From positions 1,730 through 65,729 of the forward strand of contig CAZOCL010000002.1 in assembly GCA_964578245.1 (NCBI GenBank): a stretch of DNA of 64,000 nucleotides, read 5' to 3'. This DNA is from an uncultured Klebsiella sp. GTDB taxonomy: Bacteria; Verrucomicrobiota; Verrucomicrobiia; Limisphaerales; SXTU01. The translations under genes were made by a program, and so were the position numbers. The notes under the pieces are model-generated. The model had not been told where the DNA came from. It did no database searches and saw only the letters and a list, made by a program, of their open reading frames with translations. Positions 1 through 64,000 of the stretch are shown piece by piece; the stretch's first letter is position 1, and every line of letters begins with the position of its first letter.

Positions 1-1
1 C

Positions 2-796
2 CGGCACGAGCGGAACATCGGCGCTTACGAAAACTTCATCCATTGCTCCACGCTCGGCCGGGGTGATTTCCTCGTGCTCCATCAGGACGATGACCTGCTG
101 CACGAAGACTTCCTGAACCGCTGCCACCAGGTGTCCGCAACGCGCCCGGAGGTGACGGTGTATGGTTGCGTGGCGCTGGCCGGAAGCGCGGCCGGCGGCT
201 ACACGGCGAGCGTCCTGCCGGACCTGCTGCAAGGACGCTTCGACTGGCCGCTCCGGGATGAGCCGATGGTGGTGGATGGCCGGCGCATGGCGGTGCGGTT
301 CCTGTTTTCGCATTGCATGAACCACCCGGCCATCGCCCTGCGCCGCTCGGCGCTGGTCCGCGTCGGTGGCTATGGTCCAGCTCCGGACTGCTATTGCGAC
401 CTGGTGACGATCCCGCGCGTGATGGCCCAGGGCATGGTGGCCTATGACCCGCGCGTGGGCGGCCTGGGCCGGCTGCATGTGGCGCAGTATTCCTCGCAGA
501 CCACCAAGGCCAAGCGCGAGCTGCTGACCCACCACACCTTCCGCTATCAGATTGACTCACTCCGCGAACTTGTGCCTGATTGGCCGCATATCCTGCGGCG
601 CGAACTGGCCGCGCACTCGGCGAAAAATCTCATGCCCATGCTCAAAGATCTGGTTGGTTTCCGTGCGCCGGGCGAGTGGACTTCCATAGTCTGGGAGCGC
701 TGCCAGCAGGCGGAGCCGCGCCGTGCCAAACTGACCAAAACCCTGCTCTCCCGCATCGGCGCCAAGAACACCCTGCGGCTCATGGCCGGTGGGTGA
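2..796 (+). CDS. Glycosyltransferase family 2 (GT-A), C-terminal part; the 5' end lies outside the window
   Basis: The frame of ORF 74..796 stays open back to the window edge (RHERNIGAYENFIHCSTLGRGDFLVLHQDDD...). It carries an acidic DxD-type motif as in GT2 enzymes. It sits at the head of the sugar operon. Confidence 0.55.
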   Translation, partial: RHERNIGAYENFIHCSTLGRGDFLVLHQDDDLLHEDFLNRCHQVSATRPEVTVYGCVALAGSAAGGYTASVLPDLLQGRFDWPLRDEPMVVDGRRMAVRFLFSHCMNHPAIALRRSALVRVGGYGPAPDCYCDLVTIPRVMAQGMVAYDPRVGGLGRLHVAQYSSQTTKAKRELLTHHTFRYQIDSLRELVPDWPHILRRELAAHSAKNLMPMLKDLVGFRAPGEWTSIVWERCQQAEPRRAKLTKTLLSRIGAKNTLRLMAGG

Positions 797-871
797 TCAG
801 AAGGCGCTGCCGGACGCAGTCACCTCGGGCGGCCCGGCAAACATGGTTCTTATGCATCAAAACTACCAAGC

Positions 872-1645
872 ATGAAGGTTGTAATCCTGTGCGGCGGGCT
901 AGGCACGCGGCTGCGTGAGGAGACGGAGTTCCGCCCCAAGCCGATGGTGCCGGTGGGCGGGCGGCCCATCCTCTGGCACATCATGAAGTATTACGCCCAC
1001 TTTGGGCACAAGGAGTTCATCCTCTGCCTTGGCTACAAGGGCGAGTTCATCAAGGACTACTTCCGCAACTACCATTGGAACACGAGCGATGTGACGCTCA
1101 AGCTGGGACGCAATCCGCAGATCCGTTACCACAACACCCATGACGAGGAGGACTGGACGGTCACCCTGCTCGACACCGGGGCGGAGACGCAGACCGGTGG
1201 CCGCCTGCGCCGCGCACTCGCGCACGTCGAGGACGACACCTTTCTCTTCACCTACGGCGACGGCCTGACGAACAGCGACATCAACGCCTCCGTTGCGTTC
1301 CATCAGCGGCACGGGGCCATCGGCACGGTCACCGCGGTCAAACCCGGCGGACGCTTTGGCGAACTGGCGATGGATGGCGAGACCATCAAGTCCTTTCAGG
1401 AAAAGCCGGAGAAGGAAGCGGGCTTCATCAGTGGCGGCTTCTTCGTGCTCAACAAGGGAATCGGCAACTACCTGACTGGTGATGACTGCGTGCTGGAGAA
1501 GCAGCCGCTCACGAGCCTGGCGGCGGAAGGCCAGCTCAAGGCGTGGCGGCACGATGGATTCTGGCAGTGCATGGACACGCTGCGCGAGATGGAACACCTG
1601 AACAAGCTCTGGGCCACCGGCAGCGCGCCTTGGAAAATCTGGTGA
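872..1645 (+). CDS. rfbF: Glucose-1-phosphate cytidylyltransferase
   Basis: ATG start. N-terminus MKVVILCGGLGTRLREETEFRPKPMVPVGGRPILWHIMKYY, and the full-length pattern is typical of RfbF/DdhA. Confidence 0.92.
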   Translation: MKVVILCGGLGTRLREETEFRPKPMVPVGGRPILWHIMKYYAHFGHKEFILCLGYKGEFIKDYFRNYHWNTSDVTLKLGRNPQIRYHNTHDEEDWTVTLLDTGAETQTGGRLRRALAHVEDDTFLFTYGDGLTNSDINASVAFHQRHGAIGTVTAVKPGGRFGELAMDGETIKSFQEKPEKEAGFISGGFFVLNKGIGNYLTGDDCVLEKQPLTSLAAEGQLKAWRHDGFWQCMDTLREMEHLNKLWATGSAPWKIW

Positions 1646-1647
1646 CC

Positions 1648-2760
1648 ATGTTCGGCGGCTACTACCACGGCAAACGGGTCCTGGTCACCGGGCACACCGG
1701 CTTCAAAGGGGCCTGGCTCTCGCTCTGGCTGAAGCAGCTCGGGGCGGAGGTCTGCGGCGTTGCCCTGCCAGCGGAAGGCTCGCCCAGCCTTCACCAGATC
1801 ATCGCGCCTGAGACCTTTGACTCCGAGGCCCTCGTGGACATCCGGGATTCCGCCGCCGTGGCCAAGGCCGTCCGTGCCGCCCAGCCGGACCTCATATTTC
1901 ATCTCGCTGCCCAGGCTCTCGTGCGGCGTTCCTACGTGGAACCCGTCGCGACGATGGAAACCAACGTGCTGGGCACGGTTCACCTGCTCGAAGCGGTCCG
2001 CCAGCTCGGCCGCCCCGTGCCCGTGCTCATTGTCACCACGGACAAGTGCTACGAAAACCACGCTTGGGACCATGGCTATCGCGAGACGGACGCGCTCGGC
2101 GGGCATGATGTTTATTCCGCGAGCAAGGCCGCCTGTGAACTCGTCGTGGCCGCCTGGCGGCGCTCTTTCTTCCAGCCCGATGCGCAACTCGGCAACGTCG
2201 CCACCGCCCGCGCCGGCAACGTGATCGGCGGCGGGGACTTCGCCATGGATCGCATCGTCCCCGACTGCATCCGGGCGCTCGCATCCAAAGCCCCTGTCCA
2301 GGTCCGCAACCCGCACGCCACCCGTCCGTGGCAGCATGTGCTGGACTGCCTCAGCGGCTATCTCTGGCTCGGTGCGCGCCTCGCCACCGCGCCGAAGAAC
2401 TCACCCCTGGCCAGTGCGTTCAACTTCGGCCCCGCCTTGCAGGCGAACCGCACCGTCCGCGTGCTCGTCGAGGAACTGCTGCGACACTGGCCGGGGAACT
2501 GGGTGGATGGTTCCGATCCCAAGGCCCCGCACGAAGCCGGTCGCCTGCACCTCGCGATTGACAAATCCGCCGCCCAGCTAGGCTGGCAGCCCACTTGGGA
2601 TTTCGCAGACACCGTGAAGCAGACCGCGCTCTGGTATCGCCGTCACCACGGCGATAGCACTCGTGGCCTGCGCACCTTCACCGTGAAGCAGATTGCGGAC
2701 TTCACCCGGGCGGCCAAGGCGCAAGGCCAGGCGTGGGCCGTCGCCGGGAAACTCAAATGA
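1648..2760 (+). CDS. rfbG: CDP-glucose 4,6-dehydratase
   Basis: Internal ATG at 1648, three nt after the rfbF stop. GKRVLVTGHTGFKGAWLSLWL Rossmann motif and an SDR-type body. The 1543 start in the track overlaps rfbF and is unlikely. Confidence 0.88.
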   Translation: MFGGYYHGKRVLVTGHTGFKGAWLSLWLKQLGAEVCGVALPAEGSPSLHQIIAPETFDSEALVDIRDSAAVAKAVRAAQPDLIFHLAAQALVRRSYVEPVATMETNVLGTVHLLEAVRQLGRPVPVLIVTTDKCYENHAWDHGYRETDALGGHDVYSASKAACELVVAAWRRSFFQPDAQLGNVATARAGNVIGGGDFAMDRIVPDCIRALASKAPVQVRNPHATRPWQHVLDCLSGYLWLGARLATAPKNSPLASAFNFGPALQANRTVRVLVEELLRHWPGNWVDGSDPKAPHEAGRLHLAIDKSAAQLGWQPTWDFADTVKQTALWYRRHHGDSTRGLRTFTVKQIADFTRAAKAQGQAWAVAGKLK

Positions 2761-3989
2761 GCGCGGCCACCTTCACCTGCCGCTCCTGCGGCAATGCAGC
2801 GGGACAGCTCGTCCTGAATCTCGGCCTTCAGCCGCTGGCCAACAACCTCCTCCGGCCCGAAGACCTCGCGAAGCCCGAGCCGCGCTTTCCGTTGCGCGTC
2901 TTTGTCTGCCCGCAGTGCTGGCTGCTGCAGATCACCGATCTCGTCCCCCCGGTCGAGCTGTTCAGCGAATACCTCTACTTCTCGTCGTTCTCCGACACGA
3001 TGCTGCGCCACGCCCGCGAGGCTGCGCAGCGTTACCTGCGCGACTTCTCGCTGGGCACCGCCAGCCAGGTCATCGAAATCGCCAGCAACGACGGCTACTT
3101 GCTCGAGAACTTCCGCGACGCCCGCGTGCCCTGCCTCGGCATCGAGCCGGCGGCGAACATCGCGAAGGTTGCGCGGGAAAAGGGCATTGAGACGCGCGTC
3201 GAGTTCTTCAGCGCCAAGCTGGCGGCCGCACTCGCGCAGGAAGGCCGTCAGGCAGATTTGATTTTGGGCAACAACGTCTTCGCCCACGCGCCGGACACGA
3301 ATGATTTCGTGGCCGGCCTGCAGCGGCTGCTCAAGCCGGGTGGGCGCGTGGTGCTGGAGTTTCCGCACGGGCTGGAACTGCTGGAGAAGACCGAATTCGA
3401 CACGATCTACCACGAGCACGTCTTCTACTTCACGCTCACCGCGCTGCTGCCGCTCCTCACGCGGCACGGACTGGAGATTATCCGCGTCGAGCGGCTGCCC
3501 ATTCATGGCGGCTCGCTCCGCGTGCTGGCCGGTCATACGGGTGAGCAGCCGGTGGACGAGACGGTCGCTGCGCTGCTCGCCGAGGAGCACGCGCATGGCG
3601 TGGCTTCCCCGGCCCGCTACACGGCCTTTGGCGGACAAGTCACGGCAATTCGCACCGCACTCGTCGAACTGGTCACCCGCCTGCGGCAGCAGGGCAAAAG
3701 CATCGCGGCCTATGGCGCCTCGGCGAAAGGCAGCACGCTGCTGAACTACTGCGGGCTGGACGACCGGCAGCTCGACTTCGTGGCGGACCGCAGCACTTAC
3801 AAGCAGGGCCGGCTGACGCCGGGGACGCACCTGCCGATTGTCGCAGCGGAGGAGCTGGCCCGCCGTCAGCCCGACTACACGCTCCTGCTCACCTGGAACT
3901 TCGCGGAGGAAATCCTGCGCCAGCAGCAGGGGTATCGCGAGGCCGGCGGACAGTTCATCGTGCCGATCCCCGAGGTGCGCGTCGTATGA
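2757..3989 (+). CDS. NDP-hexose C-methyltransferase-type enzyme (Zn-ribbon, SAM methyltransferase and C-methyltransferase C-terminal domains)
   Basis: ATGA overlap with the rfbG stop. CRSCGN...CPQCWLLQ cysteine pairs, LGLQPLANNL, a methyltransferase core and AAYGASAKGSTLLNYCG, as in TylCIII-like sugar C-methyltransferases. Confidence 0.75.
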   Translation: MSAATFTCRSCGNAAGQLVLNLGLQPLANNLLRPEDLAKPEPRFPLRVFVCPQCWLLQITDLVPPVELFSEYLYFSSFSDTMLRHAREAAQRYLRDFSLGTASQVIEIASNDGYLLENFRDARVPCLGIEPAANIAKVAREKGIETRVEFFSAKLAAALAQEGRQADLILGNNVFAHAPDTNDFVAGLQRLLKPGGRVVLEFPHGLELLEKTEFDTIYHEHVFYFTLTALLPLLTRHGLEIIRVERLPIHGGSLRVLAGHTGEQPVDETVAALLAEEHAHGVASPARYTAFGGQVTAIRTALVELVTRLRQQGKSIAAYGASAKGSTLLNYCGLDDRQLDFVADRSTYKQGRLTPGTHLPIVAAEELARRQPDYTLLLTWNFAEEILRQQQGYREAGGQFIVPIPEVRVV

Positions 3990-4525
3990 ACTTCTCCCCG
4001 ACCCAACTGGCCGGCGTGTGGCTCGTGGACCAGGACCGGCGCGGCGATGACCGCGGCTGGTTCGCGCGGACGTGGTGCGCAGAGGAGTTCGCCAAGCACG
4101 GCCTCAACCCGAAGCTCACCCAGTGCAGCGCCAGCTTCAATGCCCGGCGCGGCACGCTGCGCGGGATGCACTACCAGATCGCGCCGTATGAGGAGGCCAA
4201 ACTCGTGCGCTGCGTGCGCGGGGCCATGTTCGACGTGGCGCTCGACCTGCGGCCCACGTCGCCGACCTTCCGCCAGTGGGTGGGGGTGGAACTGACACCG
4301 GACAACGGCCGCGCGCTCTATGTCCCGGAAGGCTGCGCCCATGGTTTTCAAACCCTGGCCGACGACACGGAAATCCTCTACCAGATCAGCGACCCTTGGC
4401 AGCCCGGCAGCGCCCGTGGGGTGCGCTGGAACGACCCGGCGTTCGGCATCGCGTGGCCGCTGGCCGACGAGGCGATCCTCAACGACCGCGACCGCACGTT
4501 GCCGGACTTCCCGCCCACGCCGTGA
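3986..4525 (+). CDS. NDP-4-dehydro-6-deoxyhexose 3,5-epimerase (RmlC/RfbC cupin family)
   Basis: ATGA overlap with the upstream gene. DDRGWFARTW...RGMHYQ...KLVRCVRGAMFDVALDLR...YVPEGCAHGFQTL are typical RmlC-fold motifs. Confidence 0.85.
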   Translation: MNFSPTQLAGVWLVDQDRRGDDRGWFARTWCAEEFAKHGLNPKLTQCSASFNARRGTLRGMHYQIAPYEEAKLVRCVRGAMFDVALDLRPTSPTFRQWVGVELTPDNGRALYVPEGCAHGFQTLADDTEILYQISDPWQPGSARGVRWNDPAFGIAWPLADEAILNDRDRTLPDFPPTP

Positions 4526-5418
4526 AGCTGCTCCTCACTGGTGCCACCGGGTTCATCGGGTCCGCCTTTCTCACCCTGGCGGCGAGCCGGGGCCATGAAG
4601 TGGCCGCGCTGGTGCGCCCCGGCAAGGAATTGCCGCCCGCGTGGGGCCGGCTGCCCGGCGTGCGCGCCGTGCCAGGCACGCTCGATGACGCGCCTTGGGA
4701 TGCAGTCACGGCCTTCCGGCCTGAAGTTTGCGTCCACTCGGCGTGGATCGCGACGCCCGGGGTCTATCTCGAATCGCCGGAGAACTACCAGTATCAGGCG
4801 TCGAGCCTCGCGTTCCTGCGCCGGGCCAGAGAATGCGGGGCGGCACAAAGTGTCGTGCTCGGCACGTGCATCGAGTATCAGACCGGGACAAGTCCGTTCT
4901 CCGAAATGCACACGCCCCTCGCGCCCGCCACCACCTACGCTCGCTGCAAAAACGCGCTCCGCGTCGCATGGCAGGAGGACTGCCGGATCAATGGCGGCTC
5001 GTTCGCCTGGGCGCGCGTTTTCTATCCCTACGGTCCCGGCGAGCACCCCGCGCGGCTGTGCAGCACGGCCATCCGCAATCTTCGTTCCGGCCAGAAGGTC
5101 ACGGTGAAGTCGCCCAATTGTCCCAAGGACTACCTCTACATTGATGACCTCGCCGAGGCCGTGCTGGCCGTGGTGGAACAGCAGTTCAGCGGAGCCATCA
5201 ATCTCGGGACGGGCACAGGCACGACCGTCGGTGAAGTGGCCCGCACCATCGGCGACCTGCTGCACCGCCCGGACCTGATCGAACTGGCCAGTCCGCCCGC
5301 GCCCGATCCGCTCGGTGAGGTGGTCGCCGACGCCAGCCGTCTCCATGCCCTGGGCTGGCGGGCCAAAGTCACCTTGCGCGAGGGACTGGCGCGGCTGCTT
5401 CAATCCACGGCGTCATGA
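4522..5418 (+). CDS. NAD(P)-dependent sugar epimerase/4-ketoreductase (extended SDR)
   Basis: GTG start overlapping the epimerase stop (GTGA). LLLTGATGFIGSAF glycine-rich motif and YARCK (YxxxK) catalytic motif. Confidence 0.72.
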   Translation: MKLLLTGATGFIGSAFLTLAASRGHEVAALVRPGKELPPAWGRLPGVRAVPGTLDDAPWDAVTAFRPEVCVHSAWIATPGVYLESPENYQYQASSLAFLRRARECGAAQSVVLGTCIEYQTGTSPFSEMHTPLAPATTYARCKNALRVAWQEDCRINGGSFAWARVFYPYGPGEHPARLCSTAIRNLRSGQKVTVKSPNCPKDYLYIDDLAEAVLAVVEQQFSGAINLGTGTGTTVGEVARTIGDLLHRPDLIELASPPAPDPLGEVVADASRLHALGWRAKVTLREGLARLLQSTAS

Positions 5419-6575
5419 GCATCGCCCCCGGCAAACCCTGTCCCGGCTGCGGCGGCGGCCGACTTTCCGCCCCCTACCGCATCGCGCGCCAGCCGGTGGT
5501 GATGAACTACCGCTTCGCCACCGCGGCGGAAGCCCGACGCGTGCCGCGCCGTGACCTGCTCCTGCGGCAATGCCTCGCGTGCGGCTTGATCTTCAACGCC
5601 GCCTTCGACGTCTCCCTGATTCCCTACGACGAACGCTACGAAAACCGCCAGTGCTTCTCCCCCGCGTTCCATGATCATCTGTCCACCCTGGCGGATGACC
5701 TGACCACCCGCCATGCCCTGCAACATGCGCGGGTGCTCGAAGTCGGCTGTGGCAAGGGAGATTTCCTGCAGCTGCTGTGCGAGCGCGCGGGCGCGCGGGG
5801 CGTCGGCTACGACACATCCTACGAAGGCCCGCCCGGCTCGGCGCGCTCGAAGCTCAGGTTCTTCAAGCAGTATGTGGCGGCGCGGGACATTCACTCTCCC
5901 TTTGATGCCATCATCTGCCGGCATGTGGTCGAACACATCGGGCCGATTGGCGAATTCCTGCGCGAGTTGTGCGCCATCGCCACCGCGGCCGGCGATCCCG
6001 TGACCGTGATCGAGACCCCGACGTTTGAGTGGATTGCCCGGCACCTGTGCTTCTGGGACATCTTCAACGAACATTGCAACTACTACACCCTGCCCTGCCT
6101 CGCCCGCCTCTGCGAGCAGGCCGGGTTTGAGATCGTGGATCAGCGCCTGGCCTTTGGCGGCCAGTATCAGGTCATCGAATTGAAGGTCCGGCGAGAAGCC
6201 AGGCCGACGCTCGCTCGCGCTCGCATTCCGGTCCGGCTCGGCACCTTCGCGCGCCAGTCCGAAGCGCAGATTGGCCGGCTGGAGCGGCAGGTCGCCCGTG
6301 CCACCAAAGGCAGCGCATGGGCGATCTGGGGGGCCGGAGCCAAAGGCGTGGCCCTGGTCAACCGCCTCGGTCGGGTGAGCCCAAGCTTCGTCATTGACTC
6401 GAACCCCGCCAAGCAAGGCTGCTTCATCCCCGGCACCCGCGTGCCGGTGATCGCCCCGGATGACCCGCGCATCGCGGGCCTGGGCCTCGTGCTCATTGCC
6501 AACCCGAACTACTGGCGCGAGATCACTTCGACCTTGCGGCAGCACGGCTTTGCTCCAACCATCCTGACCACCTGA
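5415..6575 (+). CDS. Second methyltransferase with NDP-hexose C-methyltransferase architecture
   Basis: ATGA overlap. N-terminal CPGCGG...CLACGLIF zinc-ribbon pairs, VLEVGCGKGDFL SAM motif and a C-terminal AIWGAGAKGVALVN Rossmann-like tail. Confidence 0.68.
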   Translation: MSIAPGKPCPGCGGGRLSAPYRIARQPVVMNYRFATAAEARRVPRRDLLLRQCLACGLIFNAAFDVSLIPYDERYENRQCFSPAFHDHLSTLADDLTTRHALQHARVLEVGCGKGDFLQLLCERAGARGVGYDTSYEGPPGSARSKLRFFKQYVAARDIHSPFDAIICRHVVEHIGPIGEFLRELCAIATAAGDPVTVIETPTFEWIARHLCFWDIFNEHCNYYTLPCLARLCEQAGFEIVDQRLAFGGQYQVIELKVRREARPTLARARIPVRLGTFARQSEAQIGRLERQVARATKGSAWAIWGAGAKGVALVNRLGRVSPSFVIDSNPAKQGCFIPGTRVPVIAPDDPRIAGLGLVLIANPNYWREITSTLRQHGFAPTILTT

Positions 6576-7339
6576 TGCGCATCACCATTGACACCGAGCA
6601 GCGGACCCTGGCCTGTGAAAGCGCCGCCGGCCGCGAGGAACTGCCCCTCTATTCGGACCGGGCGTTTGAGATCCTGTCCGACGAATGGGTCAAGGTCGGC
6701 TGGAACCAGCGCTACTCCTACACGTTCAGTTGGATGGGCCGGCCCATGATCCAGTTGCCGGAGGACGTCATCCGGATCCAGGAGGTCATCTGGCGCGTGC
6801 AGCCGGACGTGATCCTGGAGACCGGCGTGGCCCACGGCGGCTCGCTCGTCTTCTACGCCAGCCTGTGCAAGGCCATCGGTCGCGGCCGCGTCATCGGCAT
6901 TGATATTGAAATCCGGCCGCACAACCGCGCGGCCATCGAGGCGCATCCCCTGGCTTCCTACATCACGCTGATCGAGGGCAGTTCCACCGCGCCCGAAGTC
7001 GTGGCCCGGGCCAAGTCGCTGGTGAAGCCGGGCGAGCGCGTGCTGATCCTGCTGGACTCCTGCCACACCAAGGCCCATGTCCGCGCGGAACTTGAGGCGT
7101 ATGCCTCCCTCGTCAGCCCCGGCTCCTACATCGTGGCCACCGACGGCAGCATGAAGGACCTGCACGACACCCCGCGCGGCCAGCCCGAGTGGACCTGGGA
7201 TCATCCCGTGGCCGCCGCGCAGGAATTTGCCGCCGCGCACCCGGAATTCGTGCCCGAGCAGCCGCAATGGCCGTTCAACGAAAGCCGACTTTCCAAGAAC
7301 ATCACGCACTGGCCGGAAGCCTACTTGCGCCGTGTGTGA
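6575..7339 (+). CDS. CmcI/cephalosporin-hydroxylase-family methyltransferase (sugar O-methyltransferase-like)
   Basis: TGATG overlap. FSWMGRPMIQLPEDVIRIQEVIW...VILETGVAHGGSLVFYA is characteristic of the CmcI family. Confidence 0.72.
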   Translation: MRITIDTEQRTLACESAAGREELPLYSDRAFEILSDEWVKVGWNQRYSYTFSWMGRPMIQLPEDVIRIQEVIWRVQPDVILETGVAHGGSLVFYASLCKAIGRGRVIGIDIEIRPHNRAAIEAHPLASYITLIEGSSTAPEVVARAKSLVKPGERVLILLDSCHTKAHVRAELEAYASLVSPGSYIVATDGSMKDLHDTPRGQPEWTWDHPVAAAQEFAAAHPEFVPEQPQWPFNESRLSKNITHWPEAYLRRV

Positions 7340-7363
7340 CGTGCAGAAGCGTGGCCGGTGCCC

Positions 7364-8191
7364 CTACTTGCCATCCCCTGGCAGCACCCCGGCGAAGTGC
7401 TCCCGCACGAACGGGTCCTCCAAAAACCGCTTCCGCTTCGTCTCGTAGGATTTTCTCAGTCGTGGATCATCCATCTGGCCGGTCAGCAGGCTCGTGATGT
7501 TGCTGGTGTGCCAGAGGAAGCCGCTCATCTCGCGCAGGCTCAGCACCTCCACCCCGTTGCGCACGCCGGTCAAGTGACGGCTCACCAGGTCCCGGTCGCG
7601 CAGGAAGTTGAAGCCCGCCTCGGCCAGCGTGGACCGGCGGGTCAGGACAAAGTGCAGCACCAGCTTGCCCACGCGCTCCGGCCCGGCCTTGCGCTGGTGG
7701 AACTGGTGCTTGAACACGTCCTCCACGCGCTTGCGCCACGGACGGAACGGATTGGCCTCCCGCTCAAACGTGCCCAGCGCGGCAAGATTCTTCGCCTCCA
7801 GATAGCGAAACCATTCCTCATCCCAGCCGGAACGCATGAAGATCGTGTCGCTGTGCACCAGCCCGAGCAGATCGTTCGACGCGGCGGCGATGCCGATGTC
7901 CAGCGCCTCGAAGTTAGCATCCGAGCCGGTGCGCGCCGTGGCATTGTCCAACCGGCGAATGCGCGGAAACTCATCCAGCATCTTCGACTCGGGGCGGCCC
8001 GGCGCATTGTCCACCACGATGACCTCCGGCTCCCCCGTGCTGAAGTGGTAGATGGAATGCAGCGCCATCCGGGTGATCTCCGGCGTCCGGTAGTAGGGGA
8101 TGATGAGCGTGTATTTCACAGGCTGACCGGCTCGTTCGTGACGGCGCAATATGCCGCCCTCGCCGCCGCGACGGCAATCTTTCCGTCGCAC
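7364..8191 (-). CDS. Glycosyltransferase family 2
   Basis: YTLIIPYYRTPEITRMALHSI...VIVVDNAPG is a GT-A N-terminal signature. The true start may be the GTG at 8119 (VKYTLIIPYY). Confidence 0.68.
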   Translation of the reverse strand: MRRKDCRRGGEGGILRRHERAGQPVKYTLIIPYYRTPEITRMALHSIYHFSTGEPEVIVVDNAPGRPESKMLDEFPRIRRLDNATARTGSDANFEALDIGIAAASNDLLGLVHSDTIFMRSGWDEEWFRYLEAKNLAALGTFEREANPFRPWRKRVEDVFKHQFHQRKAGPERVGKLVLHFVLTRRSTLAEAGFNFLRDRDLVSRHLTGVRNGVEVLSLREMSGFLWHTSNITSLLTGQMDDPRLRKSYETKRKRFLEDPFVREHFAGVLPGDGK

Positions 8192-8228
8192 GCCAAAGCC
8201 GAGCCGGCGCGCGGTGACTAGTCATCGC

Positions 8229-8363
8229 TTTCCGCAGGCGACTTGTCGCCGTCATTCAGCCGTGCCGGACTTGCGCCAAGCGGCCCGCCGCGCTCACGCG
8301 AGTGCGAAAGCCGCCCTCCCCCATCCGCACCCCCCCTCGACGGCGACAAGACGCCTGCGGAAA
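8229..8363. repeat. 25-nt inverted repeat pair (one mismatch) separated by 85 nt
   Basis: tttccgcaggcgacttgtcgccgtc (8229-8253) against gacggcgacaagacgcctgcggaaa (8339-8363). It lies in the divergent intergenic region. Confidence 0.8.
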
Positions 8364-8597
8364 GCAGCGAGAACTCGCCGCACACCATAGCTGTGCGCCA
8401 ATCCGTTTTGTGCGTCCGCAACGCGGATGTTGAACATCCTGCCCCCCTTTCATTTGGTTGCGGCTGCGCATCCGTTCCGCCTCTGCGTTGAATTGCAACG
8501 GTCCGGCCAGCCGCATCCCTCAAGCCCGGAAAACGGAAGGAGGTTGCGCAAACTCCACTTGCCTTTGCGGTTTCTTCCGCAACACTCGCCGCGCGTT

Positions 8598-9770
8598 ATG
8601 AGCAAAAACTCCGGGCCCAAAGTATCCAAGAAGTTCGCCAACTATCCGCGCCTGAATCCCCTCGGCGTGGGCAAGGACATCTCCGCCGCTGACCTGATCG
8701 ACCAGGTCATGCTCGCCTACAACGGCGGGCGGCTGCGCGAGGCGAGCCAGCTCCTCGCCAAGAAGATGCTGCCGGCGGATGGCTTCATCGGCATGAGCCT
8801 CACGGGCGCGCTCACGCCTGCCGGCCTCGGCAAGTCCTGCCTCATCCCACTGATGAAGGCCGGTTTCGTCGACTGGATCGTCTCCACGGGCGCAAACCTC
8901 TATCACGACCTGCACTTCGGCCTGGACATGAAGCTGCACAGCGGCTCGCCGTTCCTCGACGACGTCGAGCTGCACCAGGAGGGTGTCATCCGCATCTACG
9001 ACGTGCTCTTTGATTACAACGTGCTGCTGGATACCGATGCCTTTGTGCGCGAAGTCATCCAAGGGCCCGAGTTCCAGCGGCCGATGGGCACGGATGAATT
9101 CCATTACCTCCTGGGCAAATACGTCGCCGCGCGCGGCAAGAAGCTGGGGCTGAAGGACTCTTCCGTCCTGGCCACCGCCTACGAGTGCGGCATCCCGATC
9201 TTCACTAGCAGCCCGGGCGATTCCAGCATTGGCATGAACGTGGCCGCGATGGCCTTGCGCGATTCGAAGCTGCTCCCGGACGTGAACCGCGATGTGAACC
9301 AGACCGCCGCCATCGTCTATCACGCGAAGTCCACCGGGCACACGAGCAGCGTGTGGATTCTCGGCGGCGGCAGCCCAAAGAACTTCATGCTCCAGACCGA
9401 GCCGCAAATCCAGGAGGTCATGGGCATCCAGGAAAAGGGCCACGATTACTTCCTCCAAGTCACCGACGCGCGGCCTGACACCGGCGGCCTGAGCGGCGCG
9501 ACGCCCGCCGAGGCCGTGAGCTGGGGCAAGGTGGACCCGGACAAGCTCCCCGACTCCGTAGTCTGTTACACGGACTCGACCATCGCCCTGCCGCTGCTGA
9601 GCGCCTACGTGCTCACCCGCGTGAAGCCGCGCAAACTCAAGCGCCTGTATGGCCATCGCGATGCGATCCTCGACAAGGTCCGCTCGCTCTACCTGGCCCG
9701 AGGCACGGTGACGAAGGTGCTGACCAGCCGGAAGATTGCCAAGCGCGCCAGCAGCGTGGGGCTGAAGTAA
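8598..9770 (+). CDS. Deoxyhypusine synthase family protein (bacterial DHS/homospermidine-synthase-like)
   Basis: ATG at 8598 (MSKNSGPK...). [14 protein letters not shown]...[14 protein letters not shown]...[10 protein letters not shown] are motifs typical of the DHS fold. Confidence 0.82.
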
Positions 9771-9896
9771 CCCCGTGCCGGCGGCTCGCCGCCGCCGTGT
9801 TGTAGCTTGGAACTTTTTCAGGCTGCTGTGGCCAACGGTCGGCGGCTGCAAGCCGCCGGCACGGGGCCTGGGGCTGCGCAAGCTCGGGCGGTTTGC

Positions 9897-10011
9897 CCCG
9901 GTTCGGAGTCCCGCCTTTAGGCGGCGTGTCGTGAGTGGCACCAAAACACGCGCGGATAGCCCACTGGCAATCGGGCGCCTCGCAGCCTAAAGGCGGGACT
10001 CCGAACCGGGG
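9897..10011. repeat. Perfect 27-bp inverted repeat (REP-like element, 'ggcgggactccgaac' family)
   Basis: ccccggttcggagtcccgcctttaggc (9897-9923) is the exact reverse complement of gcctaaaggcgggactccgaaccgggg (9985-10011). A third copy lies inside mfd at 13812-13835. Confidence 0.9.
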
Positions 10012-10140
10012 ACGGCTCCAAGCCGCGCGCATGCAGGTTGGACAGGGCTATCGGTCGAGAGAGCTTCCAGCCACCGCGACGCTTTTAGGCCGGCGGTTTT
10101 TCCCCTTTCAAGATTCCGGTTGCCAACCGCCGAATCCTGA

Positions 10141-10185
10141 GTTACTGCTATTTCAGTAGTAACAGAAATTACTGATACTGAAATC
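10141..10185. promoter_or_regulatory. AT-rich nested palindrome directly upstream of the 10200 gene (candidate operator)
   Basis: atttcagta (10150-10158) pairs with tactgaaat (10176-10184). gttact (10141-10146) pairs with agtaac (10158-10163). It is a strongly AT-rich island in a GC-rich context, 15 nt before the ATG. Confidence 0.35.
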
Positions 10186-10199
10186 GAGAAAGGCCTCCT

Positions 10200-10631
10200 A
10201 TGAACCCCGCTGAACCAAACCCCGCTGCCATGAACCTCATCGTCTGGACCTACGTCGTTTACCTGCTGGCGAGCGTGGCGCTCACCGTGTGGGTGGCGAA
10301 GACCCTGCACAAGAACGGCCGCATCTTCCTGGTGGACAGCTTTGGCGGGAACGAGCCGCTGGCGGACTCGGTGAACCACCTGCTCGTCGTGGGCTTCTAC
10401 CTGATGAACATCGGCTACGTGACCCTCGCCTTGAAATACGGCGTGGAGATCGCCAACACCCGTGAGGCCATCGAGACCTTCAGCACCAAGATCGGCATGG
10501 TGCTCATGGTCCTGGGCGTAATGCACTTCTTCAACCTGCTCGTCTTCACGCGGATGCGCCGCCGGGCGCTGCTGCACAAGGTCCCGCCGCCGGTCCCGCC
10601 CACAGGCAACCTGCGCCCCGTCAACCTCTGA
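10200..10631 (+). CDS. Small integral membrane protein, unknown function
   Basis: Three or four hydrophobic segments (LIVWTYVVYLLASVALTVWV, LLVVGFYLMNIGYVTL, IGMVLMVLGVMHFFNLLVF) and a Pro-rich tail. Confidence 0.55.
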   Translation: MNPAEPNPAAMNLIVWTYVVYLLASVALTVWVAKTLHKNGRIFLVDSFGGNEPLADSVNHLLVVGFYLMNIGYVTLALKYGVEIANTREAIETFSTKIGMVLMVLGVMHFFNLLVFTRMRRRALLHKVPPPVPPTGNLRPVNL

Positions 10632-10674
10632 AACCTCACGCCCGGCGCGGGCCGACCGCGCCGGGCCTCCTGCC

Positions 10675-11142
10675 ATGAAAACTCTCTACATTCTCTACGA
10701 CGACGGCTGCGCTTTTTGCCGCCGCTGCCGAGACTGGCTGGCCCAGCAGGAGTGCTTGGTGCAACTGCACCCGCTGGCACATCAGGCACCGGAGGTTTTG
10801 TGCCGCTTCCCGGAAGTTCAGTCCTACCTTCACCCCCGCGAACTGACCGTGATCAGTGACACCGGCGAGGTCTGGCATGGGCCGGCGGCGATGGTGGTCT
10901 GCCTGCACGCCATTGAGGAACACCGTAAGATCGCGGCCCGCCTGGCGGAACCAGGGCTGCTGCCGTATGCGCAGAAGGCCTTCGAGTTCCTGATGGACCA
11001 CCCTGAACAGCTCACCCCCTGGCTGCTCTACACCCCGCAGGCCACGGTGGAACAGGCCCTCCGCCACTACACCCTAACCGAGGGCCAGATGAAGCCTGGC
11101 CAAAGCGCGCGGGCAAGGCCGCCGGCCTTCCCCGTGGCGTGA
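10675..11142 (+). CDS. DCC-family thiol-disulfide oxidoreductase (DUF393-like)
   Basis: N-terminal LYILYDDGCAFCRRC, the CxxC motif characteristic of the DCC family. Confidence 0.68.
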   Translation: MKTLYILYDDGCAFCRRCRDWLAQQECLVQLHPLAHQAPEVLCRFPEVQSYLHPRELTVISDTGEVWHGPAAMVVCLHAIEEHRKIAARLAEPGLLPYAQKAFEFLMDHPEQLTPWLLYTPQATVEQALRHYTLTEGQMKPGQSARARPPAFPVA

Positions 11143-11148
11143 ATGACA

Positions 11149-11251
11149 CGTGGCGCGCGGCGTTCACGCCGCTTCACGCTGGGGCGCTTAGGCGTGAGCG
11201 GAAGCGCTGTGGTGTCTGAACGGTGAAGCGGCCTGAAGGCCGCGCGCCACG
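11149..11251. terminator. Inverted pair of 'gcggcc-tgaa-ggccgc' elements between the convergent DCC gene and mfd (bidirectional-terminator-like)
   Basis: Perfect hairpin gcggcc/tgaa/ggccgc at 11228-11243 within cggtgaagcggcctgaaggccgcgcgccacg (11221-11251). A degenerate inverted copy lies at 11149-11179. Confidence 0.4.
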
Positions 11252-11254
11252 GGC

Positions 11255-14200
11255 TCAGAGCGACAGCAGCAGTTTCTTGATCTCCTTCAGGATCGCCAGC
11301 GGCTCGGTCTTCATCAGGCGGGGGAACTTGCCGCCGAGCTGAATGAAGTCGCCGCGGCGGTGGAGCATGAGCTTGTCGCCCTTCGTCTCCACCGCATCCA
11401 GGCCGCGCTCGCCCGCCAGCAGCTTCAGCTCCGTGGCTTGCAACAGCAGTTCCACCGGCTTGGGCCACTTGCCATAGCGGTCCCGGAGTTCCCGGCCGAG
11501 CGCGTCCACGTCCGCCTTCGTCGCCGCCTGGGCAAGCTTGCGGTAGGCTTCGATGCGATGCTGCGGCTCGGGCACGTAGGCGGGGGGCAGGAAGGCGCCA
11601 GCGAGCGGCGTTTTGAGTTTCGCGTTTTGGGTTTCGAGTTCGGAGTGGTCGGGGCGGTCGGGTTGCACCCAGACGTCCGTATCTCGTGGGACTGATATGG
11701 AAGGCGTGGTGCGTGGTGCGTGGTGCGTGGTGCGTGACGGCGTTCGATGCCCTTTGGCGTCGGGCACGGAACACGGAACACGCAACACGTCCGGTTTCTC
11801 CTCCACCGGGTTCATGGCCAGGAAGTCCAGGCGCAGCACCACGTCGGTCCGCTTCGCCAGCTTCTCGCCCTTCAGCGCGGCGACGCTTTGCTTGAGCAAA
11901 TTACAGTAAAGCTCGAAGCCCACGGCGGTGATGTGGCCGCTCTGCTGGGAGCCGAGGAGGTTGCCCGCACCGCGGATTTCGAGGTCGCGCATGGCGATCT
12001 TGAAGCCGCTGCCGAGCTGCGCGTATTGCTTGATGGCGCTCATGCGCTTGCGCACGTCGGTAAGCATGCGCGCATGCCGGGGCAGCAGCAGGTAGGCGAA
12101 GGCTTGGTGCTTGTAGCGGCCCACACGCCCGCGCAACTGATACAACTGGCTCAACCCAAAGCGATCGGCGCGGTCAATGATCAGCGTGTTCGCGTTCGGG
12201 ATGTCCAGGCCGCTCTCGATGATGGTCGTGGAGATGAGCACGTCCGCCTCGCCGTTCACGAACTTGGTCATCACTTCCTCCAGTTCGTCGCCGCTCATCT
12301 GCCCGTGGCCGACGAGGATGCGGGCGTTGGGCACGAGAAGCTGCACACGGGACCGCATCACCTCGATGGTCGTCACGCGGTTGTGCAGGAAAAACACCTG
12401 GCCGCCCCGCTCCAGCTCGCGCCGGATGGCGTCGCGGATGAGCCGCTCATCGTAGTGCTCCACGATGGTCTCGACCGGCAGCCGATCCTGCGGTGGCGTC
12501 TGGATGGTGCTCATGTCCCGCGCGCCGGTGAGCGCGAGATACAGGGTGCGCGGGATGGGCGTGGCGCTGAGGGTGAGCACGTCCACATGCGTGCGCATGA
12601 GCTTGAACTTCTCCTTGTGCATCACGCCGAAGCGCTGCTCTTCGTCAATGACCACGAGGCCGAGGTCCTTGAACGTCACGTCGCTCTGCACGAGGCGGTG
12701 TGTGCCGATCACGATGTCCACCGCGCCGGCGGCGAGCTGCTCCACGACCTTGAGCTGCTCCTTGCGCGTGCGGAAGCGAGAGAGCAGCTCGACGCGCACT
12801 GGGTAGTCCGCCATGCGGTCGCGGAAGGTGTTGTAATGCTGCTGCGCCAGCACGGTGGTGGGCACGAGGATGGCCACCTGCTTGCCGCCCATCACGGCCT
12901 TGAACGCGGCGCGGATGGCCACCTCGGTCTTGCCGAAGCCCACGTCGCCGCAGATGAGGCGGTCCATGGGCTTGGGGATTTCGAGGTCGTGCTTGGCGTC
13001 CTCGATCGCGCGGTGCTGGTCGGGCGTCTCCTCGAAGAGGAAGGACGCCTCGAACTCGCGCTGCCACGGCGTGTCGGGGCCGAAGGCGTAGCCGGGCTGC
13101 GTGGCGCGCTTGGCCTGGATGGCGAGCAGCTCGGAGGCGAGGTCGCGCACGGCGCGTTCGGCCTGCTGCTTGGTCTTCTCCCAACGCTTGCCGCCGAGCG
13201 TGTTCAGCGGCGGACGCGCCTTGCCTGCGCCGACGTATTTGCCGACCAGGTGCGCCTCGGTGATGGGCACGTAGAGCTTCGGCGGCTCGCGGTCGGTGTC
13301 GGACGGCGCGTATTCGATGACGAGGCATTCCTGGCCGGACTCGGTCGCAGCAGGCTGGTCCGGTTCGAGCAGGGTGCGGTCCTTGCGACCGCCCACGGGC
13401 AGCACTTTCAGGCCACGGAAACGCCCGATGCCGTGCTGGAGGTGGACCACGTAATCGCCTTCCTCAAGTTCGCTGAAATCAATGTCCAGGGCGGAACGCG
13501 CCGCGATGGCGTGCGCCGACTTCATGCGGCGGGGGCGCTGGACTTTGTAACGGCCGAAGATCTCGGCGTCGGTCACCACGACGAACTTCGCGGCCTCGCA
13601 GAGGAAGCCGCGGGCGAGCGTGCCGAGGTGGACGGAGGGGAATGGGAGCGGGGATGGGGTCTGGCGTTTGGGGTCTGGGGCGGAGGCGGCCGACTTACGT
13701 AAGCGTGGCCGTCCTCCCTCACCCCGGCCCTCTCCCGCTGGGAGAGGGGGGACATCGTCCGCGCTAGAGCTTGCTGGCCGCGCTTGTGACTCAGCGGCGA
13801 TTGGCGCGCTCGCCGCCTGAAGGCGGGACTCCGAACTAGGGATGGTGCCCAAGCCCATTTCCTGCCACAGCTCGCCGAACCGCTGGGCCTCCCCATCGTT
13901 GTTGCACAACACATGGACCGCGAAGCCCGTGCGCAGCCAGCGCTGGAGCTGGAGGAAGAATTCCCGGCGCTGGGCCTCGGCGACTTCCGGCGCGGAGGGG
14001 CGGTCGGCGATGGGGCGGAAGGCTTCGAGGGAGGAGAGGGAGAGGGAGGAGTGATTAGTAATTAGTGAAGAGTGGGGGCCACGGGGCGAGGGATGCGCGG
14101 ACTGCGACAGCGCCCTGCTTTCTCCCTCGCCCCCATCGGGGGAGAGGGCTGGGGTGAGGGGGCGGGCATCAGCAGCAAGAAGATCGTCAGGATTATCCGA

Positions 14201-15391
14201 ACCCTCCAACTCAGTCTCCGCTGCCAACACTTCATCCTCCAGCATGGCCAGCACGGTCAGCTTGCGGCGGAGCAGTTCCTCGCGCAGCTCTGCCCACGTT
14301 GCGAAGAACGGATCGTTCTCGGGCACCATCTCGCCGTAATCCTCGGCGTGACGCTCGATGGCGGCGGGGTCGCAGAGGAGGACGATGGCGTCGTCGGGGA
14401 GATAATCGAGCAGCGTCGCCAGTGGCGCGTGGCCTTCAGGCCGCTTCGACGTGGTGGCTTCGGGCGTTTCCGAGGCTGCTGGAGCCGACTGGACTCCGTC
14501 CGGTGAAGCGGCCTGAAGGCCGCGCGCCACGCCTACCTCGCGCTTGAGCACTCCGAGTTCCCCAGCGGGTGGTAGGGTGATCTGGTCCAGCTCCCCGCCG
14601 TCGCGCGAGATTTGGGTGACGGGATCGAAGGTGCGCAGGGATTCAAGTTCATCGCCGAAGAATTCCAACCGCACTGGCCAGGGGCTGGTGAGCGGAAAGA
14701 CGTCCACGATGCCGCCGCGCAGGGCGATGTCGCCCTTCGCCGAGACCTGCGCCTCGGAGTCGTAGCCGTTGTCCTCCAGCCACTCGATGAGGTCCATGGG
14801 CTCGATGCGGTCGCCGCGGCGCAGGGTGCGCATGCGGTCGGCCAGCATGGCGGGCGGGAAGGTGCGCTGGAGGAGGGCGGTGATGCTGGTGGTGAGCAAT
14901 GCGGAACGCGGAGTGCGGAATGCGGAATCAAGGCCGGGCGCTTGCGGGCTCGGATTCCGCACTCCGCCTTCCGCACTCCGCATTAACTCCACCAACGTTT
15001 CGAGGCGTTCACTGATGACGTCCGCGTGAGGCAGCTTGTCCTGATGCGGCAGGATTTCCCAGGCGGGGAAGAAGAGGGGGCGCGGATGCTGGATGCTGGA
15101 TGCTGGATGCTGGATGGCCGAGGAGTTCCGCGGTCCGCTGTGGCCGAGCCAGGTTTCCAGGTCTTGCTGGAGGACTTCCTGTGCCTTGAGATTCTCCGCT
15201 ACGAGCACTACTGGACGGGCGGGAAGTTCCTGATGCAGCCAGGCAGCGAGAAAGGCATGAGCGGAGCCGGTGATCCCCTCACACGTCAATGCGCCGCCCG
15301 ACTCCACACGCCGCAGCAGGGCCTGCGCGGCGGGAGCTTGGCGGAGCCGCGTGAACAGATGGTCGAACATACGGGCCGAAGCCCGTTTCAA
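11255..15391 (-). CDS. mfd: Transcription-repair coupling factor Mfd, expanded by in-frame repeat insertions
   Basis: [11 protein letters not shown] Walker [11 protein letters not shown] box, helicase C-terminal motifs (LRGRVGR) and the CarD-like region [12 protein letters not shown]. It is 1378 codons; the start may instead be MFDHLF at 15370. Confidence 0.95.
11704..11789. repeat. Heptamer arrays inside mfd: (gcgtggt)x4, a spacer, then (cacggaa/cacgcaa)x3
   Basis: 11704-11736 is gcgtggt repeated. 11765-11789 is cacggaa cacggaa cacgcaa cacg. They are translated in Mfd as ...[16 protein letters not shown]... Confidence 0.85.
13714..13751. repeat. 'ccctcacccc...ccctctccc-gct-gggagaggg' hairpin element inside mfd
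   Basis: Read directly from the sequence. It encodes ...[13 protein letters not shown]... in Mfd. An inverted copy lies at 14118-14163. Confidence 0.8.
13812..13835. repeat. Copy of the 'ccgcc-tgaa-ggcgggactccgaac' element inside mfd
   Basis: ccgcctgaaggcgggactccgaac belongs to the same family as the 9897-10011 arms. It is translated as SESRLQAAS. Confidence 0.85.
14118..14163. repeat. Inverted copy of the 'gggagaggg...ggggtgaggg' element inside mfd
   Basis: ctttctccctcgcccccatcgggggagagggctggggtgaggg, translated as [15 protein letters not shown]. Confidence 0.8.
14501..14533. repeat. Second copy of the 11221-11251 hairpin element, this one inside mfd
   Basis: cggtgaagcggcctgaaggccgcgcgccacg is identical over 31 nt to 11221-11251. 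It is translated as [11 protein letters not shown]. Confidence 0.9.
14901..14983. repeat. Long imperfect hairpin of 'gcggaat/gcggagt' heptamers inside mfd
   Basis: The arm gcggaacgcggagtgcggaatgcggaatc (14901-14929) faces gattccgcactccgccttccgcactccgcat (14952-14983). It is translated as [21 protein letters not shown]. Confidence 0.85.
15084..15115. repeat. Tandem heptanucleotide array (ggatgct) of about 4.5 units inside mfd
   Basis: ggatgctggatgctggatgctggatgctggat, translated on the minus strand as [14 protein letters not shown]. Confidence 0.9.
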
Positions 15392-15435
15392 CCGCAGGCT
15401 GGCATTCGCGTGGTGAAAGCGTCAAGGGGTGGTTA

Positions 15436-15592
15436 AATTCCAAGTTTCAAATCCCAAATTCCAAAGAAGTTCCAAACTCCAAGCTCCAAGTGGGCTTGCC
15501 GTTCGATCAGGTCGGTGAGCTTCCCGGACGCCTGGCAGATTGGAATTTGAAACTTGGAGCTTGTTTGGATTTTGGAACTTGGAATTTGGACT
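15436..15592. repeat. Foldback element built from 'ccaaa(t/c)tccaa' units in the mfd/hisA divergent intergenic region
   Basis: The left arm (15436-15490) and right arm (15539-15592) are imperfect reverse complements flanking a unique spacer of about 48 nt. Related units occur at 11610-11645, 19997-20024 and 24735-24767. Confidence 0.8.
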
Positions 15593-15646
15593 TTCCCCCC
15601 GCGATTGCCACTCGACACCCGCCCTGCCCCGCTGAAAACTTCCCGC

Positions 15647-16411
15647 GTGTTCCGTCCCTGCATTGACCTGCACGAAGGCAAGGTAAAGCAAATCGTCGGC
15701 GGCTCGCTGCAAGACAGCGGGGCTGGCCTGCGCACCAATTTCGTGAGCGAGCGGCCTGCGTCGTGGTTCGCCGAACTGTATCGGCGCGATGGGCTGACAG
15801 GAGGGCATGTCATTCAGCTTGGGGCGGGCAATGAGACGGCAGCCCGTGAGGCGCTCGCGGCCTTTCCCGGCGGGCTGCACCTCGGTGGCGGGGTGAACCT
15901 CGACAATGCGCGCGGCTGGCTGGATGCGGGGGCGTCGCACGTCATTGTGACGTCCTGGGTCTTCCGGGATGGGCAGCTCGATTTCGACCGCGTGCGTGCA
16001 CTGGTGAAGGCGATTGGCAAGGAGCGGCTGGTGCTGGACCTGAGTTGCCGACTCCGCGGCGACAAGTATTGGGTGGTGACGGACCGCTGGCAGAAGTTCA
16101 CCGAGTTCACGGTGAGCGAGGACGCGCTGACGCGGCTGGCGGTGCACTGCGCGGAGTTCCTCGTGCACGCCGTGGATGTGGAGGGTTTGTGCCAGGGCGT
16201 GGACCTGCGGCTGGTGGAGAAGCTAGCCCACTGGTCGCCCATCCCGGTGACATATGCGGGCGGGGCGCGAGCGATGACCGATCTGGAGGAAGTCACCTGG
16301 GCCGGGCGCGGGCGGGTGCATCTGACCATCGGATCGGCGCTGGATATCTTTGGTGGCACGGGTGTGCGGTATGAGGATGCGGTGGCGTTTAATCGGATGG
16401 CGTCCAGTTAG
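15647..16411 (+). CDS. hisA: ProFAR isomerase, eukaryote/His6-type HisA
   Basis: FRPCIDLHEGKVKQIVGGSL...VIVTSWVF...LVLDLSCR...FLVHAVDVEGLCQGVD...TYAGGA...GSALDIFGG is colinear with yeast His6. The probable start is the GTG at 15647. Confidence 0.85.
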   Translation: MFRPCIDLHEGKVKQIVGGSLQDSGAGLRTNFVSERPASWFAELYRRDGLTGGHVIQLGAGNETAAREALAAFPGGLHLGGGVNLDNARGWLDAGASHVIVTSWVFRDGQLDFDRVRALVKAIGKERLVLDLSCRLRGDKYWVVTDRWQKFTEFTVSEDALTRLAVHCAEFLVHAVDVEGLCQGVDLRLVEKLAHWSPIPVTYAGGARAMTDLEEVTWAGRGRVHLTIGSALDIFGGTGVRYEDAVAFNRMASS

Positions 16412-16414
16412 GTT

Positions 16415-16458
16415 GTCCACCCTTGAGGGTGCCTGCGCCGACACGCTGAAGCGTGGAC
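16415..16458 (+). terminator. Double hairpin after hisA (caccc-ttga-gggtg and cacgc-tgaa-gcgtg) enclosed by gtccac/gtggac
   Basis: Read directly: gtccacccttgagggtgcctgcgccgacacgctgaagcgtggac. There is no T-tract, so its role as a terminator is uncertain. Confidence 0.3.
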
Positions 16459-16526
16459 ACCAAGCAAAGCTCCCCGGTGGATAACTACCAGTTGTCGCTT
16501 GTCCTTTACCCCGTTAGCTTCCGGCC

Positions 16527-16661
16527 ATGAAGTGGCTCACGCGGCAGGAGCAGACGGTGCTGTTCACCGTCCTGGCGCTCGTGTTGCTCGGTCTGGCGGT
16601 GAAGACGTATCGAACGTCCACGCTGGTGCCGCAGTCCAACCCGCCGGCAGCCGCTCGCTGA
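16527..16661 (+). CDS. Possible 44-aa single-pass membrane peptide
   Basis: MKWLTRQEQTVLFTVLALVLLGLAVKTYRTSTLVPQSNPPAAAR. Its stop lies 1 nt before the ATG of the next gene. It is below the ORF-track length cutoff. Confidence 0.3.
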   Translation: MKWLTRQEQTVLFTVLALVLLGLAVKTYRTSTLVPQSNPPAAAR

Positions 16662-16662
16662 C

Positions 16663-17037
16663 ATGCAAAAATCACTCAACATCGAGGAGGTCCTCGAATT
16701 CATTCTCAGCTACGATAAACGATATGACATTGAGGCCTATTATTTCGTCCGCGAGGCGTTGGGACTGGCGCAGAAGCGACTCAGCAGAGCAGCATCCCAA
16801 GGGCCACAGCATGTGACCGGGAAGCAATTGCTTGAAGTGATCCGCACCCATGCCTTGGAGCGGTTTGGACCAGCAACTCTGGAGGTGCTGCGGGGATGGG
16901 GTGTGCGCCGCTGCGAGGACTTCGGCGAAATCGTTTTTAACATGGCGGAAACTTCGTTGCTCGGGACGACGGAGAACGACAGTCGTGAAGACTTCAAAGA
17001 CGGTTATGACTTCCGTGAGGCTTTCGGCAAGCCGTAG
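16663..17037 (+). CDS. Minf_1886-family protein (Verrucomicrobia/Planctomycetes-restricted), paralog 1
   Basis: MQKSLNIEEVLEFIL...AYYFVREAL...WGVRRCEDFGEIVFNM...DSREDFKDGYDF. Its GC content is visibly lower than that of its neighbour. Confidence 0.7.
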   Translation: MQKSLNIEEVLEFILSYDKRYDIEAYYFVREALGLAQKRLSRAASQGPQHVTGKQLLEVIRTHALERFGPATLEVLRGWGVRRCEDFGEIVFNMAETSLLGTTENDSREDFKDGYDFREAFGKP

Positions 17038-17054
17038 TCTGCAATACAGCATCC

Positions 17055-17507
17055 ATGCAAAAATCACTCAACATCGAGGAAGTCCTCGAAACCATCGTCG
17101 CCAAGGACACCCGCTATCCGCGCGAGGCCTACTACTTCGTCCGCGAGGCACTGGATGTGGCGCAGAAGAAGTTCACCCGGGCCGGAGGCAAGGCAGCGAT
17201 CAAGGCGGACAAGGACAAGCCCGCCCAGCATGTCAGCGGCCAGCAGTTGCTCGAAGGCATCCGGGAGCACGCGCTGGAGCAGTTCGGCCCGCTCACGCTG
17301 ATGGTGCTGGAGGAATGGGGCGTGCGGCGCTGCGAGGACTTCGGCGAGATCGTCTTCAACATGGTGGAAAGCTCGCTGCTCGGAAAGACCGACAACGACA
17401 GCCGCGAGGATTTCAAGGGCGGGTATGAATTCTTCGAGGCGTTCCGTAAGCCGTATCTGCCGAAGGGGAAGCAGACGGTAAGGGTCGCTACCGAGTCAGC
17501 AACTTGA
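17055..17507 (+). CDS. Minf_1886-family protein, paralog 2
   Basis: It has the same architecture as 16663..17037 plus a 26-aa longer internal loop and a C-terminal tail. The first 26 nt of the two CDSs are identical. Confidence 0.75.
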   Translation: MQKSLNIEEVLETIVAKDTRYPREAYYFVREALDVAQKKFTRAGGKAAIKADKDKPAQHVSGQQLLEGIREHALEQFGPLTLMVLEEWGVRRCEDFGEIVFNMVESSLLGKTDNDSREDFKGGYEFFEAFRKPYLPKGKQTVRVATESAT

Positions 17508-17551
17508 GGCAGCGGCGGCGGCGCACATCACCTGTGGACGGACCAGACCGA

Positions 17552-17923
17552 ATGAAGGCTGACTTTCTTTCTTCCGGTTCGGCGGACTGCCCGCTTCTAC
17601 GCTTGTTCGATTTTACTTTTGCGGAAGTGGCGGCGCTCCGCGACACGTTTTTAGAGTTGGCCGCTGGTAAGATTCGCCACCGACAGCTCAAGGAATTCGT
17701 GTCGTTGGAAGCAAACACCGCCATCCAACTTACTTTTGAAGCAGGCAGCACAGACGCAGGCGTCGTGCCGGGGACAAACGCGAGTTTTGCGGTAATCCTC
17801 ACCCCGACTGGCTGGGAGCAAGTGGCCGGATTGGTGGAGCCTTTTCTTGACGGCGATTACGGGTATCAATGGCTCGTCGAAGGCCGTGTGCGACTGCTGC
17901 TGTCGAAGGATGGATCTTGGTAG
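17552..17923 (+). CDS. Hypothetical protein
   Basis: ATG at 17552 (MKADFLSSGSADCPLLRLFDF...). The composition looks coding, no motif was recognised, and GC is lower than the surroundings. Confidence 0.45.
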   Translation: MKADFLSSGSADCPLLRLFDFTFAEVAALRDTFLELAAGKIRHRQLKEFVSLEANTAIQLTFEAGSTDAGVVPGTNASFAVILTPTGWEQVAGLVEPFLDGDYGYQWLVEGRVRLLLSKDGSW

Positions 17924-17946
17924 AGCATTCACTTGTGCTTCACTAG

Positions 17947-20583
17947 TTGCCGCCAACCCTCCGGCTGGCTACCTTCCGCCCCCTGACTATGGCTGTTGCC
18001 CGCGCAAATCATCATCGCTCGACGAGTTCCTCCACTTCGCTGCCCGCCATCCCGCCTGGCACCACCGTCACCACGCTGGACAACGGCCTGACCGTCATCC
18101 TGCGGGAGGACCGCTCCGCGCCGGTCGTGTCCGCCCAGGCGTGGGCGCAGACGGGGAGCGTGCATGAGGGGCGCTGGCTCGGCGCAGGCCTGAGCCATGT
18201 GCTGGAGCACATGCTCTTCAAGGGCACGGCCACGCGGCCGCCGGGGAAGATTGACCAGGAGGTGCAGGACGCCGGCGGCTACATGAACGCCTACACCAGC
18301 TTTGACCGGACGGTGTATCACATTGACGCCCCGAACACCGGGGCGCGCATCGCCGTGGATGTGCTCTGCGACATCATGCAGAACGCGACGCTGCCGGAGG
18401 ACGAGCTGAAGAAGGAACTCGACGTCATCCGCCGTGAGATGGACATGGGCCATGACGACCCCGGCCGCCGCACGGGCCGCCGGCTCTTCGAGACGGCCTA
18501 CACGCGCAGCCCGTATCGCTTCACAGTGATCGGCTATCGCGACATCTTCGACACGCTCAAGCGCGAGGACATCGTGAGCTACTACCGCGAGCGTTACGCG
18601 GCGAACAATCTGTTCTTTGTCGTCGTGGGTGACATCGTGGCCGCGGACGTCCTGGCGCAGATCAAGGCGGCCTGGGCGAAGTCCCCTTCCCGCGCGATCC
18701 CGCCGATGGTGCTGCCGGAAGAGCCCTCGCAGGCGGCCTCGCGCGAGGTCATCGAGGAAGCGCCCATCGAACTCGGCCACTTTCACTTTTCCTGGCACAT
18801 CCCCGGCGTGCGGCACGCGGACATTCCCGCGCTCGACGTGCTGGCCACCCTGCTGGGCAGCGGGCGCAGTTCGCGGCTCTTCCAGAGCGTCCGCGAGAAG
18901 CAGGCGCTCGCGCACTCCGCCGACGCGTGGACCTACAACCCCGGGCTCCCGGGACTCTTCGGCATGAGCGGCGTGGTGGATGCGGACAAGTTCACCGCCG
19001 CGCGCGACGCGATGCTCGCCGAGGTGGAGAAGATGAAGGCCAAGCCCGTGGCGAAAGCCGAGCTGGCCAAGGCCGTGAAGCAATTCACTGCGGGCACGCT
19101 GGCCACGCGCAAGACGATGGCCGGACAGGCGCAGGACCTCGGCGGCAACTGGCTGGCCGCGAGCGACCTGAACTTCTCCCAGCGCTTCCTCGACGGCGTG
19201 CGACGGCTCACGCCCGCGGACCTCCAGCGCGTCGCCCGCACCTATCTCACGGCGGAGAACCGCACCCTCTTCGCGCTGCTGCCCGAGGGTGCCACCCCGA
19301 AGCGCGAGTTGAGCGTCGAGGTCAGCAGCCGCAGCGACATCCGCAAGTTCGCTTTGCCGAGCGGCCTGCGCCTGCTGGTGAAGGAAGAGCACCGCCTGCC
19401 GTTCGTTTACTTCCGCGCTGGCTTGCGCGGCGGCGTGCTGGCCGAGACGGCGGCGAACTGCGGCGCGAGTTCCATGCTCACGCGGCTGATGATGAAGGGC
19501 ACCAAGACCCGCACCGCCGAAGCGCAGGCGACCGAGATCGAGAGCCTCGGCGGCAGCCTGGACACCTACAGCGGCAACAACAGCATCGGCGTGACGGCGG
19601 AAGTCTTGCGCGAGGATTTCGCCACCGGGCTTGAGCTGGTCGTGGACCTGCTGCTCAGCCCGGCCTTTCCGAAGGCCGAGCTAGAGCGCGAGCGCGAGAT
19701 CCAGCTCGGCAACATCCGTCACCAGCGCGACGAGCTGCTCACGAGCTGCTTCAAGCTGATGCGCCGCTCCCTCTTCGGCGACACGAGCTACGGTCTCGAT
19801 TCCCTCGGCACCGAGGCGACGGTCAAGGCGATGCAAGTCGCCGGGCTCGCTGCGATGCACAAGCAGCTCGTCACACCGGACAACTGCGTGCTGGCCATCT
19901 ACGGTGCGGTGGAGACAAAGAAGGTGGAGGCGGCGGTGAAACGCGCCTTCGCCAAATGGAAGGCCGTTCCATCCAGCCCGTCCGTCGTCGCAAACCCCAA
20001 ACTCCAAACTCCAAACTCCAAACTTGCCCCTCGCCGTGCCTCCGACACGCGCGACAAGAAACAGGCCGTGCTCGCCATCGGCTTCCCGGGCACGACGATG
20101 CAGCATGAGGACCGCTACGCGCTGGACCTGATCCAGGAGGCGTGCAGCGACATGGGTTCGCGGTTGTTCACGCGCATTCGTGAGCGGCTCGGTCTGGCCT
20201 ACTATGTCGGGGCGCAGCATCTGGCGGGATTGGTGCCGGGCTACTTCGCGTTCTATTGCGGCACGTCGCCGGAGAAGGCGGCGCTCGTCGAGAAGGAGTT
20301 GCTGGCGGAGGCTGATTTGCTGCGCACGGAAGGCTTGAGCGAGGAAGAACTCAAGCGAGCGAAGGCCAAGATCATTGGGCAGAAGAAGATCTCCCGGCAG
20401 GACCTCGGTGGCCAGGCGATGCTGCACGCGCTCGATGAACTCTATGGACTCGGCTACGCGCATCACGAGCAGGACGACGCGCATTACGAGGCGGTGACGC
20501 TGGCGCAGGTGAAGACCGTCGCGGCGCGGTATTTCATCCCTGAGGCAAGTGCGGTGGCGGTGATCAGCGGGCCGGTGGCGTAA
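17947..20583 (+). CDS. Two-module M16 (pitrilysin/insulinase) family zinc peptidase
   Basis: HVLEHMLFKGT (HxxEH) zinc motif in the N-terminal half and a second M16-like half without it. An alternative start is MAVARA at 17989. Confidence 0.9.
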   Translation: MPPTLRLATFRPLTMAVARANHHRSTSSSTSLPAIPPGTTVTTLDNGLTVILREDRSAPVVSAQAWAQTGSVHEGRWLGAGLSHVLEHMLFKGTATRPPGKIDQEVQDAGGYMNAYTSFDRTVYHIDAPNTGARIAVDVLCDIMQNATLPEDELKKELDVIRREMDMGHDDPGRRTGRRLFETAYTRSPYRFTVIGYRDIFDTLKREDIVSYYRERYAANNLFFVVVGDIVAADVLAQIKAAWAKSPSRAIPPMVLPEEPSQAASREVIEEAPIELGHFHFSWHIPGVRHADIPALDVLATLLGSGRSSRLFQSVREKQALAHSADAWTYNPGLPGLFGMSGVVDADKFTAARDAMLAEVEKMKAKPVAKAELAKAVKQFTAGTLATRKTMAGQAQDLGGNWLAASDLNFSQRFLDGVRRLTPADLQRVARTYLTAENRTLFALLPEGATPKRELSVEVSSRSDIRKFALPSGLRLLVKEEHRLPFVYFRAGLRGGVLAETAANCGASSMLTRLMMKGTKTRTAEAQATEIESLGGSLDTYSGNNSIGVTAEVLREDFATGLELVVDLLLSPAFPKAELEREREIQLGNIRHQRDELLTSCFKLMRRSLFGDTSYGLDSLGTEATVKAMQVAGLAAMHKQLVTPDNCVLAIYGAVETKKVEAAVKRAFAKWKAVPSSPSVVANPKLQTPNSKLAPRRASDTRDKKQAVLAIGFPGTTMQHEDRYALDLIQEACSDMGSRLFTRIRERLGLAYYVGAQHLAGLVPGYFAFYCGTSPEKAALVEKELLAEADLLRTEGLSEEELKRAKAKIIGQKKISRQDLGGQAMLHALDELYGLGYAHHEQDDAHYEAVTLAQVKTVAARYFIPEASAVAVISGPVA
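19997..20024. repeat. Tandem heptamer (ccaaact)x4 inside the M16 peptidase gene
   Basis: ccaaactccaaactccaaactccaaact, translated as PKLQTPNSKL in the linker between the two M16 modules. Confidence 0.9.
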
Positions 20584-20683
20584 CGCCGCCAAGAGTTGAG
20601 CCCGCTAAACACGCGAAACAGACGAAAAGCCTAAACCGCGAAGGTTGCTGTGTTCGCGTCTTTTAGCGTGTTTGGCGGGGAAC

Positions 20684-22084
20684 CTACTTCACCTCGAGCA
20701 AACGCTTGATCGCGCCCATCAACACCGCCTCGACTTCAGGGGCGACGTTGCTGGAGCGGGGGGCAGTTTCGTAGCCGCCTTCCTCGTAGGCGCGAGCGGT
20801 GCCGATGTAGGCCGGGCCGTAGTCGCCATAGGCGGCCATCGCCACATTGAGGTCGGGGCGCATGGCCTTCGCGGAGAGTTGATACTCGACGAAGAGTTCA
20901 CCCGGCAGGTGAAGCAGGCGGACGTCGCCGAGGGTAAGGCAGGGAATCTCCGTTTGATGGCCTGCCTTGGCGCGGAGCAGGAACGCCAGCACATCGGCTG
21001 GTCCGAGGAAAGGCACGCTCTTGGCTTTGGGCAGTTCGTCGCGGAGTTTCGCCTCGTCGAGATGCTGGCCGGGCGGCAGGGCAACGCGTTCCACGCGCCA
21101 GTTCACATCCGCGGCGGACAACGGGGTTTTCTGCGTGGCTTCCCAGGCGCGCTTCATGCCGTCGGCGAGACGCAGCGCGAGGGCCATGCGGTTCTCACGG
21201 CTGCCGTCGTTGTATTTGCCCGCGCCGACATTGCCGCCCGCACCGTTGAAGTGGACATGCAGCGCCTCCGGAACCGCCTGCCCGCGCACGAACCGCGCGA
21301 TGCCGGGAAAGTCAGGACTCGGGATGCCCATGCGGTAGTAACTCTGCGGATGGCAGGCGTAATAGCTCAACACAGCAACGGGCCGGTTCGTGCTCCAGAA
21401 ACTCACGAGGTTCACGTCCGGGTCAATCACGCCTTCCGGCTCGGCGCGCAACGCGGGGTCTTTCGTGGCGGTGTAGCGCACGGCGCGGATGCGGCCATCG
21501 GGACTGGGGATTCGGCGGTTGGAAGCCACCTCCAGGACTTTCGCGGTGCCCCAGCCAACGTGCGTGACGGGGTGGGCGCTCGTCAGGCTGGTGCGCAGGG
21601 CCTCGGCAGCGCAGGCCATGGCGGAGCGGGCGAAGGTGCTGTCCCAGCGACCGGGCGGCAGATTCGCCTCCTTGAGGTTGCGCTCGGCACCGAGGTCGAA
21701 GGCGGGCGCGTCGTGCTGATGCAAGGTGTGGACGGCCACGCGGCTGCGTGTGGTGCCGGCGGCCTGCGCGAGCGCATCGCGGAAGGCGTCGTTGGCTTCG
21801 TTGGCAATGCCGATCCAATCCACGGCGCACAGCACGATGGGTTCACCTGCGCCCAGCAGGACAATGCCCCGGCAGCGGAGAGTCAGTTCATCCAGCCGCA
21901 CCACCGGATCGTAGGCCATGACGTTTCCTACCGGCGGCGTGGCGTCCACGTCGAAGGTGGCGAGGCGAAGAGGTTCGGCGGCCCATGCCACGCTGACCGA
22001 CCCGGCCAGCGCGAACGACAAAAGTCGCCACAGGATAAAGCGCATGATGAAAGCGCGGACGAAGGCACAGGCAGGAAAGTTCAT
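20684..22084 (-). CDS. Secreted conserved hypothetical protein (possibly a neutral-ceramidase-like hydrolase fold)
   Basis: Signal peptide [22 protein letters not shown] (alternative start 22045) and coding-like composition. The ceramidase-like call is a weak impression only. Confidence 0.5.
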
Positions 22085-22301
22085 CTTCCTCGGCCAGCAA
22101 GGAACGGCGCAGCTTGCTGGCTCGGAGCGCGGGTCTGCGACCCGCAGAAACGTCCGGTAGTCGTTGCCTTTGGTTCATGCCAGCGGGATTGGTAGTCGGG
22201 AGTTGTTGCGGGTCACAGACCCGTGCTCCGCTGCGTGGCCTTGCGTGCGACCGGTTGATGCGCCACCTTGCCCAAGTCCTCAACGCCAACCCACGCTTGC
22301 C

Positions 22302-23816
22302 ATGAACCCGCCCGTTTCCCGTCGTGGTTTCCTTCACGCTTCCACTGCGACCGCCGCGCTCGGCCTGGGCGGACTTGGTTTCCTGGACCGGCTCGCGCCC
22401 GTGTCCGCCGCCGAGGCGAAGCTGCCCACGGACCGCGTGCGCCTGCATGCGGACATCGAGCCGCTGGTGCGATTGCTCGAGGAAACTCCGCGCGAGCGCG
22501 TGCTGGAGGAATTCGCCGGGCGGGTCCGGCGCGGGACGAGCTATCGCGAGGTGCTGGCGGCACTCCAACTTGCCGGGGTGCGCAGGATCCAGCCGCGCCC
22601 GGTTGGCTTCAAGTTTCACGCGGTGCTGGTGGTGAACTCGGCGCATCTCGCGAGTCTCAACGCACCCGACTCGGATCGCTGGCTGCCTATTTTCTGGGCG
22701 CTGGATCAGTTCAAAAGCTCGCAGGCGCGCAACGTCCAGGAGGGCAACTGGAGCATGTCCCCCGTGGCGGAAACCTCGGTGCCGCCCGCGCATCGGGCAA
22801 AAGTGGCGTTCATCGAGGCGATGGACAACTGGGACCCGGTGGCGGCAGACGTGGCTGTGGCGGGGCTGGCCCGCAGCGCCGGGGCGCAGGAGGTCTTCGA
22901 GCTATTCACCCGTTACGGGGCGCGCGACTTCCGCGACATCGGTCACAAGGCGATCTACGTGGCCAACAGCTGGCGCACGCTTCAGAACATTGGCTGGCAG
23001 CACGCCGAACCTGTCTTGCGCTCGCTCGCTTACGCGCTGTTGGAACACGAGGAGAGCAACCCTGCGAAGCGGGATGGCGCGCCGGACCGGGCGGGGCGGC
23101 GCAATCGCGAACTCGCCGGGAAACTGCGCCCGGACTGGCTTGCGGGCCAGCCGGATGCCGACGCCGCGACGGAACTGCTGCGTGCCTTCCGTCAGGCCAG
23201 CGATGCCGAGGCGGCGGACTTGGTGGTAACGCTGGTCAATCGCGGCGTCTCGCCGACCACGATGTGGGACGGCATCTTTCAGGCGGCTGGGGAGCTGCTC
23301 ATGCGGCAGCCCGCGATCATCTCATTGCACTCGGTGACGAGCGCCAATGCGTTGCACTATGCCTTTCGACAGAGCGCTGACGACGCGACGCGACGCTGGC
23401 TGCTGCTGCAGACGGCTTCGTTCCTCCCCATGTTCCGGGACCGGATGAAGGGAGCCAGACCCGCGCCGCTCGACGAACTGGTGGCGGTGGAACCCAAGGC
23501 GAAGGGGGCTGATGCCATCGCGGAGATCTTCGCCGAGGTGAGCCGGGACAAACCGGCCGCCGCGGCCAAGGTGCTGGGCTATCTGCAAGCCGGCGGGGAC
23601 GCGCAGGCCTATATCGCCACGGCCCGGCGGCTGATTTATCTCAAAGGCACGGACGCCCATGACTACAAGTTCAGCGAGGCGGTGCTGGAGGATTATTCCC
23701 ATGCCTCGCCGAAGCTACGTGACCGCTGCCTGGCCGCCAGTGTAGGCTGGCTCAAGGGTTCCAGCGGCGCGGACAGCCCGTTGGTGGGACGCACGCGCGA
23801 GGCCTTCAAGGCCTGA
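22302..23816 (+). CDS. Tat-signal exported protein of unknown function
   Basis: ATG at 22302: MNPPVSRRGFLHASTATAALGLGGLG is a twin-arginine motif (SRRGFL). No catalytic motif was recognised. Confidence 0.6.
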   Translation: MNPPVSRRGFLHASTATAALGLGGLGFLDRLAPVSAAEAKLPTDRVRLHADIEPLVRLLEETPRERVLEEFAGRVRRGTSYREVLAALQLAGVRRIQPRPVGFKFHAVLVVNSAHLASLNAPDSDRWLPIFWALDQFKSSQARNVQEGNWSMSPVAETSVPPAHRAKVAFIEAMDNWDPVAADVAVAGLARSAGAQEVFELFTRYGARDFRDIGHKAIYVANSWRTLQNIGWQHAEPVLRSLAYALLEHEESNPAKRDGAPDRAGRRNRELAGKLRPDWLAGQPDADAATELLRAFRQASDAEAADLVVTLVNRGVSPTTMWDGIFQAAGELLMRQPAIISLHSVTSANALHYAFRQSADDATRRWLLLQTASFLPMFRDRMKGARPAPLDELVAVEPKAKGADAIAEIFAEVSRDKPAAAAKVLGYLQAGGDAQAYIATARRLIYLKGTDAHDYKFSEAVLEDYSHASPKLRDRCLAASVGWLKGSSGADSPLVGRTREAFKA

Positions 23817-23866
23817 GAATTGCGCCCGAATCCGGGGCGAAGGCATCAGCAAGGATGGCGCGGCGC

Positions 23867-23894
23867 TTGACACGACCCCTTCCTCCGCTACCCT
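23867..23894 (+). promoter_or_regulatory. Candidate sigma70-type promoter of the rpmH operon
   Basis: TTGACA (23867-23872), a 16-nt spacer, then TACCCT (23889-23894), about 70 nt upstream of rpmH. Confidence 0.3.
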
Positions 23895-23966
23895 GCGCGT
23901 TCCGCTTAGGGCGGGAACGCGGCGGTGCGCCGTATTACGAACCGATTTTAGACCAGCTTTTAGCCT

Positions 23967-24104
23967 ATGAAACGCCAGTATCAGCCCTCGAAGATCCGCC
24001 GTCAGCGCCAGCACGGCTTCCGCGCCCGCATGGCCACCCGTGGTGGCCGCAAGGTTCTCGCCAACCGCCGCAAGGTCGGCCGCAAGAAGCTGACCCCGGT
24101 GTGA
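23967..24104 (+). CDS. rpmH: 50S ribosomal protein L34
   Basis: [45 protein letters not shown] (45 aa). It is too short for the ORF track. Confidence 0.95.
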
Positions 24105-24108
24105 TCCC

Positions 24109-24480
24109 ATGTCCGCCAGCCCGTCCACGCGGCTGACGCTCGGGGCCGATCAACGCCTCAAACAGACGCGCGACTTCGCGCGCCTCAAGAAGCAGGGGCG
24201 ACGGCTCGCGCGCGGTTGTGTGCTGATGAACTGGGCGGAACTCCCCGTCACTGGCCGGTCACGCCTCGGCGTGGTGGCCGCCAAACGCATCGGCAATGCC
24301 GTGGTCCGCAGCCGGGCCAAACGGCTGATGCGCCAGGTCTTCCGGCTGCACCAGCATGACCTGCGCGTGCCGGCCGAAGTGGTGCTGGTGGCACGGGACT
24401 CCATTGCGGACAAGGCTTTTGCGGAAGTGGAACGCGATTATCTCGCGGCGCTCCGAGCTGCGGGACTGCTCAAGACTTGA
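24109..24480 (+). CDS. rnpA: Ribonuclease P protein component
   Basis: It sits immediately after rpmH. It is basic and shows the pattern LKQTRDFARLKKQGRR...RLGVVAAKRIGNAVVRSRAKRLMR. Confidence 0.9.
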   Translation: MSASPSTRLTLGADQRLKQTRDFARLKKQGRRLARGCVLMNWAELPVTGRSRLGVVAAKRIGNAVVRSRAKRLMRQVFRLHQHDLRVPAEVVLVARDSIADKAFAEVERDYLAALRAAGLLKT

Positions 24481-24848
24481 ACCACCGGCCAGCCGGCGGC
24501 CAATCAGTGAATCTCGCCCAACATATCCTGCTCGCCGCGCTCCGGCTCTACCGGTGGTTCGTCTCGCCGGCGATCACCCTGCTCTTCGGGGCGGCGTGCC
24601 GCTACGAGCCGAGCTGCTCGGTGTATGCCATGGAGGCGGTGCAGCGCCATGGGGCGATGCGCGGTGGCTGGCTCGCAGCCAGGCGCCTGGCCCGCTGCCA
24701 GCCGTGGGCCGGCTGCGGCTGGGACCCTGTCCCCGTTTCGAGTTTTGAGTTGAGAGTTCCGAGTTCGCGTCCGGAGGCCGTTGCTTCCGGGGACGCCGAC
24801 ACGCACCACGCGGCACGCAACCCATCCGTTTCCATTGCTGCTCACTAG
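24477..24848 (+). CDS. yidD: Membrane protein insertion efficiency factor YidD with a repeat-derived C-terminal extension
   Basis: LRLYRWFVSPA...CRYEPSCSVYAMEAVQRHG...RRLARCQPW..GCGWDPVP is the YidD core. The TTG start overlaps the rnpA stop (an alternative is the GTG at 24507). About 45 extra residues follow. Confidence 0.85.
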   Translation: MNHRPAGGQSVNLAQHILLAALRLYRWFVSPAITLLFGAACRYEPSCSVYAMEAVQRHGAMRGGWLAARRLARCQPWAGCGWDPVPVSSFELRVPSSRPEAVASGDADTHHAARNPSVSIAAH

Positions 24849-24857
24849 CTTTCTTTC

Positions 24858-26639
24858 ATGGACCGCAAATCCGTCGTCATCCTGCTTGTTTCGTTCCTGC
24901 TCATTTTCGGCTGGTTCGAGCTGGTGAAGGTCATGTATCCGCCCCCGCCGCCGCGACCGGCCGGGAGCACCAATACCGTGGCGGGCGCGGCCAGCCCGGG
25001 CACTGGCGGGACCAACCACGCCACGTCGACCCTGTCGGCTCCTGCCCCCGGCGCCACGCAGTGGACGGCCCCGAAAGCTGAGGAGCAACTGCTCACGCTG
25101 GAAACGGCGGACGTCCGCTACACCTTCACGTCCCATGGCGGCGGTCTGAAGCTGGCGGAGCTGATGCATTTCCCCAAGATTGTAGGCAACCGCAAGGTCA
25201 GCGAGTCCGCGCGCGTGGTGACCTTGAACACCAAGGCCCCGGTCGCCGCCATGACCGTGCTCGGCGGCGAGGCCGTGCAGGGTGACGGCCTGTTCACCCT
25301 GGCCAAATCCGAGAAGGGCATGCGGGCGGAGAAGCTGCTGCCCAACGGCCTGCGCATCGTGAAGGAGTTCACCCCCGGCACCAACTATCTGATGCAGGTG
25401 GATGTCTGGCTCGAGAACACCAAGGGCGAATCCATCGCCGTGCCGCCGCAGGAGTGGGTGATCGGCACCGCCACGCCCATCAACCCGCTGGACAAGGGGA
25501 CGTTGATGAAAGTGACCTGGTTCGAGAACGGCAAGAGCAGCAGCGTGGGCGAGCCGTATTTCGAGAACTCGACGCTGATGTGCCTCCCCGGCACGAGGCG
25601 CACCGAGCACAAGGTCGAGGGGAAGTTCGCCTGGGTGGCGGTGCAAAACCAGTTCTTCACGATGGCCGCCGTTCCGAAAGCCCCGGCCGACCAGCTCATC
25701 ACCCACCACGTCACCCTGCCGGCCCACGACTTGGCTGACGTTCCGGACGGCGACAAGGCGGTCACCAATCCGTTCGGTTTCCAGAGCGCGTTTGTGTATC
25801 CGGGACAGACGCTATTCCCGGGCGGGACCAATGCGATCCACCGGGAGTTCACACTCTATGTCGGGCCCAAGGAATACCAGTTGCTGGCGCGGCTCGGGAA
25901 GCAGATGAGCAACGACCTCGATTCCATCATGGACTATGGCAGCTTCTTCGGCTTCTTCGCCAAAGCGCTGCTGCTCTCAATGAACGGCCTGCACGCGCTC
26001 GGGTTGAAATATGCGTGGTGCATCATCGCCATCACCGTGATCATCAAGCTGCTCTTCTGGCCGCTCACGGCCATCAGCACGCGCTCGATGAAGCGGATGT
26101 CTGAACTGCAGCCGCAGATGAAGGCCATCCAGGAGAAATACAAGGATGACCCGACGAAGATGAACCAGAAGACGATGGAGTTCATGCGGGACAACAAGAT
26201 GAACCCCATGGCCGGCTGCCTGCCGATGGTGGTGCAGTTCCCCGTCTTCATCGGCTTTTACACGATGCTCCAGAGCTGCATTGAGCTGCGTGGCGAGGAG
26301 TTCCTGTGGGCGCATGATCTGTCCCAGGAGGACACGGTCGCCTACCTGGCAGGCTTCCCCGTCAACCCGCTGCCCATCGTCATGGCCGTGACCATGTTCT
26401 ATCAGGCCCGGCTCACGCCCCCGTCCCCCGGCATGGACCCGATGCAGCAGAAGATCATGAAGTATATGCCCATGATGTTCGTGGCCATCCTCTACCGCTT
26501 CAGTGCCGCGCTCACGCTCTACTGGACCGTGCAGAACCTGCTGACCATCCTGCAGACCAAGCTCACCAAGATTCACGACCAGAAGAAGGCCGCCGCTGGC
26601 ACCACGGTGCCGGCGAAGGTGGAGCCCAGGAAGAAATAG
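24858..26639 (+). CDS. yidC: Membrane protein insertase YidC
   Basis: N-terminal transmembrane segment, a large periplasmic domain, and the C-terminal 60-kDa insertase core (IIAITVIIKLLFWPLT...GCLPMVVQFPVFIGFY...LTLYWTVQNLLTILQ). Confidence 0.95.
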   Translation: MDRKSVVILLVSFLLIFGWFELVKVMYPPPPPRPAGSTNTVAGAASPGTGGTNHATSTLSAPAPGATQWTAPKAEEQLLTLETADVRYTFTSHGGGLKLAELMHFPKIVGNRKVSESARVVTLNTKAPVAAMTVLGGEAVQGDGLFTLAKSEKGMRAEKLLPNGLRIVKEFTPGTNYLMQVDVWLENTKGESIAVPPQEWVIGTATPINPLDKGTLMKVTWFENGKSSSVGEPYFENSTLMCLPGTRRTEHKVEGKFAWVAVQNQFFTMAAVPKAPADQLITHHVTLPAHDLADVPDGDKAVTNPFGFQSAFVYPGQTLFPGGTNAIHREFTLYVGPKEYQLLARLGKQMSNDLDSIMDYGSFFGFFAKALLLSMNGLHALGLKYAWCIIAITVIIKLLFWPLTAISTRSMKRMSELQPQMKAIQEKYKDDPTKMNQKTMEFMRDNKMNPMAGCLPMVVQFPVFIGFYTMLQSCIELRGEEFLWAHDLSQEDTVAYLAGFPVNPLPIVMAVTMFYQARLTPPSPGMDPMQQKIMKYMPMMFVAILYRFSAALTLYWTVQNLLTILQTKLTKIHDQKKAAAGTTVPAKVEPRKK

Positions 26640-26684
26640 CCGGAGGGTTTTGCCTTTTTCAACGCACCTGCATAATTTCCCGCC

Positions 26685-27143
26685 ATGCCCACCGAACCCA
26701 AGACCATCCTCGCCGACCTCCTGCGCCACCTGAGCTTTGAAGCCACCATCGAAGAGCAGAAGCTCGACGATGGCGGACTCTTCCTCGATGTGAAGACGGC
26801 CGACTCGAACCGGCTGATTGGCCGGCACGGCCAGACGCTGGGCGACCTGCAATACCTCACCAACCGGATCGCCTTCAACCAGGACCCCGAAGCCCCGCGC
26901 ATTACCGTGGACGTCGGGGGCTACCGGGCCGCGGCGCGTGAAGTGCTTATCAAGAAGGCCAAGGATGCCGCCGACAAGGTCCGCAAATGGGGCGACATCG
27001 TCGAGCTGGAGCCGATGAACGCCTACGACCGCCGCGTGGTGCACCAGGCGCTGCGCGAAGACCCGGACATCGAGACGCAGAGTGTGGAAGTCGAAGGCAC
27101 GGACAAGAAGGCGATGCTGCTGCGGCCCAAGCGGAAGGCGTGA
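26685..27143 (+). CDS. jag: Jag/KhpB-like RNA-binding protein (KH and R3H domains)
   Basis: LIGRHGQTLGDLQYL (KH GxxG) and MNAYDRRVVHQAL (R3H). It occupies the canonical position after yidC. Confidence 0.85.
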   Translation: MPTEPKTILADLLRHLSFEATIEEQKLDDGGLFLDVKTADSNRLIGRHGQTLGDLQYLTNRIAFNQDPEAPRITVDVGGYRAAAREVLIKKAKDAADKVRKWGDIVELEPMNAYDRRVVHQALREDPDIETQSVEVEGTDKKAMLLRPKRKA

Positions 27144-27219
27144 GCAGGAAGAGGGGATTACGATCACCAGGCGCACGACCTACTCCTACTCTTAATCCTG
27201 ATCTTCTGTGCCGATCACC

Positions 27220-27447
27220 ATGGAACTCCCCCGCATCTTCGAGCTGCCGGATGAAGTCTCCGAGTGGGACGACAAACTCTACTTCACCTTTTTGCAGGAC
27301 CACCAGTTCGGCTACCAGACACTCCTCGACGACCTGAAGGCGCGCGGCCAGGAGCAATCGGCGGAATACCAGCACTGGCTGGAACAGTTCAAGACGGTGG
27401 AGCACTACCTCGCGCGGGATTTCAACCGGCGCTATCACCAAGGATAG
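27220..27447 (+). CDS. Small acidic hypothetical protein
   Basis: MELPRIFELPDEVSEWDDKLYFTFLQDHQF... The codon usage looks coding. No family was recognised. Confidence 0.45.
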   Translation: MELPRIFELPDEVSEWDDKLYFTFLQDHQFGYQTLLDDLKARGQEQSAEYQHWLEQFKTVEHYLARDFNRRYHQG

Positions 27448-27491
27448 GGTTTCGCGTTTCCAAAGCCGCGCCCCGGCGGCAGTCTGGCGCC

Positions 27492-28526
27492 GTGCGCACC
27501 CTCTGGCTCCATCTGAAATCCCGGCGCTGGCTGCTACGGCTGCTGCTGCTCGGAGTTTCCACGGTGGTTTCGCTGCTCCTGCTGGAGATGGCCGTCCGGG
27601 TGCTGCTGCCGTATTACCACCCCCGTGCGCAACTGGTGTTTGAAACCCGCCCCAGCGGAGTGCGGACCGGCCCGCCGGGAGCGACCCGGCGGCTGTTCAA
27701 CTCCAAGAGCGACTTCGATGTGGCGGTGACGTTCAACCAGCTCGGGCTGGTGGACCGCAAGGATCTCCGGACGGCCAAGACCAACGCGCTCTACGCCATC
27801 GGCGACTCCTACACGATGGGCTGGGGCCTGCCGGAGGACGAGCGGTTCAGCAACCTGCTGGAGCATCGCCTGGGCGAGCCGGTGTATAACGTCGCCATCC
27901 CCACGGACCTCCGGGGCTACCAGCAACTGGCGGCCTATGCCGAGGAGCACGGGCCCCGGATCAGCCGGCTGGTGCTGGCCATCTGCATGGAGAATGACCT
28001 GCATGATTACCGGGCCGACCAGCCGCCCCGCGCTCCGCGCAAGCCCCCTTCCCTGCTGGTCCGGACGGAACGCTGGGTGCGGACGCACAGCGCGCTCTTC
28101 CTCGCCACCACGCATAATCTCCAGAAGATCATGTTCATCCGCCGGTCGCTGGAACGCCTCGGACTGGTCGCGGACGGCGAACAACCATTGCGGCTCCGGA
28201 CGTTCGACGAACCCGCGCTGCGCTCCTGCCGGGATCAAGTGCTCCCGCTTGCGCAAGGCCGCGAACTGGTGGTGCTGCTGATCCCGGAACGCAGCCTCTG
28301 GCTCCGTGGCGAAGGGGACACTGGCCGCACCCTGCACGATCGATTCGCCGCCCTGCTCCGCGAGGCCGGGCTGAAAGTGGTGGACCCGTTGCCGAGGTTT
28401 GACCGCGAGGGCAACCCGCTGCAGTTCTATTTCAAGGCCGATCCACACTGGAACGCGCGCGGGCACCAGATTGCGGCGGAAGAACTCCTGGCGGCGATGA
28501 AGCCAGCGGGAACCAACGCGCCCTGA
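27492..28526 (+). CDS. SGNH/GDSL-family hydrolase with an N-terminal membrane anchor
   Basis: GTG at 27492. Transmembrane segment WLLRLLLLGVSTVVSLLLL, and YAIGDSYTMGWG (the GDS block I). The longer 27264 start overlaps the previous gene. Confidence 0.65.
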   Translation: MRTLWLHLKSRRWLLRLLLLGVSTVVSLLLLEMAVRVLLPYYHPRAQLVFETRPSGVRTGPPGATRRLFNSKSDFDVAVTFNQLGLVDRKDLRTAKTNALYAIGDSYTMGWGLPEDERFSNLLEHRLGEPVYNVAIPTDLRGYQQLAAYAEEHGPRISRLVLAICMENDLHDYRADQPPRAPRKPPSLLVRTERWVRTHSALFLATTHNLQKIMFIRRSLERLGLVADGEQPLRLRTFDEPALRSCRDQVLPLAQGRELVVLLIPERSLWLRGEGDTGRTLHDRFAALLREAGLKVVDPLPRFDREGNPLQFYFKADPHWNARGHQIAAEELLAAMKPAGTNAP

Positions 28527-28527
28527 A

Positions 28528-29118
28528 TCACCGCCCGAACTGCTTCAGAAACGCCGCCGCGTCGAAACCGTCCGGCTTGAAGACCAGTTCCGGGTTCAAC
28601 GGCGGTTCATAGCCCGCGTCCACCCCGGTCATCTCCCGCAGGGCACCGGTGGCCGCCCGACGGTAAAGCCCCTTGGGATCGCGTTGCTGGCAGACCACCA
28701 GCGGCGTGTCGGCGAACACCTCGATGAACTGGCCGGGGGCAAAGGTCCGGCGGAGGGCGTCCCGCTGCGCGCGGAAGGGCGAGATGCAGGCCACCACCAC
28801 GGTGAAGGACTGCGCCACCAGCACGCGCGCCATCTCGCCGATGCGCCGGACGTTCTCATGCCGGGCAGCCTCCGAGTATCCCAGGTCCGCGTTGACGGTC
28901 CGACGCAGGTCGTCCCCATCCAGCACCACGACCGGGAGGTTCTGTGACTGCAGCGCGGCCTGAATGCGCTGGGCGAGTGTGGTCTTGCCAGCGGCGGGCA
29001 GGCCGGTGATCCAGATCACGGCGGGCAACTCAAGGGTGGCGGTGGGTGCGCTCAACGGCAGAAAGCAGGCGGCAATTGCACGGGAAAGGCAAGCCGAAGC
29101 CAGCCTCTCCGGGGACAA
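28528..29118 (-). CDS. cysC: Adenylylsulfate (APS) kinase
   Basis: VIWITGLPAAGKTTLA P-loop, LDGDDLR, ACISPFR and PKGLYRRA are canonical APS-kinase blocks. The start is TTG. Confidence 0.88.
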   Translation of the reverse strand: MSPERLASACLSRAIAACFLPLSAPTATLELPAVIWITGLPAAGKTTLAQRIQAALQSQNLPVVVLDGDDLRRTVNADLGYSEAARHENVRRIGEMARVLVAQSFTVVVACISPFRAQRDALRRTFAPGQFIEVFADTPLVVCQQRDPKGLYRRAATGALREMTGVDAGYEPPLNPELVFKPDGFDAAAFLKQFGR

Positions 29119-29161
29119 TCACCTTGAAGGCGGCGCAGGCGGTCCTAGACTTTGACCCAGC

Positions 29162-29920
29162 GTGTTCGCCCAGCTCAAAGCCAGCCTCAAGAACTGGCAG
29201 CACTCTCGCTCGGCCCCGGCCCGCGTGGTTTATCAAGTTTCCCGGCTGGGCTGGTTGGGCTGCCGTCTGCTCGTGGATGCCCGCCTGCGGGCGGAGACCC
29301 TCGGCCACTGGCGGCACCGCGCCGCCTATCTTCAGCCAGCCACGGAAACCTACCTCAATCGTTATCCCGGGCTGTTCAGGCAATGCCGACTGCGGTTCGC
29401 CGAACATCCTAATCCCCGGATCCTCTCGTTTGGCTGCTCGACCGGAGAGGAGGTCCGCTCCCTGGCCAAACACCTGCCGCAGGCGGTCATTGTAGGGGTG
29501 GACATCAATGACTGGTGCCTGTCCGAGTGCTGGCGCAAGGACCCGCACCACCGGCACACCTTCCTTCATCGGCTATCTGCGGAGTTTGAACGAGAGCCGG
29601 CTTTCGATGCCATCTTCTGCATGGCCGTCCTGCAGCATACGCTGAACCGCGCCAGCGCCGACAATGCCGTGGCCCAAGGCATCACCTTCGAGGAATTCGC
29701 GCGCGAAGTGGCCGTGCTGGATGCCAAGCTGAAAACCGGCGGCCTGCTCTTTCTGGATCATGTGGACTTCCGTTTTGGGGACACGCCCTGCGCCAGCCGC
29801 TACACCCCGCTGGACTTTCCAAGAAATCGCGCCCCGCGCCCGCGGCCCATCTACGGGCCGGATCACCGCAAGCTGGCTGACGTGCAGGACACGCCAAGGG
29901 TGTTCGTCAAGCAGCGCTGA
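29162..29920 (+). CDS. Class I SAM-dependent methyltransferase (lasso-cluster associated)
   Basis: ILSFGCSTGEEVRSLA (motif I) and VGVDIND. GTG start, divergent from cysC with a 43-nt gap. Confidence 0.6.
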   Translation: MFAQLKASLKNWQHSRSAPARVVYQVSRLGWLGCRLLVDARLRAETLGHWRHRAAYLQPATETYLNRYPGLFRQCRLRFAEHPNPRILSFGCSTGEEVRSLAKHLPQAVIVGVDINDWCLSECWRKDPHHRHTFLHRLSAEFEREPAFDAIFCMAVLQHTLNRASADNAVAQGITFEEFAREVAVLDAKLKTGGLLFLDHVDFRFGDTPCASRYTPLDFPRNRAPRPRPIYGPDHRKLADVQDTPRVFVKQR

Positions 29921-30034
29921 ACCGGCAGCCTCCGCGCCGGCCCTGACCACAACCGGCCAGCCAGAGAACCCCGGCCCAGACCGGGAGATTTCAACTTGTT
30001 CCAATCGCCGGACCGCAGGTAGGATTTCGCACTC

Positions 30035-30967
30035 GTGGCTCCGACACTGGACCCTCTTCCGCCGCACCGACACCGCGTCTATGGCCTGACCATCGCGGCA
30101 TGGATTCCCTTTCCCCAGTTGCCAACGGCACCGGCAGACGCCCCTGTGGACGCTGTCTTCCGCCTCGGCGAGGTGCCGGCGGAGCTGCCGGATTTCAAGA
30201 GCCGGGGTGCCCGCTTCCGGGTTGCGCCGGGCAGATTGCTGGTCTGGATTAACGGCGTGGCGCGCTATCTGGTGGTGGACGGCCGGGAGATCATCGTCCA
30301 GCCGGCCCCGGACGCGGAGGAGAACGACCTGCGCGAGCTGCTCCTCTGCTCGCCGATGGGTGCCCTGCTGCATCAACGCGGCGTGCTGCCGCTGCATGCC
30401 AGCGTCATCGCCACCCCGCGCGGGGCGGTCGCGTTCATGGCCCACTCCGGGCATGGCAAGTCCACCCTCGCCGCGCACTTCCGCCAGCGCGGCTTCAAGA
30501 TTCTCGCCGATGACATCGCAGCGGTGTCCTTTGATGCGGGGGGGAGGCCGATGGTCGCGCCGGGCTACCCCCAGTTCAAACTCTGGCCGGACTCCGTCAA
30601 CGAACTGGGCCACAGCACGACGGATCTGCGTCAGTTCCGGACGAATGTGGAGAAGTTCTTCCTCACGTTCCCAGACGCCTTCCACTCCGAGCCGCTGCCG
30701 CTCACGCAACTGTATGTGGTGGAGGGACGGAATGACGCTGACGGGGTGACATTGGAGCCCTTGAGCGTGCCGGACAAGCTGCGCTACCTCCTCACCCACA
30801 CTTACCGCGCCCAGTATGTGCCTGGGCTCGGCCGGGAGAAGGCCCACTTCCAGACCGTGGGGCGGCTGGCGGCCACAGTTTCCGCCAAGCGCGTGCGGCG
30901 GCCCACCGATGGCACCTTCCGCCTCGAACAACTGGCCGACGCCTTGACGGCCGATTTTGCGCGATGA
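30035..30967 (+). CDS. HPr-kinase-like serine kinase (lasso peptide kinase type)
   Basis: LHASVIATPRGAVAFMAHSGHGKSTLAA P-loop, as in the HprK C-terminal domain. GTG start, followed by cluster genes. Confidence 0.75.
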   Translation: MAPTLDPLPPHRHRVYGLTIAAWIPFPQLPTAPADAPVDAVFRLGEVPAELPDFKSRGARFRVAPGRLLVWINGVARYLVVDGREIIVQPAPDAEENDLRELLLCSPMGALLHQRGVLPLHASVIATPRGAVAFMAHSGHGKSTLAAHFRQRGFKILADDIAAVSFDAGGRPMVAPGYPQFKLWPDSVNELGHSTTDLRQFRTNVEKFFLTFPDAFHSEPLPLTQLYVVEGRNDADGVTLEPLSVPDKLRYLLTHTYRAQYVPGLGREKAHFQTVGRLAATVSAKRVRRPTDGTFRLEQLADALTADFAR

Positions 30968-31809
30968 AAGGCATCGTCTGGCTGGCGAGTTATCCGAAGT
31001 CCGGTAACACTTGGTTCCGGATTTTCCTCGCCAACCTGCTGGCCGACCAGCCGACGCCGGTGGACATTAACGCCATTGAAACCGAGAACTTCGCCGCTCG
31101 AACCACTTATGACCGGGCGCTGGGCTGGGAGACCTCCGACCTGACGCTGGCGGAAGCGTCCCAAGCCCGCCTCGATGTGCAGGAAGCCCTCGCACTGGAG
31201 GACAATGTCTTCTTCAAGGTCCACGAGTCCTTCCGTGATCCAGTCAGCCACGCGCTGCTGTTCTCCCGGGTCGCGACCCGAGCTGTGTTCTACTTTCTCC
31301 GCAACCCGCTGGATGTGGCAGTCTCCTTCAGCCATCATCGGGGCAGGGACCTCGACAACACCATTGTCCGGATGAACAATCCAAACGCCACCATTGCGCC
31401 AGGCCAGGACGGACTGGGACCGCAATTACCCCAGCCCACGGGCGACTGGAGCTGGCATGTGCGGAGCTGGGCCGACGAACCGGGGCTGCCCGTGCTGGTC
31501 CTGCGCTACGAGGACATGCTGGCGCGCCCGCAGGAGGTGTTTCAAGCAGCCTGTGAGTTCGCTGGCCTGCCCAGCGAGCCAGCCCGGGTGGCCCGCGCAC
31601 TGAACCATGCCCGGTTTGAGAATGTCCGCGCGCAGGAGCAGGCAAAAGGCTTCCGTGAGGCGATGGACCGGCGCCCCTTTTTCCGGCATGGCAAGGCTGG
31701 CGGCTGGCGTGAAACCTTGTCGCCAGCGCAGGTTGCCGCTATCGTCTCCCAACATGGCGATGTCATGCGGCGCTTCGGATACCTGAACGCCGATGGTTCG
31801 CCGGTGTAA
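30964..31809 (+). CDS. PAPS-dependent sulfotransferase
   Basis: SYPKSGNTWFR (5'-phosphosulfate binding loop) and FLRNPLDVAVSFSHH (3'-phosphate binding). ATGA overlap with the kinase gene. Confidence 0.82.
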   Translation: MKGIVWLASYPKSGNTWFRIFLANLLADQPTPVDINAIETENFAARTTYDRALGWETSDLTLAEASQARLDVQEALALEDNVFFKVHESFRDPVSHALLFSRVATRAVFYFLRNPLDVAVSFSHHRGRDLDNTIVRMNNPNATIAPGQDGLGPQLPQPTGDWSWHVRSWADEPGLPVLVLRYEDMLARPQEVFQAACEFAGLPSEPARVARALNHARFENVRAQEQAKGFREAMDRRPFFRHGKAGGWRETLSPAQVAAIVSQHGDVMRRFGYLNADGSPV

Positions 31810-31814
31810 GTTTT

Positions 31815-31913
31815 CACACCACGAATGAACACGAATGAACACGAAGATGGCCATGCAGGGCAGAAGCGCCATTCTCCCGGCTTGAATTCGTGTGCGTTGG
31901 TGTGCATTCGTAG
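31815..31913. repeat. Foldback of 'acgaatgaac' units between the sulfotransferase and B1 genes
   Basis: cacaccacgaatgaacacgaatgaacacgaag (31815-31846) faces cttgaattcgtgtgcgttggtgtgcattcgtag (31881-31913); the pairing is imperfect. Confidence 0.75.
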
Positions 31914-31929
31914 TTTCTGATTTTTGCCT

Positions 31930-32217
31930 ATGACCAAGACCGCCCTCACCCTCCAGTCTGTCGTCGCCCAGTCGCCTGATCTGGTCGGGACGAACATCGA
32001 GGACCACACCGCGCTCCTGAGCATCACCAACGGTGCGTATTACAGCCTGGACCCCGTGGCCAGCCGCGTCTGGCAGCTCATTGAGCAGCCGCGCCCGGTG
32101 ACGGCGGTCGTGGACCATTTGCTCACCGAATACACCGTGGAGCGGGCCACTTGCGAGGCGCACACGCTCGCCTTCCTCCAGCAGCTCGCCGACGCCGATC
32201 TGCTGGCCAAGCAGTAA
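31930..32217 (+). CDS. Lasso peptide biosynthesis B1 protein (PqqD-family RRE)
   Basis: LLSITNGAYYSLDPVASRVWQLIEQPRPVTAVVDHLLTEYTV...AFLQQLADADLL is a PqqD-like winged helix. Confidence 0.82.
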   Translation: MTKTALTLQSVVAQSPDLVGTNIEDHTALLSITNGAYYSLDPVASRVWQLIEQPRPVTAVVDHLLTEYTVERATCEAHTLAFLQQLADADLLAKQ

Positions 32218-32663
32218 TGTCCCGCCTCGCCAAGTTTCTCCGGCATGACTGGGCCGGACGCGGCCTGCTGCTGGAGGCGCTGGCCTGGCTGGTCTGGGCC
32301 AAGCTGCTCCTGCTGGTCGTCCCGTTTCGCTGGATTGCGCCGCGCCTGGGCAGGCCAATGACGGAGAGCGCCGCCAGCCTGACCGAGCCCGGAAGCCTGC
32401 TTGCCTCCCGAATTTCCTGGGCCGTGCAATCCGTGGCGGCAAACGTGCCGCTAGGGCTGGTCTGCCTGCCGCAAGCCATGGCGGCCAAATGGATGCTCCG
32501 CCGCAGGCACCTCGCCAGCACGCTTTACCTCGGCGTGGCCCGGCCGGATGAGGCGAAGTTCACCGCGCACGCCTGGCTCCGCGCCGGCAACAAGATCCTG
32601 ACCGGCCGCGCCGAGAGCCGCACCCACACCACGCTCGCCTCCTTTGCTGAGGAATGGCCGTGA
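32217..32663 (+). CDS. Lasso peptide biosynthesis B2 protein (transglutaminase-like leader protease)
   Basis: TAATG overlap with B1. CLPQAMAAKWML (catalytic Cys) and FTAHAWL (His), with the size and N-terminal hydrophobic helix typical of B2. Confidence 0.82.
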   Translation: MSRLAKFLRHDWAGRGLLLEALAWLVWAKLLLLVVPFRWIAPRLGRPMTESAASLTEPGSLLASRISWAVQSVAANVPLGLVCLPQAMAAKWMLRRRHLASTLYLGVARPDEAKFTAHAWLRAGNKILTGRAESRTHTTLASFAEEWP

Positions 32664-32688
32664 ATTCCATCCCGCCTGCCGCGTTCCG

Positions 32689-34605
32689 ATGAGCGCTCTC
32701 TGCGGCTTCCTCAACCTCGACGCCGCTCCGGCTGACTCCCAGCTCGTCGCGGCGCAGGTGGCCCGATTGCAGCATCGCGGGCCGGACGGTTCCGGCACGT
32801 TCACGGAGGGTCCCTGCGCGCTGGGCCATCTGCTCCTGCGCATCACGCCGGAGGCGGACGGGGAAACGTCTCCCTTTCACAGCCCGGACGACCAGCTCGT
32901 GATCGCCTTCGACGGCCGGCTGGATCACCGCGAGGACCTGCTGGCCGCGCTCGGCGTCCCGCCCTCGGAGCGTGGCCTGCCCGATCCCGCGCTCATCCTC
33001 CGCGCGTATGCGCAGTGGGGTGCCGATTGCGTGACCAGGCTCGACGGCGAGTTTGCCTTCGCCGTCTGGGACCGGCGGCGGCAGGAGTTGTTCTGCGCGA
33101 GTGACGCTTTTGGCAGCCGCCCGTTTTACTTTTACCAGGACGCGCGGCGGCTGGTGTTTGCCAGCGCCATCCGCGGCGTGCTGGCCGTGCCCGGGGTGCC
33201 GCGCGAACTCGACGAGCTGTCCCTCGCCTGCTCGCTCGGAGGCGCGCCCCAACCGCCGGGCCAGACGCTCTACGCCCGCATTTCCTTTCTGCCCGGTGGT
33301 CGCACGCTGACCGTGCCGCGCGGTGGCCGGCCGGTGATCCGGACCTGGTGGCAGTTGACGATGGAACCGGAAATCCAGCTCCGCTCCACCGAAGACTATA
33401 CCGAGGCCTTGCGTGAACTGCTGGAGCGGGCCACGCGCTCAGCCATGCGCACGCGGCATCCGGTGGGTGCCATGCTCAGCGGCGGGCTGGACTCCAGCGG
33501 CGTAGCCTGCCTCGCTGCGCGCGACCTCGCCTCGCGCGGCCAGCGGCTCGTCACGGTGTCCACGGTGTTGCCCGAGGATTTCCAAGGCGTGGAATGGGAG
33601 AAGGAGGAAAGCGCGTTCATCCGCAGCGCCCTGGAGCGCTACCCGAACATGGCCCCGCACTGGGCGCGGGGCCTGGCTTTTCCAGTCATCACCTTCAATG
33701 ACGCGGCCTACCAGTTGCACGACGAGCCTGACAACGATCCAAAATCTTTCCGGACAGCGGAGCTGTTCCGGCTTGCGGAGCAGGCGGGGACGCGCGTCCT
33801 GCTCGGCGGCATGGGGGGCGACATGGCCGCTTCGTTCAAGGGCACCGGTTACCTGCAGCAGCTCGCCCTGGGCGCGCGCTGGGGGGAACTGGTCCGTCAC
33901 CTCCAGTTGCTGGCGCGCGTCCGGGGCGAGACGGTGCCCGGCATCTTCCGGCGCGAAGTGCTCCGGCCGCTGGCCCCCGAATGGCTGCGCCGTTGGAACG
34001 ACACGTTCCGGCACGATGCCGCAGCAACTCGGGATGAGTTCAGCATCCAGCCCGAGTTCGCCGCGCGGATGCAGATGGCCGAACGCCGCCGGGCCGCCGG
34101 ACGGGACATCGAAAGGCCGGCGGATTTCCGACGCCTGCAGGTTTCGCTGGCGAACGCCGGCCTCCTCGGCGGCGGCTCAGGCTGGGCGAGCCGCCACACC
34201 CCGCACATGGAAAGCCCCCAGCCGCTCATGAACCGCCGGCTTTGGGAGTGGTGCCACCGGGTGCCGCTGGGAGAGTTCACGCGGGATGGCATGTCCCGCG
34301 GGCTCTACCGCCGTGCGCTGCACGATGTGCTGCCGGAGCGCATTCTGCGCCGCCACTCCAAAGGCTGGTTCGCGCCGGACTACGTGCAGCGCCTCGCTGC
34401 CTGCCGCCCGGCGATGGAACGCTTCCTCGCGGAGCATCCCGCGCAGGACGCGGTTTGGAATTACGTGAGCCGCCCTCAAGTGGAGGCGACCTTACAGCGT
34501 CTGGCCGCCGCTGGCACTCAGGCCAGATGGGACAATCGTTACCAAATCATCCTGTGTCAGGGCCTCCGGCTAGCACACTTTGTCACTTGGATGCGGGGGC
34601 GGTGA
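32689..34605 (+). CDS. Lasso peptide cyclase (asparagine-synthetase-like, C protein)
   Basis: MSALCGFL N-terminus, MLSGGLDSSGVA PP-loop, and about 640 aa in length. It follows B2. Confidence 0.85.
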   Translation: MSALCGFLNLDAAPADSQLVAAQVARLQHRGPDGSGTFTEGPCALGHLLLRITPEADGETSPFHSPDDQLVIAFDGRLDHREDLLAALGVPPSERGLPDPALILRAYAQWGADCVTRLDGEFAFAVWDRRRQELFCASDAFGSRPFYFYQDARRLVFASAIRGVLAVPGVPRELDELSLACSLGGAPQPPGQTLYARISFLPGGRTLTVPRGGRPVIRTWWQLTMEPEIQLRSTEDYTEALRELLERATRSAMRTRHPVGAMLSGGLDSSGVACLAARDLASRGQRLVTVSTVLPEDFQGVEWEKEESAFIRSALERYPNMAPHWARGLAFPVITFNDAAYQLHDEPDNDPKSFRTAELFRLAEQAGTRVLLGGMGGDMAASFKGTGYLQQLALGARWGELVRHLQLLARVRGETVPGIFRREVLRPLAPEWLRRWNDTFRHDAAATRDEFSIQPEFAARMQMAERRRAAGRDIERPADFRRLQVSLANAGLLGGGSGWASRHTPHMESPQPLMNRRLWEWCHRVPLGEFTRDGMSRGLYRRALHDVLPERILRRHSKGWFAPDYVQRLAACRPAMERFLAEHPAQDAVWNYVSRPQVEATLQRLAAAGTQARWDNRYQIILCQGLRLAHFVTWMRGR

Positions 34606-34689
34606 ATTCGCCCACGGCTCGGTCGCGGCTGCCAGGCAGGGATTCCGAACGGAGCCGCACTCCAAGCGGTGCGCCTTGGCCGCAACCGT

Positions 34690-34987
34690 CTGCCTCAGGG
34701 GCGCATCTCAGTTTCTTGCAAGGCGTCTCCGGTCGAGCCGAGAAACCCGGAGGGTTTCAAGGTGAATAGCCGTGGGTGAAATCCACGAGGGGGGCGGTTT
34801 TCCGTCTCCACCCTGAAAGGGTCGAACGCGCGCGTATCAGAGGTGTTGCATTCAACCCCTCCCGGGGTTGTGGCCCATGACGCGCTCACCGTGGGTTTCA
34901 CCCACGGCTATTCACATGACACCCTCCAAGGTGTTTGAAGACTGTGCCAGCACGCCTGCAAGAAATCGAGTTGCGCCCCTGCCTCAG
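34690..34987. mobile_element. Foldback (MITE-like) element of about 300 bp with imperfect terminal inverted repeats of about 100 bp
   Basis: The inner arms are perfect: gtgaatagccgtgggtgaaa (34762-34781) against tttcacccacggctattcac (34896-34915). The outer arms caggggcgcatctcagtttcttgca and tgcaagaaatcgagttgcgcccctg are imperfect. No transposase is present. Confidence 0.7.
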
Positions 34988-35004
34988 TTGGCAGAAAAAA
35001 AGAC

Positions 35005-35034
35005 TTGTCGGCTTGCTAAAAATGTGAGCATACT
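35005..35034 (+). promoter_or_regulatory. Candidate promoter of precursor gene A1
   Basis: TTGTCG (35005-35010), an 18-nt spacer, then CATACT (35029-35034), in an AT-enriched patch 17 nt before the ATG. The match is weak. Confidence 0.25.
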
Positions 35035-35050
35035 TCGCGCGGATTTGAAA

Positions 35051-35221
35051 ATGAGCCTTATGAACACGACCACCGCCTCCGCCTCAGTCGAAAACACCGA
35101 GTCCAAGCAGGTTTGGACCGCCCCCACTTTGACGACGCTTTCGCTCCCGCTGGGAACGCTTTCCAATGCTGCCACCGGTGCGGATGGCATGTCGTCGAAA
35201 GCGGCGGGAAGCCTAAGCTAA
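35051..35221 (+). CDS. Lasso peptide precursor A1 (56 aa)
   Basis: MSLMNTTTASASVENTESKQVWTAPTLTTLSLPLGTL|SNAATGADGMSSKAAGSLS. It has a WxxPxL leader motif, Thr at -2 and Asp at core position 8. Its paralog is at 36727. Confidence 0.8.
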   Translation: MSLMNTTTASASVENTESKQVWTAPTLTTLSLPLGTLSNAATGADGMSSKAAGSLS

Positions 35222-35248
35222 GACCATCTTTTTCGTCGGTTCCAATTT

Positions 35249-35285
35249 GCCAAAAGTCCTCCTCGCGAGTGCTTTTGGCTTTTTT
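35249..35285 (+). terminator. Rho-independent terminator after precursor A1
   Basis: Stem gccaaaag (35249-35256) paired with cttttggc (35272-35279), followed by tttttt (35280-35285). Confidence 0.65.
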
Positions 35286-35343
35286 GTGATCCGATCCGTC
35301 AGCCATTTTTCACGTTCACGTTCACGTCTCTCGCCTTCCCCAC

Positions 35344-36495
35344 ATGTATAGCTTGCGCGGTTATGGAGAAATGATCGCGGATGAAGGCCGGGCCACCGCC
35401 TTCGAGCAATCGATCCGTGCCGCCGTCAAGCCACAGTCTGTGGTGCTCGAGCTGGGCACGGCCACCGGGCTGATGGCCCTCTGGGCTGCGCAGGCCGGTG
35501 CGCGCCATGTCCATGCCGTCGAGCCAGATAAATCCATCGTCCTCGCCCGACAAAGTGCGAGAGACAATGGGTTTGCCAGCCGCATTACCTGTCATCAGAA
35601 GCTGTCCACCCAGCTCACGCTGTCGGAGCGGGCGGACGTGTTCATAGAGGATTTGCGCGGGTCCATGCCGTGCTGCAGGACTCGGTTGCTGGACATCATG
35701 GACGCGCGGGCGCGGCTGCTCACGCCGGATGCGACTTTGATCTGCCAGCGGGATACGTGCTTCGTCACGGTGGCCGAGGCCGAGAAGCCGTCGCGTCACA
35801 TGCACGCAGTGTGGGACGGAAGCCGCTGGGGGCTGGACTTGAGGGCGGTGCAACGGCTGGCACCCAATTGCATGACCCATCATCGCTGCGCCCCCGAGGA
35901 ACTGCTAGCGGAACCGCGCGCCTGGGCGGAGATTCACTACCCGACCGTCAGTTCGCCCCATGTGCGGGGCGCGGCGGAGCTCACTGTCCTTCGTCCTGCC
36001 ACCGCGCACGGGCTGGCGCTCTGGTTCGACGCGGAACTGTTCGGCGGCATCCGTTTCTCGAATGCCCCAAGCGAGCCGAAGCACGTTTACAACAATGCCT
36101 TCCTGCCATGGCCAGCACCCACGCCCCTGCAGGCGGGCGACCGGGTGGTGGTGAAGCTGGACGCGGTCTTTACTGGCGGAGAATATGAGTGGAACTGGGC
36201 GAGCACCGTCTGGCGCGAAGGCGCGGCGGAACCCGTCGCGCGGTTCAGCCAGTCCACGTTACAAGGCCGGCCGGTTTCCGCGCCGGCACTGGCCCTTCGC
36301 ACCGGCAGCTTCCGCCCGCACCGCAATGACGCCGCCGAAGTGGAGCGCTTCCTGCTCGAACGCATGGATGGCCAGGCCACCAACGACCAACTGGCCGCCG
36401 CGCTCCGCACCCAGTTTCCCAATGCCTTCCCCACCGACACCGCCGCGCTCGCCCGCGTGGTGGACACCGTGGAGAAGTTCAGCGCTACGAGTTGA
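35344..36495 (+). CDS. PRMT-like class I methyltransferase with a PqqD/RRE-like C-terminal domain
   Basis: VLELGTATGLMALWAAQAGARHVHAVE (PRMT-type motif I) and a beta-barrel-like middle region. The C-terminal FLLERMDGQATNDQLAAALRTQFP...ALARVVDTVEKF resembles PqqD. Confidence 0.65.
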   Translation: MYSLRGYGEMIADEGRATAFEQSIRAAVKPQSVVLELGTATGLMALWAAQAGARHVHAVEPDKSIVLARQSARDNGFASRITCHQKLSTQLTLSERADVFIEDLRGSMPCCRTRLLDIMDARARLLTPDATLICQRDTCFVTVAEAEKPSRHMHAVWDGSRWGLDLRAVQRLAPNCMTHHRCAPEELLAEPRAWAEIHYPTVSSPHVRGAAELTVLRPATAHGLALWFDAELFGGIRFSNAPSEPKHVYNNAFLPWPAPTPLQAGDRVVVKLDAVFTGGEYEWNWASTVWREGAAEPVARFSQSTLQGRPVSAPALALRTGSFRPHRNDAAEVERFLLERMDGQATNDQLAAALRTQFPNAFPTDTAALARVVDTVEKFSATS

Positions 36496-36506
36496 ACCGC
36501 GAGCGC

Positions 36507-36626
36507 TCACCATCCCAGCCACGCGCGCAGGCCGCCGCTGATGAACAGCACCGCTGGATCGCAGGCCAGACATGCCCAGATGCAGGAGAATGACTCCGGC
36601 CATGAACACCGCCGCCGTCAGCCCGC
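36507..36626 (-). pseudogene. Truncated, frame-disrupted copy of the 3' end of membrane-protein gene 37908..38747
   Basis: Minus-strand reading gives GLTAAVFMAGVILLHLG, then a deletion of about 37 nt, then WACLACDPAVLFISGGLRAWLGW*. The intact gene reads AAVFVAGVFLLHLG...WAFLACYPAVLFTSGGLRTWLGW*. Confidence 0.75.
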
Positions 36627-36726
36627 GCGAATGCGTTCGTCACTGCCAGTTGAAGAATGAAAGACTTGCAGGTTCGCGGGCAATACGACTATCCTCCACA
36701 AGGTTTTACCGCAGGGATTTGTGAAC

Positions 36727-36876
36727 ATGAACACCGCCACCGTCGAAAACACTGATGGGTCCAAGCAGGTTTGGACCGCCCCCACTTTGACAACGCTTTC
36801 GCTCCCGCTGGGAACGCTGGCCACCGGTAACAATGGTTCGGATGGTGGCGTCATGGCCAGCACCACCAGGAGTTAG
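36727..36876 (+). CDS. Lasso peptide precursor A2 (49 aa)
   Basis: MNTATVENTDGSKQVWTAPTLTTLSLPLGTL|ATGNNGSDGGVMASTTRS. About 60 nt of the leader are near-identical to A1. It is below the ORF-track cutoff. Confidence 0.8.
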   Translation: MNTATVENTDGSKQVWTAPTLTTLSLPLGTLATGNNGSDGGVMASTTRS

Positions 36877-37041
36877 CTGGTTGTTGTCAAATGGCAGCCT
36901 GACCATGCACTGCCCGCACCGTGGAGAAGTCCAACCCCACGGGCTCGGAGGCACGGAACGTGGCCGTGAGGCCGCCGAAACGTGAGCAGGCCACGGTGGA
37001 TGCGAACGCACTACTCCAGTCAGGGTTCTGCGGCGTTCCAT

Positions 37042-37815
37042 TCAAAACAAGCCCGTGTCGTAGTGTTTCAGCCACCGGAACAGTCCACGGTGCTCCTCCG
37101 GAATGGCAGCCAGACGCTCTGGTGAAATCTTCATAAATGGCTGCTGGCGGTAGTTCTGGTAGTCCTTGAACCACGGGCGGTGATACACGCAGTAGAGCAT
37201 GGGCCGAGGCTGGTCGGAAAGGTTCGCGGTGCCGTGATGGAACAGCCGGTAGTCCACCAGCAGGCCGCAGCCCAGCGGCACGGTGGGATCCAGCCCGGGA
37301 GTTGCCTTGCCCTCCTCGTCCGGTTTCAAGTGCGAGCCGGGCATCAGGCGGGTGGTGCCGTTGGTTGCGTTGAACTCGCGGAGCGGGATGAAGAGATTGA
37401 CCGCGTGGGGCGGGAGAAAACGGTTTAGCACGGGACCGAACAGCAGCGGGTTGTCCCGATGAAGGTGCTGGTCCTTGGCTCCCGGCAAGGATGTGACTGA
37501 GGCAAAGCTGCCCAGCACCAAGTCCGACCCGAGCAACTGCTGGAGCACCGGCAGGACGAGCGGGTTGGCGTAAAGCGCCGCATCAAGAAAGGGCATCTCC
37601 ATCTCCAAAGTAACCATGAACCGGCGGCTGCCCACCTTGAGCGCATCCCCTGGCCGGTCTTCGTCGAAATACCGGGCGTAACGCTCGCAATACACTTCAC
37701 CGAGCTGGCTGACGAGTTCACGGGGCAGCAGGTCACGAACGAGCAGGCATCCATGACGGCGAAATTGCTCGGCGCAGCTTTCCGGAGTCGAGGCGGCGGT
37801 GAGTTCGGGAACCAT
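37042..37815 (-). CDS. PhyH-family Fe(II)/2-oxoglutarate dioxygenase
   Basis: DQHLHRD (HxD) and LFHHGTAN (distal His). The length and pattern are those of phytanoyl-CoA-dioxygenase-like hydroxylases. Confidence 0.75.
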   Translation of the reverse strand: MVPELTAASTPESCAEQFRRHGCLLVRDLLPRELVSQLGEVYCERYARYFDEDRPGDALKVGSRRFMVTLEMEMPFLDAALYANPLVLPVLQQLLGSDLVLGSFASVTSLPGAKDQHLHRDNPLLFGPVLNRFLPPHAVNLFIPLREFNATNGTTRLMPGSHLKPDEEGKATPGLDPTVPLGCGLLVDYRLFHHGTANLSDQPRPMLYCVYHRPWFKDYQNYRQQPFMKISPERLAAIPEEHRGLFRWLKHYDTGLF

Positions 37816-37907
37816 GGGCGCAATTGAACAACCGGGGATTTACGACTGCAAGCGTGGGCTGCCACCCCCAGCCGCAGATGGCCTGCCGTTCGGTGCGATG
37901 GCGAAAC

Positions 37908-38747
37908 TCACCACCCCAGCCACGTGCGCAGCCCGCCGCTGGTGAACAGCACCGCTGGATAGCAGGCGAGGAAGGCCCATAGAAACGGCGCGAGGCCCAT
38001 GAAGTGGCCGATGCCGAGGTGCAAGAGGAAGACCCCGGCCACAAACACCGCCGCCACCGGCCCGCCCGTCAGCCAGGCCAGCGGGAAGCCGATCTCCAAC
38101 ACGAGCGCGCCCCAGGTCGCCGTCCGATTCACTGCGGGGTGCGCGGCCAGCCACGCCGCCAGCCGGCGGTCTCCCATCAGGTCCTGCCGCAGCAGGCAGC
38201 CGATGGCTTCTCCCGAGCGCCAGGCCCCGGTCGTGAGGGCCTTGAGCACACCGCTCGTGAAGTAGGCCAGCGCGCACTGACCGGCGATGAACCACAGGAC
38301 CGCCTGCGCCACGGATGCGCTCGCCGGCGCGAGTTCCCGCAGCACGAGCGCGCCCAGCACGGCAAGCCGCATCCGGTCCGCCCCGAGCACGCCCAGACCG
38401 AATTGCCGCACATTGATCAGCACGGCGGCCACCACGCCCAGCCACAAGGCGAGGGGACGCACCACGGGGTCGGCCGGCACCAGCACCAGCACCAGCCCGG
38501 CGAGCAGTCGGGCCACCTGGAGGGCAGCAAACCCGGTGGCGCGGAACAGGCAACCCAGCGCCACCGGACCTTCGCCCCGCAGGCGCGAGCGCTGGCGCAG
38601 CAGTGGCCAGCCCAGCACCGCGTCATCCGCCCAGGCGTTGCGGGCGGCCAGCCATTCGGCCGCCGAAACCGCGAGACTGACGCCAGCAAGCCGTGTGACC
38701 AGTGTCACGCACGCGAAGGGATCCTGCAGCCAGACGGCGTCAATCAC
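37908..38747 (-). CDS. Polytopic membrane protein, unknown function
   Basis: About 8 hydrophobic segments. The GTG start overlaps the upstream stop (GTGA). No family was recognised with confidence. Confidence 0.6.
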   Translation of the reverse strand: MIDAVWLQDPFACVTLVTRLAGVSLAVSAAEWLAARNAWADDAVLGWPLLRQRSRLRGEGPVALGCLFRATGFAALQVARLLAGLVLVLVPADPVVRPLALWLGVVAAVLINVRQFGLGVLGADRMRLAVLGALVLRELAPASASVAQAVLWFIAGQCALAYFTSGVLKALTTGAWRSGEAIGCLLRQDLMGDRRLAAWLAAHPAVNRTATWGALVLEIGFPLAWLTGGPVAAVFVAGVFLLHLGIGHFMGLAPFLWAFLACYPAVLFTSGGLRTWLGW

Positions 38748-39280
38748 ACGGCCTCCCCTCCCGTTGCCAGCGGCAGAAACTCGGAGGTGTAGAGGCGCTG
38801 CTCGGGGGCGTCCGCCGTGATCAGCAGTTGCTCGCGCAGTTCAAACTGCCGCGCGGTCGTTCCCGGCGGGCCGGCCACGCCCGCCACGCAGTGCCATAAA
38901 GCCCGCCAGGCTGGAGTGCTGGCCAGGCGTTCCGCCGGCAGCGCGGCGCGCACGCGGTCGGCCAGCAGCTCCGCGAGCGAATACTGCGCGTCGGCTGCGA
39001 ACAGCTCCGGATTGAAGAACGCGCGCCAGGGCCGCTGGCTGCGCTCGGCAGGCAACCACCGCCATTCGCCGACGCTCCCAGCGGCATCCCGGTCGCGATA
39101 ATAGAGCCGCACATTCGTCGGGAGCCCGGTGTAAAGCCGCCAGCTCGGCACGAGCCGTAAGAAGTCGAATCGCGCCATGACTGCGGTCAGGCGGGTGAAG
39201 CACAGTTGGTAGGCCACGGAGACGGCGAACCATGCTGCCAGCAGCAGGAGGGCGAGCCATTCCATGACGGCGAGATTCAT
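38744..39280 (-). CDS. Membrane-anchored hypothetical protein
   Basis: ATG at 39280 (MNLAVMEWLALLLLAAWFAVSVAY...) in an ATGA overlap with the upstream gene. The longer 39460 start overlaps that gene and is unlikely. Confidence 0.5.
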   Translation of the reverse strand: MNLAVMEWLALLLLAAWFAVSVAYQLCFTRLTAVMARFDFLRLVPSWRLYTGLPTNVRLYYRDRDAAGSVGEWRWLPAERSQRPWRAFFNPELFAADAQYSLAELLADRVRAALPAERLASTPAWRALWHCVAGVAGPPGTTARQFELREQLLITADAPEQRLYTSEFLPLATGGEAV

Positions 39281-40464
39281 GATTGGGCAGCGAGCCGCCG
39301 CTTCACCCACAGCAGCGGCCAGAGCACGTAGTAGAGGGCGAACCACCGGTCCGGGAGGGGCAGCGTCTGCCAGTCCGCCGGGTTCACCACGCGCGGACGC
39401 AACATGCGGAGGCGCACGCGCCAGCTTGGCTGCAGCCGCCAGGCGTAGCCAACCATCCACCAGTGCGCCGAGCCGGTCTTGATTTCATCCGGCGTCAGCT
39501 CCATGTGGCGGCAGGCGTCGTCCACGAGCTGGGTGAGCACGGGAGTTTCCGGCGGAGCCGGCAGCCCGGCCGGCAGCGGCACGGCGAGGAGTTCACGCGC
39601 GAGCAGGACGCTCTGCCAGAAGACGCGCTCCAGTTTCGTCGCCTCCGCCCGGGCGAGCAGGCGCGGCCAGTCGAGTGTGCCAGCCTGCATCAGCAGCGCG
39701 ATGTCCAGGAGCCAGAAGAGCCGGAACCAGCCGTGGTCCGCGCCGTGCAGGAGCAGGTGCAGCGCGGCCGTCTCCGCCGGCAGCACGGCGATGCGCTGGC
39801 CCGCAATGGTCGCCGTGCCCGGAGCTTCCCCCAGCGTGCTGCGGTGGAAGTGCTCGTGGTTCACCAGCCGCCACATGATCTCCAATCGCAGCGCGCCGTC
39901 CGCGCTGAAATACTCAAACTCATGACGCACGCTGAAGTATTTCTGCTGCTGGAGCGGCGTGAGCGGAAAGTCCGGCTGGGTGCGACGGAACCCGGCGTCT
40001 TGCAGCAGCCGGTCCGCGCGTTCGGCGTCCGCCTGGCGGATCAGCAGGTCCAGGTCGCCCGAGTGGCGCAGGCCCAGATCGCCATACAAGTCGCGAGCCA
40101 GCAGCGGCCCTTTCACGCTCGTGACGGGGATGCCGGCTTGTTCGAGCAGCTTCACGAGGCGCGTCAGTTCGCCGGTGCGCTGCATGGCGCGGAGGGCGGT
40201 GTCCCGGGCACTGCTGGCGAGCCGCTGGCGCACTGCCTCCGGCAGCGCGGCCAAAGCCTCGCGGGGCAGCCGTTGTTGCAGGAACGCACCCACGCGATGC
40301 CGCTCGACGAGGGCCAGGAACGTGCCGGCGTCCGTGCCCTCCGGCCAGGGCAACTCCGGCGGCGCAGTGCGCAGCGCGACCCGCAAGGCGTGGAGGAGGA
40401 GGCGTATTTCCGCCGGCCAGTGGCGGGCGCGGCCGGGGAGTTCCAGGGGTGGCACGGGGTTCAT
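39277..40464 (-). CDS. NTP_transf_5-type uncharacterised nucleotidyltransferase
   Basis: ATG at 40464 (MNPVPPLELPG...). VKGPLLARDLYGDLGLRHSGDLDLLI (G..hS.DlDlL motif) and HGADHGW are typical of this family. Confidence 0.65.
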   Translation of the reverse strand: MNPVPPLELPGRARHWPAEIRLLLHALRVALRTAPPELPWPEGTDAGTFLALVERHRVGAFLQQRLPREALAALPEAVRQRLASSARDTALRAMQRTGELTRLVKLLEQAGIPVTSVKGPLLARDLYGDLGLRHSGDLDLLIRQADAERADRLLQDAGFRRTQPDFPLTPLQQQKYFSVRHEFEYFSADGALRLEIMWRLVNHEHFHRSTLGEAPGTATIAGQRIAVLPAETAALHLLLHGADHGWFRLFWLLDIALLMQAGTLDWPRLLARAEATKLERVFWQSVLLARELLAVPLPAGLPAPPETPVLTQLVDDACRHMELTPDEIKTGSAHWWMVGYAWRLQPSWRVRLRMLRPRVVNPADWQTLPLPDRWFALYYVLWPLLWVKRRLAAQS

Positions 40465-40761
40465 GGCGCACACCGTGGGGGGCAGGACGCGCTCACTCCG
40501 AGCGCCGAAGCGGGCGGACACCGCCGGCCCGGAGCGCGGCCTGCAGGCCGCAGAAACGTGCGCCGGCCCGGGGTGGTTCGAACGCACTTCTCGCGTCGGA
40601 GCTTTCTGCGGCCTGAAGGCCGCGCTGCACGGGCGCGAAGTTCCGCCGGCTCGTGGAGGCCCATACCAGCGTGGGTCGAAATTCTTGTGTTCGCGAGTGT
40701 CATCCTGACCAGATGCGGAAAAGCAGGCGCAGACCGGAGTAAAATGGCAAAGCAAAACCAC

Positions 40762-40791
40762 AAAAAAGGGCGGCTCCTCGCGGAGCCGCCC
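40762..40791 (-). terminator. Rho-independent terminator of the MFS gene
   Basis: On the minus strand, gggcggctcc-gcga-ggagccgccc followed by tttttt (plus-strand aaaaaa at 40762-40767). Confidence 0.7.
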
Positions 40792-40815
40792 TCTGGAGCG
40801 CTACCAGCAGCGCCA

Positions 40816-42399
40816 TTACTTGCCGTCGGCACCACCGCCTTCAAGGTGCACGGCCTTGTAACCGCCGATGGACTTGAAGTAGAGCAGGATGCCCAGATAA
40901 ATCAGCGCCATCATGGCGGGGATGGCGGAATCGGCCACGAGCGTGCGGCGATCACCGGCAATGGAGGCTTCCGCCGCAGCCTTCTGCTCCGGCGTGCGCT
41001 TGGCCGCCTCTGCCTTCTGAGCATCGGCGAGTTTGGTGCCATCGAGGCCGTTCACTTCGCTGAAGAAGAGGAAGGAACTGGACTTGTCCGCCTTGAACTG
41101 TTTGTAGGCTTCCGGGTTTGCCTTCTGCAATTCCTCGCCAGCGAAGCGGTCCTTGGCGTAGCCAAGACCGGGGGAGCCGAGCATGCCCGCCGACATCATG
41201 CCGATGCCACCCATGATGGAGATGGCGATGGCACCCGTGCGCGGGAAACGATCTGAGGCCACGGCCAGCATGGTCGGCCAGAAGAAGGTCTTGCCGATGC
41301 CGTAAACCGTGAGGGCGAGTAGCGCCCCGCCGAAGCTGGAGATGCCGCTGACGAGGTTGAGGCCGACGCACGCGAGCACCGCGCAGGTGAGCAGGATGGC
41401 CACCGGGGTAAGGCCGATTTTGCGCTCGATGAAGTCCGCGCAGAAGCGCAGTGCAAACATCGTGGCCGAGGTGAAGACGAAGAGAATCTTGCCTTCGCTG
41501 GAGCTGAGGATGTTGCCGGTGATGTTCTGAATCCATCCGTCCGTGCCGAGTTCGACTGCGCCAACCAGCGCATGGGCCAGGAAAAGGACGAACAGGAGCA
41601 CCGAGCCCATGGAGAACTTGGTCATCACCGCGACCACCACGAGCAACGCGCCGCCGATGCCATAGGAAATCCCGGCGGAAAGACCGAGCGTGTCCTTGCA
41701 GAAGAGCGCCAGCAGGCTGCACACAACGAGGCCGCCAAGGATGCCGACATCCTTGAGCATTTCGCCGAGGCTCAGCCCTTTCTTGGAAGCCTCCGATTTG
41801 GGGAAGCTCTGGCCGAAGAACATGATGCCGTAGGCGACGGTGGGGATCAGGTAGAGGCCGAGCTGGATCTTCCAGTTGACCTTCATCTGGTCGTCCAGCA
41901 CCCAGCCCAGCACGCCACCGATGATGAGGCCGGCGGGCCAGGAGGCATGGAGGATGTTCAGGTAGTGCGTGCGGTTGTGCGGGAAAAGTGTGGCCACGAG
42001 CGGATTGGCGACGGCTTCAAGCGTTCCGTTGGCGAAGGCGAAGATGAACATGCCCCACTTGAGCATGTCGAAGGCGTTCTCCTTGCTCGTGGCCCCGAAG
42101 GTCACGAAGGCGGACAGCACATGCAGCGCGAAGGCGACAATCACCAGCTTGCCGTAGCCGATCTTGTCGCAGACCACGCCACCGATGATGATGCCGAAGC
42201 AGAAGCCGGTGAAGCCAGCGCCGCCGATCGCCCCAAGCTGGGCACCCGTAAAGCCAAACTCCTCGCCCCAGTTGTCAAAGATGCCGCCGCGGATGGCGAA
42301 GCCGACACCGGCAGCGAGAATGGCCATGAAGCCGGCCCACAGCAGCCGTTTGGCATTGGGCGCGATGGCCTCGTTGGAGATCGTTTTGTCTTCTATCAT
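40816..42399 (-). CDS. MFS transporter
   Basis: About 12 transmembrane segments. [12 protein letters not shown] loop 2-3 motif and a long hydrophilic C-terminal tail. Confidence 0.8.
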
Positions 42400-42445
42400 A
42401 GGTGTGCTGGCTTGATGGTTTCGTTACGGACTGCTGACTGGCTGA

Positions 42446-43567
42446 CTACAGGGTGAATGCCGGGAGCTTGACGATCTTGCCGCCCTTGGTCGCGGACTCG
42501 TGTGAGCAGAGGCCCACACAGGTCCAGTTCGCGGACTGCTTTGCATTCGGGAAGGGGTCGCGGTTCTCGACGAGGGCCATGGCGAGCTCGTGCGCGAGGT
42601 GCGGGTGGCTGCCGCCGTGGCCGCTGCCCTGCGTGAAGCTCAGGTGGGTCTTCTTGCTGGAATCGTAAACCCCTTGCGTCGTGTATTTCGCAATGCTCCT
42701 GGGCAGGCGCTTCGCGAAGTCCGGGCACTTGACCGGCTTGGGAATCTTCGGCTCGGGCTTCTTGGCGGTGTGGAGGATCAACGGATCGTGCTCGACCAGC
42801 GGCCACTCGACCGAGGCCTTGTCGCCATAGACATCAATGCTCTCGCGATACTGGCGCGCAGTATCAAAGAGGGAGCGGATGATGCGGGCGTTGACGTCGG
42901 TATTCGCAAACTTGATGTGGGCGGTCTCGACGGCGAAGGGGGAGCCGTATTTCTCGATGAGTTCCTGGCGGATGGTGCCGGAGCCGAAGCAGCTCACGTA
43001 TTCCGCCGGCTGGCCGATGAGTCCGGCGACCGGGCCGACGCAGTGGGTGGCATACCACATGGGCGGGAGGCCGGGCCAGTAGTTGGGCCAGCCGTCCATG
43101 TCCTGCTGGTGCGAGGCCTGGACGAACTGGAGCTTGCCGAGCTTGCCGTCGTCGAGCAGCTCCTTCATGAAGAGATACTCGCGGGCATACACGACGGTCT
43201 CCATCATCATGTATTTGAGGCCGGTCTGCTTGACGAGGTCCACGATCTTCTTGCAGTCGGCGATATTCGTGGCCATCGGGACGGTGCAGGCGACGTGCTT
43301 GCCGGCCTTGAGCGCCGCAATGGACATCCATGCGTGGTCAGGGATGGGAGAGTTGATGTGGACGACGTCCACAGCCGGGTCCTTGAGCAGTGCGGCGAAG
43401 TCCTGATAGCGCTGCTCGACGCCGAAGTAGTCACCGATGGACTTGAGTTTGTCCTCGTTGCGCTGGCAGATGGCGTAGCAGGTGGTGTGCGGATGCTTCT
43501 GCCAGAGGGGAATGAATTCCGCTCCGAAACCGAGTCCGACGACGGCGACGTTGATCTTTTTGCTCAT
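42446..43567 (-). CDS. Gfo/Idh/MocA-family NAD(P)-dependent oxidoreductase
   Basis: ATG at 43567: MSKKINVAVVGLGFGAEFIPLW Rossmann N-terminus and GKHVACTVPMA. Confidence 0.82.
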   Translation of the reverse strand: MSKKINVAVVGLGFGAEFIPLWQKHPHTTCYAICQRNEDKLKSIGDYFGVEQRYQDFAALLKDPAVDVVHINSPIPDHAWMSIAALKAGKHVACTVPMATNIADCKKIVDLVKQTGLKYMMMETVVYAREYLFMKELLDDGKLGKLQFVQASHQQDMDGWPNYWPGLPPMWYATHCVGPVAGLIGQPAEYVSCFGSGTIRQELIEKYGSPFAVETAHIKFANTDVNARIIRSLFDTARQYRESIDVYGDKASVEWPLVEHDPLILHTAKKPEPKIPKPVKCPDFAKRLPRSIAKYTTQGVYDSSKKTHLSFTQGSGHGGSHPHLAHELAMALVENRDPFPNAKQSANWTCVGLCSHESATKGGKIVKLPAFTL

Positions 43568-44006
43568 GGTATATGGCTGGTTAACGATTGGCAGCGCGCA
43601 CCATGCCCGCTCCGCCGACGTCCAGCCATGAGTTCCTGCGCATTCGATTTGAACAATTTCCCGCCGGTCGTGGACGCGAAAAAGCGCTTCCACGAATGAG
43701 TTTGACCGGCGGCAACGCGGCGAATCAAACCGCTCCGCCATTCGACCGTCAACGCGAAACTGGAAAACGTGCAACGAGGACGGGCGGAACTTATCTCACC
43801 ACTCGTCGGCCGGGTCCGGAAATCCGAAGGGGAGGCCGGTGCGAAGGAGCGGAAGCATTTCCCAATTCGCGACCTTGCGCGCCGTTCGCGTCTGCGTTCC
43901 GTTCCTTTCACATGGCCGCGAGTCAACCCAGCTTGGTGGTTTGGCTCGCGGGGCTCCTGACTTTGCGGCTTGCCACGCCCGGGCCTTTTCGCTTAGAAGT
44001 CGGGGG

Positions 44007-45080
44007 ATGCCGTTGCCGTTTTTCAGCAGCTTCGAAAAGAAGCGGGACCAGGTAATGGTCATCGACCTGGGAGCCAAGGTCACGAAAGCGGTCCATATTT
44101 CCCGCAAGTCCAACGGCTTCACCCTGAACAATTTCGCGCTGGTGGACGCACCGGTGTATGACAAGGGCTTGAACGTCGTGCCGATGGCCAACCACCTCCG
44201 CGCGGTGGCCCAGGTGCTGAATGCACGGCTCAAACCCGTCAGCCTGGCCGTGGGCGTGGAAAGCTCCCTGCTGCGCCATGCGGACATGCCCCTGGTCACG
44301 GCGCATGACATGCGGCAGATGCTCAAATTCAGCAGCAAGAACTACTTGCAGCAGGATCTCTCGGACTGTGTCTTCGACGTGCATATCCTGCCTCCGAAGG
44401 TGGACTCCGCGCCCAAGGGTGCCGACGCGCCCAAGGCCGCCACACCGAAGACTCGAGTGCTGGTCGGCGCGGCCAAGAAGCAGGTGGTGGAGGACCTCAA
44501 GGAAGCCGCCGAGCAGGCAGGCTTGCAGGCGGATCAGATCATCCCGAGCTTCATCGGCCCGGCCAATGCGTTTGAGCAGGCGCAGCCGGATGCGTTCGGG
44601 AAGGAAGTGGTCGCCCTGGTGGACGTGGGCTACAAGAACACGACCATCTGCATCCTTTATAATGGCGAGCTGACCTTGAGCCGCGTGGTGGCCTTTGGCT
44701 CTGGCAAGCTCACGCAGGGCATTTCCGAGGCGCTGGGCATGAGCATGGACGAGGCGGAGGGCGCGAAACTGACCATGCCGCCTGAGGTGGAGTCCGTGGC
44801 GCAGTCGCTGCTCTCCCCCCTGGGCCGGGAACTGCGGGCCTCGATCGATTTCCACGACCACCAGCGGGACCGCGCCGTGAGCCAGGTGTTTTTCTCTGGC
44901 GGGGCCTCGCGGAGCGCACAGATCGTGCAGGCGCTCCAGGTGGAACTGATGGTGCCGTGCCAGACTTGGAACCCGACCAGCTTCATGACGTTGAACCTGC
45001 CGCCGCAACTGCTGGGCGAGATCGAATCCATCGCGCCGCAGTTGACCGTGGCCGTGGGCGCGGCAATGGCCGCCTTTTAG
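44007..45080 (+). CDS. pilM: Type IV pilus assembly ATPase-fold protein PilM
   Basis: ATG at 44007. It has an actin-like fold pattern (VIDLGAKVTK...VDVGYKNTTI...FSGGASR) and is followed by pilN/O/Q-like genes. Confidence 0.8.
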   Translation: MPLPFFSSFEKKRDQVMVIDLGAKVTKAVHISRKSNGFTLNNFALVDAPVYDKGLNVVPMANHLRAVAQVLNARLKPVSLAVGVESSLLRHADMPLVTAHDMRQMLKFSSKNYLQQDLSDCVFDVHILPPKVDSAPKGADAPKAATPKTRVLVGAAKKQVVEDLKEAAEQAGLQADQIIPSFIGPANAFEQAQPDAFGKEVVALVDVGYKNTTICILYNGELTLSRVVAFGSGKLTQGISEALGMSMDEAEGAKLTMPPEVESVAQSLLSPLGRELRASIDFHDHQRDRAVSQVFFSGGASRSAQIVQALQVELMVPCQTWNPTSFMTLNLPPQLLGEIESIAPQLTVAVGAAMAAF

Positions 45081-45086
45081 ACTGAC

Positions 45087-45755
45087 ATGCCGATTCGCAT
45101 CAATCTGCTGTCCGAAGAGCAATACATGGCCGAGGTGCGCCGACGCGATCCGGTCAAGCGGGCGGCGTATCTGGGCGGTTTGCTGGTGGTATTGTCCCTC
45201 TGCTGGTGGGGCTGGCTGCTGTTTGCCAAGAGCGTGGCGAGCCATTCACTGGAAGGTCAGAACTCCGCGTTTACCAAGCTCGAGAAGGGGGCGAAGGAGG
45301 TGGCCGACCACCAGAAACGCACGGCGGAGATCGAGCGGAACATTCACGGGCTGCACCGCATGGTCACCAACCGGGTGCTCTGGTCAGCCTGCCTCAACGC
45401 GTTGCAGGAGAGCACGCAGGAGTCCATCCAGGCCACGCGTATCCGGGTGGAGCAGAGCTACAAGGTGGAGCCGGCCGTGGTGTCACGCGAGCGCGGCAAG
45501 AGCAAGGCCGCCAGTTCCACGGAGACCATCGTGGTCACCATCACCGGGCGGGATTATGGCCGCCAGGAGGACCAGAACTACATCAAGTTCAAGGAAAAGC
45601 TCGAGGCGCATCCGTGGTTCAAGCAGCACCTGGCCAAGGACAGCCCGATCACCTTCAAGGGTTTCTCCAATCCCACGGCGGACAAGGATGATCCCACGCG
45701 CAGCTATGTGACTTTCACCATGCAGTGCGCGTTCACCGAACAATTCCGGAACTGA
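45087..45755 (+). CDS. pilN: PilN-like pilus assembly protein
   Basis: MPIRINLLSEE N-terminal INLL motif, a single transmembrane segment, and a coiled coil. Confidence 0.7.
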   Translation: MPIRINLLSEEQYMAEVRRRDPVKRAAYLGGLLVVLSLCWWGWLLFAKSVASHSLEGQNSAFTKLEKGAKEVADHQKRTAEIERNIHGLHRMVTNRVLWSACLNALQESTQESIQATRIRVEQSYKVEPAVVSRERGKSKAASSTETIVVTITGRDYGRQEDQNYIKFKEKLEAHPWFKQHLAKDSPITFKGFSNPTADKDDPTRSYVTFTMQCAFTEQFRN

Positions 45756-45756
45756 A

Positions 45757-46368
45757 ATGATCAGCGAGATCAAACAGCTTTCGAACGAGAAGAAACAGCA
45801 CCTGTTTGCGGTGGTGATGGGGACGCTGATGGTGCTGGCGCTGGTGTATTTCTTTGTCATCAGCTCGGCCAAGGCCAGCCTGGCGAAGATCCACACGGAC
45901 ATCACTGAGGCGGAAAAGAAATACTCCGAGGCGTCCAAGCTCGTCCGCAGTTCCGAGGCGGAGGACGAAAAGCTGACCCGGCGCGAGGAGCAGCTTGCCG
46001 CCATCGAGTCGGGCATGGTCACGGGTGACCCCAACCTCTGGATCCGGCTCACGTTCGACAAATTCCGTGCGCAGGCACCCTACAAGGTGGAGATCCCGAA
46101 CTTCCCGACGCCCGCCATTGGGGACATGGCGATGATCCCCGATTTCCCTTACAAAGCGGCGACTTACCGGGTCGCGGGCTCGGCGTATTACCATGACCTC
46201 GGCAAGTTTCTCTCCGAGTTCGAGAACTTCTTCCCCTACATCCGGGTGCTCAATCTGGACCTGTCTCCGGAGGACGCCGCCACCAGTGTCGCCTCGGGAG
46301 ATGATCGGGAGAAGCTGACTTTCTCCTTTGAAATTGTCGTGCTGGTCAAACCGCCCAAAAAGAACTGA
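45757..46368 (+). CDS. pilO: PilO-like pilus assembly protein
   Basis: Single N-terminal transmembrane segment, a coiled coil and a C-terminal ferredoxin-like region. The call also rests on its position between pilN and pilQ. Confidence 0.6.
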   Translation: MISEIKQLSNEKKQHLFAVVMGTLMVLALVYFFVISSAKASLAKIHTDITEAEKKYSEASKLVRSSEAEDEKLTRREEQLAAIESGMVTGDPNLWIRLTFDKFRAQAPYKVEIPNFPTPAIGDMAMIPDFPYKAATYRVAGSAYYHDLGKFLSEFENFFPYIRVLNLDLSPEDAATSVASGDDREKLTFSFEIVVLVKPPKKN

Positions 46369-46371
46369 CCG

Positions 46372-47046
46372 ATGAAGCCCGCCCTGCAACGACTCCGCAC
46401 ACGCGCCACCTGGCTGGCGCTGGCGGCCGCGTTGTGCCTGGCCTCGCTGGGCGCGGCACCGGCAGACGAGAAGAAAGACAAAGCCCCGGAGAAGAAGGCC
46501 GTTGATCCGAAAAAAGATCCCAAAGCGGCCGCGAAGGAAGCGGCCCCCGCGGTCACCAACACGCCGCCGATTCTGATTTCGTTCCCGAAGTCGGTGTTCA
46601 ATACCGCGCTGGAGGCGGGCAAGGATCCGTTCTTCCCGAACAGCAAACGGCGCTTCCCGAAGGCCGTGGTCGAGCCGGTCAAACCGCCGCCCGTGCCCGT
46701 GCCGACCAATCCGACCGTCGTGGTAACGGTGGGCACTACCAATGCTACGCCGCCCATCGCTACCACCAACACAAACACTCTGCCCGTGATCCCGCCGCCC
46801 ACCCTGATCGGCAGCGCCAATCTCCGGCTGCTCGGCATCGTGGGCAGCAAGCTCCGCCCGCGCGCGTCCATTCACACCGGCGTGAAGAGCTATGACTTCC
46901 TGAAAGGCGAGGAGATGCTCATCCGCCTGCCCAATGACAAGGTGCTGAAGGTGCGCTGCGTGGACATCAAGGACCGCTCTGCCACCTTTCAGGCCGAAGG
47001 TGAACCTGACATCAAAGAAATCTTTTTACGTGAGGGAGCCTTCTGA
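46372..47046 (+). CDS. PilP-like secreted protein (Pro/Thr-rich linker)
   Basis: Signal peptide and a C-terminal beta domain (LRLLGIVGS...ASIHTGVKSYDFLKGEEM...). It sits just before the secretin gene. Confidence 0.5.
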   Translation: MKPALQRLRTRATWLALAAALCLASLGAAPADEKKDKAPEKKAVDPKKDPKAAAKEAAPAVTNTPPILISFPKSVFNTALEAGKDPFFPNSKRRFPKAVVEPVKPPPVPVPTNPTVVVTVGTTNATPPIATTNTNTLPVIPPPTLIGSANLRLLGIVGSKLRPRASIHTGVKSYDFLKGEEMLIRLPNDKVLKVRCVDIKDRSATFQAEGEPDIKEIFLREGAF

Positions 47047-47082
47047 GACCGCTCGGCGGCGCGAGCCGCCGGCCAACCGACC

Positions 47083-48792
47083 ATGCGCATGAAAACGACG
47101 TCTGTCCTCCTGCTGGTAGCGGGACTCCTGCTGCCCGCCGCCCTGCTCGTGGCGCAAGCCCCGCCGCCCGCCCAGCCGGCCCCGGCCAATCCGCGCCCGG
47201 TGCAGCCGGTCCCCAGCCCGGAGAGCAAGGCCAAGGCCGCCGCGGACGCGAAAGAAGCCGTCAAGGCGGCCTTCGAGAACGAGGTCATTCTTGAACTCAA
47301 GTATGACGACATGGACTTGGTGGATCTGATCAAGAGCCTGGCCTTGCAGGCGGAAATCAACGTCTTGTTCGATCCCAAGCTGACTCAGGTCACCCGCGCT
47401 CCGGACGGCACGCCGCTGCCTTCGCCGAAAGTTCCCGCGTTCCGCATGACGAATGTCACCGCCCGGCAGGCACTGGAAGCCATCCTGGCCAACAACAACC
47501 TGCTGATGGCTCATGATCCCAAGACCAACACCTACCGCGTGAGCCCCAAGGGCGCTGCAGTGGAGGAGCCGCTCATCACCAAGATCATCGAGCTGAGATA
47601 CACCAGCCCGACCAACCTCGCCACCGTGCTGGCTCCCGGCACCGGGGTGCTCTCGTCCCGCTCCAAGGTGATCCCCGATCCCCGCACACAGCGCATGATC
47701 ATCTCCGCCACCGAGCGCGAGTGGGACTTCTTGAACGAAGTGCTCGAGAAGCTCGACACGCCGACGATGCAGGTGCTCATCGAAGCGCGCATTTTGGAAA
47801 CCTCCCGCAACCCCCAGACCCTCCGCGGCGTGGACTGGAGCGGCACCCTGCAGAACCAGCAGATCGGCTTCGGCAACGGCAACATCTCCGGCTCTGTGGG
47901 CAACGTCCGGCCCGGCGCGACCACCACGACCACGACCACCCTCCCGGGCGGACGCGTCATCACAAGTCAAAGCACTGCCCCGTCCAGCACCACGGAGACG
48001 CTTACCACGACCGTCGGCGGACTGGTGCCGGGCTTCAACATCAACACGCGGGACGGCATGAACCCGGCCGTTGGCTTCCTCAATGCCGACGGCCTCCGCG
48101 CCACGCTCTCCTTCCTGAACACGGACACCGAGACCGAGGTCATCTCCACGCCGCGCTCGGTGATGATGGACGGCCAGACTGCGCGCCTCGCTGTCACGCG
48201 CGCCTTCCCGATCTTCCAGGTCACGCCTGGTTCGGCCAACACGCCGGCTGCCGCGAGCGTCACCTACACGAACCTCGGCACCATTCTCGAGGTCAGCCCG
48301 CGCATCGCCGCCAACAGCAACATCGCGCTCAAGGTCATTCCCGAGGTGTCGAACATCGACTCGAAAGACCGCCAGACCATCAACGGCCAGGTCAACGAGG
48401 CGAACGTCTATGCCATCCGCCGGATTGAGACACAGGTGATGATCCCCAGCGGCCACACGCTGGTCATGGGCGGCCTGATCACGGACAACATCAACAAGGG
48501 CTATACGAAGGTGCCGTTCCTCGGCGATCTGCCAGGCATCGGCTGGGGCTTCCGCAAGGAGTCCAAAATCCGCACCAAGGCCAACCTCCTGATCTTCGTC
48601 ACGCCCACGATCATCGAGAGCAATCATTTCCAGACGCCCAGCACTGATTTCCTGCAAGGCAAGTCGAACCCGACGGCCACGGACTTCCTCCTGCAGCGCG
48701 CCCCGGTGATGCAGGATAAACCCGATTCCTTTTTGGACTCAGGCAAGCCGATACTGCCAGGGTCAAAACCGGTGAATCCGGAAAAATTCTGA
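47083..48792 (+). CDS. pilQ: Secretin (PilQ/GspD family)
   Basis: IIELRYTSPTNLATVL N-domain, QVLIEARILE, and the C-terminal VPFLGDLPGIGWGFR...ANLLIFVTPTII secretin signature. Confidence 0.88.
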   Translation: MRMKTTSVLLLVAGLLLPAALLVAQAPPPAQPAPANPRPVQPVPSPESKAKAAADAKEAVKAAFENEVILELKYDDMDLVDLIKSLALQAEINVLFDPKLTQVTRAPDGTPLPSPKVPAFRMTNVTARQALEAILANNNLLMAHDPKTNTYRVSPKGAAVEEPLITKIIELRYTSPTNLATVLAPGTGVLSSRSKVIPDPRTQRMIISATEREWDFLNEVLEKLDTPTMQVLIEARILETSRNPQTLRGVDWSGTLQNQQIGFGNGNISGSVGNVRPGATTTTTTTLPGGRVITSQSTAPSSTTETLTTTVGGLVPGFNINTRDGMNPAVGFLNADGLRATLSFLNTDTETEVISTPRSVMMDGQTARLAVTRAFPIFQVTPGSANTPAAASVTYTNLGTILEVSPRIAANSNIALKVIPEVSNIDSKDRQTINGQVNEANVYAIRRIETQVMIPSGHTLVMGGLITDNINKGYTKVPFLGDLPGIGWGFRKESKIRTKANLLIFVTPTIIESNHFQTPSTDFLQGKSNPTATDFLLQRAPVMQDKPDSFLDSGKPILPGSKPVNPEKF

Positions 48793-48814
48793 GCAGTCGC
48801 GAATTTCTAGTTCC

Positions 48815-51800
48815 ATGAGTGCCATCCGCACAGCAGGTGAGACGCCCGGCGCAAGCCGGGTGACGCGCTGGGCCATCGCGCTCCTGCTGGGCGCGCTGGC
48901 GCACACGGCCGCCTTGGCGCAGACCACGGTCACGACGCTCAGCGGCGGGCCAAGCTCCACGCGGCCGGGCTTTGCCGGTTCTGATGACGGGGATCTGACG
49001 TCCGTGGCCCAGTTCAATCTGCCGGGTGGCGTGGTGTTCGAACCCTCGGGCAGCATCCTCTGGCTGGCGGATACCGGTAACAACACGATCCGTCGGCTGG
49101 ATCTCACCGCCGGGACCGCGTCCACCCTCAGCACGAATTCCGTGGGTGGCATCCTCCTCTTCAACGCGCCGGTGGACGTGGCGGTGGACGGCAACACGAA
49201 CCTTTACATCCTGACGCGGGACGATGGCCGCATCCATCAACTCGACCTGCGTAACATTGCTTTCGGGGCCACCGTGACGCCGATCACTCCCGCCGGCACC
49301 TTCACCGCGCCCAACGCGCTGGCGTTCGATGGCGTCGGCAACCTGTATGTCGTCGAGGAGGCCGGCGCGCTGCGGCGGGTGGCACTTTCCAATTTCACGG
49401 TCAGCGCCAGCCTCTTGCCCGTCGGCAGCTTCGTCACGCCGCGGGGCGTGGAGGTGCTCGACAGTGGCAAGATCGCCGTGAGCGATGCCAGCCGGCACAC
49501 CATCCACCTGGTGGATCCGAACACGCTCACCGTCACTTTCCTGGCCGGCGGCACGAACACTCCCGGCACGGCCCTGGGCACCGGCGCAGCCGCCCGCTTC
49601 AATTCGCCGCATCATCTGGCGAAGGCCGGAAACAACACGCTCGTGGTGGCGGACCGGGGCAACCATCAGGTGCGTTTGGTGGACACCACGGGTGCCACGA
49701 GCGTGCTTTACGGCGTGCTGTCCAATTTCTGGGTGAACTTCCCTGATCCCTCCATCTACCCGGGCTGGGCGGATGGCTCGGCGCAGTTCGCGGAATCCCG
49801 CCTGCCGACCGGTGTGGTGGTGGATGGCAGCGGCACCACCTACGTGACCGAGCAGTATTATCACCTCATCCGCAAGGTGACCGGTTCCGGGCTGACCGGC
49901 CCCACCGGCGTGGGCAGCGGCTCGGGCGGCTCCAGTGCGTTGAACCCGCCTTCGCTGGCCTTCACCCCGAACTCCGGTTATTTCCCGCTGGGCACCACGG
50001 TCACGGTGACCAGTTCCAGCACGAACGTGTTCTACACGGCGGATGGCACCGAGCCGACCACCAACAGCACGCGGGTCATCATCACCGGCGGCACCGGCAC
50101 CATCTTGTGGCAGAATTCCACCAACGACCTCACCGGCCTGCGCGTGGCGGCGTTTGCGACCAGCGGCACGAACAGTGCGAGCACGAACATCACTGGCATC
50201 GCGTCCACCGCCACGACCCTGGGCGTGCCCGCTGGCCTGAACACCAACCTGTTCGCGGGCGTGGGGGCGCGCATCGTGGTGCCGCTCGTGCTGAACCTCC
50301 GCACCAACGATTCGCTGCGCACGCTCCAGTTCCGGGTCGAAGTCACCCCTAACGGCGCGGCCCCGATGATCGGAGCGACGTTCGGTGCGCAGGCCATCGG
50401 CACGAATGATTTCATCACGGTCACCACTGGGGGCGCGGCCAGCTTCAGTTCGCTGGCCTATACCCTGGGCACCACGCGCGGGCTGGTAGTTTCCTTCCTG
50501 GGCACCAACGCAAACTTGCTGGTGAACCGCTTCGCGGTCGCTGCATTGCTTACGGTGCCCATTCCCGCCGGTGCCGCGCAGGGCAGCACCTACAACATCG
50601 ACATCCTCCAGCCCTCCGGCACGGTCGATGGCCAGCAGAATGTGGTCGCCATCGCGCCCGCCGGCACCCGGGTCATCACCGTCACGAACCTGGCTTACCG
50701 CGTCGGCGACACCTCGCCGGGTGGCTGGTATAACGCGGGCGACTTCGGCAACGGCAATCTCGACAACGCGGACGTCAACAACGCCTTCAACGCCGCCGCC
50801 GGCATCCGCCTGCCGTTCGCGTTCAGTGATGCGTTCGACGCGATGGACGCCTTCCCGGAGGACACTGCTGGCACGGTGGGCGGCGACGGCCAGATCCGGT
50901 TCCTGGACTGGCAGATCATCCTCCTGCGCGCGCTGCGCCTGAACACCAACCCGGCGATCGGCGTGAGCACCACGAACTGGTCGCGCATGTGGTCCGGCGG
51001 TGTGCGGGTGACCACGGTGACCAATCTCCTTTCCCCGGCTGGCCGGCGTCCCACTGCCCTCCCGCCGCCGGGCGATGTCTGGAACCGGCAGGCCGCCATC
51101 GGGGCCGTGCCACTGGAGAATATCCCGCCCGGAACGACCGTGAACGTGCCGGTCTTTGCGCGGGTGGCTCCCGGTGCAGCCATCTCCGGCCTCCAGTTTC
51201 GCGCGCTGGTGAACCCGTCGGAGGGGGCGCCCGCACTCGCCCAGCCACCACAGTTCATCGCGTTCAGCCTGCCGTTCCAGCCCGCCTTCCTCTCGGGCCA
51301 GACCAACGCCATCGCCGCCGCGTGGAATGTCGGCCAGCTTGCCTTGCCGGCACTGAGCAGCAACCTGCTCGGCTTCGTGCGCTTCACGGTCCCAGTCGCC
51401 GCTCCAGCAGGTTCGAGTTACGCGGTAAGTTTTGCGAACGCGGACGGCTCGCCGGACTTCTTCACCCAATACAGCTTCGAGACGCGCGGGGCGTCGGTGT
51501 GGGTGTCACGGTCTGCGCCGGGGCCGCTCTCCATCATTTCGGATGAGTGGAAGATCGCCTTCTTCGGAAGCGCGACGAATCCCGACGCCGCCGATCTGGC
51601 CGACCCCGACGGCGACGGAGTGCCGAACGCGCTGGAATACCTCGCGGGCACCGATCCGACCAGCGCCACCTCCCGCGTGCAGCTCGCCCCGGGCGGCTTC
51701 CGCAATGGCGGCAGTGATCTGGCGCTCCAGCTTCTGAGCGCCCCAGGCAAACTCTACGTGCTGGAAAGCGCGACCACTCTTGGGAATCCCGTCTGGTCGC

Positions 51801-51898
51801 CGGTGCTCACCAATCTCGGCGACGGCAATTTGAAGGAATTTATCCAGGCGGTGACCCCGGGCGGGCCACGCTACTACCGGCTGAAGGTGCTGCCGTGA
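48815..51898 (+). CDS. Giant secreted NHL-repeat protein with cohesin-/dockerin-like modules and a TSP3-like C-terminus
   Basis: Signal peptide and six NHL-like blades (e.g. FNSPHHLAKAGNNTLVVADRGNHQVRLVD). Also FYTADGTEPT, GDFGNGNLDNADV/GGDGQIRFLD Ca-loop pairs, DPDGDGVPNALEY, and the ending PRYYRLKVLP. Confidence 0.8.
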   Translation: MSAIRTAGETPGASRVTRWAIALLLGALAHTAALAQTTVTTLSGGPSSTRPGFAGSDDGDLTSVAQFNLPGGVVFEPSGSILWLADTGNNTIRRLDLTAGTASTLSTNSVGGILLFNAPVDVAVDGNTNLYILTRDDGRIHQLDLRNIAFGATVTPITPAGTFTAPNALAFDGVGNLYVVEEAGALRRVALSNFTVSASLLPVGSFVTPRGVEVLDSGKIAVSDASRHTIHLVDPNTLTVTFLAGGTNTPGTALGTGAAARFNSPHHLAKAGNNTLVVADRGNHQVRLVDTTGATSVLYGVLSNFWVNFPDPSIYPGWADGSAQFAESRLPTGVVVDGSGTTYVTEQYYHLIRKVTGSGLTGPTGVGSGSGGSSALNPPSLAFTPNSGYFPLGTTVTVTSSSTNVFYTADGTEPTTNSTRVIITGGTGTILWQNSTNDLTGLRVAAFATSGTNSASTNITGIASTATTLGVPAGLNTNLFAGVGARIVVPLVLNLRTNDSLRTLQFRVEVTPNGAAPMIGATFGAQAIGTNDFITVTTGGAASFSSLAYTLGTTRGLVVSFLGTNANLLVNRFAVAALLTVPIPAGAAQGSTYNIDILQPSGTVDGQQNVVAIAPAGTRVITVTNLAYRVGDTSPGGWYNAGDFGNGNLDNADVNNAFNAAAGIRLPFAFSDAFDAMDAFPEDTAGTVGGDGQIRFLDWQIILLRALRLNTNPAIGVSTTNWSRMWSGGVRVTTVTNLLSPAGRRPTALPPPGDVWNRQAAIGAVPLENIPPGTTVNVPVFARVAPGAAISGLQFRALVNPSEGAPALAQPPQFIAFSLPFQPAFLSGQTNAIAAAWNVGQLALPALSSNLLGFVRFTVPVAAPAGSSYAVSFANADGSPDFFTQYSFETRGASVWVSRSAPGPLSIISDEWKIAFFGSATNPDAADLADPDGDGVPNALEYLAGTDPTSATSRVQLAPGGFRNGGSDLALQLLSAPGKLYVLESATTLGNPVWSPVLTNLGDGNLKEFIQAVTPGGPRYYRLKVLP

Positions 51899-51911
51899 AA
51901 TTGCGAATTGC

Positions 51912-54900
51912 ATGAGAACTGCTCCTGCCCATCGCGCCATGACTTTTGCACGCCGGTTCCGTCCCGCCCTCGCGGCCCTCGTCGCGGGCTGGGCGGTCGT
52001 CGCGGGCGCACAGTCGGTGGACGTCGTCATCACGAACGGGCTGGTGGAGCCGCACAGCCTGACCGTGGACCCGGCGGGGACGCTGTATATCACCGACCAG
52101 GGTGGAATTTCCTTTTTCGGCCAGCCGTCGGCCAACCGCATCCTCAAGTTCATCCCCACCACTTCCACGTTCACGGTGCTGGCAGGTGACCGGGACGGGA
52201 GCAACGGCACGAACGACAATCCCACCGCCAACGCCGGCTTCAACGCGCGCTTTTACAACCCGGCGGGCATCGTCACTGCCCGCGGGGGGCTGGTGGTGGC
52301 CGATTCCGCGAACCACACCATCCGCTACGTTGGCTTCGACGGCGTAGTCTCGAACATCGCCGGTGCGCCGACGATTGCGGGGCTGGCGGATGCCACTGGC
52401 GGGGCCGCTCGCTTCAACACTCCGATTGGCCTGGCCGTGGATGCCGGCGGCAACATCTACGTCGCCGATTCGAAGAACAATGTCATCCGGAAGATCGACC
52501 CGGCCAACGCCGTCACCACCTACGCGGTCGGCTTCAACCAGCCCAATGGCGTCACCGTGGGTGACAACGGCGATCTCTGGGTAGCGGACACGCTCAATCA
52601 CCAGATCAAGTCCGTTGCCACCGGCGGTGCCGTCACCGTGCGTGCGGGCACCGGCATCGCGGGCAGTGCGGACACTTTCCCCATTGCCGCCTCGGCGCAG
52701 CTCTCCTTCCCGCGCGGCGTGGTGTGGATGGGGGCGGCGGGACTGCTCATCACCGATTCCGGCAACCACACCGTCCGCCGACTCTACACGAACACCTCGG
52801 TCAGCACCTACACGATTGAAACCTCGGCCGGTGCGGCCGGGCAGGCCGGCTTCGTGAATGGCGGGACGAATGTGGCGCGCTTGAATTCCCCCGTCGGCCT
52901 CGTGGCGGATGTATTGAACGGCGCGTTTCTGGTGGCTGACCAGGGGAACAAGGCCATCCGCCGGATCCAGCAGACCGCCGCCCAGCCGCCCATCGGCAAC
53001 CCCACCATCGGCATCGTCGAGTTGAAGACCGATCCCACCACCGGGCAGACCGGCACCGTGCTCACGAGCATCACCTCGTCCGTCTTTAACAACGACGTGG
53101 TCATCGCCATCCTCGCCGATGCGGGGGTGAACACCTATTTCAACTACGGCGTCACGCCGACGAACGCCTTCGTGGACACCATTGCTCCGCCCGGCCCCGG
53201 CACCGGCAGCGCGCCCGCCTACGCGAACGGGGCCGCCTCGCTGCCCTCCACGATCATCAACCCGGTGCTGCCTGACCTGACCATCAAGGCGCAAAGCTCC
53301 CAGAATGGCCGCATCGCCAGCGGCGTGGTCAGCGCCCGCTTCCAGTTCCAGACCGCCAACCCGACCGTCGTCGGCAACAACGCCGCCTCGTTCCTGGTCA
53401 ACAATATCAGCAGTGGCGCACAGATGTATTACACCGTTGACGGCACGGAGCCCACCAACGGCGCGCCGAGCCTGGGCCCGATCACCTCCGGCACGACGCT
53501 GTCCTTCAATCTCAACAACAGCAACCTGGTGTTTCAGATCAAGGCGTTCAAGGCCAACTACGCGGCCAGCACGACCATCTCGAATGTCTTTTCGCCTTCG
53601 AACTTTGTCGCCAACCGGATCTCCTTTGGTTTTGACGGCGGCGAGGCCTCGAGCGGCTTCATCGCGGCGGCCGGCCAGACCTTTTACGCCCCGGTCACGC
53701 TGGGCCTGCTGGCCGCCCAGCAGATGAACTCGCTTCAGTTCTCCATCTCCGCCACCAACGGCACCGGCCCGTCGCTGGCCGCCGGGGGCATCGGCTTCGC
53801 GTCGCGCCTGTTGAAGCCTGACCCCAATAATCCGGGCGTTTACCTCATCATCCCGCCGCAGTTCTTCACCGGCTTCACCACCAACATCGTCGGCACGACG
53901 ACGAACATCGTCCAGAACTTCACGAACATGGTCACCACGAACAGCGTGTTGAACCTGCTCTCCGTGGGCTGGATCGAGCGCGAGGGCGCAACGAATCTTT
54001 ACGACACGACCGCGCAGGACCTGCTGAAGTTCTCCTCCGCACATGACACGCTCTTCGACGGGGGCAACGGCAAGGTGGTGGTCGGTGCATTTGCGGTGAA
54101 GGTGCCGACCACGGCCACCAACGGGCACACTTACACGATCCAGATCCGCCGGCCTTCCGGCACGGTGGACGGCATCAACCAGGACGTTTTCATCGACGCG
54201 CCCACCAATGGCAGTCTCACCGCCCCCAGCCCGATCAACGCCATCCGGACGCTCACCGTCGGCTCACCCGTCTATCTCGTCGGCGACGCCGTGCCCTTCC
54301 GCTGGTTCAACGCGGGTGACTTTGGCGACACCAACCTGCTGGCGAACGACATTGCCCAGATTTTCCAGGCGGCGGTCTATGGTGTCAACAGCCCGGCGGG
54401 CGGCAGTGACTTCGAGGATGCGATGGATTCCTGCTGCGGCTCCATCATTCCGGCCGGTGGTGGTCTCTTCCTGCAAGGGCCGAACGTGGGCGGTTCGCTC
54501 GCTTCCGGTGATGATACGGTCATCAATACCATCGGCTTCGGGGACGGCACGCTGGATGTGGCGGACATCTTCGTGACTTTCCGCCGCTCGCTGGATGCTT
54601 CGCTCACCAATTTCTTCCGGTTCCGTTCGAACGGCTTCCATTACGCCTTCGCAGGATCAAATTCGTTCCGCGGGGTTTCTGGCCAGTCGCTGACGTCAGG
54701 GGGCAAGACCGGGTCACGCGGCGGTCCGGTGGCACAGTCCCTCCTCACGCCGGGTGATGTGCCCTCCGTCACCTTCAGTGCCGGGGAGAGCATCGGTGGA
54801 GCCGGTCAGACGCTGAACATCCCCATTTCGGCGACCATTTCCGGCTCCTTGCCGCTGCGCGTGCTCATGCTGAATCTCAGCGTGGTTCCGCTGGAAGGTT

Positions 54901-55571
54901 CCCCGGCGATCACCACCCCGGTGCAATTCCTGCCCAGCGGCCTGCTGGGTTCGCCCGGGCTGACACAGTCGCGCGGCGCGGGCAATTACTCGGCGGCCTG
55001 GCTCAACAATACCATTGGCGGCCTGAGCGGTGATGCGACGGTGGGCACGCTGGTCATGACGCTGCCCGCGGGAGCCGGCCCGAACGCCGCGTATGCCGTG
55101 CGGTTCGACCATGCCTCCGCCTCCCCGACGGGCCTCGGCACGGTGCCTGCCCGCCGCGAGGCCGGGCTCATCACGACGCGGGTTCGCAGCACGTCTTCAT
55201 GGGGAGACGCCATTCCGGATGCGTGGCGCTTGAAGCACTTTGGCGCGTTGAACAATCTGCTGTCCGCCGCGGATGCGGATGCGGATGGCGATGGCATTCC
55301 GAACTGGGCGGAATTCCGCGCCGGCACGGACCCGAATGACGCCTCCTCCGGGCTGCAGCTCCGCACCCCTGGCCTGCTGAGCAGTGGTCCGCGCTTGCGC
55401 TGGCCCACGACATCGGGGAAGAGCTACGTGCTGGAGGTCTCCGGCTCCATCGCCGGCACCAACTGGACCGCGATCGCCACCAATGTGCCTGGCACCGGCC
55501 GGGACATCGAGTTCCAGACGCCACCGCCCGCCGGGCCGCAATTCTATCGCGTGCGTTTGGTGGAGCCCTGA
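51912..55571 (+). CDS. Giant secreted NHL-repeat protein, paralogous architecture
   Basis: It has NHL blades (FNTPIGLAVDAGGNIYVADSKNNVIRKID and others). Also YYTVDGTEPT, GDFGDTNLLANDI/FGDGTLDVADIF, DADGDGIPNWAEF, and the ending PQFYRVRLVEP. Confidence 0.8.
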   Translation: MRTAPAHRAMTFARRFRPALAALVAGWAVVAGAQSVDVVITNGLVEPHSLTVDPAGTLYITDQGGISFFGQPSANRILKFIPTTSTFTVLAGDRDGSNGTNDNPTANAGFNARFYNPAGIVTARGGLVVADSANHTIRYVGFDGVVSNIAGAPTIAGLADATGGAARFNTPIGLAVDAGGNIYVADSKNNVIRKIDPANAVTTYAVGFNQPNGVTVGDNGDLWVADTLNHQIKSVATGGAVTVRAGTGIAGSADTFPIAASAQLSFPRGVVWMGAAGLLITDSGNHTVRRLYTNTSVSTYTIETSAGAAGQAGFVNGGTNVARLNSPVGLVADVLNGAFLVADQGNKAIRRIQQTAAQPPIGNPTIGIVELKTDPTTGQTGTVLTSITSSVFNNDVVIAILADAGVNTYFNYGVTPTNAFVDTIAPPGPGTGSAPAYANGAASLPSTIINPVLPDLTIKAQSSQNGRIASGVVSARFQFQTANPTVVGNNAASFLVNNISSGAQMYYTVDGTEPTNGAPSLGPITSGTTLSFNLNNSNLVFQIKAFKANYAASTTISNVFSPSNFVANRISFGFDGGEASSGFIAAAGQTFYAPVTLGLLAAQQMNSLQFSISATNGTGPSLAAGGIGFASRLLKPDPNNPGVYLIIPPQFFTGFTTNIVGTTTNIVQNFTNMVTTNSVLNLLSVGWIEREGATNLYDTTAQDLLKFSSAHDTLFDGGNGKVVVGAFAVKVPTTATNGHTYTIQIRRPSGTVDGINQDVFIDAPTNGSLTAPSPINAIRTLTVGSPVYLVGDAVPFRWFNAGDFGDTNLLANDIAQIFQAAVYGVNSPAGGSDFEDAMDSCCGSIIPAGGGLFLQGPNVGGSLASGDDTVINTIGFGDGTLDVADIFVTFRRSLDASLTNFFRFRSNGFHYAFAGSNSFRGVSGQSLTSGGKTGSRGGPVAQSLLTPGDVPSVTFSAGESIGGAGQTLNIPISATISGSLPLRVLMLNLSVVPLEGSPAITTPVQFLPSGLLGSPGLTQSRGAGNYSAAWLNNTIGGLSGDATVGTLVMTLPAGAGPNAAYAVRFDHASASPTGLGTVPARREAGLITTRVRSTSSWGDAIPDAWRLKHFGALNNLLSAADADADGDGIPNWAEFRAGTDPNDASSGLQLRTPGLLSSGPRLRWPTTSGKSYVLEVSGSIAGTNWTAIATNVPGTGRDIEFQTPPPAGPQFYRVRLVEP

Positions 55572-55636
55572 AGCTGCCGAAGCGCAGCGGCGAGTGGCCC
55601 GGCCAGGCTTGAACTTTGTTTGACGCAGCCCGAAAC

Positions 55637-58150
55637 ATGAAGCGCCGCTTACGTTTCCTGCCGGTTGTGATGGGTCTGTGGCTGGCCGTCTCCCTCGCGG
55701 CCTTCGCCCAGTCCTCCATCACGAATTTCGCCGGTGCCGCCGGCAATTCTGGCAGCGCGGATGGTTCGGCCACGACCGCGCGCTTCACCTCGCCGGCCGC
55801 CGTGGCGGTGGATGGCTCGGGCAACGTGTATGTCGTCGAGAGTGTCAACAACACCCTGCGCCTCATCACCCCGCTGGGAGATGTGAGCACCTTGGCTGGC
55901 ACGGCGGGCGTCTCCGGCAGCACGGACAGCACGAACAGCGCGGCCAGCTTTAAGACACCCAGTGGCGTGGCGGTGGACAGCGCGGGGAACATCTACATCG
56001 CCGACTACGGCAATCACACCATCCGCATGGTCACTTCCGCCGGGGTGGTGACCACCCTGGCCGGTCTCGCCGGTTCCGCTGGCAGTGCGGACGGCACAGG
56101 GGCAAGCGCCCGGTTCAGCAACCCGGCGGGCGTGGCGGTGGATTCCTCCGGCAATGTGTATGTCGCCGATACCGCCAACAGCACAATCCGCAAGATTACT
56201 TCGGGCGGCGTCGTGACCACGCTGGCGGGCACGGCGGGGAGCTTCGGCTCAACGGATGGCACCGGCGCGGCGGCCCGGTTCTTCCTGCCTTTCGGCGTGG
56301 CGGTGGATTCCGGAGGCACGGTATACGTGGCGGACACCTACAACCAGACGATCCGCGTGGTGACCGCCGGGGGCGTGGTGACGACCCTCGCCGGCATGAA
56401 AGGCTCGCCCGGCAGCGCGGACGGCGCGGGGACGGCGGCGCAATTCCGCTCGCCGCGCAGCGTGGCGGTGGATGCGACGGGCAGCCTCTACGTGGCCGAC
56501 TATGACAATGACGTGATCCGCAAGCTCAGTTCCGGCGGTGTGGTGACCACCCTCGCCGGCATGGCGGGCAGCAAAGGCAGCACGGACGCGGATGGGACCA
56601 GCGCGCGGTTTCGCGGACCCTCCGGCATCGCGGTGGACATCGCGGGCAACATCTACATCGCCGACAGTGGGAACCACACCATCCGCCGCGGCCTCAAGCC
56701 TTCCGCGCCCGCCATCAGCACGCAGCCCGTCAGCCAGACCATCGTCACCAACGGCAACGTCTCCTTTGTGGTCAGCGCCACGGGGGGCGGGACGCTCTAT
56801 TATCAGTGGCGCAAAGACGGCACGAACCTGAACGGCCAGGTCAATGCCACGCTGACGCTCTTCAACGCCCAGATCAGCCAGGCCGGGGCCTACTCCGTTG
56901 TCGTCTCGAACACCACCGCCAGCATCGTCAGCCAGGCCGCGCAACTGGCCTTCTACACGAACTACACCAATACCGTCCTGGGCGGCGTGGTGGTGGACGC
57001 GCTGACCGGCAATCCCAGCCCGAATGTGGTGGTCACCATCGCGGGCACGAATGTCACCTCCGGCGTGAACGGCAGTTTTCATTTCAATGCCGTGCCGGCC
57101 TTGCCAGTGACCCTCCTGGCCACGCTCTCGGGCTACGCGCCCTTCTCGGACACGCTCAATCTGCAGGTGGGCATCAGCAACCACTATGAGTTTGCCATCT
57201 CGCCGCAGCTCACGGACCCCAACAGCTTCCGGCTGGTGCTCAACTGGGGGGCGCTGCCAACGGATCTGGACTCGCACCTCACCACCCCGCTGATCGGCGG
57301 GCAGAACTACCACGTTTTCTATGCGAGCCGCGGCAGCGTGCAGGGGCCGCCGTTTGCGAACCTTGATGTGGACGACGTCACGAGCTACGGCCCGGAAACG
57401 ATCACCATCACGAATTTCTCGCCGGGCACCTACACCTACTACATCCACCAGTATAGCAGCAGCGGCTCGTTGCCCACCTCGGGCGCCATCGCACGCATCT
57501 ACACCTCCGCCGGCCTGTTCACCACGCTGCCGGTGCCCACCACCGGCTCGGGCATCTACTGGTATGTCTGCCAGATTGACGGGCAGACGAAGGCGGTGAA
57601 CGTGCTGAACTACATTTCCAATTCGCCGCCGGCCACGCCCAGCGGTCCCGCCCGCATCAGCACGCAGCCGCTCAGCGTGACCGCCACCGCCGGGGGCAGC
57701 GCCAGCTTCGCGGTCATCGCCACCGGGGCCGGCCCGGTCGCGTTCCAGTGGCGGCGGGACGGCACGAACATCACGGATGCAACCAACTCTTCCCTGTCGC
57801 TGCCCTTCGTTTCCCGTGCGAGCGCCGGGGTGCTCTCCGTGCTGGTCACCAACGCCACTGGTGGCGAGATCAGCGCCAACGCCCTCCTCCGCGTGCTGGG
57901 CCCGACGCGGTTTGACCCGCTGGAGCCGCAGCCCGGCGGCGCGGCGCGGCTCCGCTTTGCCGATCTCGGCGGCTTCCCATTGACCACGCAGAATTTCGCG
58001 GGCTTCCAGGTGCAGGTGAACACCAATCTCGCCACCACCAACTGGGTGTCGCTCACCAATGCCTTCCAGGTCATCAACGGCAAGATCGAAGTGGACGATC
58101 CCGGCGCGCTCCAGCAGCCGCGCCGCTTCTACCGCGTGATTGAACGATAA
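55637..58150 (+). CDS. Secreted NHL-repeat protein with Ig-like domains
   Basis: ATG at 55637 (MKRRLRFLPVVMGLWLAV). It has at least seven tandem NHL blades (FxxPxGVAVDxxGNxYVAD) and two Ig-like modules (YYQWRKDGTNL, FQWRRDGTNI). It ends RRFYRVIER. Confidence 0.8.
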   Translation: MKRRLRFLPVVMGLWLAVSLAAFAQSSITNFAGAAGNSGSADGSATTARFTSPAAVAVDGSGNVYVVESVNNTLRLITPLGDVSTLAGTAGVSGSTDSTNSAASFKTPSGVAVDSAGNIYIADYGNHTIRMVTSAGVVTTLAGLAGSAGSADGTGASARFSNPAGVAVDSSGNVYVADTANSTIRKITSGGVVTTLAGTAGSFGSTDGTGAAARFFLPFGVAVDSGGTVYVADTYNQTIRVVTAGGVVTTLAGMKGSPGSADGAGTAAQFRSPRSVAVDATGSLYVADYDNDVIRKLSSGGVVTTLAGMAGSKGSTDADGTSARFRGPSGIAVDIAGNIYIADSGNHTIRRGLKPSAPAISTQPVSQTIVTNGNVSFVVSATGGGTLYYQWRKDGTNLNGQVNATLTLFNAQISQAGAYSVVVSNTTASIVSQAAQLAFYTNYTNTVLGGVVVDALTGNPSPNVVVTIAGTNVTSGVNGSFHFNAVPALPVTLLATLSGYAPFSDTLNLQVGISNHYEFAISPQLTDPNSFRLVLNWGALPTDLDSHLTTPLIGGQNYHVFYASRGSVQGPPFANLDVDDVTSYGPETITITNFSPGTYTYYIHQYSSSGSLPTSGAIARIYTSAGLFTTLPVPTTGSGIYWYVCQIDGQTKAVNVLNYISNSPPATPSGPARISTQPLSVTATAGGSASFAVIATGAGPVAFQWRRDGTNITDATNSSLSLPFVSRASAGVLSVLVTNATGGEISANALLRVLGPTRFDPLEPQPGGAARLRFADLGGFPLTTQNFAGFQVQVNTNLATTNWVSLTNAFQVINGKIEVDDPGALQQPRRFYRVIER

Positions 58151-58327
58151 GGAACCCTGCCGGAGTTCCCGCTCCGGCGACGTTTCTGGTTTTGACGGAC
58201 CTCTTCTGCGCCGCTCTGCCTTTCTCCGCAGGCTTCTGTCGGCAACCCGTTCACTAGGGCCGTTCAACCCCTGCCATCTACCTGCTTGAGGCTGGCAGTG
58301 GGCGTGCTGACTGTGACGTGTCAGAGC

Positions 58328-58840
58328 ATGCACCTGCGTCCCGCCATTCCGTCCGCCGCCACCAACGGTGCCCGCGCGTTCAGCCTGATCGAAGCCATGG
58401 TCTCGGCCTGTGTCGTGGGCGTGCTCTTCACCTCCCTCTACGCAGGCATCACCGCCGGCTTCGGGGCGCTCAACTCCGCCCGGGAGAACCTGCGGGCCAC
58501 GCAGGTGATGATCGACAAGATGGAGACGCTCCGGCTCTACAGCTGGACCCAGCTCTCCACCTTTGGCTCCTCCACTTCCTACATTCCCACGACCTTTGTT
58601 GAGTCTTTCTATCCCACCTCGACCAACTACAGCGTGAGCACCGTCACCACCACGAATGCCACCGGCAGCGGGTTTGTTTATTACGGATCTGTGGCGGTCG
58701 CCAGCGCGGGCTTCAGCCAGAACTACTCGAACAGCATGAAGCTGGTGACCATCACGCTGCGCTGGACCAACGGCGTGCCCCGCTCGCAAAGCATGTCCAC
58801 CTACGTCGGCCAGTATGGAATTCAAAACTACATCTACTAG
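58328..58840 (+). CDS. Prepilin-type minor pseudopilin
   Basis: ATG at 58328. ARAFSLIEAMVSACVVGVLF is a prepilin N-terminal cleavage/methylation helix. Confidence 0.7.
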   Translation: MHLRPAIPSAATNGARAFSLIEAMVSACVVGVLFTSLYAGITAGFGALNSARENLRATQVMIDKMETLRLYSWTQLSTFGSSTSYIPTTFVESFYPTSTNYSVSTVTTTNATGSGFVYYGSVAVASAGFSQNYSNSMKLVTITLRWTNGVPRSQSMSTYVGQYGIQNYIY

Positions 58841-59363
58841 GCGCCGGCAGCTCGCCATGACGCTCGTCGAGGTGATGATTGCCACGGGCATCGGGACCAT
58901 GATCCTGGCCGCCGCCGGCTCGCTGATGGTTTACAACGTCCGCAGCCTGGCGGCGTTGACCAATTACGCCGACCTCGACCGCTACAGCCGCACGGCGGTG
59001 GACAAGCTCTCGCAGGACATCCGGCAGTCCACGGATTTGATTTCCTTCTCCACGACGGAACTTGAGTTCAACTCCTCGCGCGGCCGGAGCAACATCACCT
59101 ACACTTACTATCCGGACAGCCGGACCCTCGTGCGGCGGCAGGGTTCCAATCGCGAAACCCTGCTGAAGGAATGCGACTCGCTCGTTTTCACGGTTTACGG
59201 CCGGAACAACGTCTCCAACACCTGGGACCAGTTCGTCGTGACGACCGCTTCCGGGGCCAAGCTGATCAAGCTCAACTGGACCTGCTCCCGCACCATCCTC
59301 GGCCAGGCGGTCAACACGGAAAGCGTGCAGACGGCCAAGATTGTCATGCGGAAACAAGACTGA
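58815..59363 (+). CDS. Prepilin-type minor pseudopilin
   Basis: RRRQLAMTLVEVMIATGIGTMILAAAG N-terminal helix. It overlaps the upstream gene by 26 nt. Confidence 0.65.
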   Translation: MEFKTTSTRRRQLAMTLVEVMIATGIGTMILAAAGSLMVYNVRSLAALTNYADLDRYSRTAVDKLSQDIRQSTDLISFSTTELEFNSSRGRSNITYTYYPDSRTLVRRQGSNRETLLKECDSLVFTVYGRNNVSNTWDQFVVTTASGAKLIKLNWTCSRTILGQAVNTESVQTAKIVMRKQD

Positions 59364-59370
59364 CTGGCCT

Positions 59371-60921
59371 ATGAAACTCCTCCTCCGTCCCGCCCGTCCC
59401 GCTGGCAGCGTGCTCGTGGTCACGCTGGTGATCGCCATGATCATCGGCATCACGCTCGCCGCCTTCATGGACCTCAGCAGCGCCGCCCATCGCTCAGTGA
59501 TCCGCTCCGGCGTATGGAACGCCTGCATTCCGGTCGCCGAGGCTGGCGTGGAAGAGGCGCTCACGCACGTTTACCTGAACAGCACCAACCTCGCGGCTCA
59601 AGGCTGGAGCATGAGTTCCTCGGGCCTGACCATGAGCAACGGCGTCGCCCTCACCGGCACGGTTTACTACAAGTCCCGCAGCCTCAACGGTGGCAACTAC
59701 ATTGCTGCCATCCAGGGTGGGACCACCCCCACCATCACCGTGCAAGGCAACCTGCCCAAACCGCTTTCGACCACGGAAATGATCTCCCGCACCGTGCAGT
59801 TGAAGACGGTCGGCGGTGCGCTCTTTGCCCGCGGCATGGTGGCTCGAGGCACCATCAACTGGAATGGCAGCATTCTCTCCGACAGCTTCGACTCGCAAGA
59901 TCCTCGCTTCAGCAATGGCGGCCGTTACGACCCGGCGCTGCGCAACGACAACGGCTCCATCGGGTCGGTCGAAGGCAGCATTGATGTCGGGGCCAACGGC
60001 ATCATCTACGGCACCGCCGGCACCGGCCCCACCGGCCTCATCACCACCGGTTCGCACGGCGCGGTGGGGGACGCGGCCTTCGTCTCCGGAGGGGGCACGG
60101 GCATCCAGGCCGGGCATTCTCAAAACGACCTCAATGTATCCTTTCCCGATGCTACGGTTCCCTTCACGACGGGCTACAGCATTCCGGGAGGCGGTTACGT
60201 CACGAACTACACGACGGTTACCAGCGGTGCCAGCGTCACCTCCCTGATCTATCCTTCCCCCGCGCCAAGCCAGGTCACCACCAATTCGGTGACCAGCACG
60301 GCCTATCCCTCTGGCACGCCCTACTCCGTGACCACCAACGTCCTGGCCACACGGCGTGGCCGGACGACCACGTTTTCCACCAACTACACCTTCACCCAGT
60401 TCAGCTATTCCACCAACCTGGTGACGACGAACACCACCGTCACTTATTACGACCACATCCTCGACACGGGTGACTACTTTTTGAGCGGCATCAACAACGA
60501 GAATGTCCTCGTCCGCGGTAACGCCCGCCTCTATGTGCAGGGCAGTGTTTCCGAGTCGGGCGGCGCGGCCATCAGTGTGGCCAGTTCGGGCACGCTCCAG
60601 ATGTGGGTGTCCGGCAGCATCAGCCTGTCGGGCCGGGCCGCGGTCAACAACACGGGCGACGCGCTGCGCATGTCGGTCTATGGCCTGCCTACTTGCACCA
60701 GCGCGACCTTCAGCGGCAACGCTGAGTTCACCGGCACCCTTTACGCCCCGTCGGCCACCATGACCTACAATGGCGGCGGCTCGGATACGGCAGACTTCAT
60801 GGGCGGGGCAATCGTCGGCTCGGCGCAATTGAACGGTCACTTTTCCTTTCACTATGACGAGAACCTCGGCCGCAATGGTCCCAGCAGTTCCTTCGTGATC
60901 GATTCCTGGGTGGAACTTTGA
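59371..60921 (+). CDS. Large PilX/GspK-like minor pilin with a beta-helix-like C-terminal domain
   Basis: ATG at 59371. GSVLVVTLVIAMIIGITLAAF N-terminal helix, and Gly/Ser/Thr-rich repeats (GNARLYVQGSVS..., GNAEFTGTLYAPSATMTYNGG). Confidence 0.65.
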   Translation: MKLLLRPARPAGSVLVVTLVIAMIIGITLAAFMDLSSAAHRSVIRSGVWNACIPVAEAGVEEALTHVYLNSTNLAAQGWSMSSSGLTMSNGVALTGTVYYKSRSLNGGNYIAAIQGGTTPTITVQGNLPKPLSTTEMISRTVQLKTVGGALFARGMVARGTINWNGSILSDSFDSQDPRFSNGGRYDPALRNDNGSIGSVEGSIDVGANGIIYGTAGTGPTGLITTGSHGAVGDAAFVSGGGTGIQAGHSQNDLNVSFPDATVPFTTGYSIPGGGYVTNYTTVTSGASVTSLIYPSPAPSQVTTNSVTSTAYPSGTPYSVTTNVLATRRGRTTTFSTNYTFTQFSYSTNLVTTNTTVTYYDHILDTGDYFLSGINNENVLVRGNARLYVQGSVSESGGAAISVASSGTLQMWVSGSISLSGRAAVNNTGDALRMSVYGLPTCTSATFSGNAEFTGTLYAPSATMTYNGGGSDTADFMGGAIVGSAQLNGHFSFHYDENLGRNGPSSSFVIDSWVEL

Positions 60922-61284
60922 CTCAGCCGGCGGGGATGGTTCGTGGGAGGTTCGCTCGTGCCCGGGTGCCTTCGGCGGAGCCGAAATCTCAAGTTGAAGA
61001 TTTCACAGTTGAGGACCGCCGCATCCCGCTCGTCCCGTCCTTGGCTACTCGCCGGCCGCGCTCCAAACCCTGTGTGTCAGGCGAAGTTCATTTCGGGACC
61101 GCTTCGCTCCACGTATGGCTTGGGCCATCCGTCACCGTGCGCAGAGCCATAATACACCGTCGTCGGCCCTGCTGCGCGGCCCGACACTAGCTATGATTCG
61201 CATGTCGGTGCCGGTCATGGCCACCGCAATCATTCATAACCAACGCGGCGATCTTCCGCTGCATTTCACTAATCCTCGTTCCTC

Positions 61285-61641
61285 ATGAAAACCTCCCGCT
61301 CCCGCTCCGCTGGCTTCACCCTTGTCGAAATCATGATCGTCGTCGCGATCATTGGCCTCCTGGCCGCCATCGCGATTCCGAACTTCGTGAAGGCGCGCGC
61401 CACCGCCCAGAAGAACGCCTGCATCGCCAACCTCAAGCAGATTGATGGCGCAGTCCAGCAATGGGCCTTGGAAAACAAGAAGGCCGCGACGGACACCTAC
61501 GCCCTCACCGACACCACGTTTCTCGCCTACCTCAAAGGTTCACTCCTGCCCGCCTGCCCCGGCGGAGGCGCCTACAGTGCGGCCACCACCGTTTCCGGCT
61601 CGCCCACCTGCAGCCTCTCTGCAGACGGGCACACGCTCTAG
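61285..61641 (+). CDS. Major prepilin-type pseudopilin (T2SS GspG / type IV pilin-like)
   Basis: MKTSRSRSAGFTLVEIMIVVAIIGLLAAIAIPNF is a canonical G|FTLVE processing site and methylation motif. Confidence 0.85.
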   Translation: MKTSRSRSAGFTLVEIMIVVAIIGLLAAIAIPNFVKARATAQKNACIANLKQIDGAVQQWALENKKAATDTYALTDTTFLAYLKGSLLPACPGGGAYSAATTVSGSPTCSLSADGHTL

Positions 61642-61905
61642 GCCCGTTCCGCTGGTTCGCGACTTAGCGACTTTACCCGGCGGACGTCGAGAAAAGGGTG
61701 CTGCCTGCACGGCAGAGAACCGACGTCAACGACGCAATTGTTCGGGGGGAACCTTCAGAAAGGAAGATCCGGGCGGCAGACGCCAAGGAGGTGGGGCTGG
61801 GGAAGCCCGCTGAAGAAACGTGCTGCCACCCGGATCGAAAAACCAACTGGGAGAGTAATATCGCACTTCTGGTCAGAGTCAAGTGGCCGGGCTCCCGGCC
61901 GAGTT

Positions 61906-62352
61906 TCAGGCGGCAAGGGCAGGCCGCTGCCATGCCCCGCTCACCTGGCTGACCAGTTCCACCATGGCATGAAAGTCGAATGGTTTTGCCCGGTAGAACA
62001 GGTTGGCCTGGGGCTCATCCTTGGGCCGCTTCTCCGGCGACCATTGGGCGCTCATCACCACGCAGGGGAAGCCCGGCTGGCGTAGCTGGATGTGCGTGAC
62101 CAGATCCAGTCCCGTCTGCCCCTCAGGAAAAGAATAGTCCGTCAGCACGGCATTGATGTGCTGATGATTCGCCGTGAAGAGCTTGATCCCGTCGGCGACC
62201 GACTTGGCTTCCAGGATATGCCACCCGTGCCGTTGGAAGAACATCCGCAAGGCGAGGAGCAGGTGCGTGTCATCATCCACCAGCAACAGGGTGCGGTTGT
62301 TTTCGACGGCCCGGGTGGAGAACGGCGAGGCGTTGGCGCGTTTGATGATCAT
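61906..62352 (-). CDS. Stand-alone response regulator receiver protein
   Basis: LLLVDDD, VLTDYSFPEG (phospho-acceptor Asp) and the conserved Lys in YRAKPFD. ATG at 62352. Confidence 0.78.
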   Translation of the reverse strand: MIIKRANASPFSTRAVENNRTLLLVDDDTHLLLALRMFFQRHGWHILEAKSVADGIKLFTANHQHINAVLTDYSFPEGQTGLDLVTHIQLRQPGFPCVVMSAQWSPEKRPKDEPQANLFYRAKPFDFHAMVELVSQVSGAWQRPALAA

Positions 62353-62875
62353 GCTTGCAGGCAAGTCCTTGCCCGGCGACTGCGGCTGGTCTTGCCAACT
62401 CGTTCTTGTAACCCAGCCGTCCTCCGGCGCGAAATGGTTTTACCATTCGTTTACAATCTTGCGGACCGTCTGGGAGACAAGCGGAGCAGGCGCAGCGCAC
62501 GATTGGCAGCGGCTCCGTTTCCCCATCGCGTCCGCCGATGGGTGCTGCGGCTCGCTCGGGCACTGCGCCCGGCCTGTCTTCGCATCCCTGCGATACGCCC
62601 GGTCACGCTCTCAGCCCTGCGGATTCGCGGGAGGGTGGCTTTGCCTCGCCCGCGCTTCGGGGATTCCCCTAGCCGTCCCCTCATTTCCCGCGCCAGTCGC
62701 TGGCTTTACGGGGGTTTCGGTTGAAAAGCAGCTTTTTGTCGCTCACTGTCTTGAACCAGCGAATGATTTGTTGCTGCTGGACGGCCCTAATTCAGGGACC
62801 AGCCTTCCAACGGTGGCATACGGATTGCGTGAGTCACCTGTTGTGAGCGGGAGTGCCCGCCGCGCGAAGTGGCCG

Positions 62876-63418
62876 ATGAAACTGAATCTTAACAAACTAG
62901 TCGCCAGTCTGCTGGCTGCCGCCGGGCTGCTGGCGCTGGCGGCGGACGCTTCCGCGCAAGCCAAGGGCAAGGACAACAACGGGAACAGCCTCAACAACAG
63001 CAACGCCAAAGGCCAGGACAAGCCCACGATTGACCAGCGCCCGACGGTCATCCCCCGTGACCCGGCGGCTGATCCCGCGACCGCCCCTGATCAGAAGGGC
63101 AAGCCAGCCACCCCCGGCCGGCCAGACAAGACCCCGCCTCCAGCCGATGTCCAGACACTCGTCCGGGATTTCCAAACCGCGCGCGAAAAGTTCCTCGCGG
63201 ATCAGAAGGCCCTGGCCCGCCAATACAGCCAGGCCTCTGAAGAGGAGCGCAAGGCCATCCGCGAGCGGATGAAGGACATGATCGAGCAGTTGCGGGAGCA
63301 GCAAAAGGCCCTCCAGCAGGACATGCGCGATCGCGCGAAGGAACTCAAACAGCAGTTGCATCCCGACCTCAACCGCCTGATCGACAGCGGCTCCACCGAG
63401 GGAGGGCGTGGCCGATGA
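62876..63418 (+). CDS. Secreted low-complexity/coiled-coil protein (Spy/CpxP-like impression)
   Basis: ATG at 62876. Signal peptide MKLNLNKLVASLLAAAGLLALAADASA and a C-terminal charged helical repeat region. The long N-terminal extension of ORF 62174 looks non-coding. Confidence 0.5.
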   Translation: MKLNLNKLVASLLAAAGLLALAADASAQAKGKDNNGNSLNNSNAKGQDKPTIDQRPTVIPRDPAADPATAPDQKGKPATPGRPDKTPPPADVQTLVRDFQTAREKFLADQKALARQYSQASEEERKAIRERMKDMIEQLREQQKALQQDMRDRAKELKQQLHPDLNRLIDSGSTEGGRGR

Positions 63419-63495
63419 ACCCACGCCCCACTCCCCGGGCGGTGCCGGACGCAGCGCGTCCCGTCGTCGTCGCGAACAGCACCTGACCCTGTGTC

Positions 63496-64000
63496 GTGAT
63501 CCACCCACCCGTCACAGCCACCACCGAACCGGAGCGCCCCTGGCTCCGCTCGCGGCATTTGCCCGCGCTGGTCATCGGCGCGACGCTGGGCATTTTCGCG
63601 CTCGGCATCCTCGCCGTCACCCTGCACCTGCGCCTGGAGATCCGGGAGGACATCGCGCGGCGGGAAGGGGAAATCCTGCACTCCGTCGCCATGATGCTCC
63701 AGGCGGAAGAGGACCGGACCTTGCTAGACGAACCCAGCGTCCAGTTGAATGTCCTGCTCAAGACTTCCCGTTTGAAGGGCGTCGTGGCCGCGCGGCTTTT
63801 TGACGCGCGGGGACAGTTTGTCTCCGCCTTCCCCGCGTATGTCAGCGATGGGGCGCTGGCGGCCGCGGACCTCGCAGGCCTGCAGAAGTTGCAGACCGTG
63901 GCGCGTCCGCGCGAACGCGTGTCGCAGGGCGCGTTCTTCACCTCGACCGCGCCGGAAAAGCTGCCCTTGGAACTCTACGAAATCATCGTGCCGCTCCATA
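63496..64000 (+). CDS. Membrane sensor protein N-terminus (probable histidine kinase), 3' end outside the window
   Basis: The frame is open from the GTG at 63496 to the window edge. Transmembrane segment LPALVIGATLGIFALGILAVTL is followed by a periplasmic-looking domain. The kinase assignment is an inference from the neighbouring regulator. Confidence 0.4.
   Translation, partial: MIHPPVTATTEPERPWLRSRHLPALVIGATLGIFALGILAVTLHLRLEIREDIARREGEILHSVAMMLQAEEDRTLLDEPSVQLNVLLKTSRLKGVVAARLFDARGQFVSAFPAYVSDGALAAADLAGLQKLQTVARPRERVSQGAFFTSTAPEKLPLELYEIIVPLH

Follow-up and report, generated by a model that had tools for sequence, protein, structure and literature searches.

A pilus-type secretin operon joined to giant NHL-propeller exoproteins, a pairing kept across the order Limisphaerales

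INTRODUCTION

Substrate recognition has long been an unsolved problem for the machines of type II secretion and type IV pili. PilY1/PilC proteins of type IVa pili, such as PilY1 in Pseudomonas and Myxococcus, are large Sec-exported beta-propeller tip adhesins that work with minor pilins, and SslE/YghJ of Escherichia coli (gspC-M beta) and PulA of Klebsiella are lipoproteins encoded in the operons of the type II secretion systems that they use. In type IVa pili, the pilMNOPQ genes usually lie apart from pilB, pilC, pilD, and the pilin genes. To our knowledge, the Verrucomicrobiota combine many secretins with huge surface proteomes, the export logic of which has not been described.

Three further cases are relevant here. 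TcpF (Vibrio cholerae TCP) and CofJ (ETEC CFA/III) are type IVb pilus-operon proteins that are secreted by their pilus and bind a minor pilin (PMC10120004, PMC6048534, PMC9565799). The Amuc_1098-1102 pilus-like cluster of Akkermansia muciniphila is a Verrucomicrobiota secretin cluster that includes the non-pilin surface proteins Amuc_1099 and Amuc_1100 (PMC4960237). Cohesin/dockerin adhesins outside cellulosomes are also on record, for example, in the partners of ANME consortia (PMC10553843).

In this study, we describe a known kind of pilus operon in a new version, joined to genes for giant exoproteins in a pairing that is kept across the order. The literature yielded no description of a secretin operon paired with such giant propeller/cohesin-fold exoproteins.

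RESULTS

The locus lies in a 64,000-nucleotide stretch (the window) of a 75-kb contig from an uncultured soil or freshwater Verrucomicrobiota bacterium of the order Limisphaerales. The pilM-N-O-(P)-Q genes (positions 44007-48792) are followed by three genes for NHL-propeller proteins with Sec signals, three minor pilin genes, and the gene of a short G|FTLVE pilin (Table 1). All gene positions in the first-pass annotation were borne out to the base, and its intergenic gaps proved exact: 22 nt between pilQ and NHL1, 13 nt between NHL1 and NHL2, 65 nt between NHL2 and NHL3, 177 nt between NHL3 and mp1, and 363 nt between mp3 and the pilin gene. Only 1 nt separates pilN from pilO, and mp1 and mp2 overlap by 26 nt. 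Opposite-strand genes without relation to pili flank the cluster; those upstream encode an MFS transporter and an oxidoreductase, and the one downstream encodes a receiver protein. Neither a T2SSE ATPase nor a platform gene was found on the whole 75-kb contig. The expectation that PilB, PilC, and the prepilin peptidase must be encoded elsewhere was confirmed, as they are found on other contigs; the genome holds 14 T2SSE matches, T2SSF on 7 contigs, a pilB-pilC pair (contig C579), and one Peptidase_A24 gene (contig C108).

TABLE 1 Features of the secretin-NHL-pilin locus, in window positions
Feature	Position	Strand	Basis
pilM, actin-like cytoplasmic pilus assembly protein, 357 aa	44007..45080	+	PF11104 PilM_2
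pilN-like bitopic protein, 222 aa	45087..45755	+	Position, N-terminal transmembrane helix, weak Amuc_1101_fam match
pilO/GspM-like bitopic protein, 203 aa	45757..46368	+	T2SS_GspM_XpsM, T2SSM, position
PilP-position secreted protein, 224 aa	46372..47046	+	Position and size only
pilQ-type secretin, 569 aa	47083..48792	+	Secretin, Secretin_N
NHL1, 1027 aa	48815..51898	+	Pfam NHL, AF2 models, PDB matches
NHL2, 1219 aa, paralogue of NHL1 with same C-terminal half	51912..55571	+	NHL 100 bits
NHL3, 837-844 aa, variable third slot	55616..58150	+	Pfam NHL; CTD match 1.1e-16
mp1 minor pilin, 170 aa from ATG	58328..58840	+	Prepilin-like ...ARA|FSLIEAMV
mp2 minor pilin, 182 aa	58815..59363	+	N_methyl 22.8 bits
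mp3 large GspK/PilX-like minor pilin, 516-526 aa	59341..60921	+	DUF7305 82 bits
Short type IV pilin, 118 aa, candidate major pilin	61285..61641	+	N_methyl 34 bits; G|FTLVE

PilM, encoded first in the operon, matches PF11104 over its full length (103 bits; cut-off, 27), and full-length orthologues are present in those related loci whose sequence extends upstream of pilN. The next two products fit PilN and PilO by weak matches and position, with size and the transmembrane helix in agreement. The former resembles the PilN-like C-terminal part of Amuc_1101_fam (E 2.5e-6) and is kept in relatives, and the latter matches T2SS_GspM_XpsM (E 1.7e-7) and T2SSM (E 0.036). The protein in the PilP position combines a signal peptide with a Pro/Thr-rich linker, shows no clear lipobox, and has no match in Pfam, NCBIfam, or PDB; its gene is the least conserved of the operon (45-87% identity among close relatives). 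The secretin consists of a Secretin domain (139 bits), one Secretin_N domain (46 bits), and a Thr-rich insert, and its NCBIfam scores fall below the cut-offs of both GspD (189 versus 351) and PilQ (179 versus 284). The locus shares with the type IVa pilMNOPQ operons of Pseudomonas aeruginosa, Myxococcus xanthus, and Thermus thermophilus the gene order of pilM, two bitopic proteins, a PilP-position gene, and a secretin. It differs from them in that two or three further genes, each of 840-1220 codons and encoding propeller/cohesin-fold exoproteins, prolong the operon, the secretin is short and matches neither an AMIN nor an N0 domain, and the "PilP" has no detectable homology. We tentatively take the locus to encode the PilMNOPQ half of a machine resembling the type IVa pilus, with genes for dedicated partner proteins added to its operon.

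Two other assignments were rejected. A type II secretion (Gsp) cluster is not indicated, given the sub-threshold GspD score, GspL appearing only as a weak match on PilM, and the contig without an ATPase. An Amuc_1098-type cluster can likewise be dismissed, as the Amuc_1098_fam score of the secretin is 74.5 bits and the cut-off is 750. The real Amuc_1098-type cluster of this genome, a separate system, is located on contig C99 (333 bits), where it has Amuc_1100- and Amuc_1101-like neighbors and its own downstream proteins carrying the C-terminal domain (CTD) described below.

At their N-termini, NHL1, NHL2, and NHL3 all have a signal peptide with an AxA|Q site, as read from the sequence, and they contain Pfam NHL repeats (45, 100, and 142 bits, respectively). 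NHL3 is 837 aa long from an ATG at 55637 or 844 aa from a TTG at 55616. The domain order of NHL1 is signal peptide, six-bladed NHL propeller, Ig, cohesin fold, dockerin-like calcium segment, cohesin fold, TSP3, and CTD; NHL2 is built alike, and the order in NHL3 is NHL propeller, Ig, CarboxypepD_reg-like, Ig, and CTD. AF2 models were made for the whole NHL1 protein and for its C-terminal half, the latter with high confidence (pLDDT 83.7, pTM 0.78). PDB matches of the propeller were PknD/Pizza, and the best Foldseek PDB matches of the C-terminal half were cohesins (probability 1.0; TM [target] 0.6-0.73), many of which come from structures of cohesin-dockerin complexes. Pfam Cohesin was detected in 4 of the 52 NHL1/2 C-terminal halves (best E 6.3e-5) and Pfam Dockerin in none of them; in sequence and model, the dockerin-like segment shows two loops of the D-x-(N/D)-x-(D/N)-G kind along with three helices. 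Cohesin folds and a double calcium-loop segment in surface proteins recall the noncellulosomal cohesin/dockerin adhesins, whereas the modules here stand within one chain. Given the high pTM of the C-terminal half, the dockerin-like segment may pack inside its own chain and not bridge two proteins.

NHL1 and NHL2 are ancient paralogues. They are 28% identical over 744 columns, and 17 columns are invariant in both across 52 sequences. Conservation of NHL1 peaks in the dockerin-like segment (0.87 versus 0.68 for the propeller). Its identity among close relatives (66-86%) is on par with that of PilN, PilO, and PilP.

Each of the 17 close relatives, with secretins of 49-98% identity, retains pilMNOPQ-NHL1-NHL2, and the order pilQ-NHL1-NHL2 recurs in 13 of the 14 more distant genomes of the same order that have the NHL1/2 type, down to ~37% PilQ identity. 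This synteny upholds the earlier proposal that the NHL proteins are not bystanders. Altogether, NHL1 orthologues directly follow pilQ in 31 loci. Among 301 genomes sampled from the class, every match to the NHL1 C-terminal half that spans the cohesin/dockerin-like part shares its contig with a pilQ orthologue and is within ~8 kb of it, except in G249, where the locus is rearranged and pilQ itself is missing. Judged from these comparisons, the link between pilMNOPQ and the NHL genes is not due to chance. The third slot is more variable; NHL3 is present only in L014, L017, L022, and L024 among the related loci, and an RCC1-propeller/Ig/CTD protein takes its place in L051, L059, L032, and L033.

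Approximately 16 more distant genomes of the same order encode pilMNO(P)Q followed by unrelated genes, without NHL genes. The presence and absence of the NHL genes require at least 4-5 changes on the PilQ tree, with pilMNOPQ retained. The arrangement that the first-pass annotation had held to count against a dedicated role, pil genes in relatives without NHL genes, is therefore absent among close relatives and occurs at long range. We read these loci as the probable outcome of repeated loss of an accessory. The machine evidently works without the NHL genes, since these ~16 genomes keep it, and the NHL genes are accessories and not core machine parts, since other lineages lost them and kept pilMNOPQ.

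Of the minor pilins, mp1 has a weak N_methyl match (E 0.013) with Ala at -1, and mp3 lacks Glu5 and starts with a hydrophobic N-terminus, AG|SVLVVTLV, as seen in its sequence. The 118-aa pilin is among the shortest of the ~101 prepilin-like ORFs in the genome. The pseudopilin "bracket" around the NHL genes, noted in the first-pass annotation, is not a conserved feature. Minor pilin genes occur within 10 kb in only 4 of ~49 loci: they follow the NHL genes in the window and in L014, whereas in L027 and L034 they precede pilM. The NHL genes thus adjoin minor pilin genes in 2 of ~49 loci. In both L027 and L034, mp1 orthologues adjoin pilM, and L034 retains mp1-3 without NHL genes.

The CTD is a C-terminal sandwich of ~60 residues ending in (R)FYR(V/L)xxP. 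At least 50 ORFs in the host genome, and 25-91 per related genome, have it at their extreme C-terminus, and it matched no type IX secretion CTD family (Por_Secre_tail/CHU_C) even at E 10. Its occurrence also on a subtilisin-like peptidase and on ORFs of up to 14157 aa indicates an extracellular fate. Most CTD genes adjoin no secretin, and 91 CTD proteins are encoded in G279, a genome without a close PilQ orthologue, so the CTD is not specific to the NHL-linked secretin. The domain is abundant in G105 and G231 as well, where the NHL pair has been lost. Secretins number 4-8 per genome. In five near-complete relatives, CTD genes lie downstream on the same strand of 10 of the 26 secretins, compared with 1, 1, and 1 loci for the same count at three control positions, and the Amuc_1098-type secretin class has its own conserved downstream pair of CTD proteins. 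This enrichment, which extends over several secretin classes, points to secretins as a group.

DISCUSSION

We propose, with slightly less than even confidence, that the NHL proteins are dedicated secretin-dependent surface adhesins that are exported through PilQ. The short gaps (13-65 nt) and the lack of a terminator suggest that they are co-produced with the secretin, and the signal peptide on each would send them through Sec to the periplasm. On the model of type II secretion and of TcpF/CofJ, the proteins, once folded in the periplasm, would pass the outer membrane by way of the PilQ channel, driven outward by a pilus or pseudopilus with a complex of the mp1-3 minor pilins at its tip. They may then remain on the surface or fiber in an assembly that depends on calcium and is kept together by their cohesin and dockerin-like modules, with the less conserved propellers as putative ligand-binding heads. 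The ATPases, platform protein, and prepilin peptidase would come from other loci.

TcpF and CofJ, with their operon position and Sec signal, are the best precedent for such "private cargo." However, they are small, soluble, and of type IVb systems, with sequences unrelated to the NHL proteins, which are 840-1220 aa long, modular, and paralogous, stand beside a IVa-like secretin, and carry a CTD common to dozens of proteins. SslE/YghJ and PulA provide the parallel of a very large dedicated exoprotein encoded with a secretin machine, but their clusters contain GspC/L/M/E/F and the cluster here contains PilM/N/O and no ATPase.

Other explanations place the NHL proteins elsewhere on the machine. 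As PilY1-like fiber adhesins, NHL1-3 would not be released but would ride the pilus tip bound to the mp1-3 complex. They are large Sec-exported propeller proteins, NHL3 ends shortly before mp1-mp2-mp3 in the window, mp3 is a large GspK/PilX-like tip pilin, and the orthologues beside pilM in L027 and L034 imply that mp1-3 belong to the NHL-linked machine. We nevertheless consider this unlikely, because the Pfam scan revealed no PilY1/PilC family, the propellers of NHL1-3 are N-terminal and of the NHL type, the conserved neighbor is pilQ and not a minor-pilin operon, which is nearby in so few loci, and L034 has mp1-3 with the NHL genes absent. It is quite improbable that NHL1 and NHL2 are structural accessories, forming a periplasmic or outer-membrane-associated ring, cap, or stabilizer of the PilQ channel. 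Strict adjacency to pilQ, conservation equal to that of core components, and a C-terminal half predicted as a rigid multidomain body would suit such a role; repeated loss with pilMNOPQ kept, a third slot that varies, and a CTD common to peptidases and giant adhesin-like ORFs do not. That the adjacency has no functional meaning at all is hardly credible and close to refuted by synteny over 31 species-level genomes and ~60% sequence divergence, with homologues of the C-terminal half occurring nowhere else.

The CTD raises the question of the export route itself. Export of CTD proteins by a non-secretin route is possible, and the NHL proteins might then be co-regulated with the pilus but exported separately, with the CTD directing a general export or anchoring route and the operon linkage only timing the adhesins with pili. 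The many terminal CTDs of this genome and its relatives, mostly unlinked to secretins, agree with this, as does their abundance in G105, G231, and G279. We doubt it all the same, as the positions immediately downstream of several secretin classes are strongly enriched in CTD genes and no other outer-membrane translocon was identified, the search for T9SS SprA being empty in control genomes too. T9SS cargo shares with the CTD proteins a small beta-sandwich at the extreme C-terminus and an N-terminal Sec signal; the CTD has no Por_Secre_tail match. A bolder and rather unlikely reading is that, in Limisphaerales, the CTD acts as a tag by which proteins are sorted or retained in secretin-dependent export, i.e., a T9SS-like tag logic on a secretin machine. 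If so, 25-91 proteins per genome, including ORFs of >10,000 codons, would cross the outer membrane through secretins of the type IV pilus/type II secretion kind, and each secretin class would keep "private" CTD-tagged partners encoded directly downstream.

In this locus, one secretin is paired with two modular paralogues, and the pairing is stable across the order. Together with the CTD enrichment downstream of several secretin classes, it provides a concrete and testable entry point to substrate recognition. Cohesin-fold and dockerin-like modules tied to a pilus operon would be a new setting for the cohesin-dockerin assembly principle, and the pairing may serve as a guide to the export or display of a large class of surface proteins in these bacteria.

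Layout of the secretin-NHL gene cluster

The source genome is a 7.7-Mb metagenome-assembled genome (943 contigs; 86% complete), in which the window lies at C2:1730-65729. Twelve genes on the + strand make up the cluster, flanked on the opposite strand by an MFS transporter and an oxidoreductase upstream and by a receiver protein downstream. Successive gaps from pilM to the pilin are 6, 1, 3, 36, 22, 13, 65, 177, -26, 7, and 363 nt; recomputing the gene positions and intergenic gaps of the first-pass annotation gave exact agreement. The protein in the PilP position had zero PDB, Pfam, or NCBIfam matches, even at an E value of 10. A consensus terminator/promoter scan found 13 sites versus 15 expected, none of them at gene junctions. 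The heptamer GCGAATT stands 5 to 11 nt before the ATG in both the NHL1 (48793-48814) and NHL2 (51899-51911) junctions, which may reflect a common translation-initiation element or chance. Within the secretin, a Thr/Ser-rich insert (GATTTTTTTLPGG...STAPSSTTETLTTT; window 47890-48000) separates the N-domain from the secretin domain and may represent a loop that is glycosylated or flexible.

Genes of the cluster, with window coordinates and basis of assignment
Feature	Coordinates	Strand	Assignment or remark
pilM	44007-45080	+	firm (profile match)
PilN-like gene	45087-45755	+	weak assignment
PilO/GspM-like gene	45757-46368	+	weak assignment
PilP-position gene	46372-47046	+	position alone
Secretin	47083-48792	+	firm (profile match)
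NHL1	48815-51898	+	
NHL2	51912-55571	+	
NHL3	55616/55637-58150	+	two possible starts
Three minor pilins	58328-60921	+	
118-aa G|FTLVE pilin	61285-61641	+	

Conservation of the pilQ-NHL linkage

The secretin retrieved 17 related loci (49 to 98% identity), and relatives of the window were deposited as Limisphaerales, Pedosphaera, or Verrucomicrobiota genomes. In all 17 loci, pilM-N-O-P-Q is followed directly by orthologues of NHL1 and NHL2, with two exceptions in form: a single hybrid gene in L028 and, in L020, a sequence that ends inside NHL1, so that NHL1 alone is visible. The complete C-terminal half of NHL1 (C-half), which in the source genome is carried by NHL1 and NHL2 only, was compared with 301 sampled genomes of the class, and all matches to it fell within the same order. 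Fourteen genomes have such matches; in 13, they lie on the pilQ contig, on the same strand and immediately downstream, and in the other (G249) the locus is rearranged and lacks pilP and pilQ. The linkage persists to ∼37% PilQ identity and 35 to 52% NHL1 identity. The retention of pilQ, NHL1, and NHL2 in this order across both samples indicates that the link goes beyond chance and bears out the earlier view that the NHL proteins are not bystanders. The first-pass annotation had also read a secretin-NHL-pseudopilin order, of which the secretin-NHL part is kept in relatives and the pseudopilin part is restricted to few loci. Minor pilins lie downstream only in the window and L014; in L027 and L034, they precede pilM. 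The pseudopilin "bracket" around the NHL genes is therefore a local arrangement.

In G249 (L062:1-4800), pilM, a pilN fragment, and pilO run straight into the NHL1 C-half, and NHL1 of L025 (2947-4632) has an internal stop, reflecting either locus decay or assembly errors. Records of L014, L017, L018, L021, L022, L026, and L030 carry the titles Klebsiella, Klebsiella pneumoniae, Akkermansia muciniphila, or Proteobacteria; on a Verrucomicrobiota locus, these titles suggest that the source records were taxonomically mislabeled.

Losses and the variable downstream slot

Some 16 other genomes of the same order keep pilMNO(P)Q at 38 to 50% identity, with unrelated genes downstream (Nramp, an O-antigen-ligase-like gene, and an acyl ligase). 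The NHL-linked state occurs on both sides of the midpoint root of the PilQ tree, which requires at least 4 to 5 changes. An ancestral pilQ-NHL link with several losses is the simpler history, since it is improbable that the same paralogue pair was inserted repeatedly at one site. NHL1 and NHL2 as essential machine parts were rejected on the strength of these losses, and the NHL proteins are accessories rather than core parts. Only four relatives have NHL3; in the third slot, one genus has a protein with an RCC1 propeller, an Ig domain, and a C-terminal sandwich module (CTD), which in two genomes is the sole remnant after pilQ. Loci with the same genus code (L051, L059, L032, and L033) have PilQ genes that fall on separate branches of the PilQ tree and differ in cargo (the NHL1 and NHL2 pair, a single NHL hybrid, or the RCC1-propeller protein only), which suggests that the whole cluster or its downstream slot has been replaced or transferred.

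Architecture of the NHL proteins

Each of the three NHL proteins carries a Sec signal peptide with an AxA|Q site, as read from the sequence. Residues 66 to 360 of NHL1 form a six-bladed NHL propeller that resembles the PknD sensor domain and is followed by an Ig-like domain. The AF2 model of whole NHL1 (15 close orthologues) was poor (pLDDT, 58.5), with the propeller alone usable, and that of residues 470 to 1027, based on 52 NHL1 and NHL2 sequences, was confident (pLDDT, 83.7; pTM, 0.78). The latter predicts two beta-sandwiches separated by a three-helix segment that bears a pair of calcium-loop-like motifs, then a TSP3 repeat and, last, a small terminal sandwich. The top Foldseek matches of the C-half are cohesins, many of them from structures of cohesin-dockerin complexes, and among the 52 C-half sequences Pfam Cohesin matched 4 and Pfam Dockerin none; a cohesin fold is thus supported in the predicted structure, and the dockerin assignment of the three-helix segment is a resemblance. 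This dockerin-like segment is the most conserved part (mean identity, 0.87 versus 0.68 for the propeller) and holds the majority of columns invariant in both paralogues.

Pilus machinery encoded elsewhere

The 75-kb contig has no T2SSE ATPase, and none lies within 10 kb of the secretin at the 17 related loci. T2SSE matches elsewhere in the genome number 14, platform genes occur on seven contigs (one of them, C579, with a pilB-pilC pair), and the only prepilin peptidase gene is on C108; PilB, PilC, and the prepilin peptidase are thus encoded away from the cluster, as had been predicted. Type IVa pili usually have pilMNOPQ encoded apart from pilBCD and the pilins, so the absence of ATPase and platform genes near the secretin is true yet ordinary. 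The window's cluster shares its frame with the type IVa pilMNOPQ operon. The Amuc_1098-1102 cluster of Akkermansia (PMC4960237) was rejected as its identity, because the genome has its own counterpart separately on contig C99. Genome-wide, ∼101 ORFs have a prepilin-type N-terminus (median, 257 aa), and the 118-aa pilin of the cluster is among the shortest.

The CTD module and secretin neighborhoods

The CTD comprises the last 55 to 70 residues, with the consensus G..Y.V....NL...W....TN......F.D.........RFYRV...P, and occurs in the window at 51700-51898, 55370-55571, and 57940-58150. No Pfam or NCBIfam model matches it. At least 50 ORFs of the source genome end in it; among them are a subtilisin-like peptidase and three ORFs on contigs C1 and C5 (14157, 8759, and 6225 codons). 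Each of five near-complete relatives has 25 to 91 copies. The module ends overall in (R)FYR(V/L)xxP, with two subtypes ending in RRFYRVIER and FYRVxxLP.

We scanned 9.5 kb on each side of all 26 secretin genes in these five relatives of the same order (L064-L089), which have 4 to 8 secretins each, an unusually high number. A same-strand downstream CTD gene was present at 10 of the 26 secretins (15 genes), versus one locus for each control position (same strand upstream, opposite strand downstream, and opposite strand upstream). The secretins concerned include the PilQ orthologue, GspD-like secretins with an N0 domain, and the Amuc_1098 type. After the last comes an orthologous CTD protein of ∼530 to 700 aa, both on C99 and in three of the five genomes (five secretin loci: L068, L073, L077, L081, and L089), with an additional CTD protein of ∼1000 aa in 4 of these 6 places. 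On C99 (L063:1-18553), a second secretin cluster, the counterpart of Akkermansia Amuc_1098-1101, encodes Amuc_1101-like and Amuc_1100-like proteins, a 295-aa protein without assignment, and a 974-aa TPR-secretin; a 5'-3' exonuclease-like ORF then precedes three CTD proteins (677, 1039, and 1261 aa), of which the longest is a subtilisin-like peptidase. Three other genomes encode orthologues of the 677- and 1039-aa proteins downstream of a secretin of this type. The window operon is thus one case of an arrangement that recurs in the order, in which a secretin gene is followed by its own CTD-tagged partners.

Proposed export route and alternatives

The analysis established the operon-like packing, the Sec signals, the folds, the long co-inheritance with pilQ, and the CTD as an extracellular-type tag that the NHL proteins have in common with peptidases and giant adhesin-like ORFs. 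The NHL proteins are probably coupled functionally to the secretin machine. They would first be exported by Sec; a pilus or pseudopilus would then drive them through PilQ across the outer membrane, and they would stay at the surface in a calcium-dependent assembly whose binding heads are the propellers. Passage through PilQ is suggested by analogy, because such a pattern is known from type II secretion and from TcpF and CofJ, whose secretion depends on the pilus and which bind a tip minor pilin (PMC10120004, PMC9565799, PMC6048534). We hold this whole chain tentatively, at somewhat short of an even chance.

Mere chance adjacency of pilQ and the NHL genes is barely credible given the linkage across relatives, and a role as structural accessories appears quite improbable. 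PilY1 and SslE/PulA are, like TcpF and CofJ, functional precedents for proteins encoded with such machines, and none is homologous to the NHL proteins; that these are PilY1-like tip adhesins is unlikely. The NHL proteins might also be co-regulated with pili and exported by a general CTD route, an explanation we consider doubtful. In its favor, CTD genes mostly have no linkage to secretins, and one genome (G279) has 91 CTD genes without a close PilQ orthologue. The T9SS translocon SprA had no match in the genome, and control genomes were likewise without any match. Full-text literature searches yielded Akkermansia PilQ, TcpF/CofJ, and non-cellulosomal cohesins, and no account of a pilQ-NHL/cohesin operon or of the CTD.
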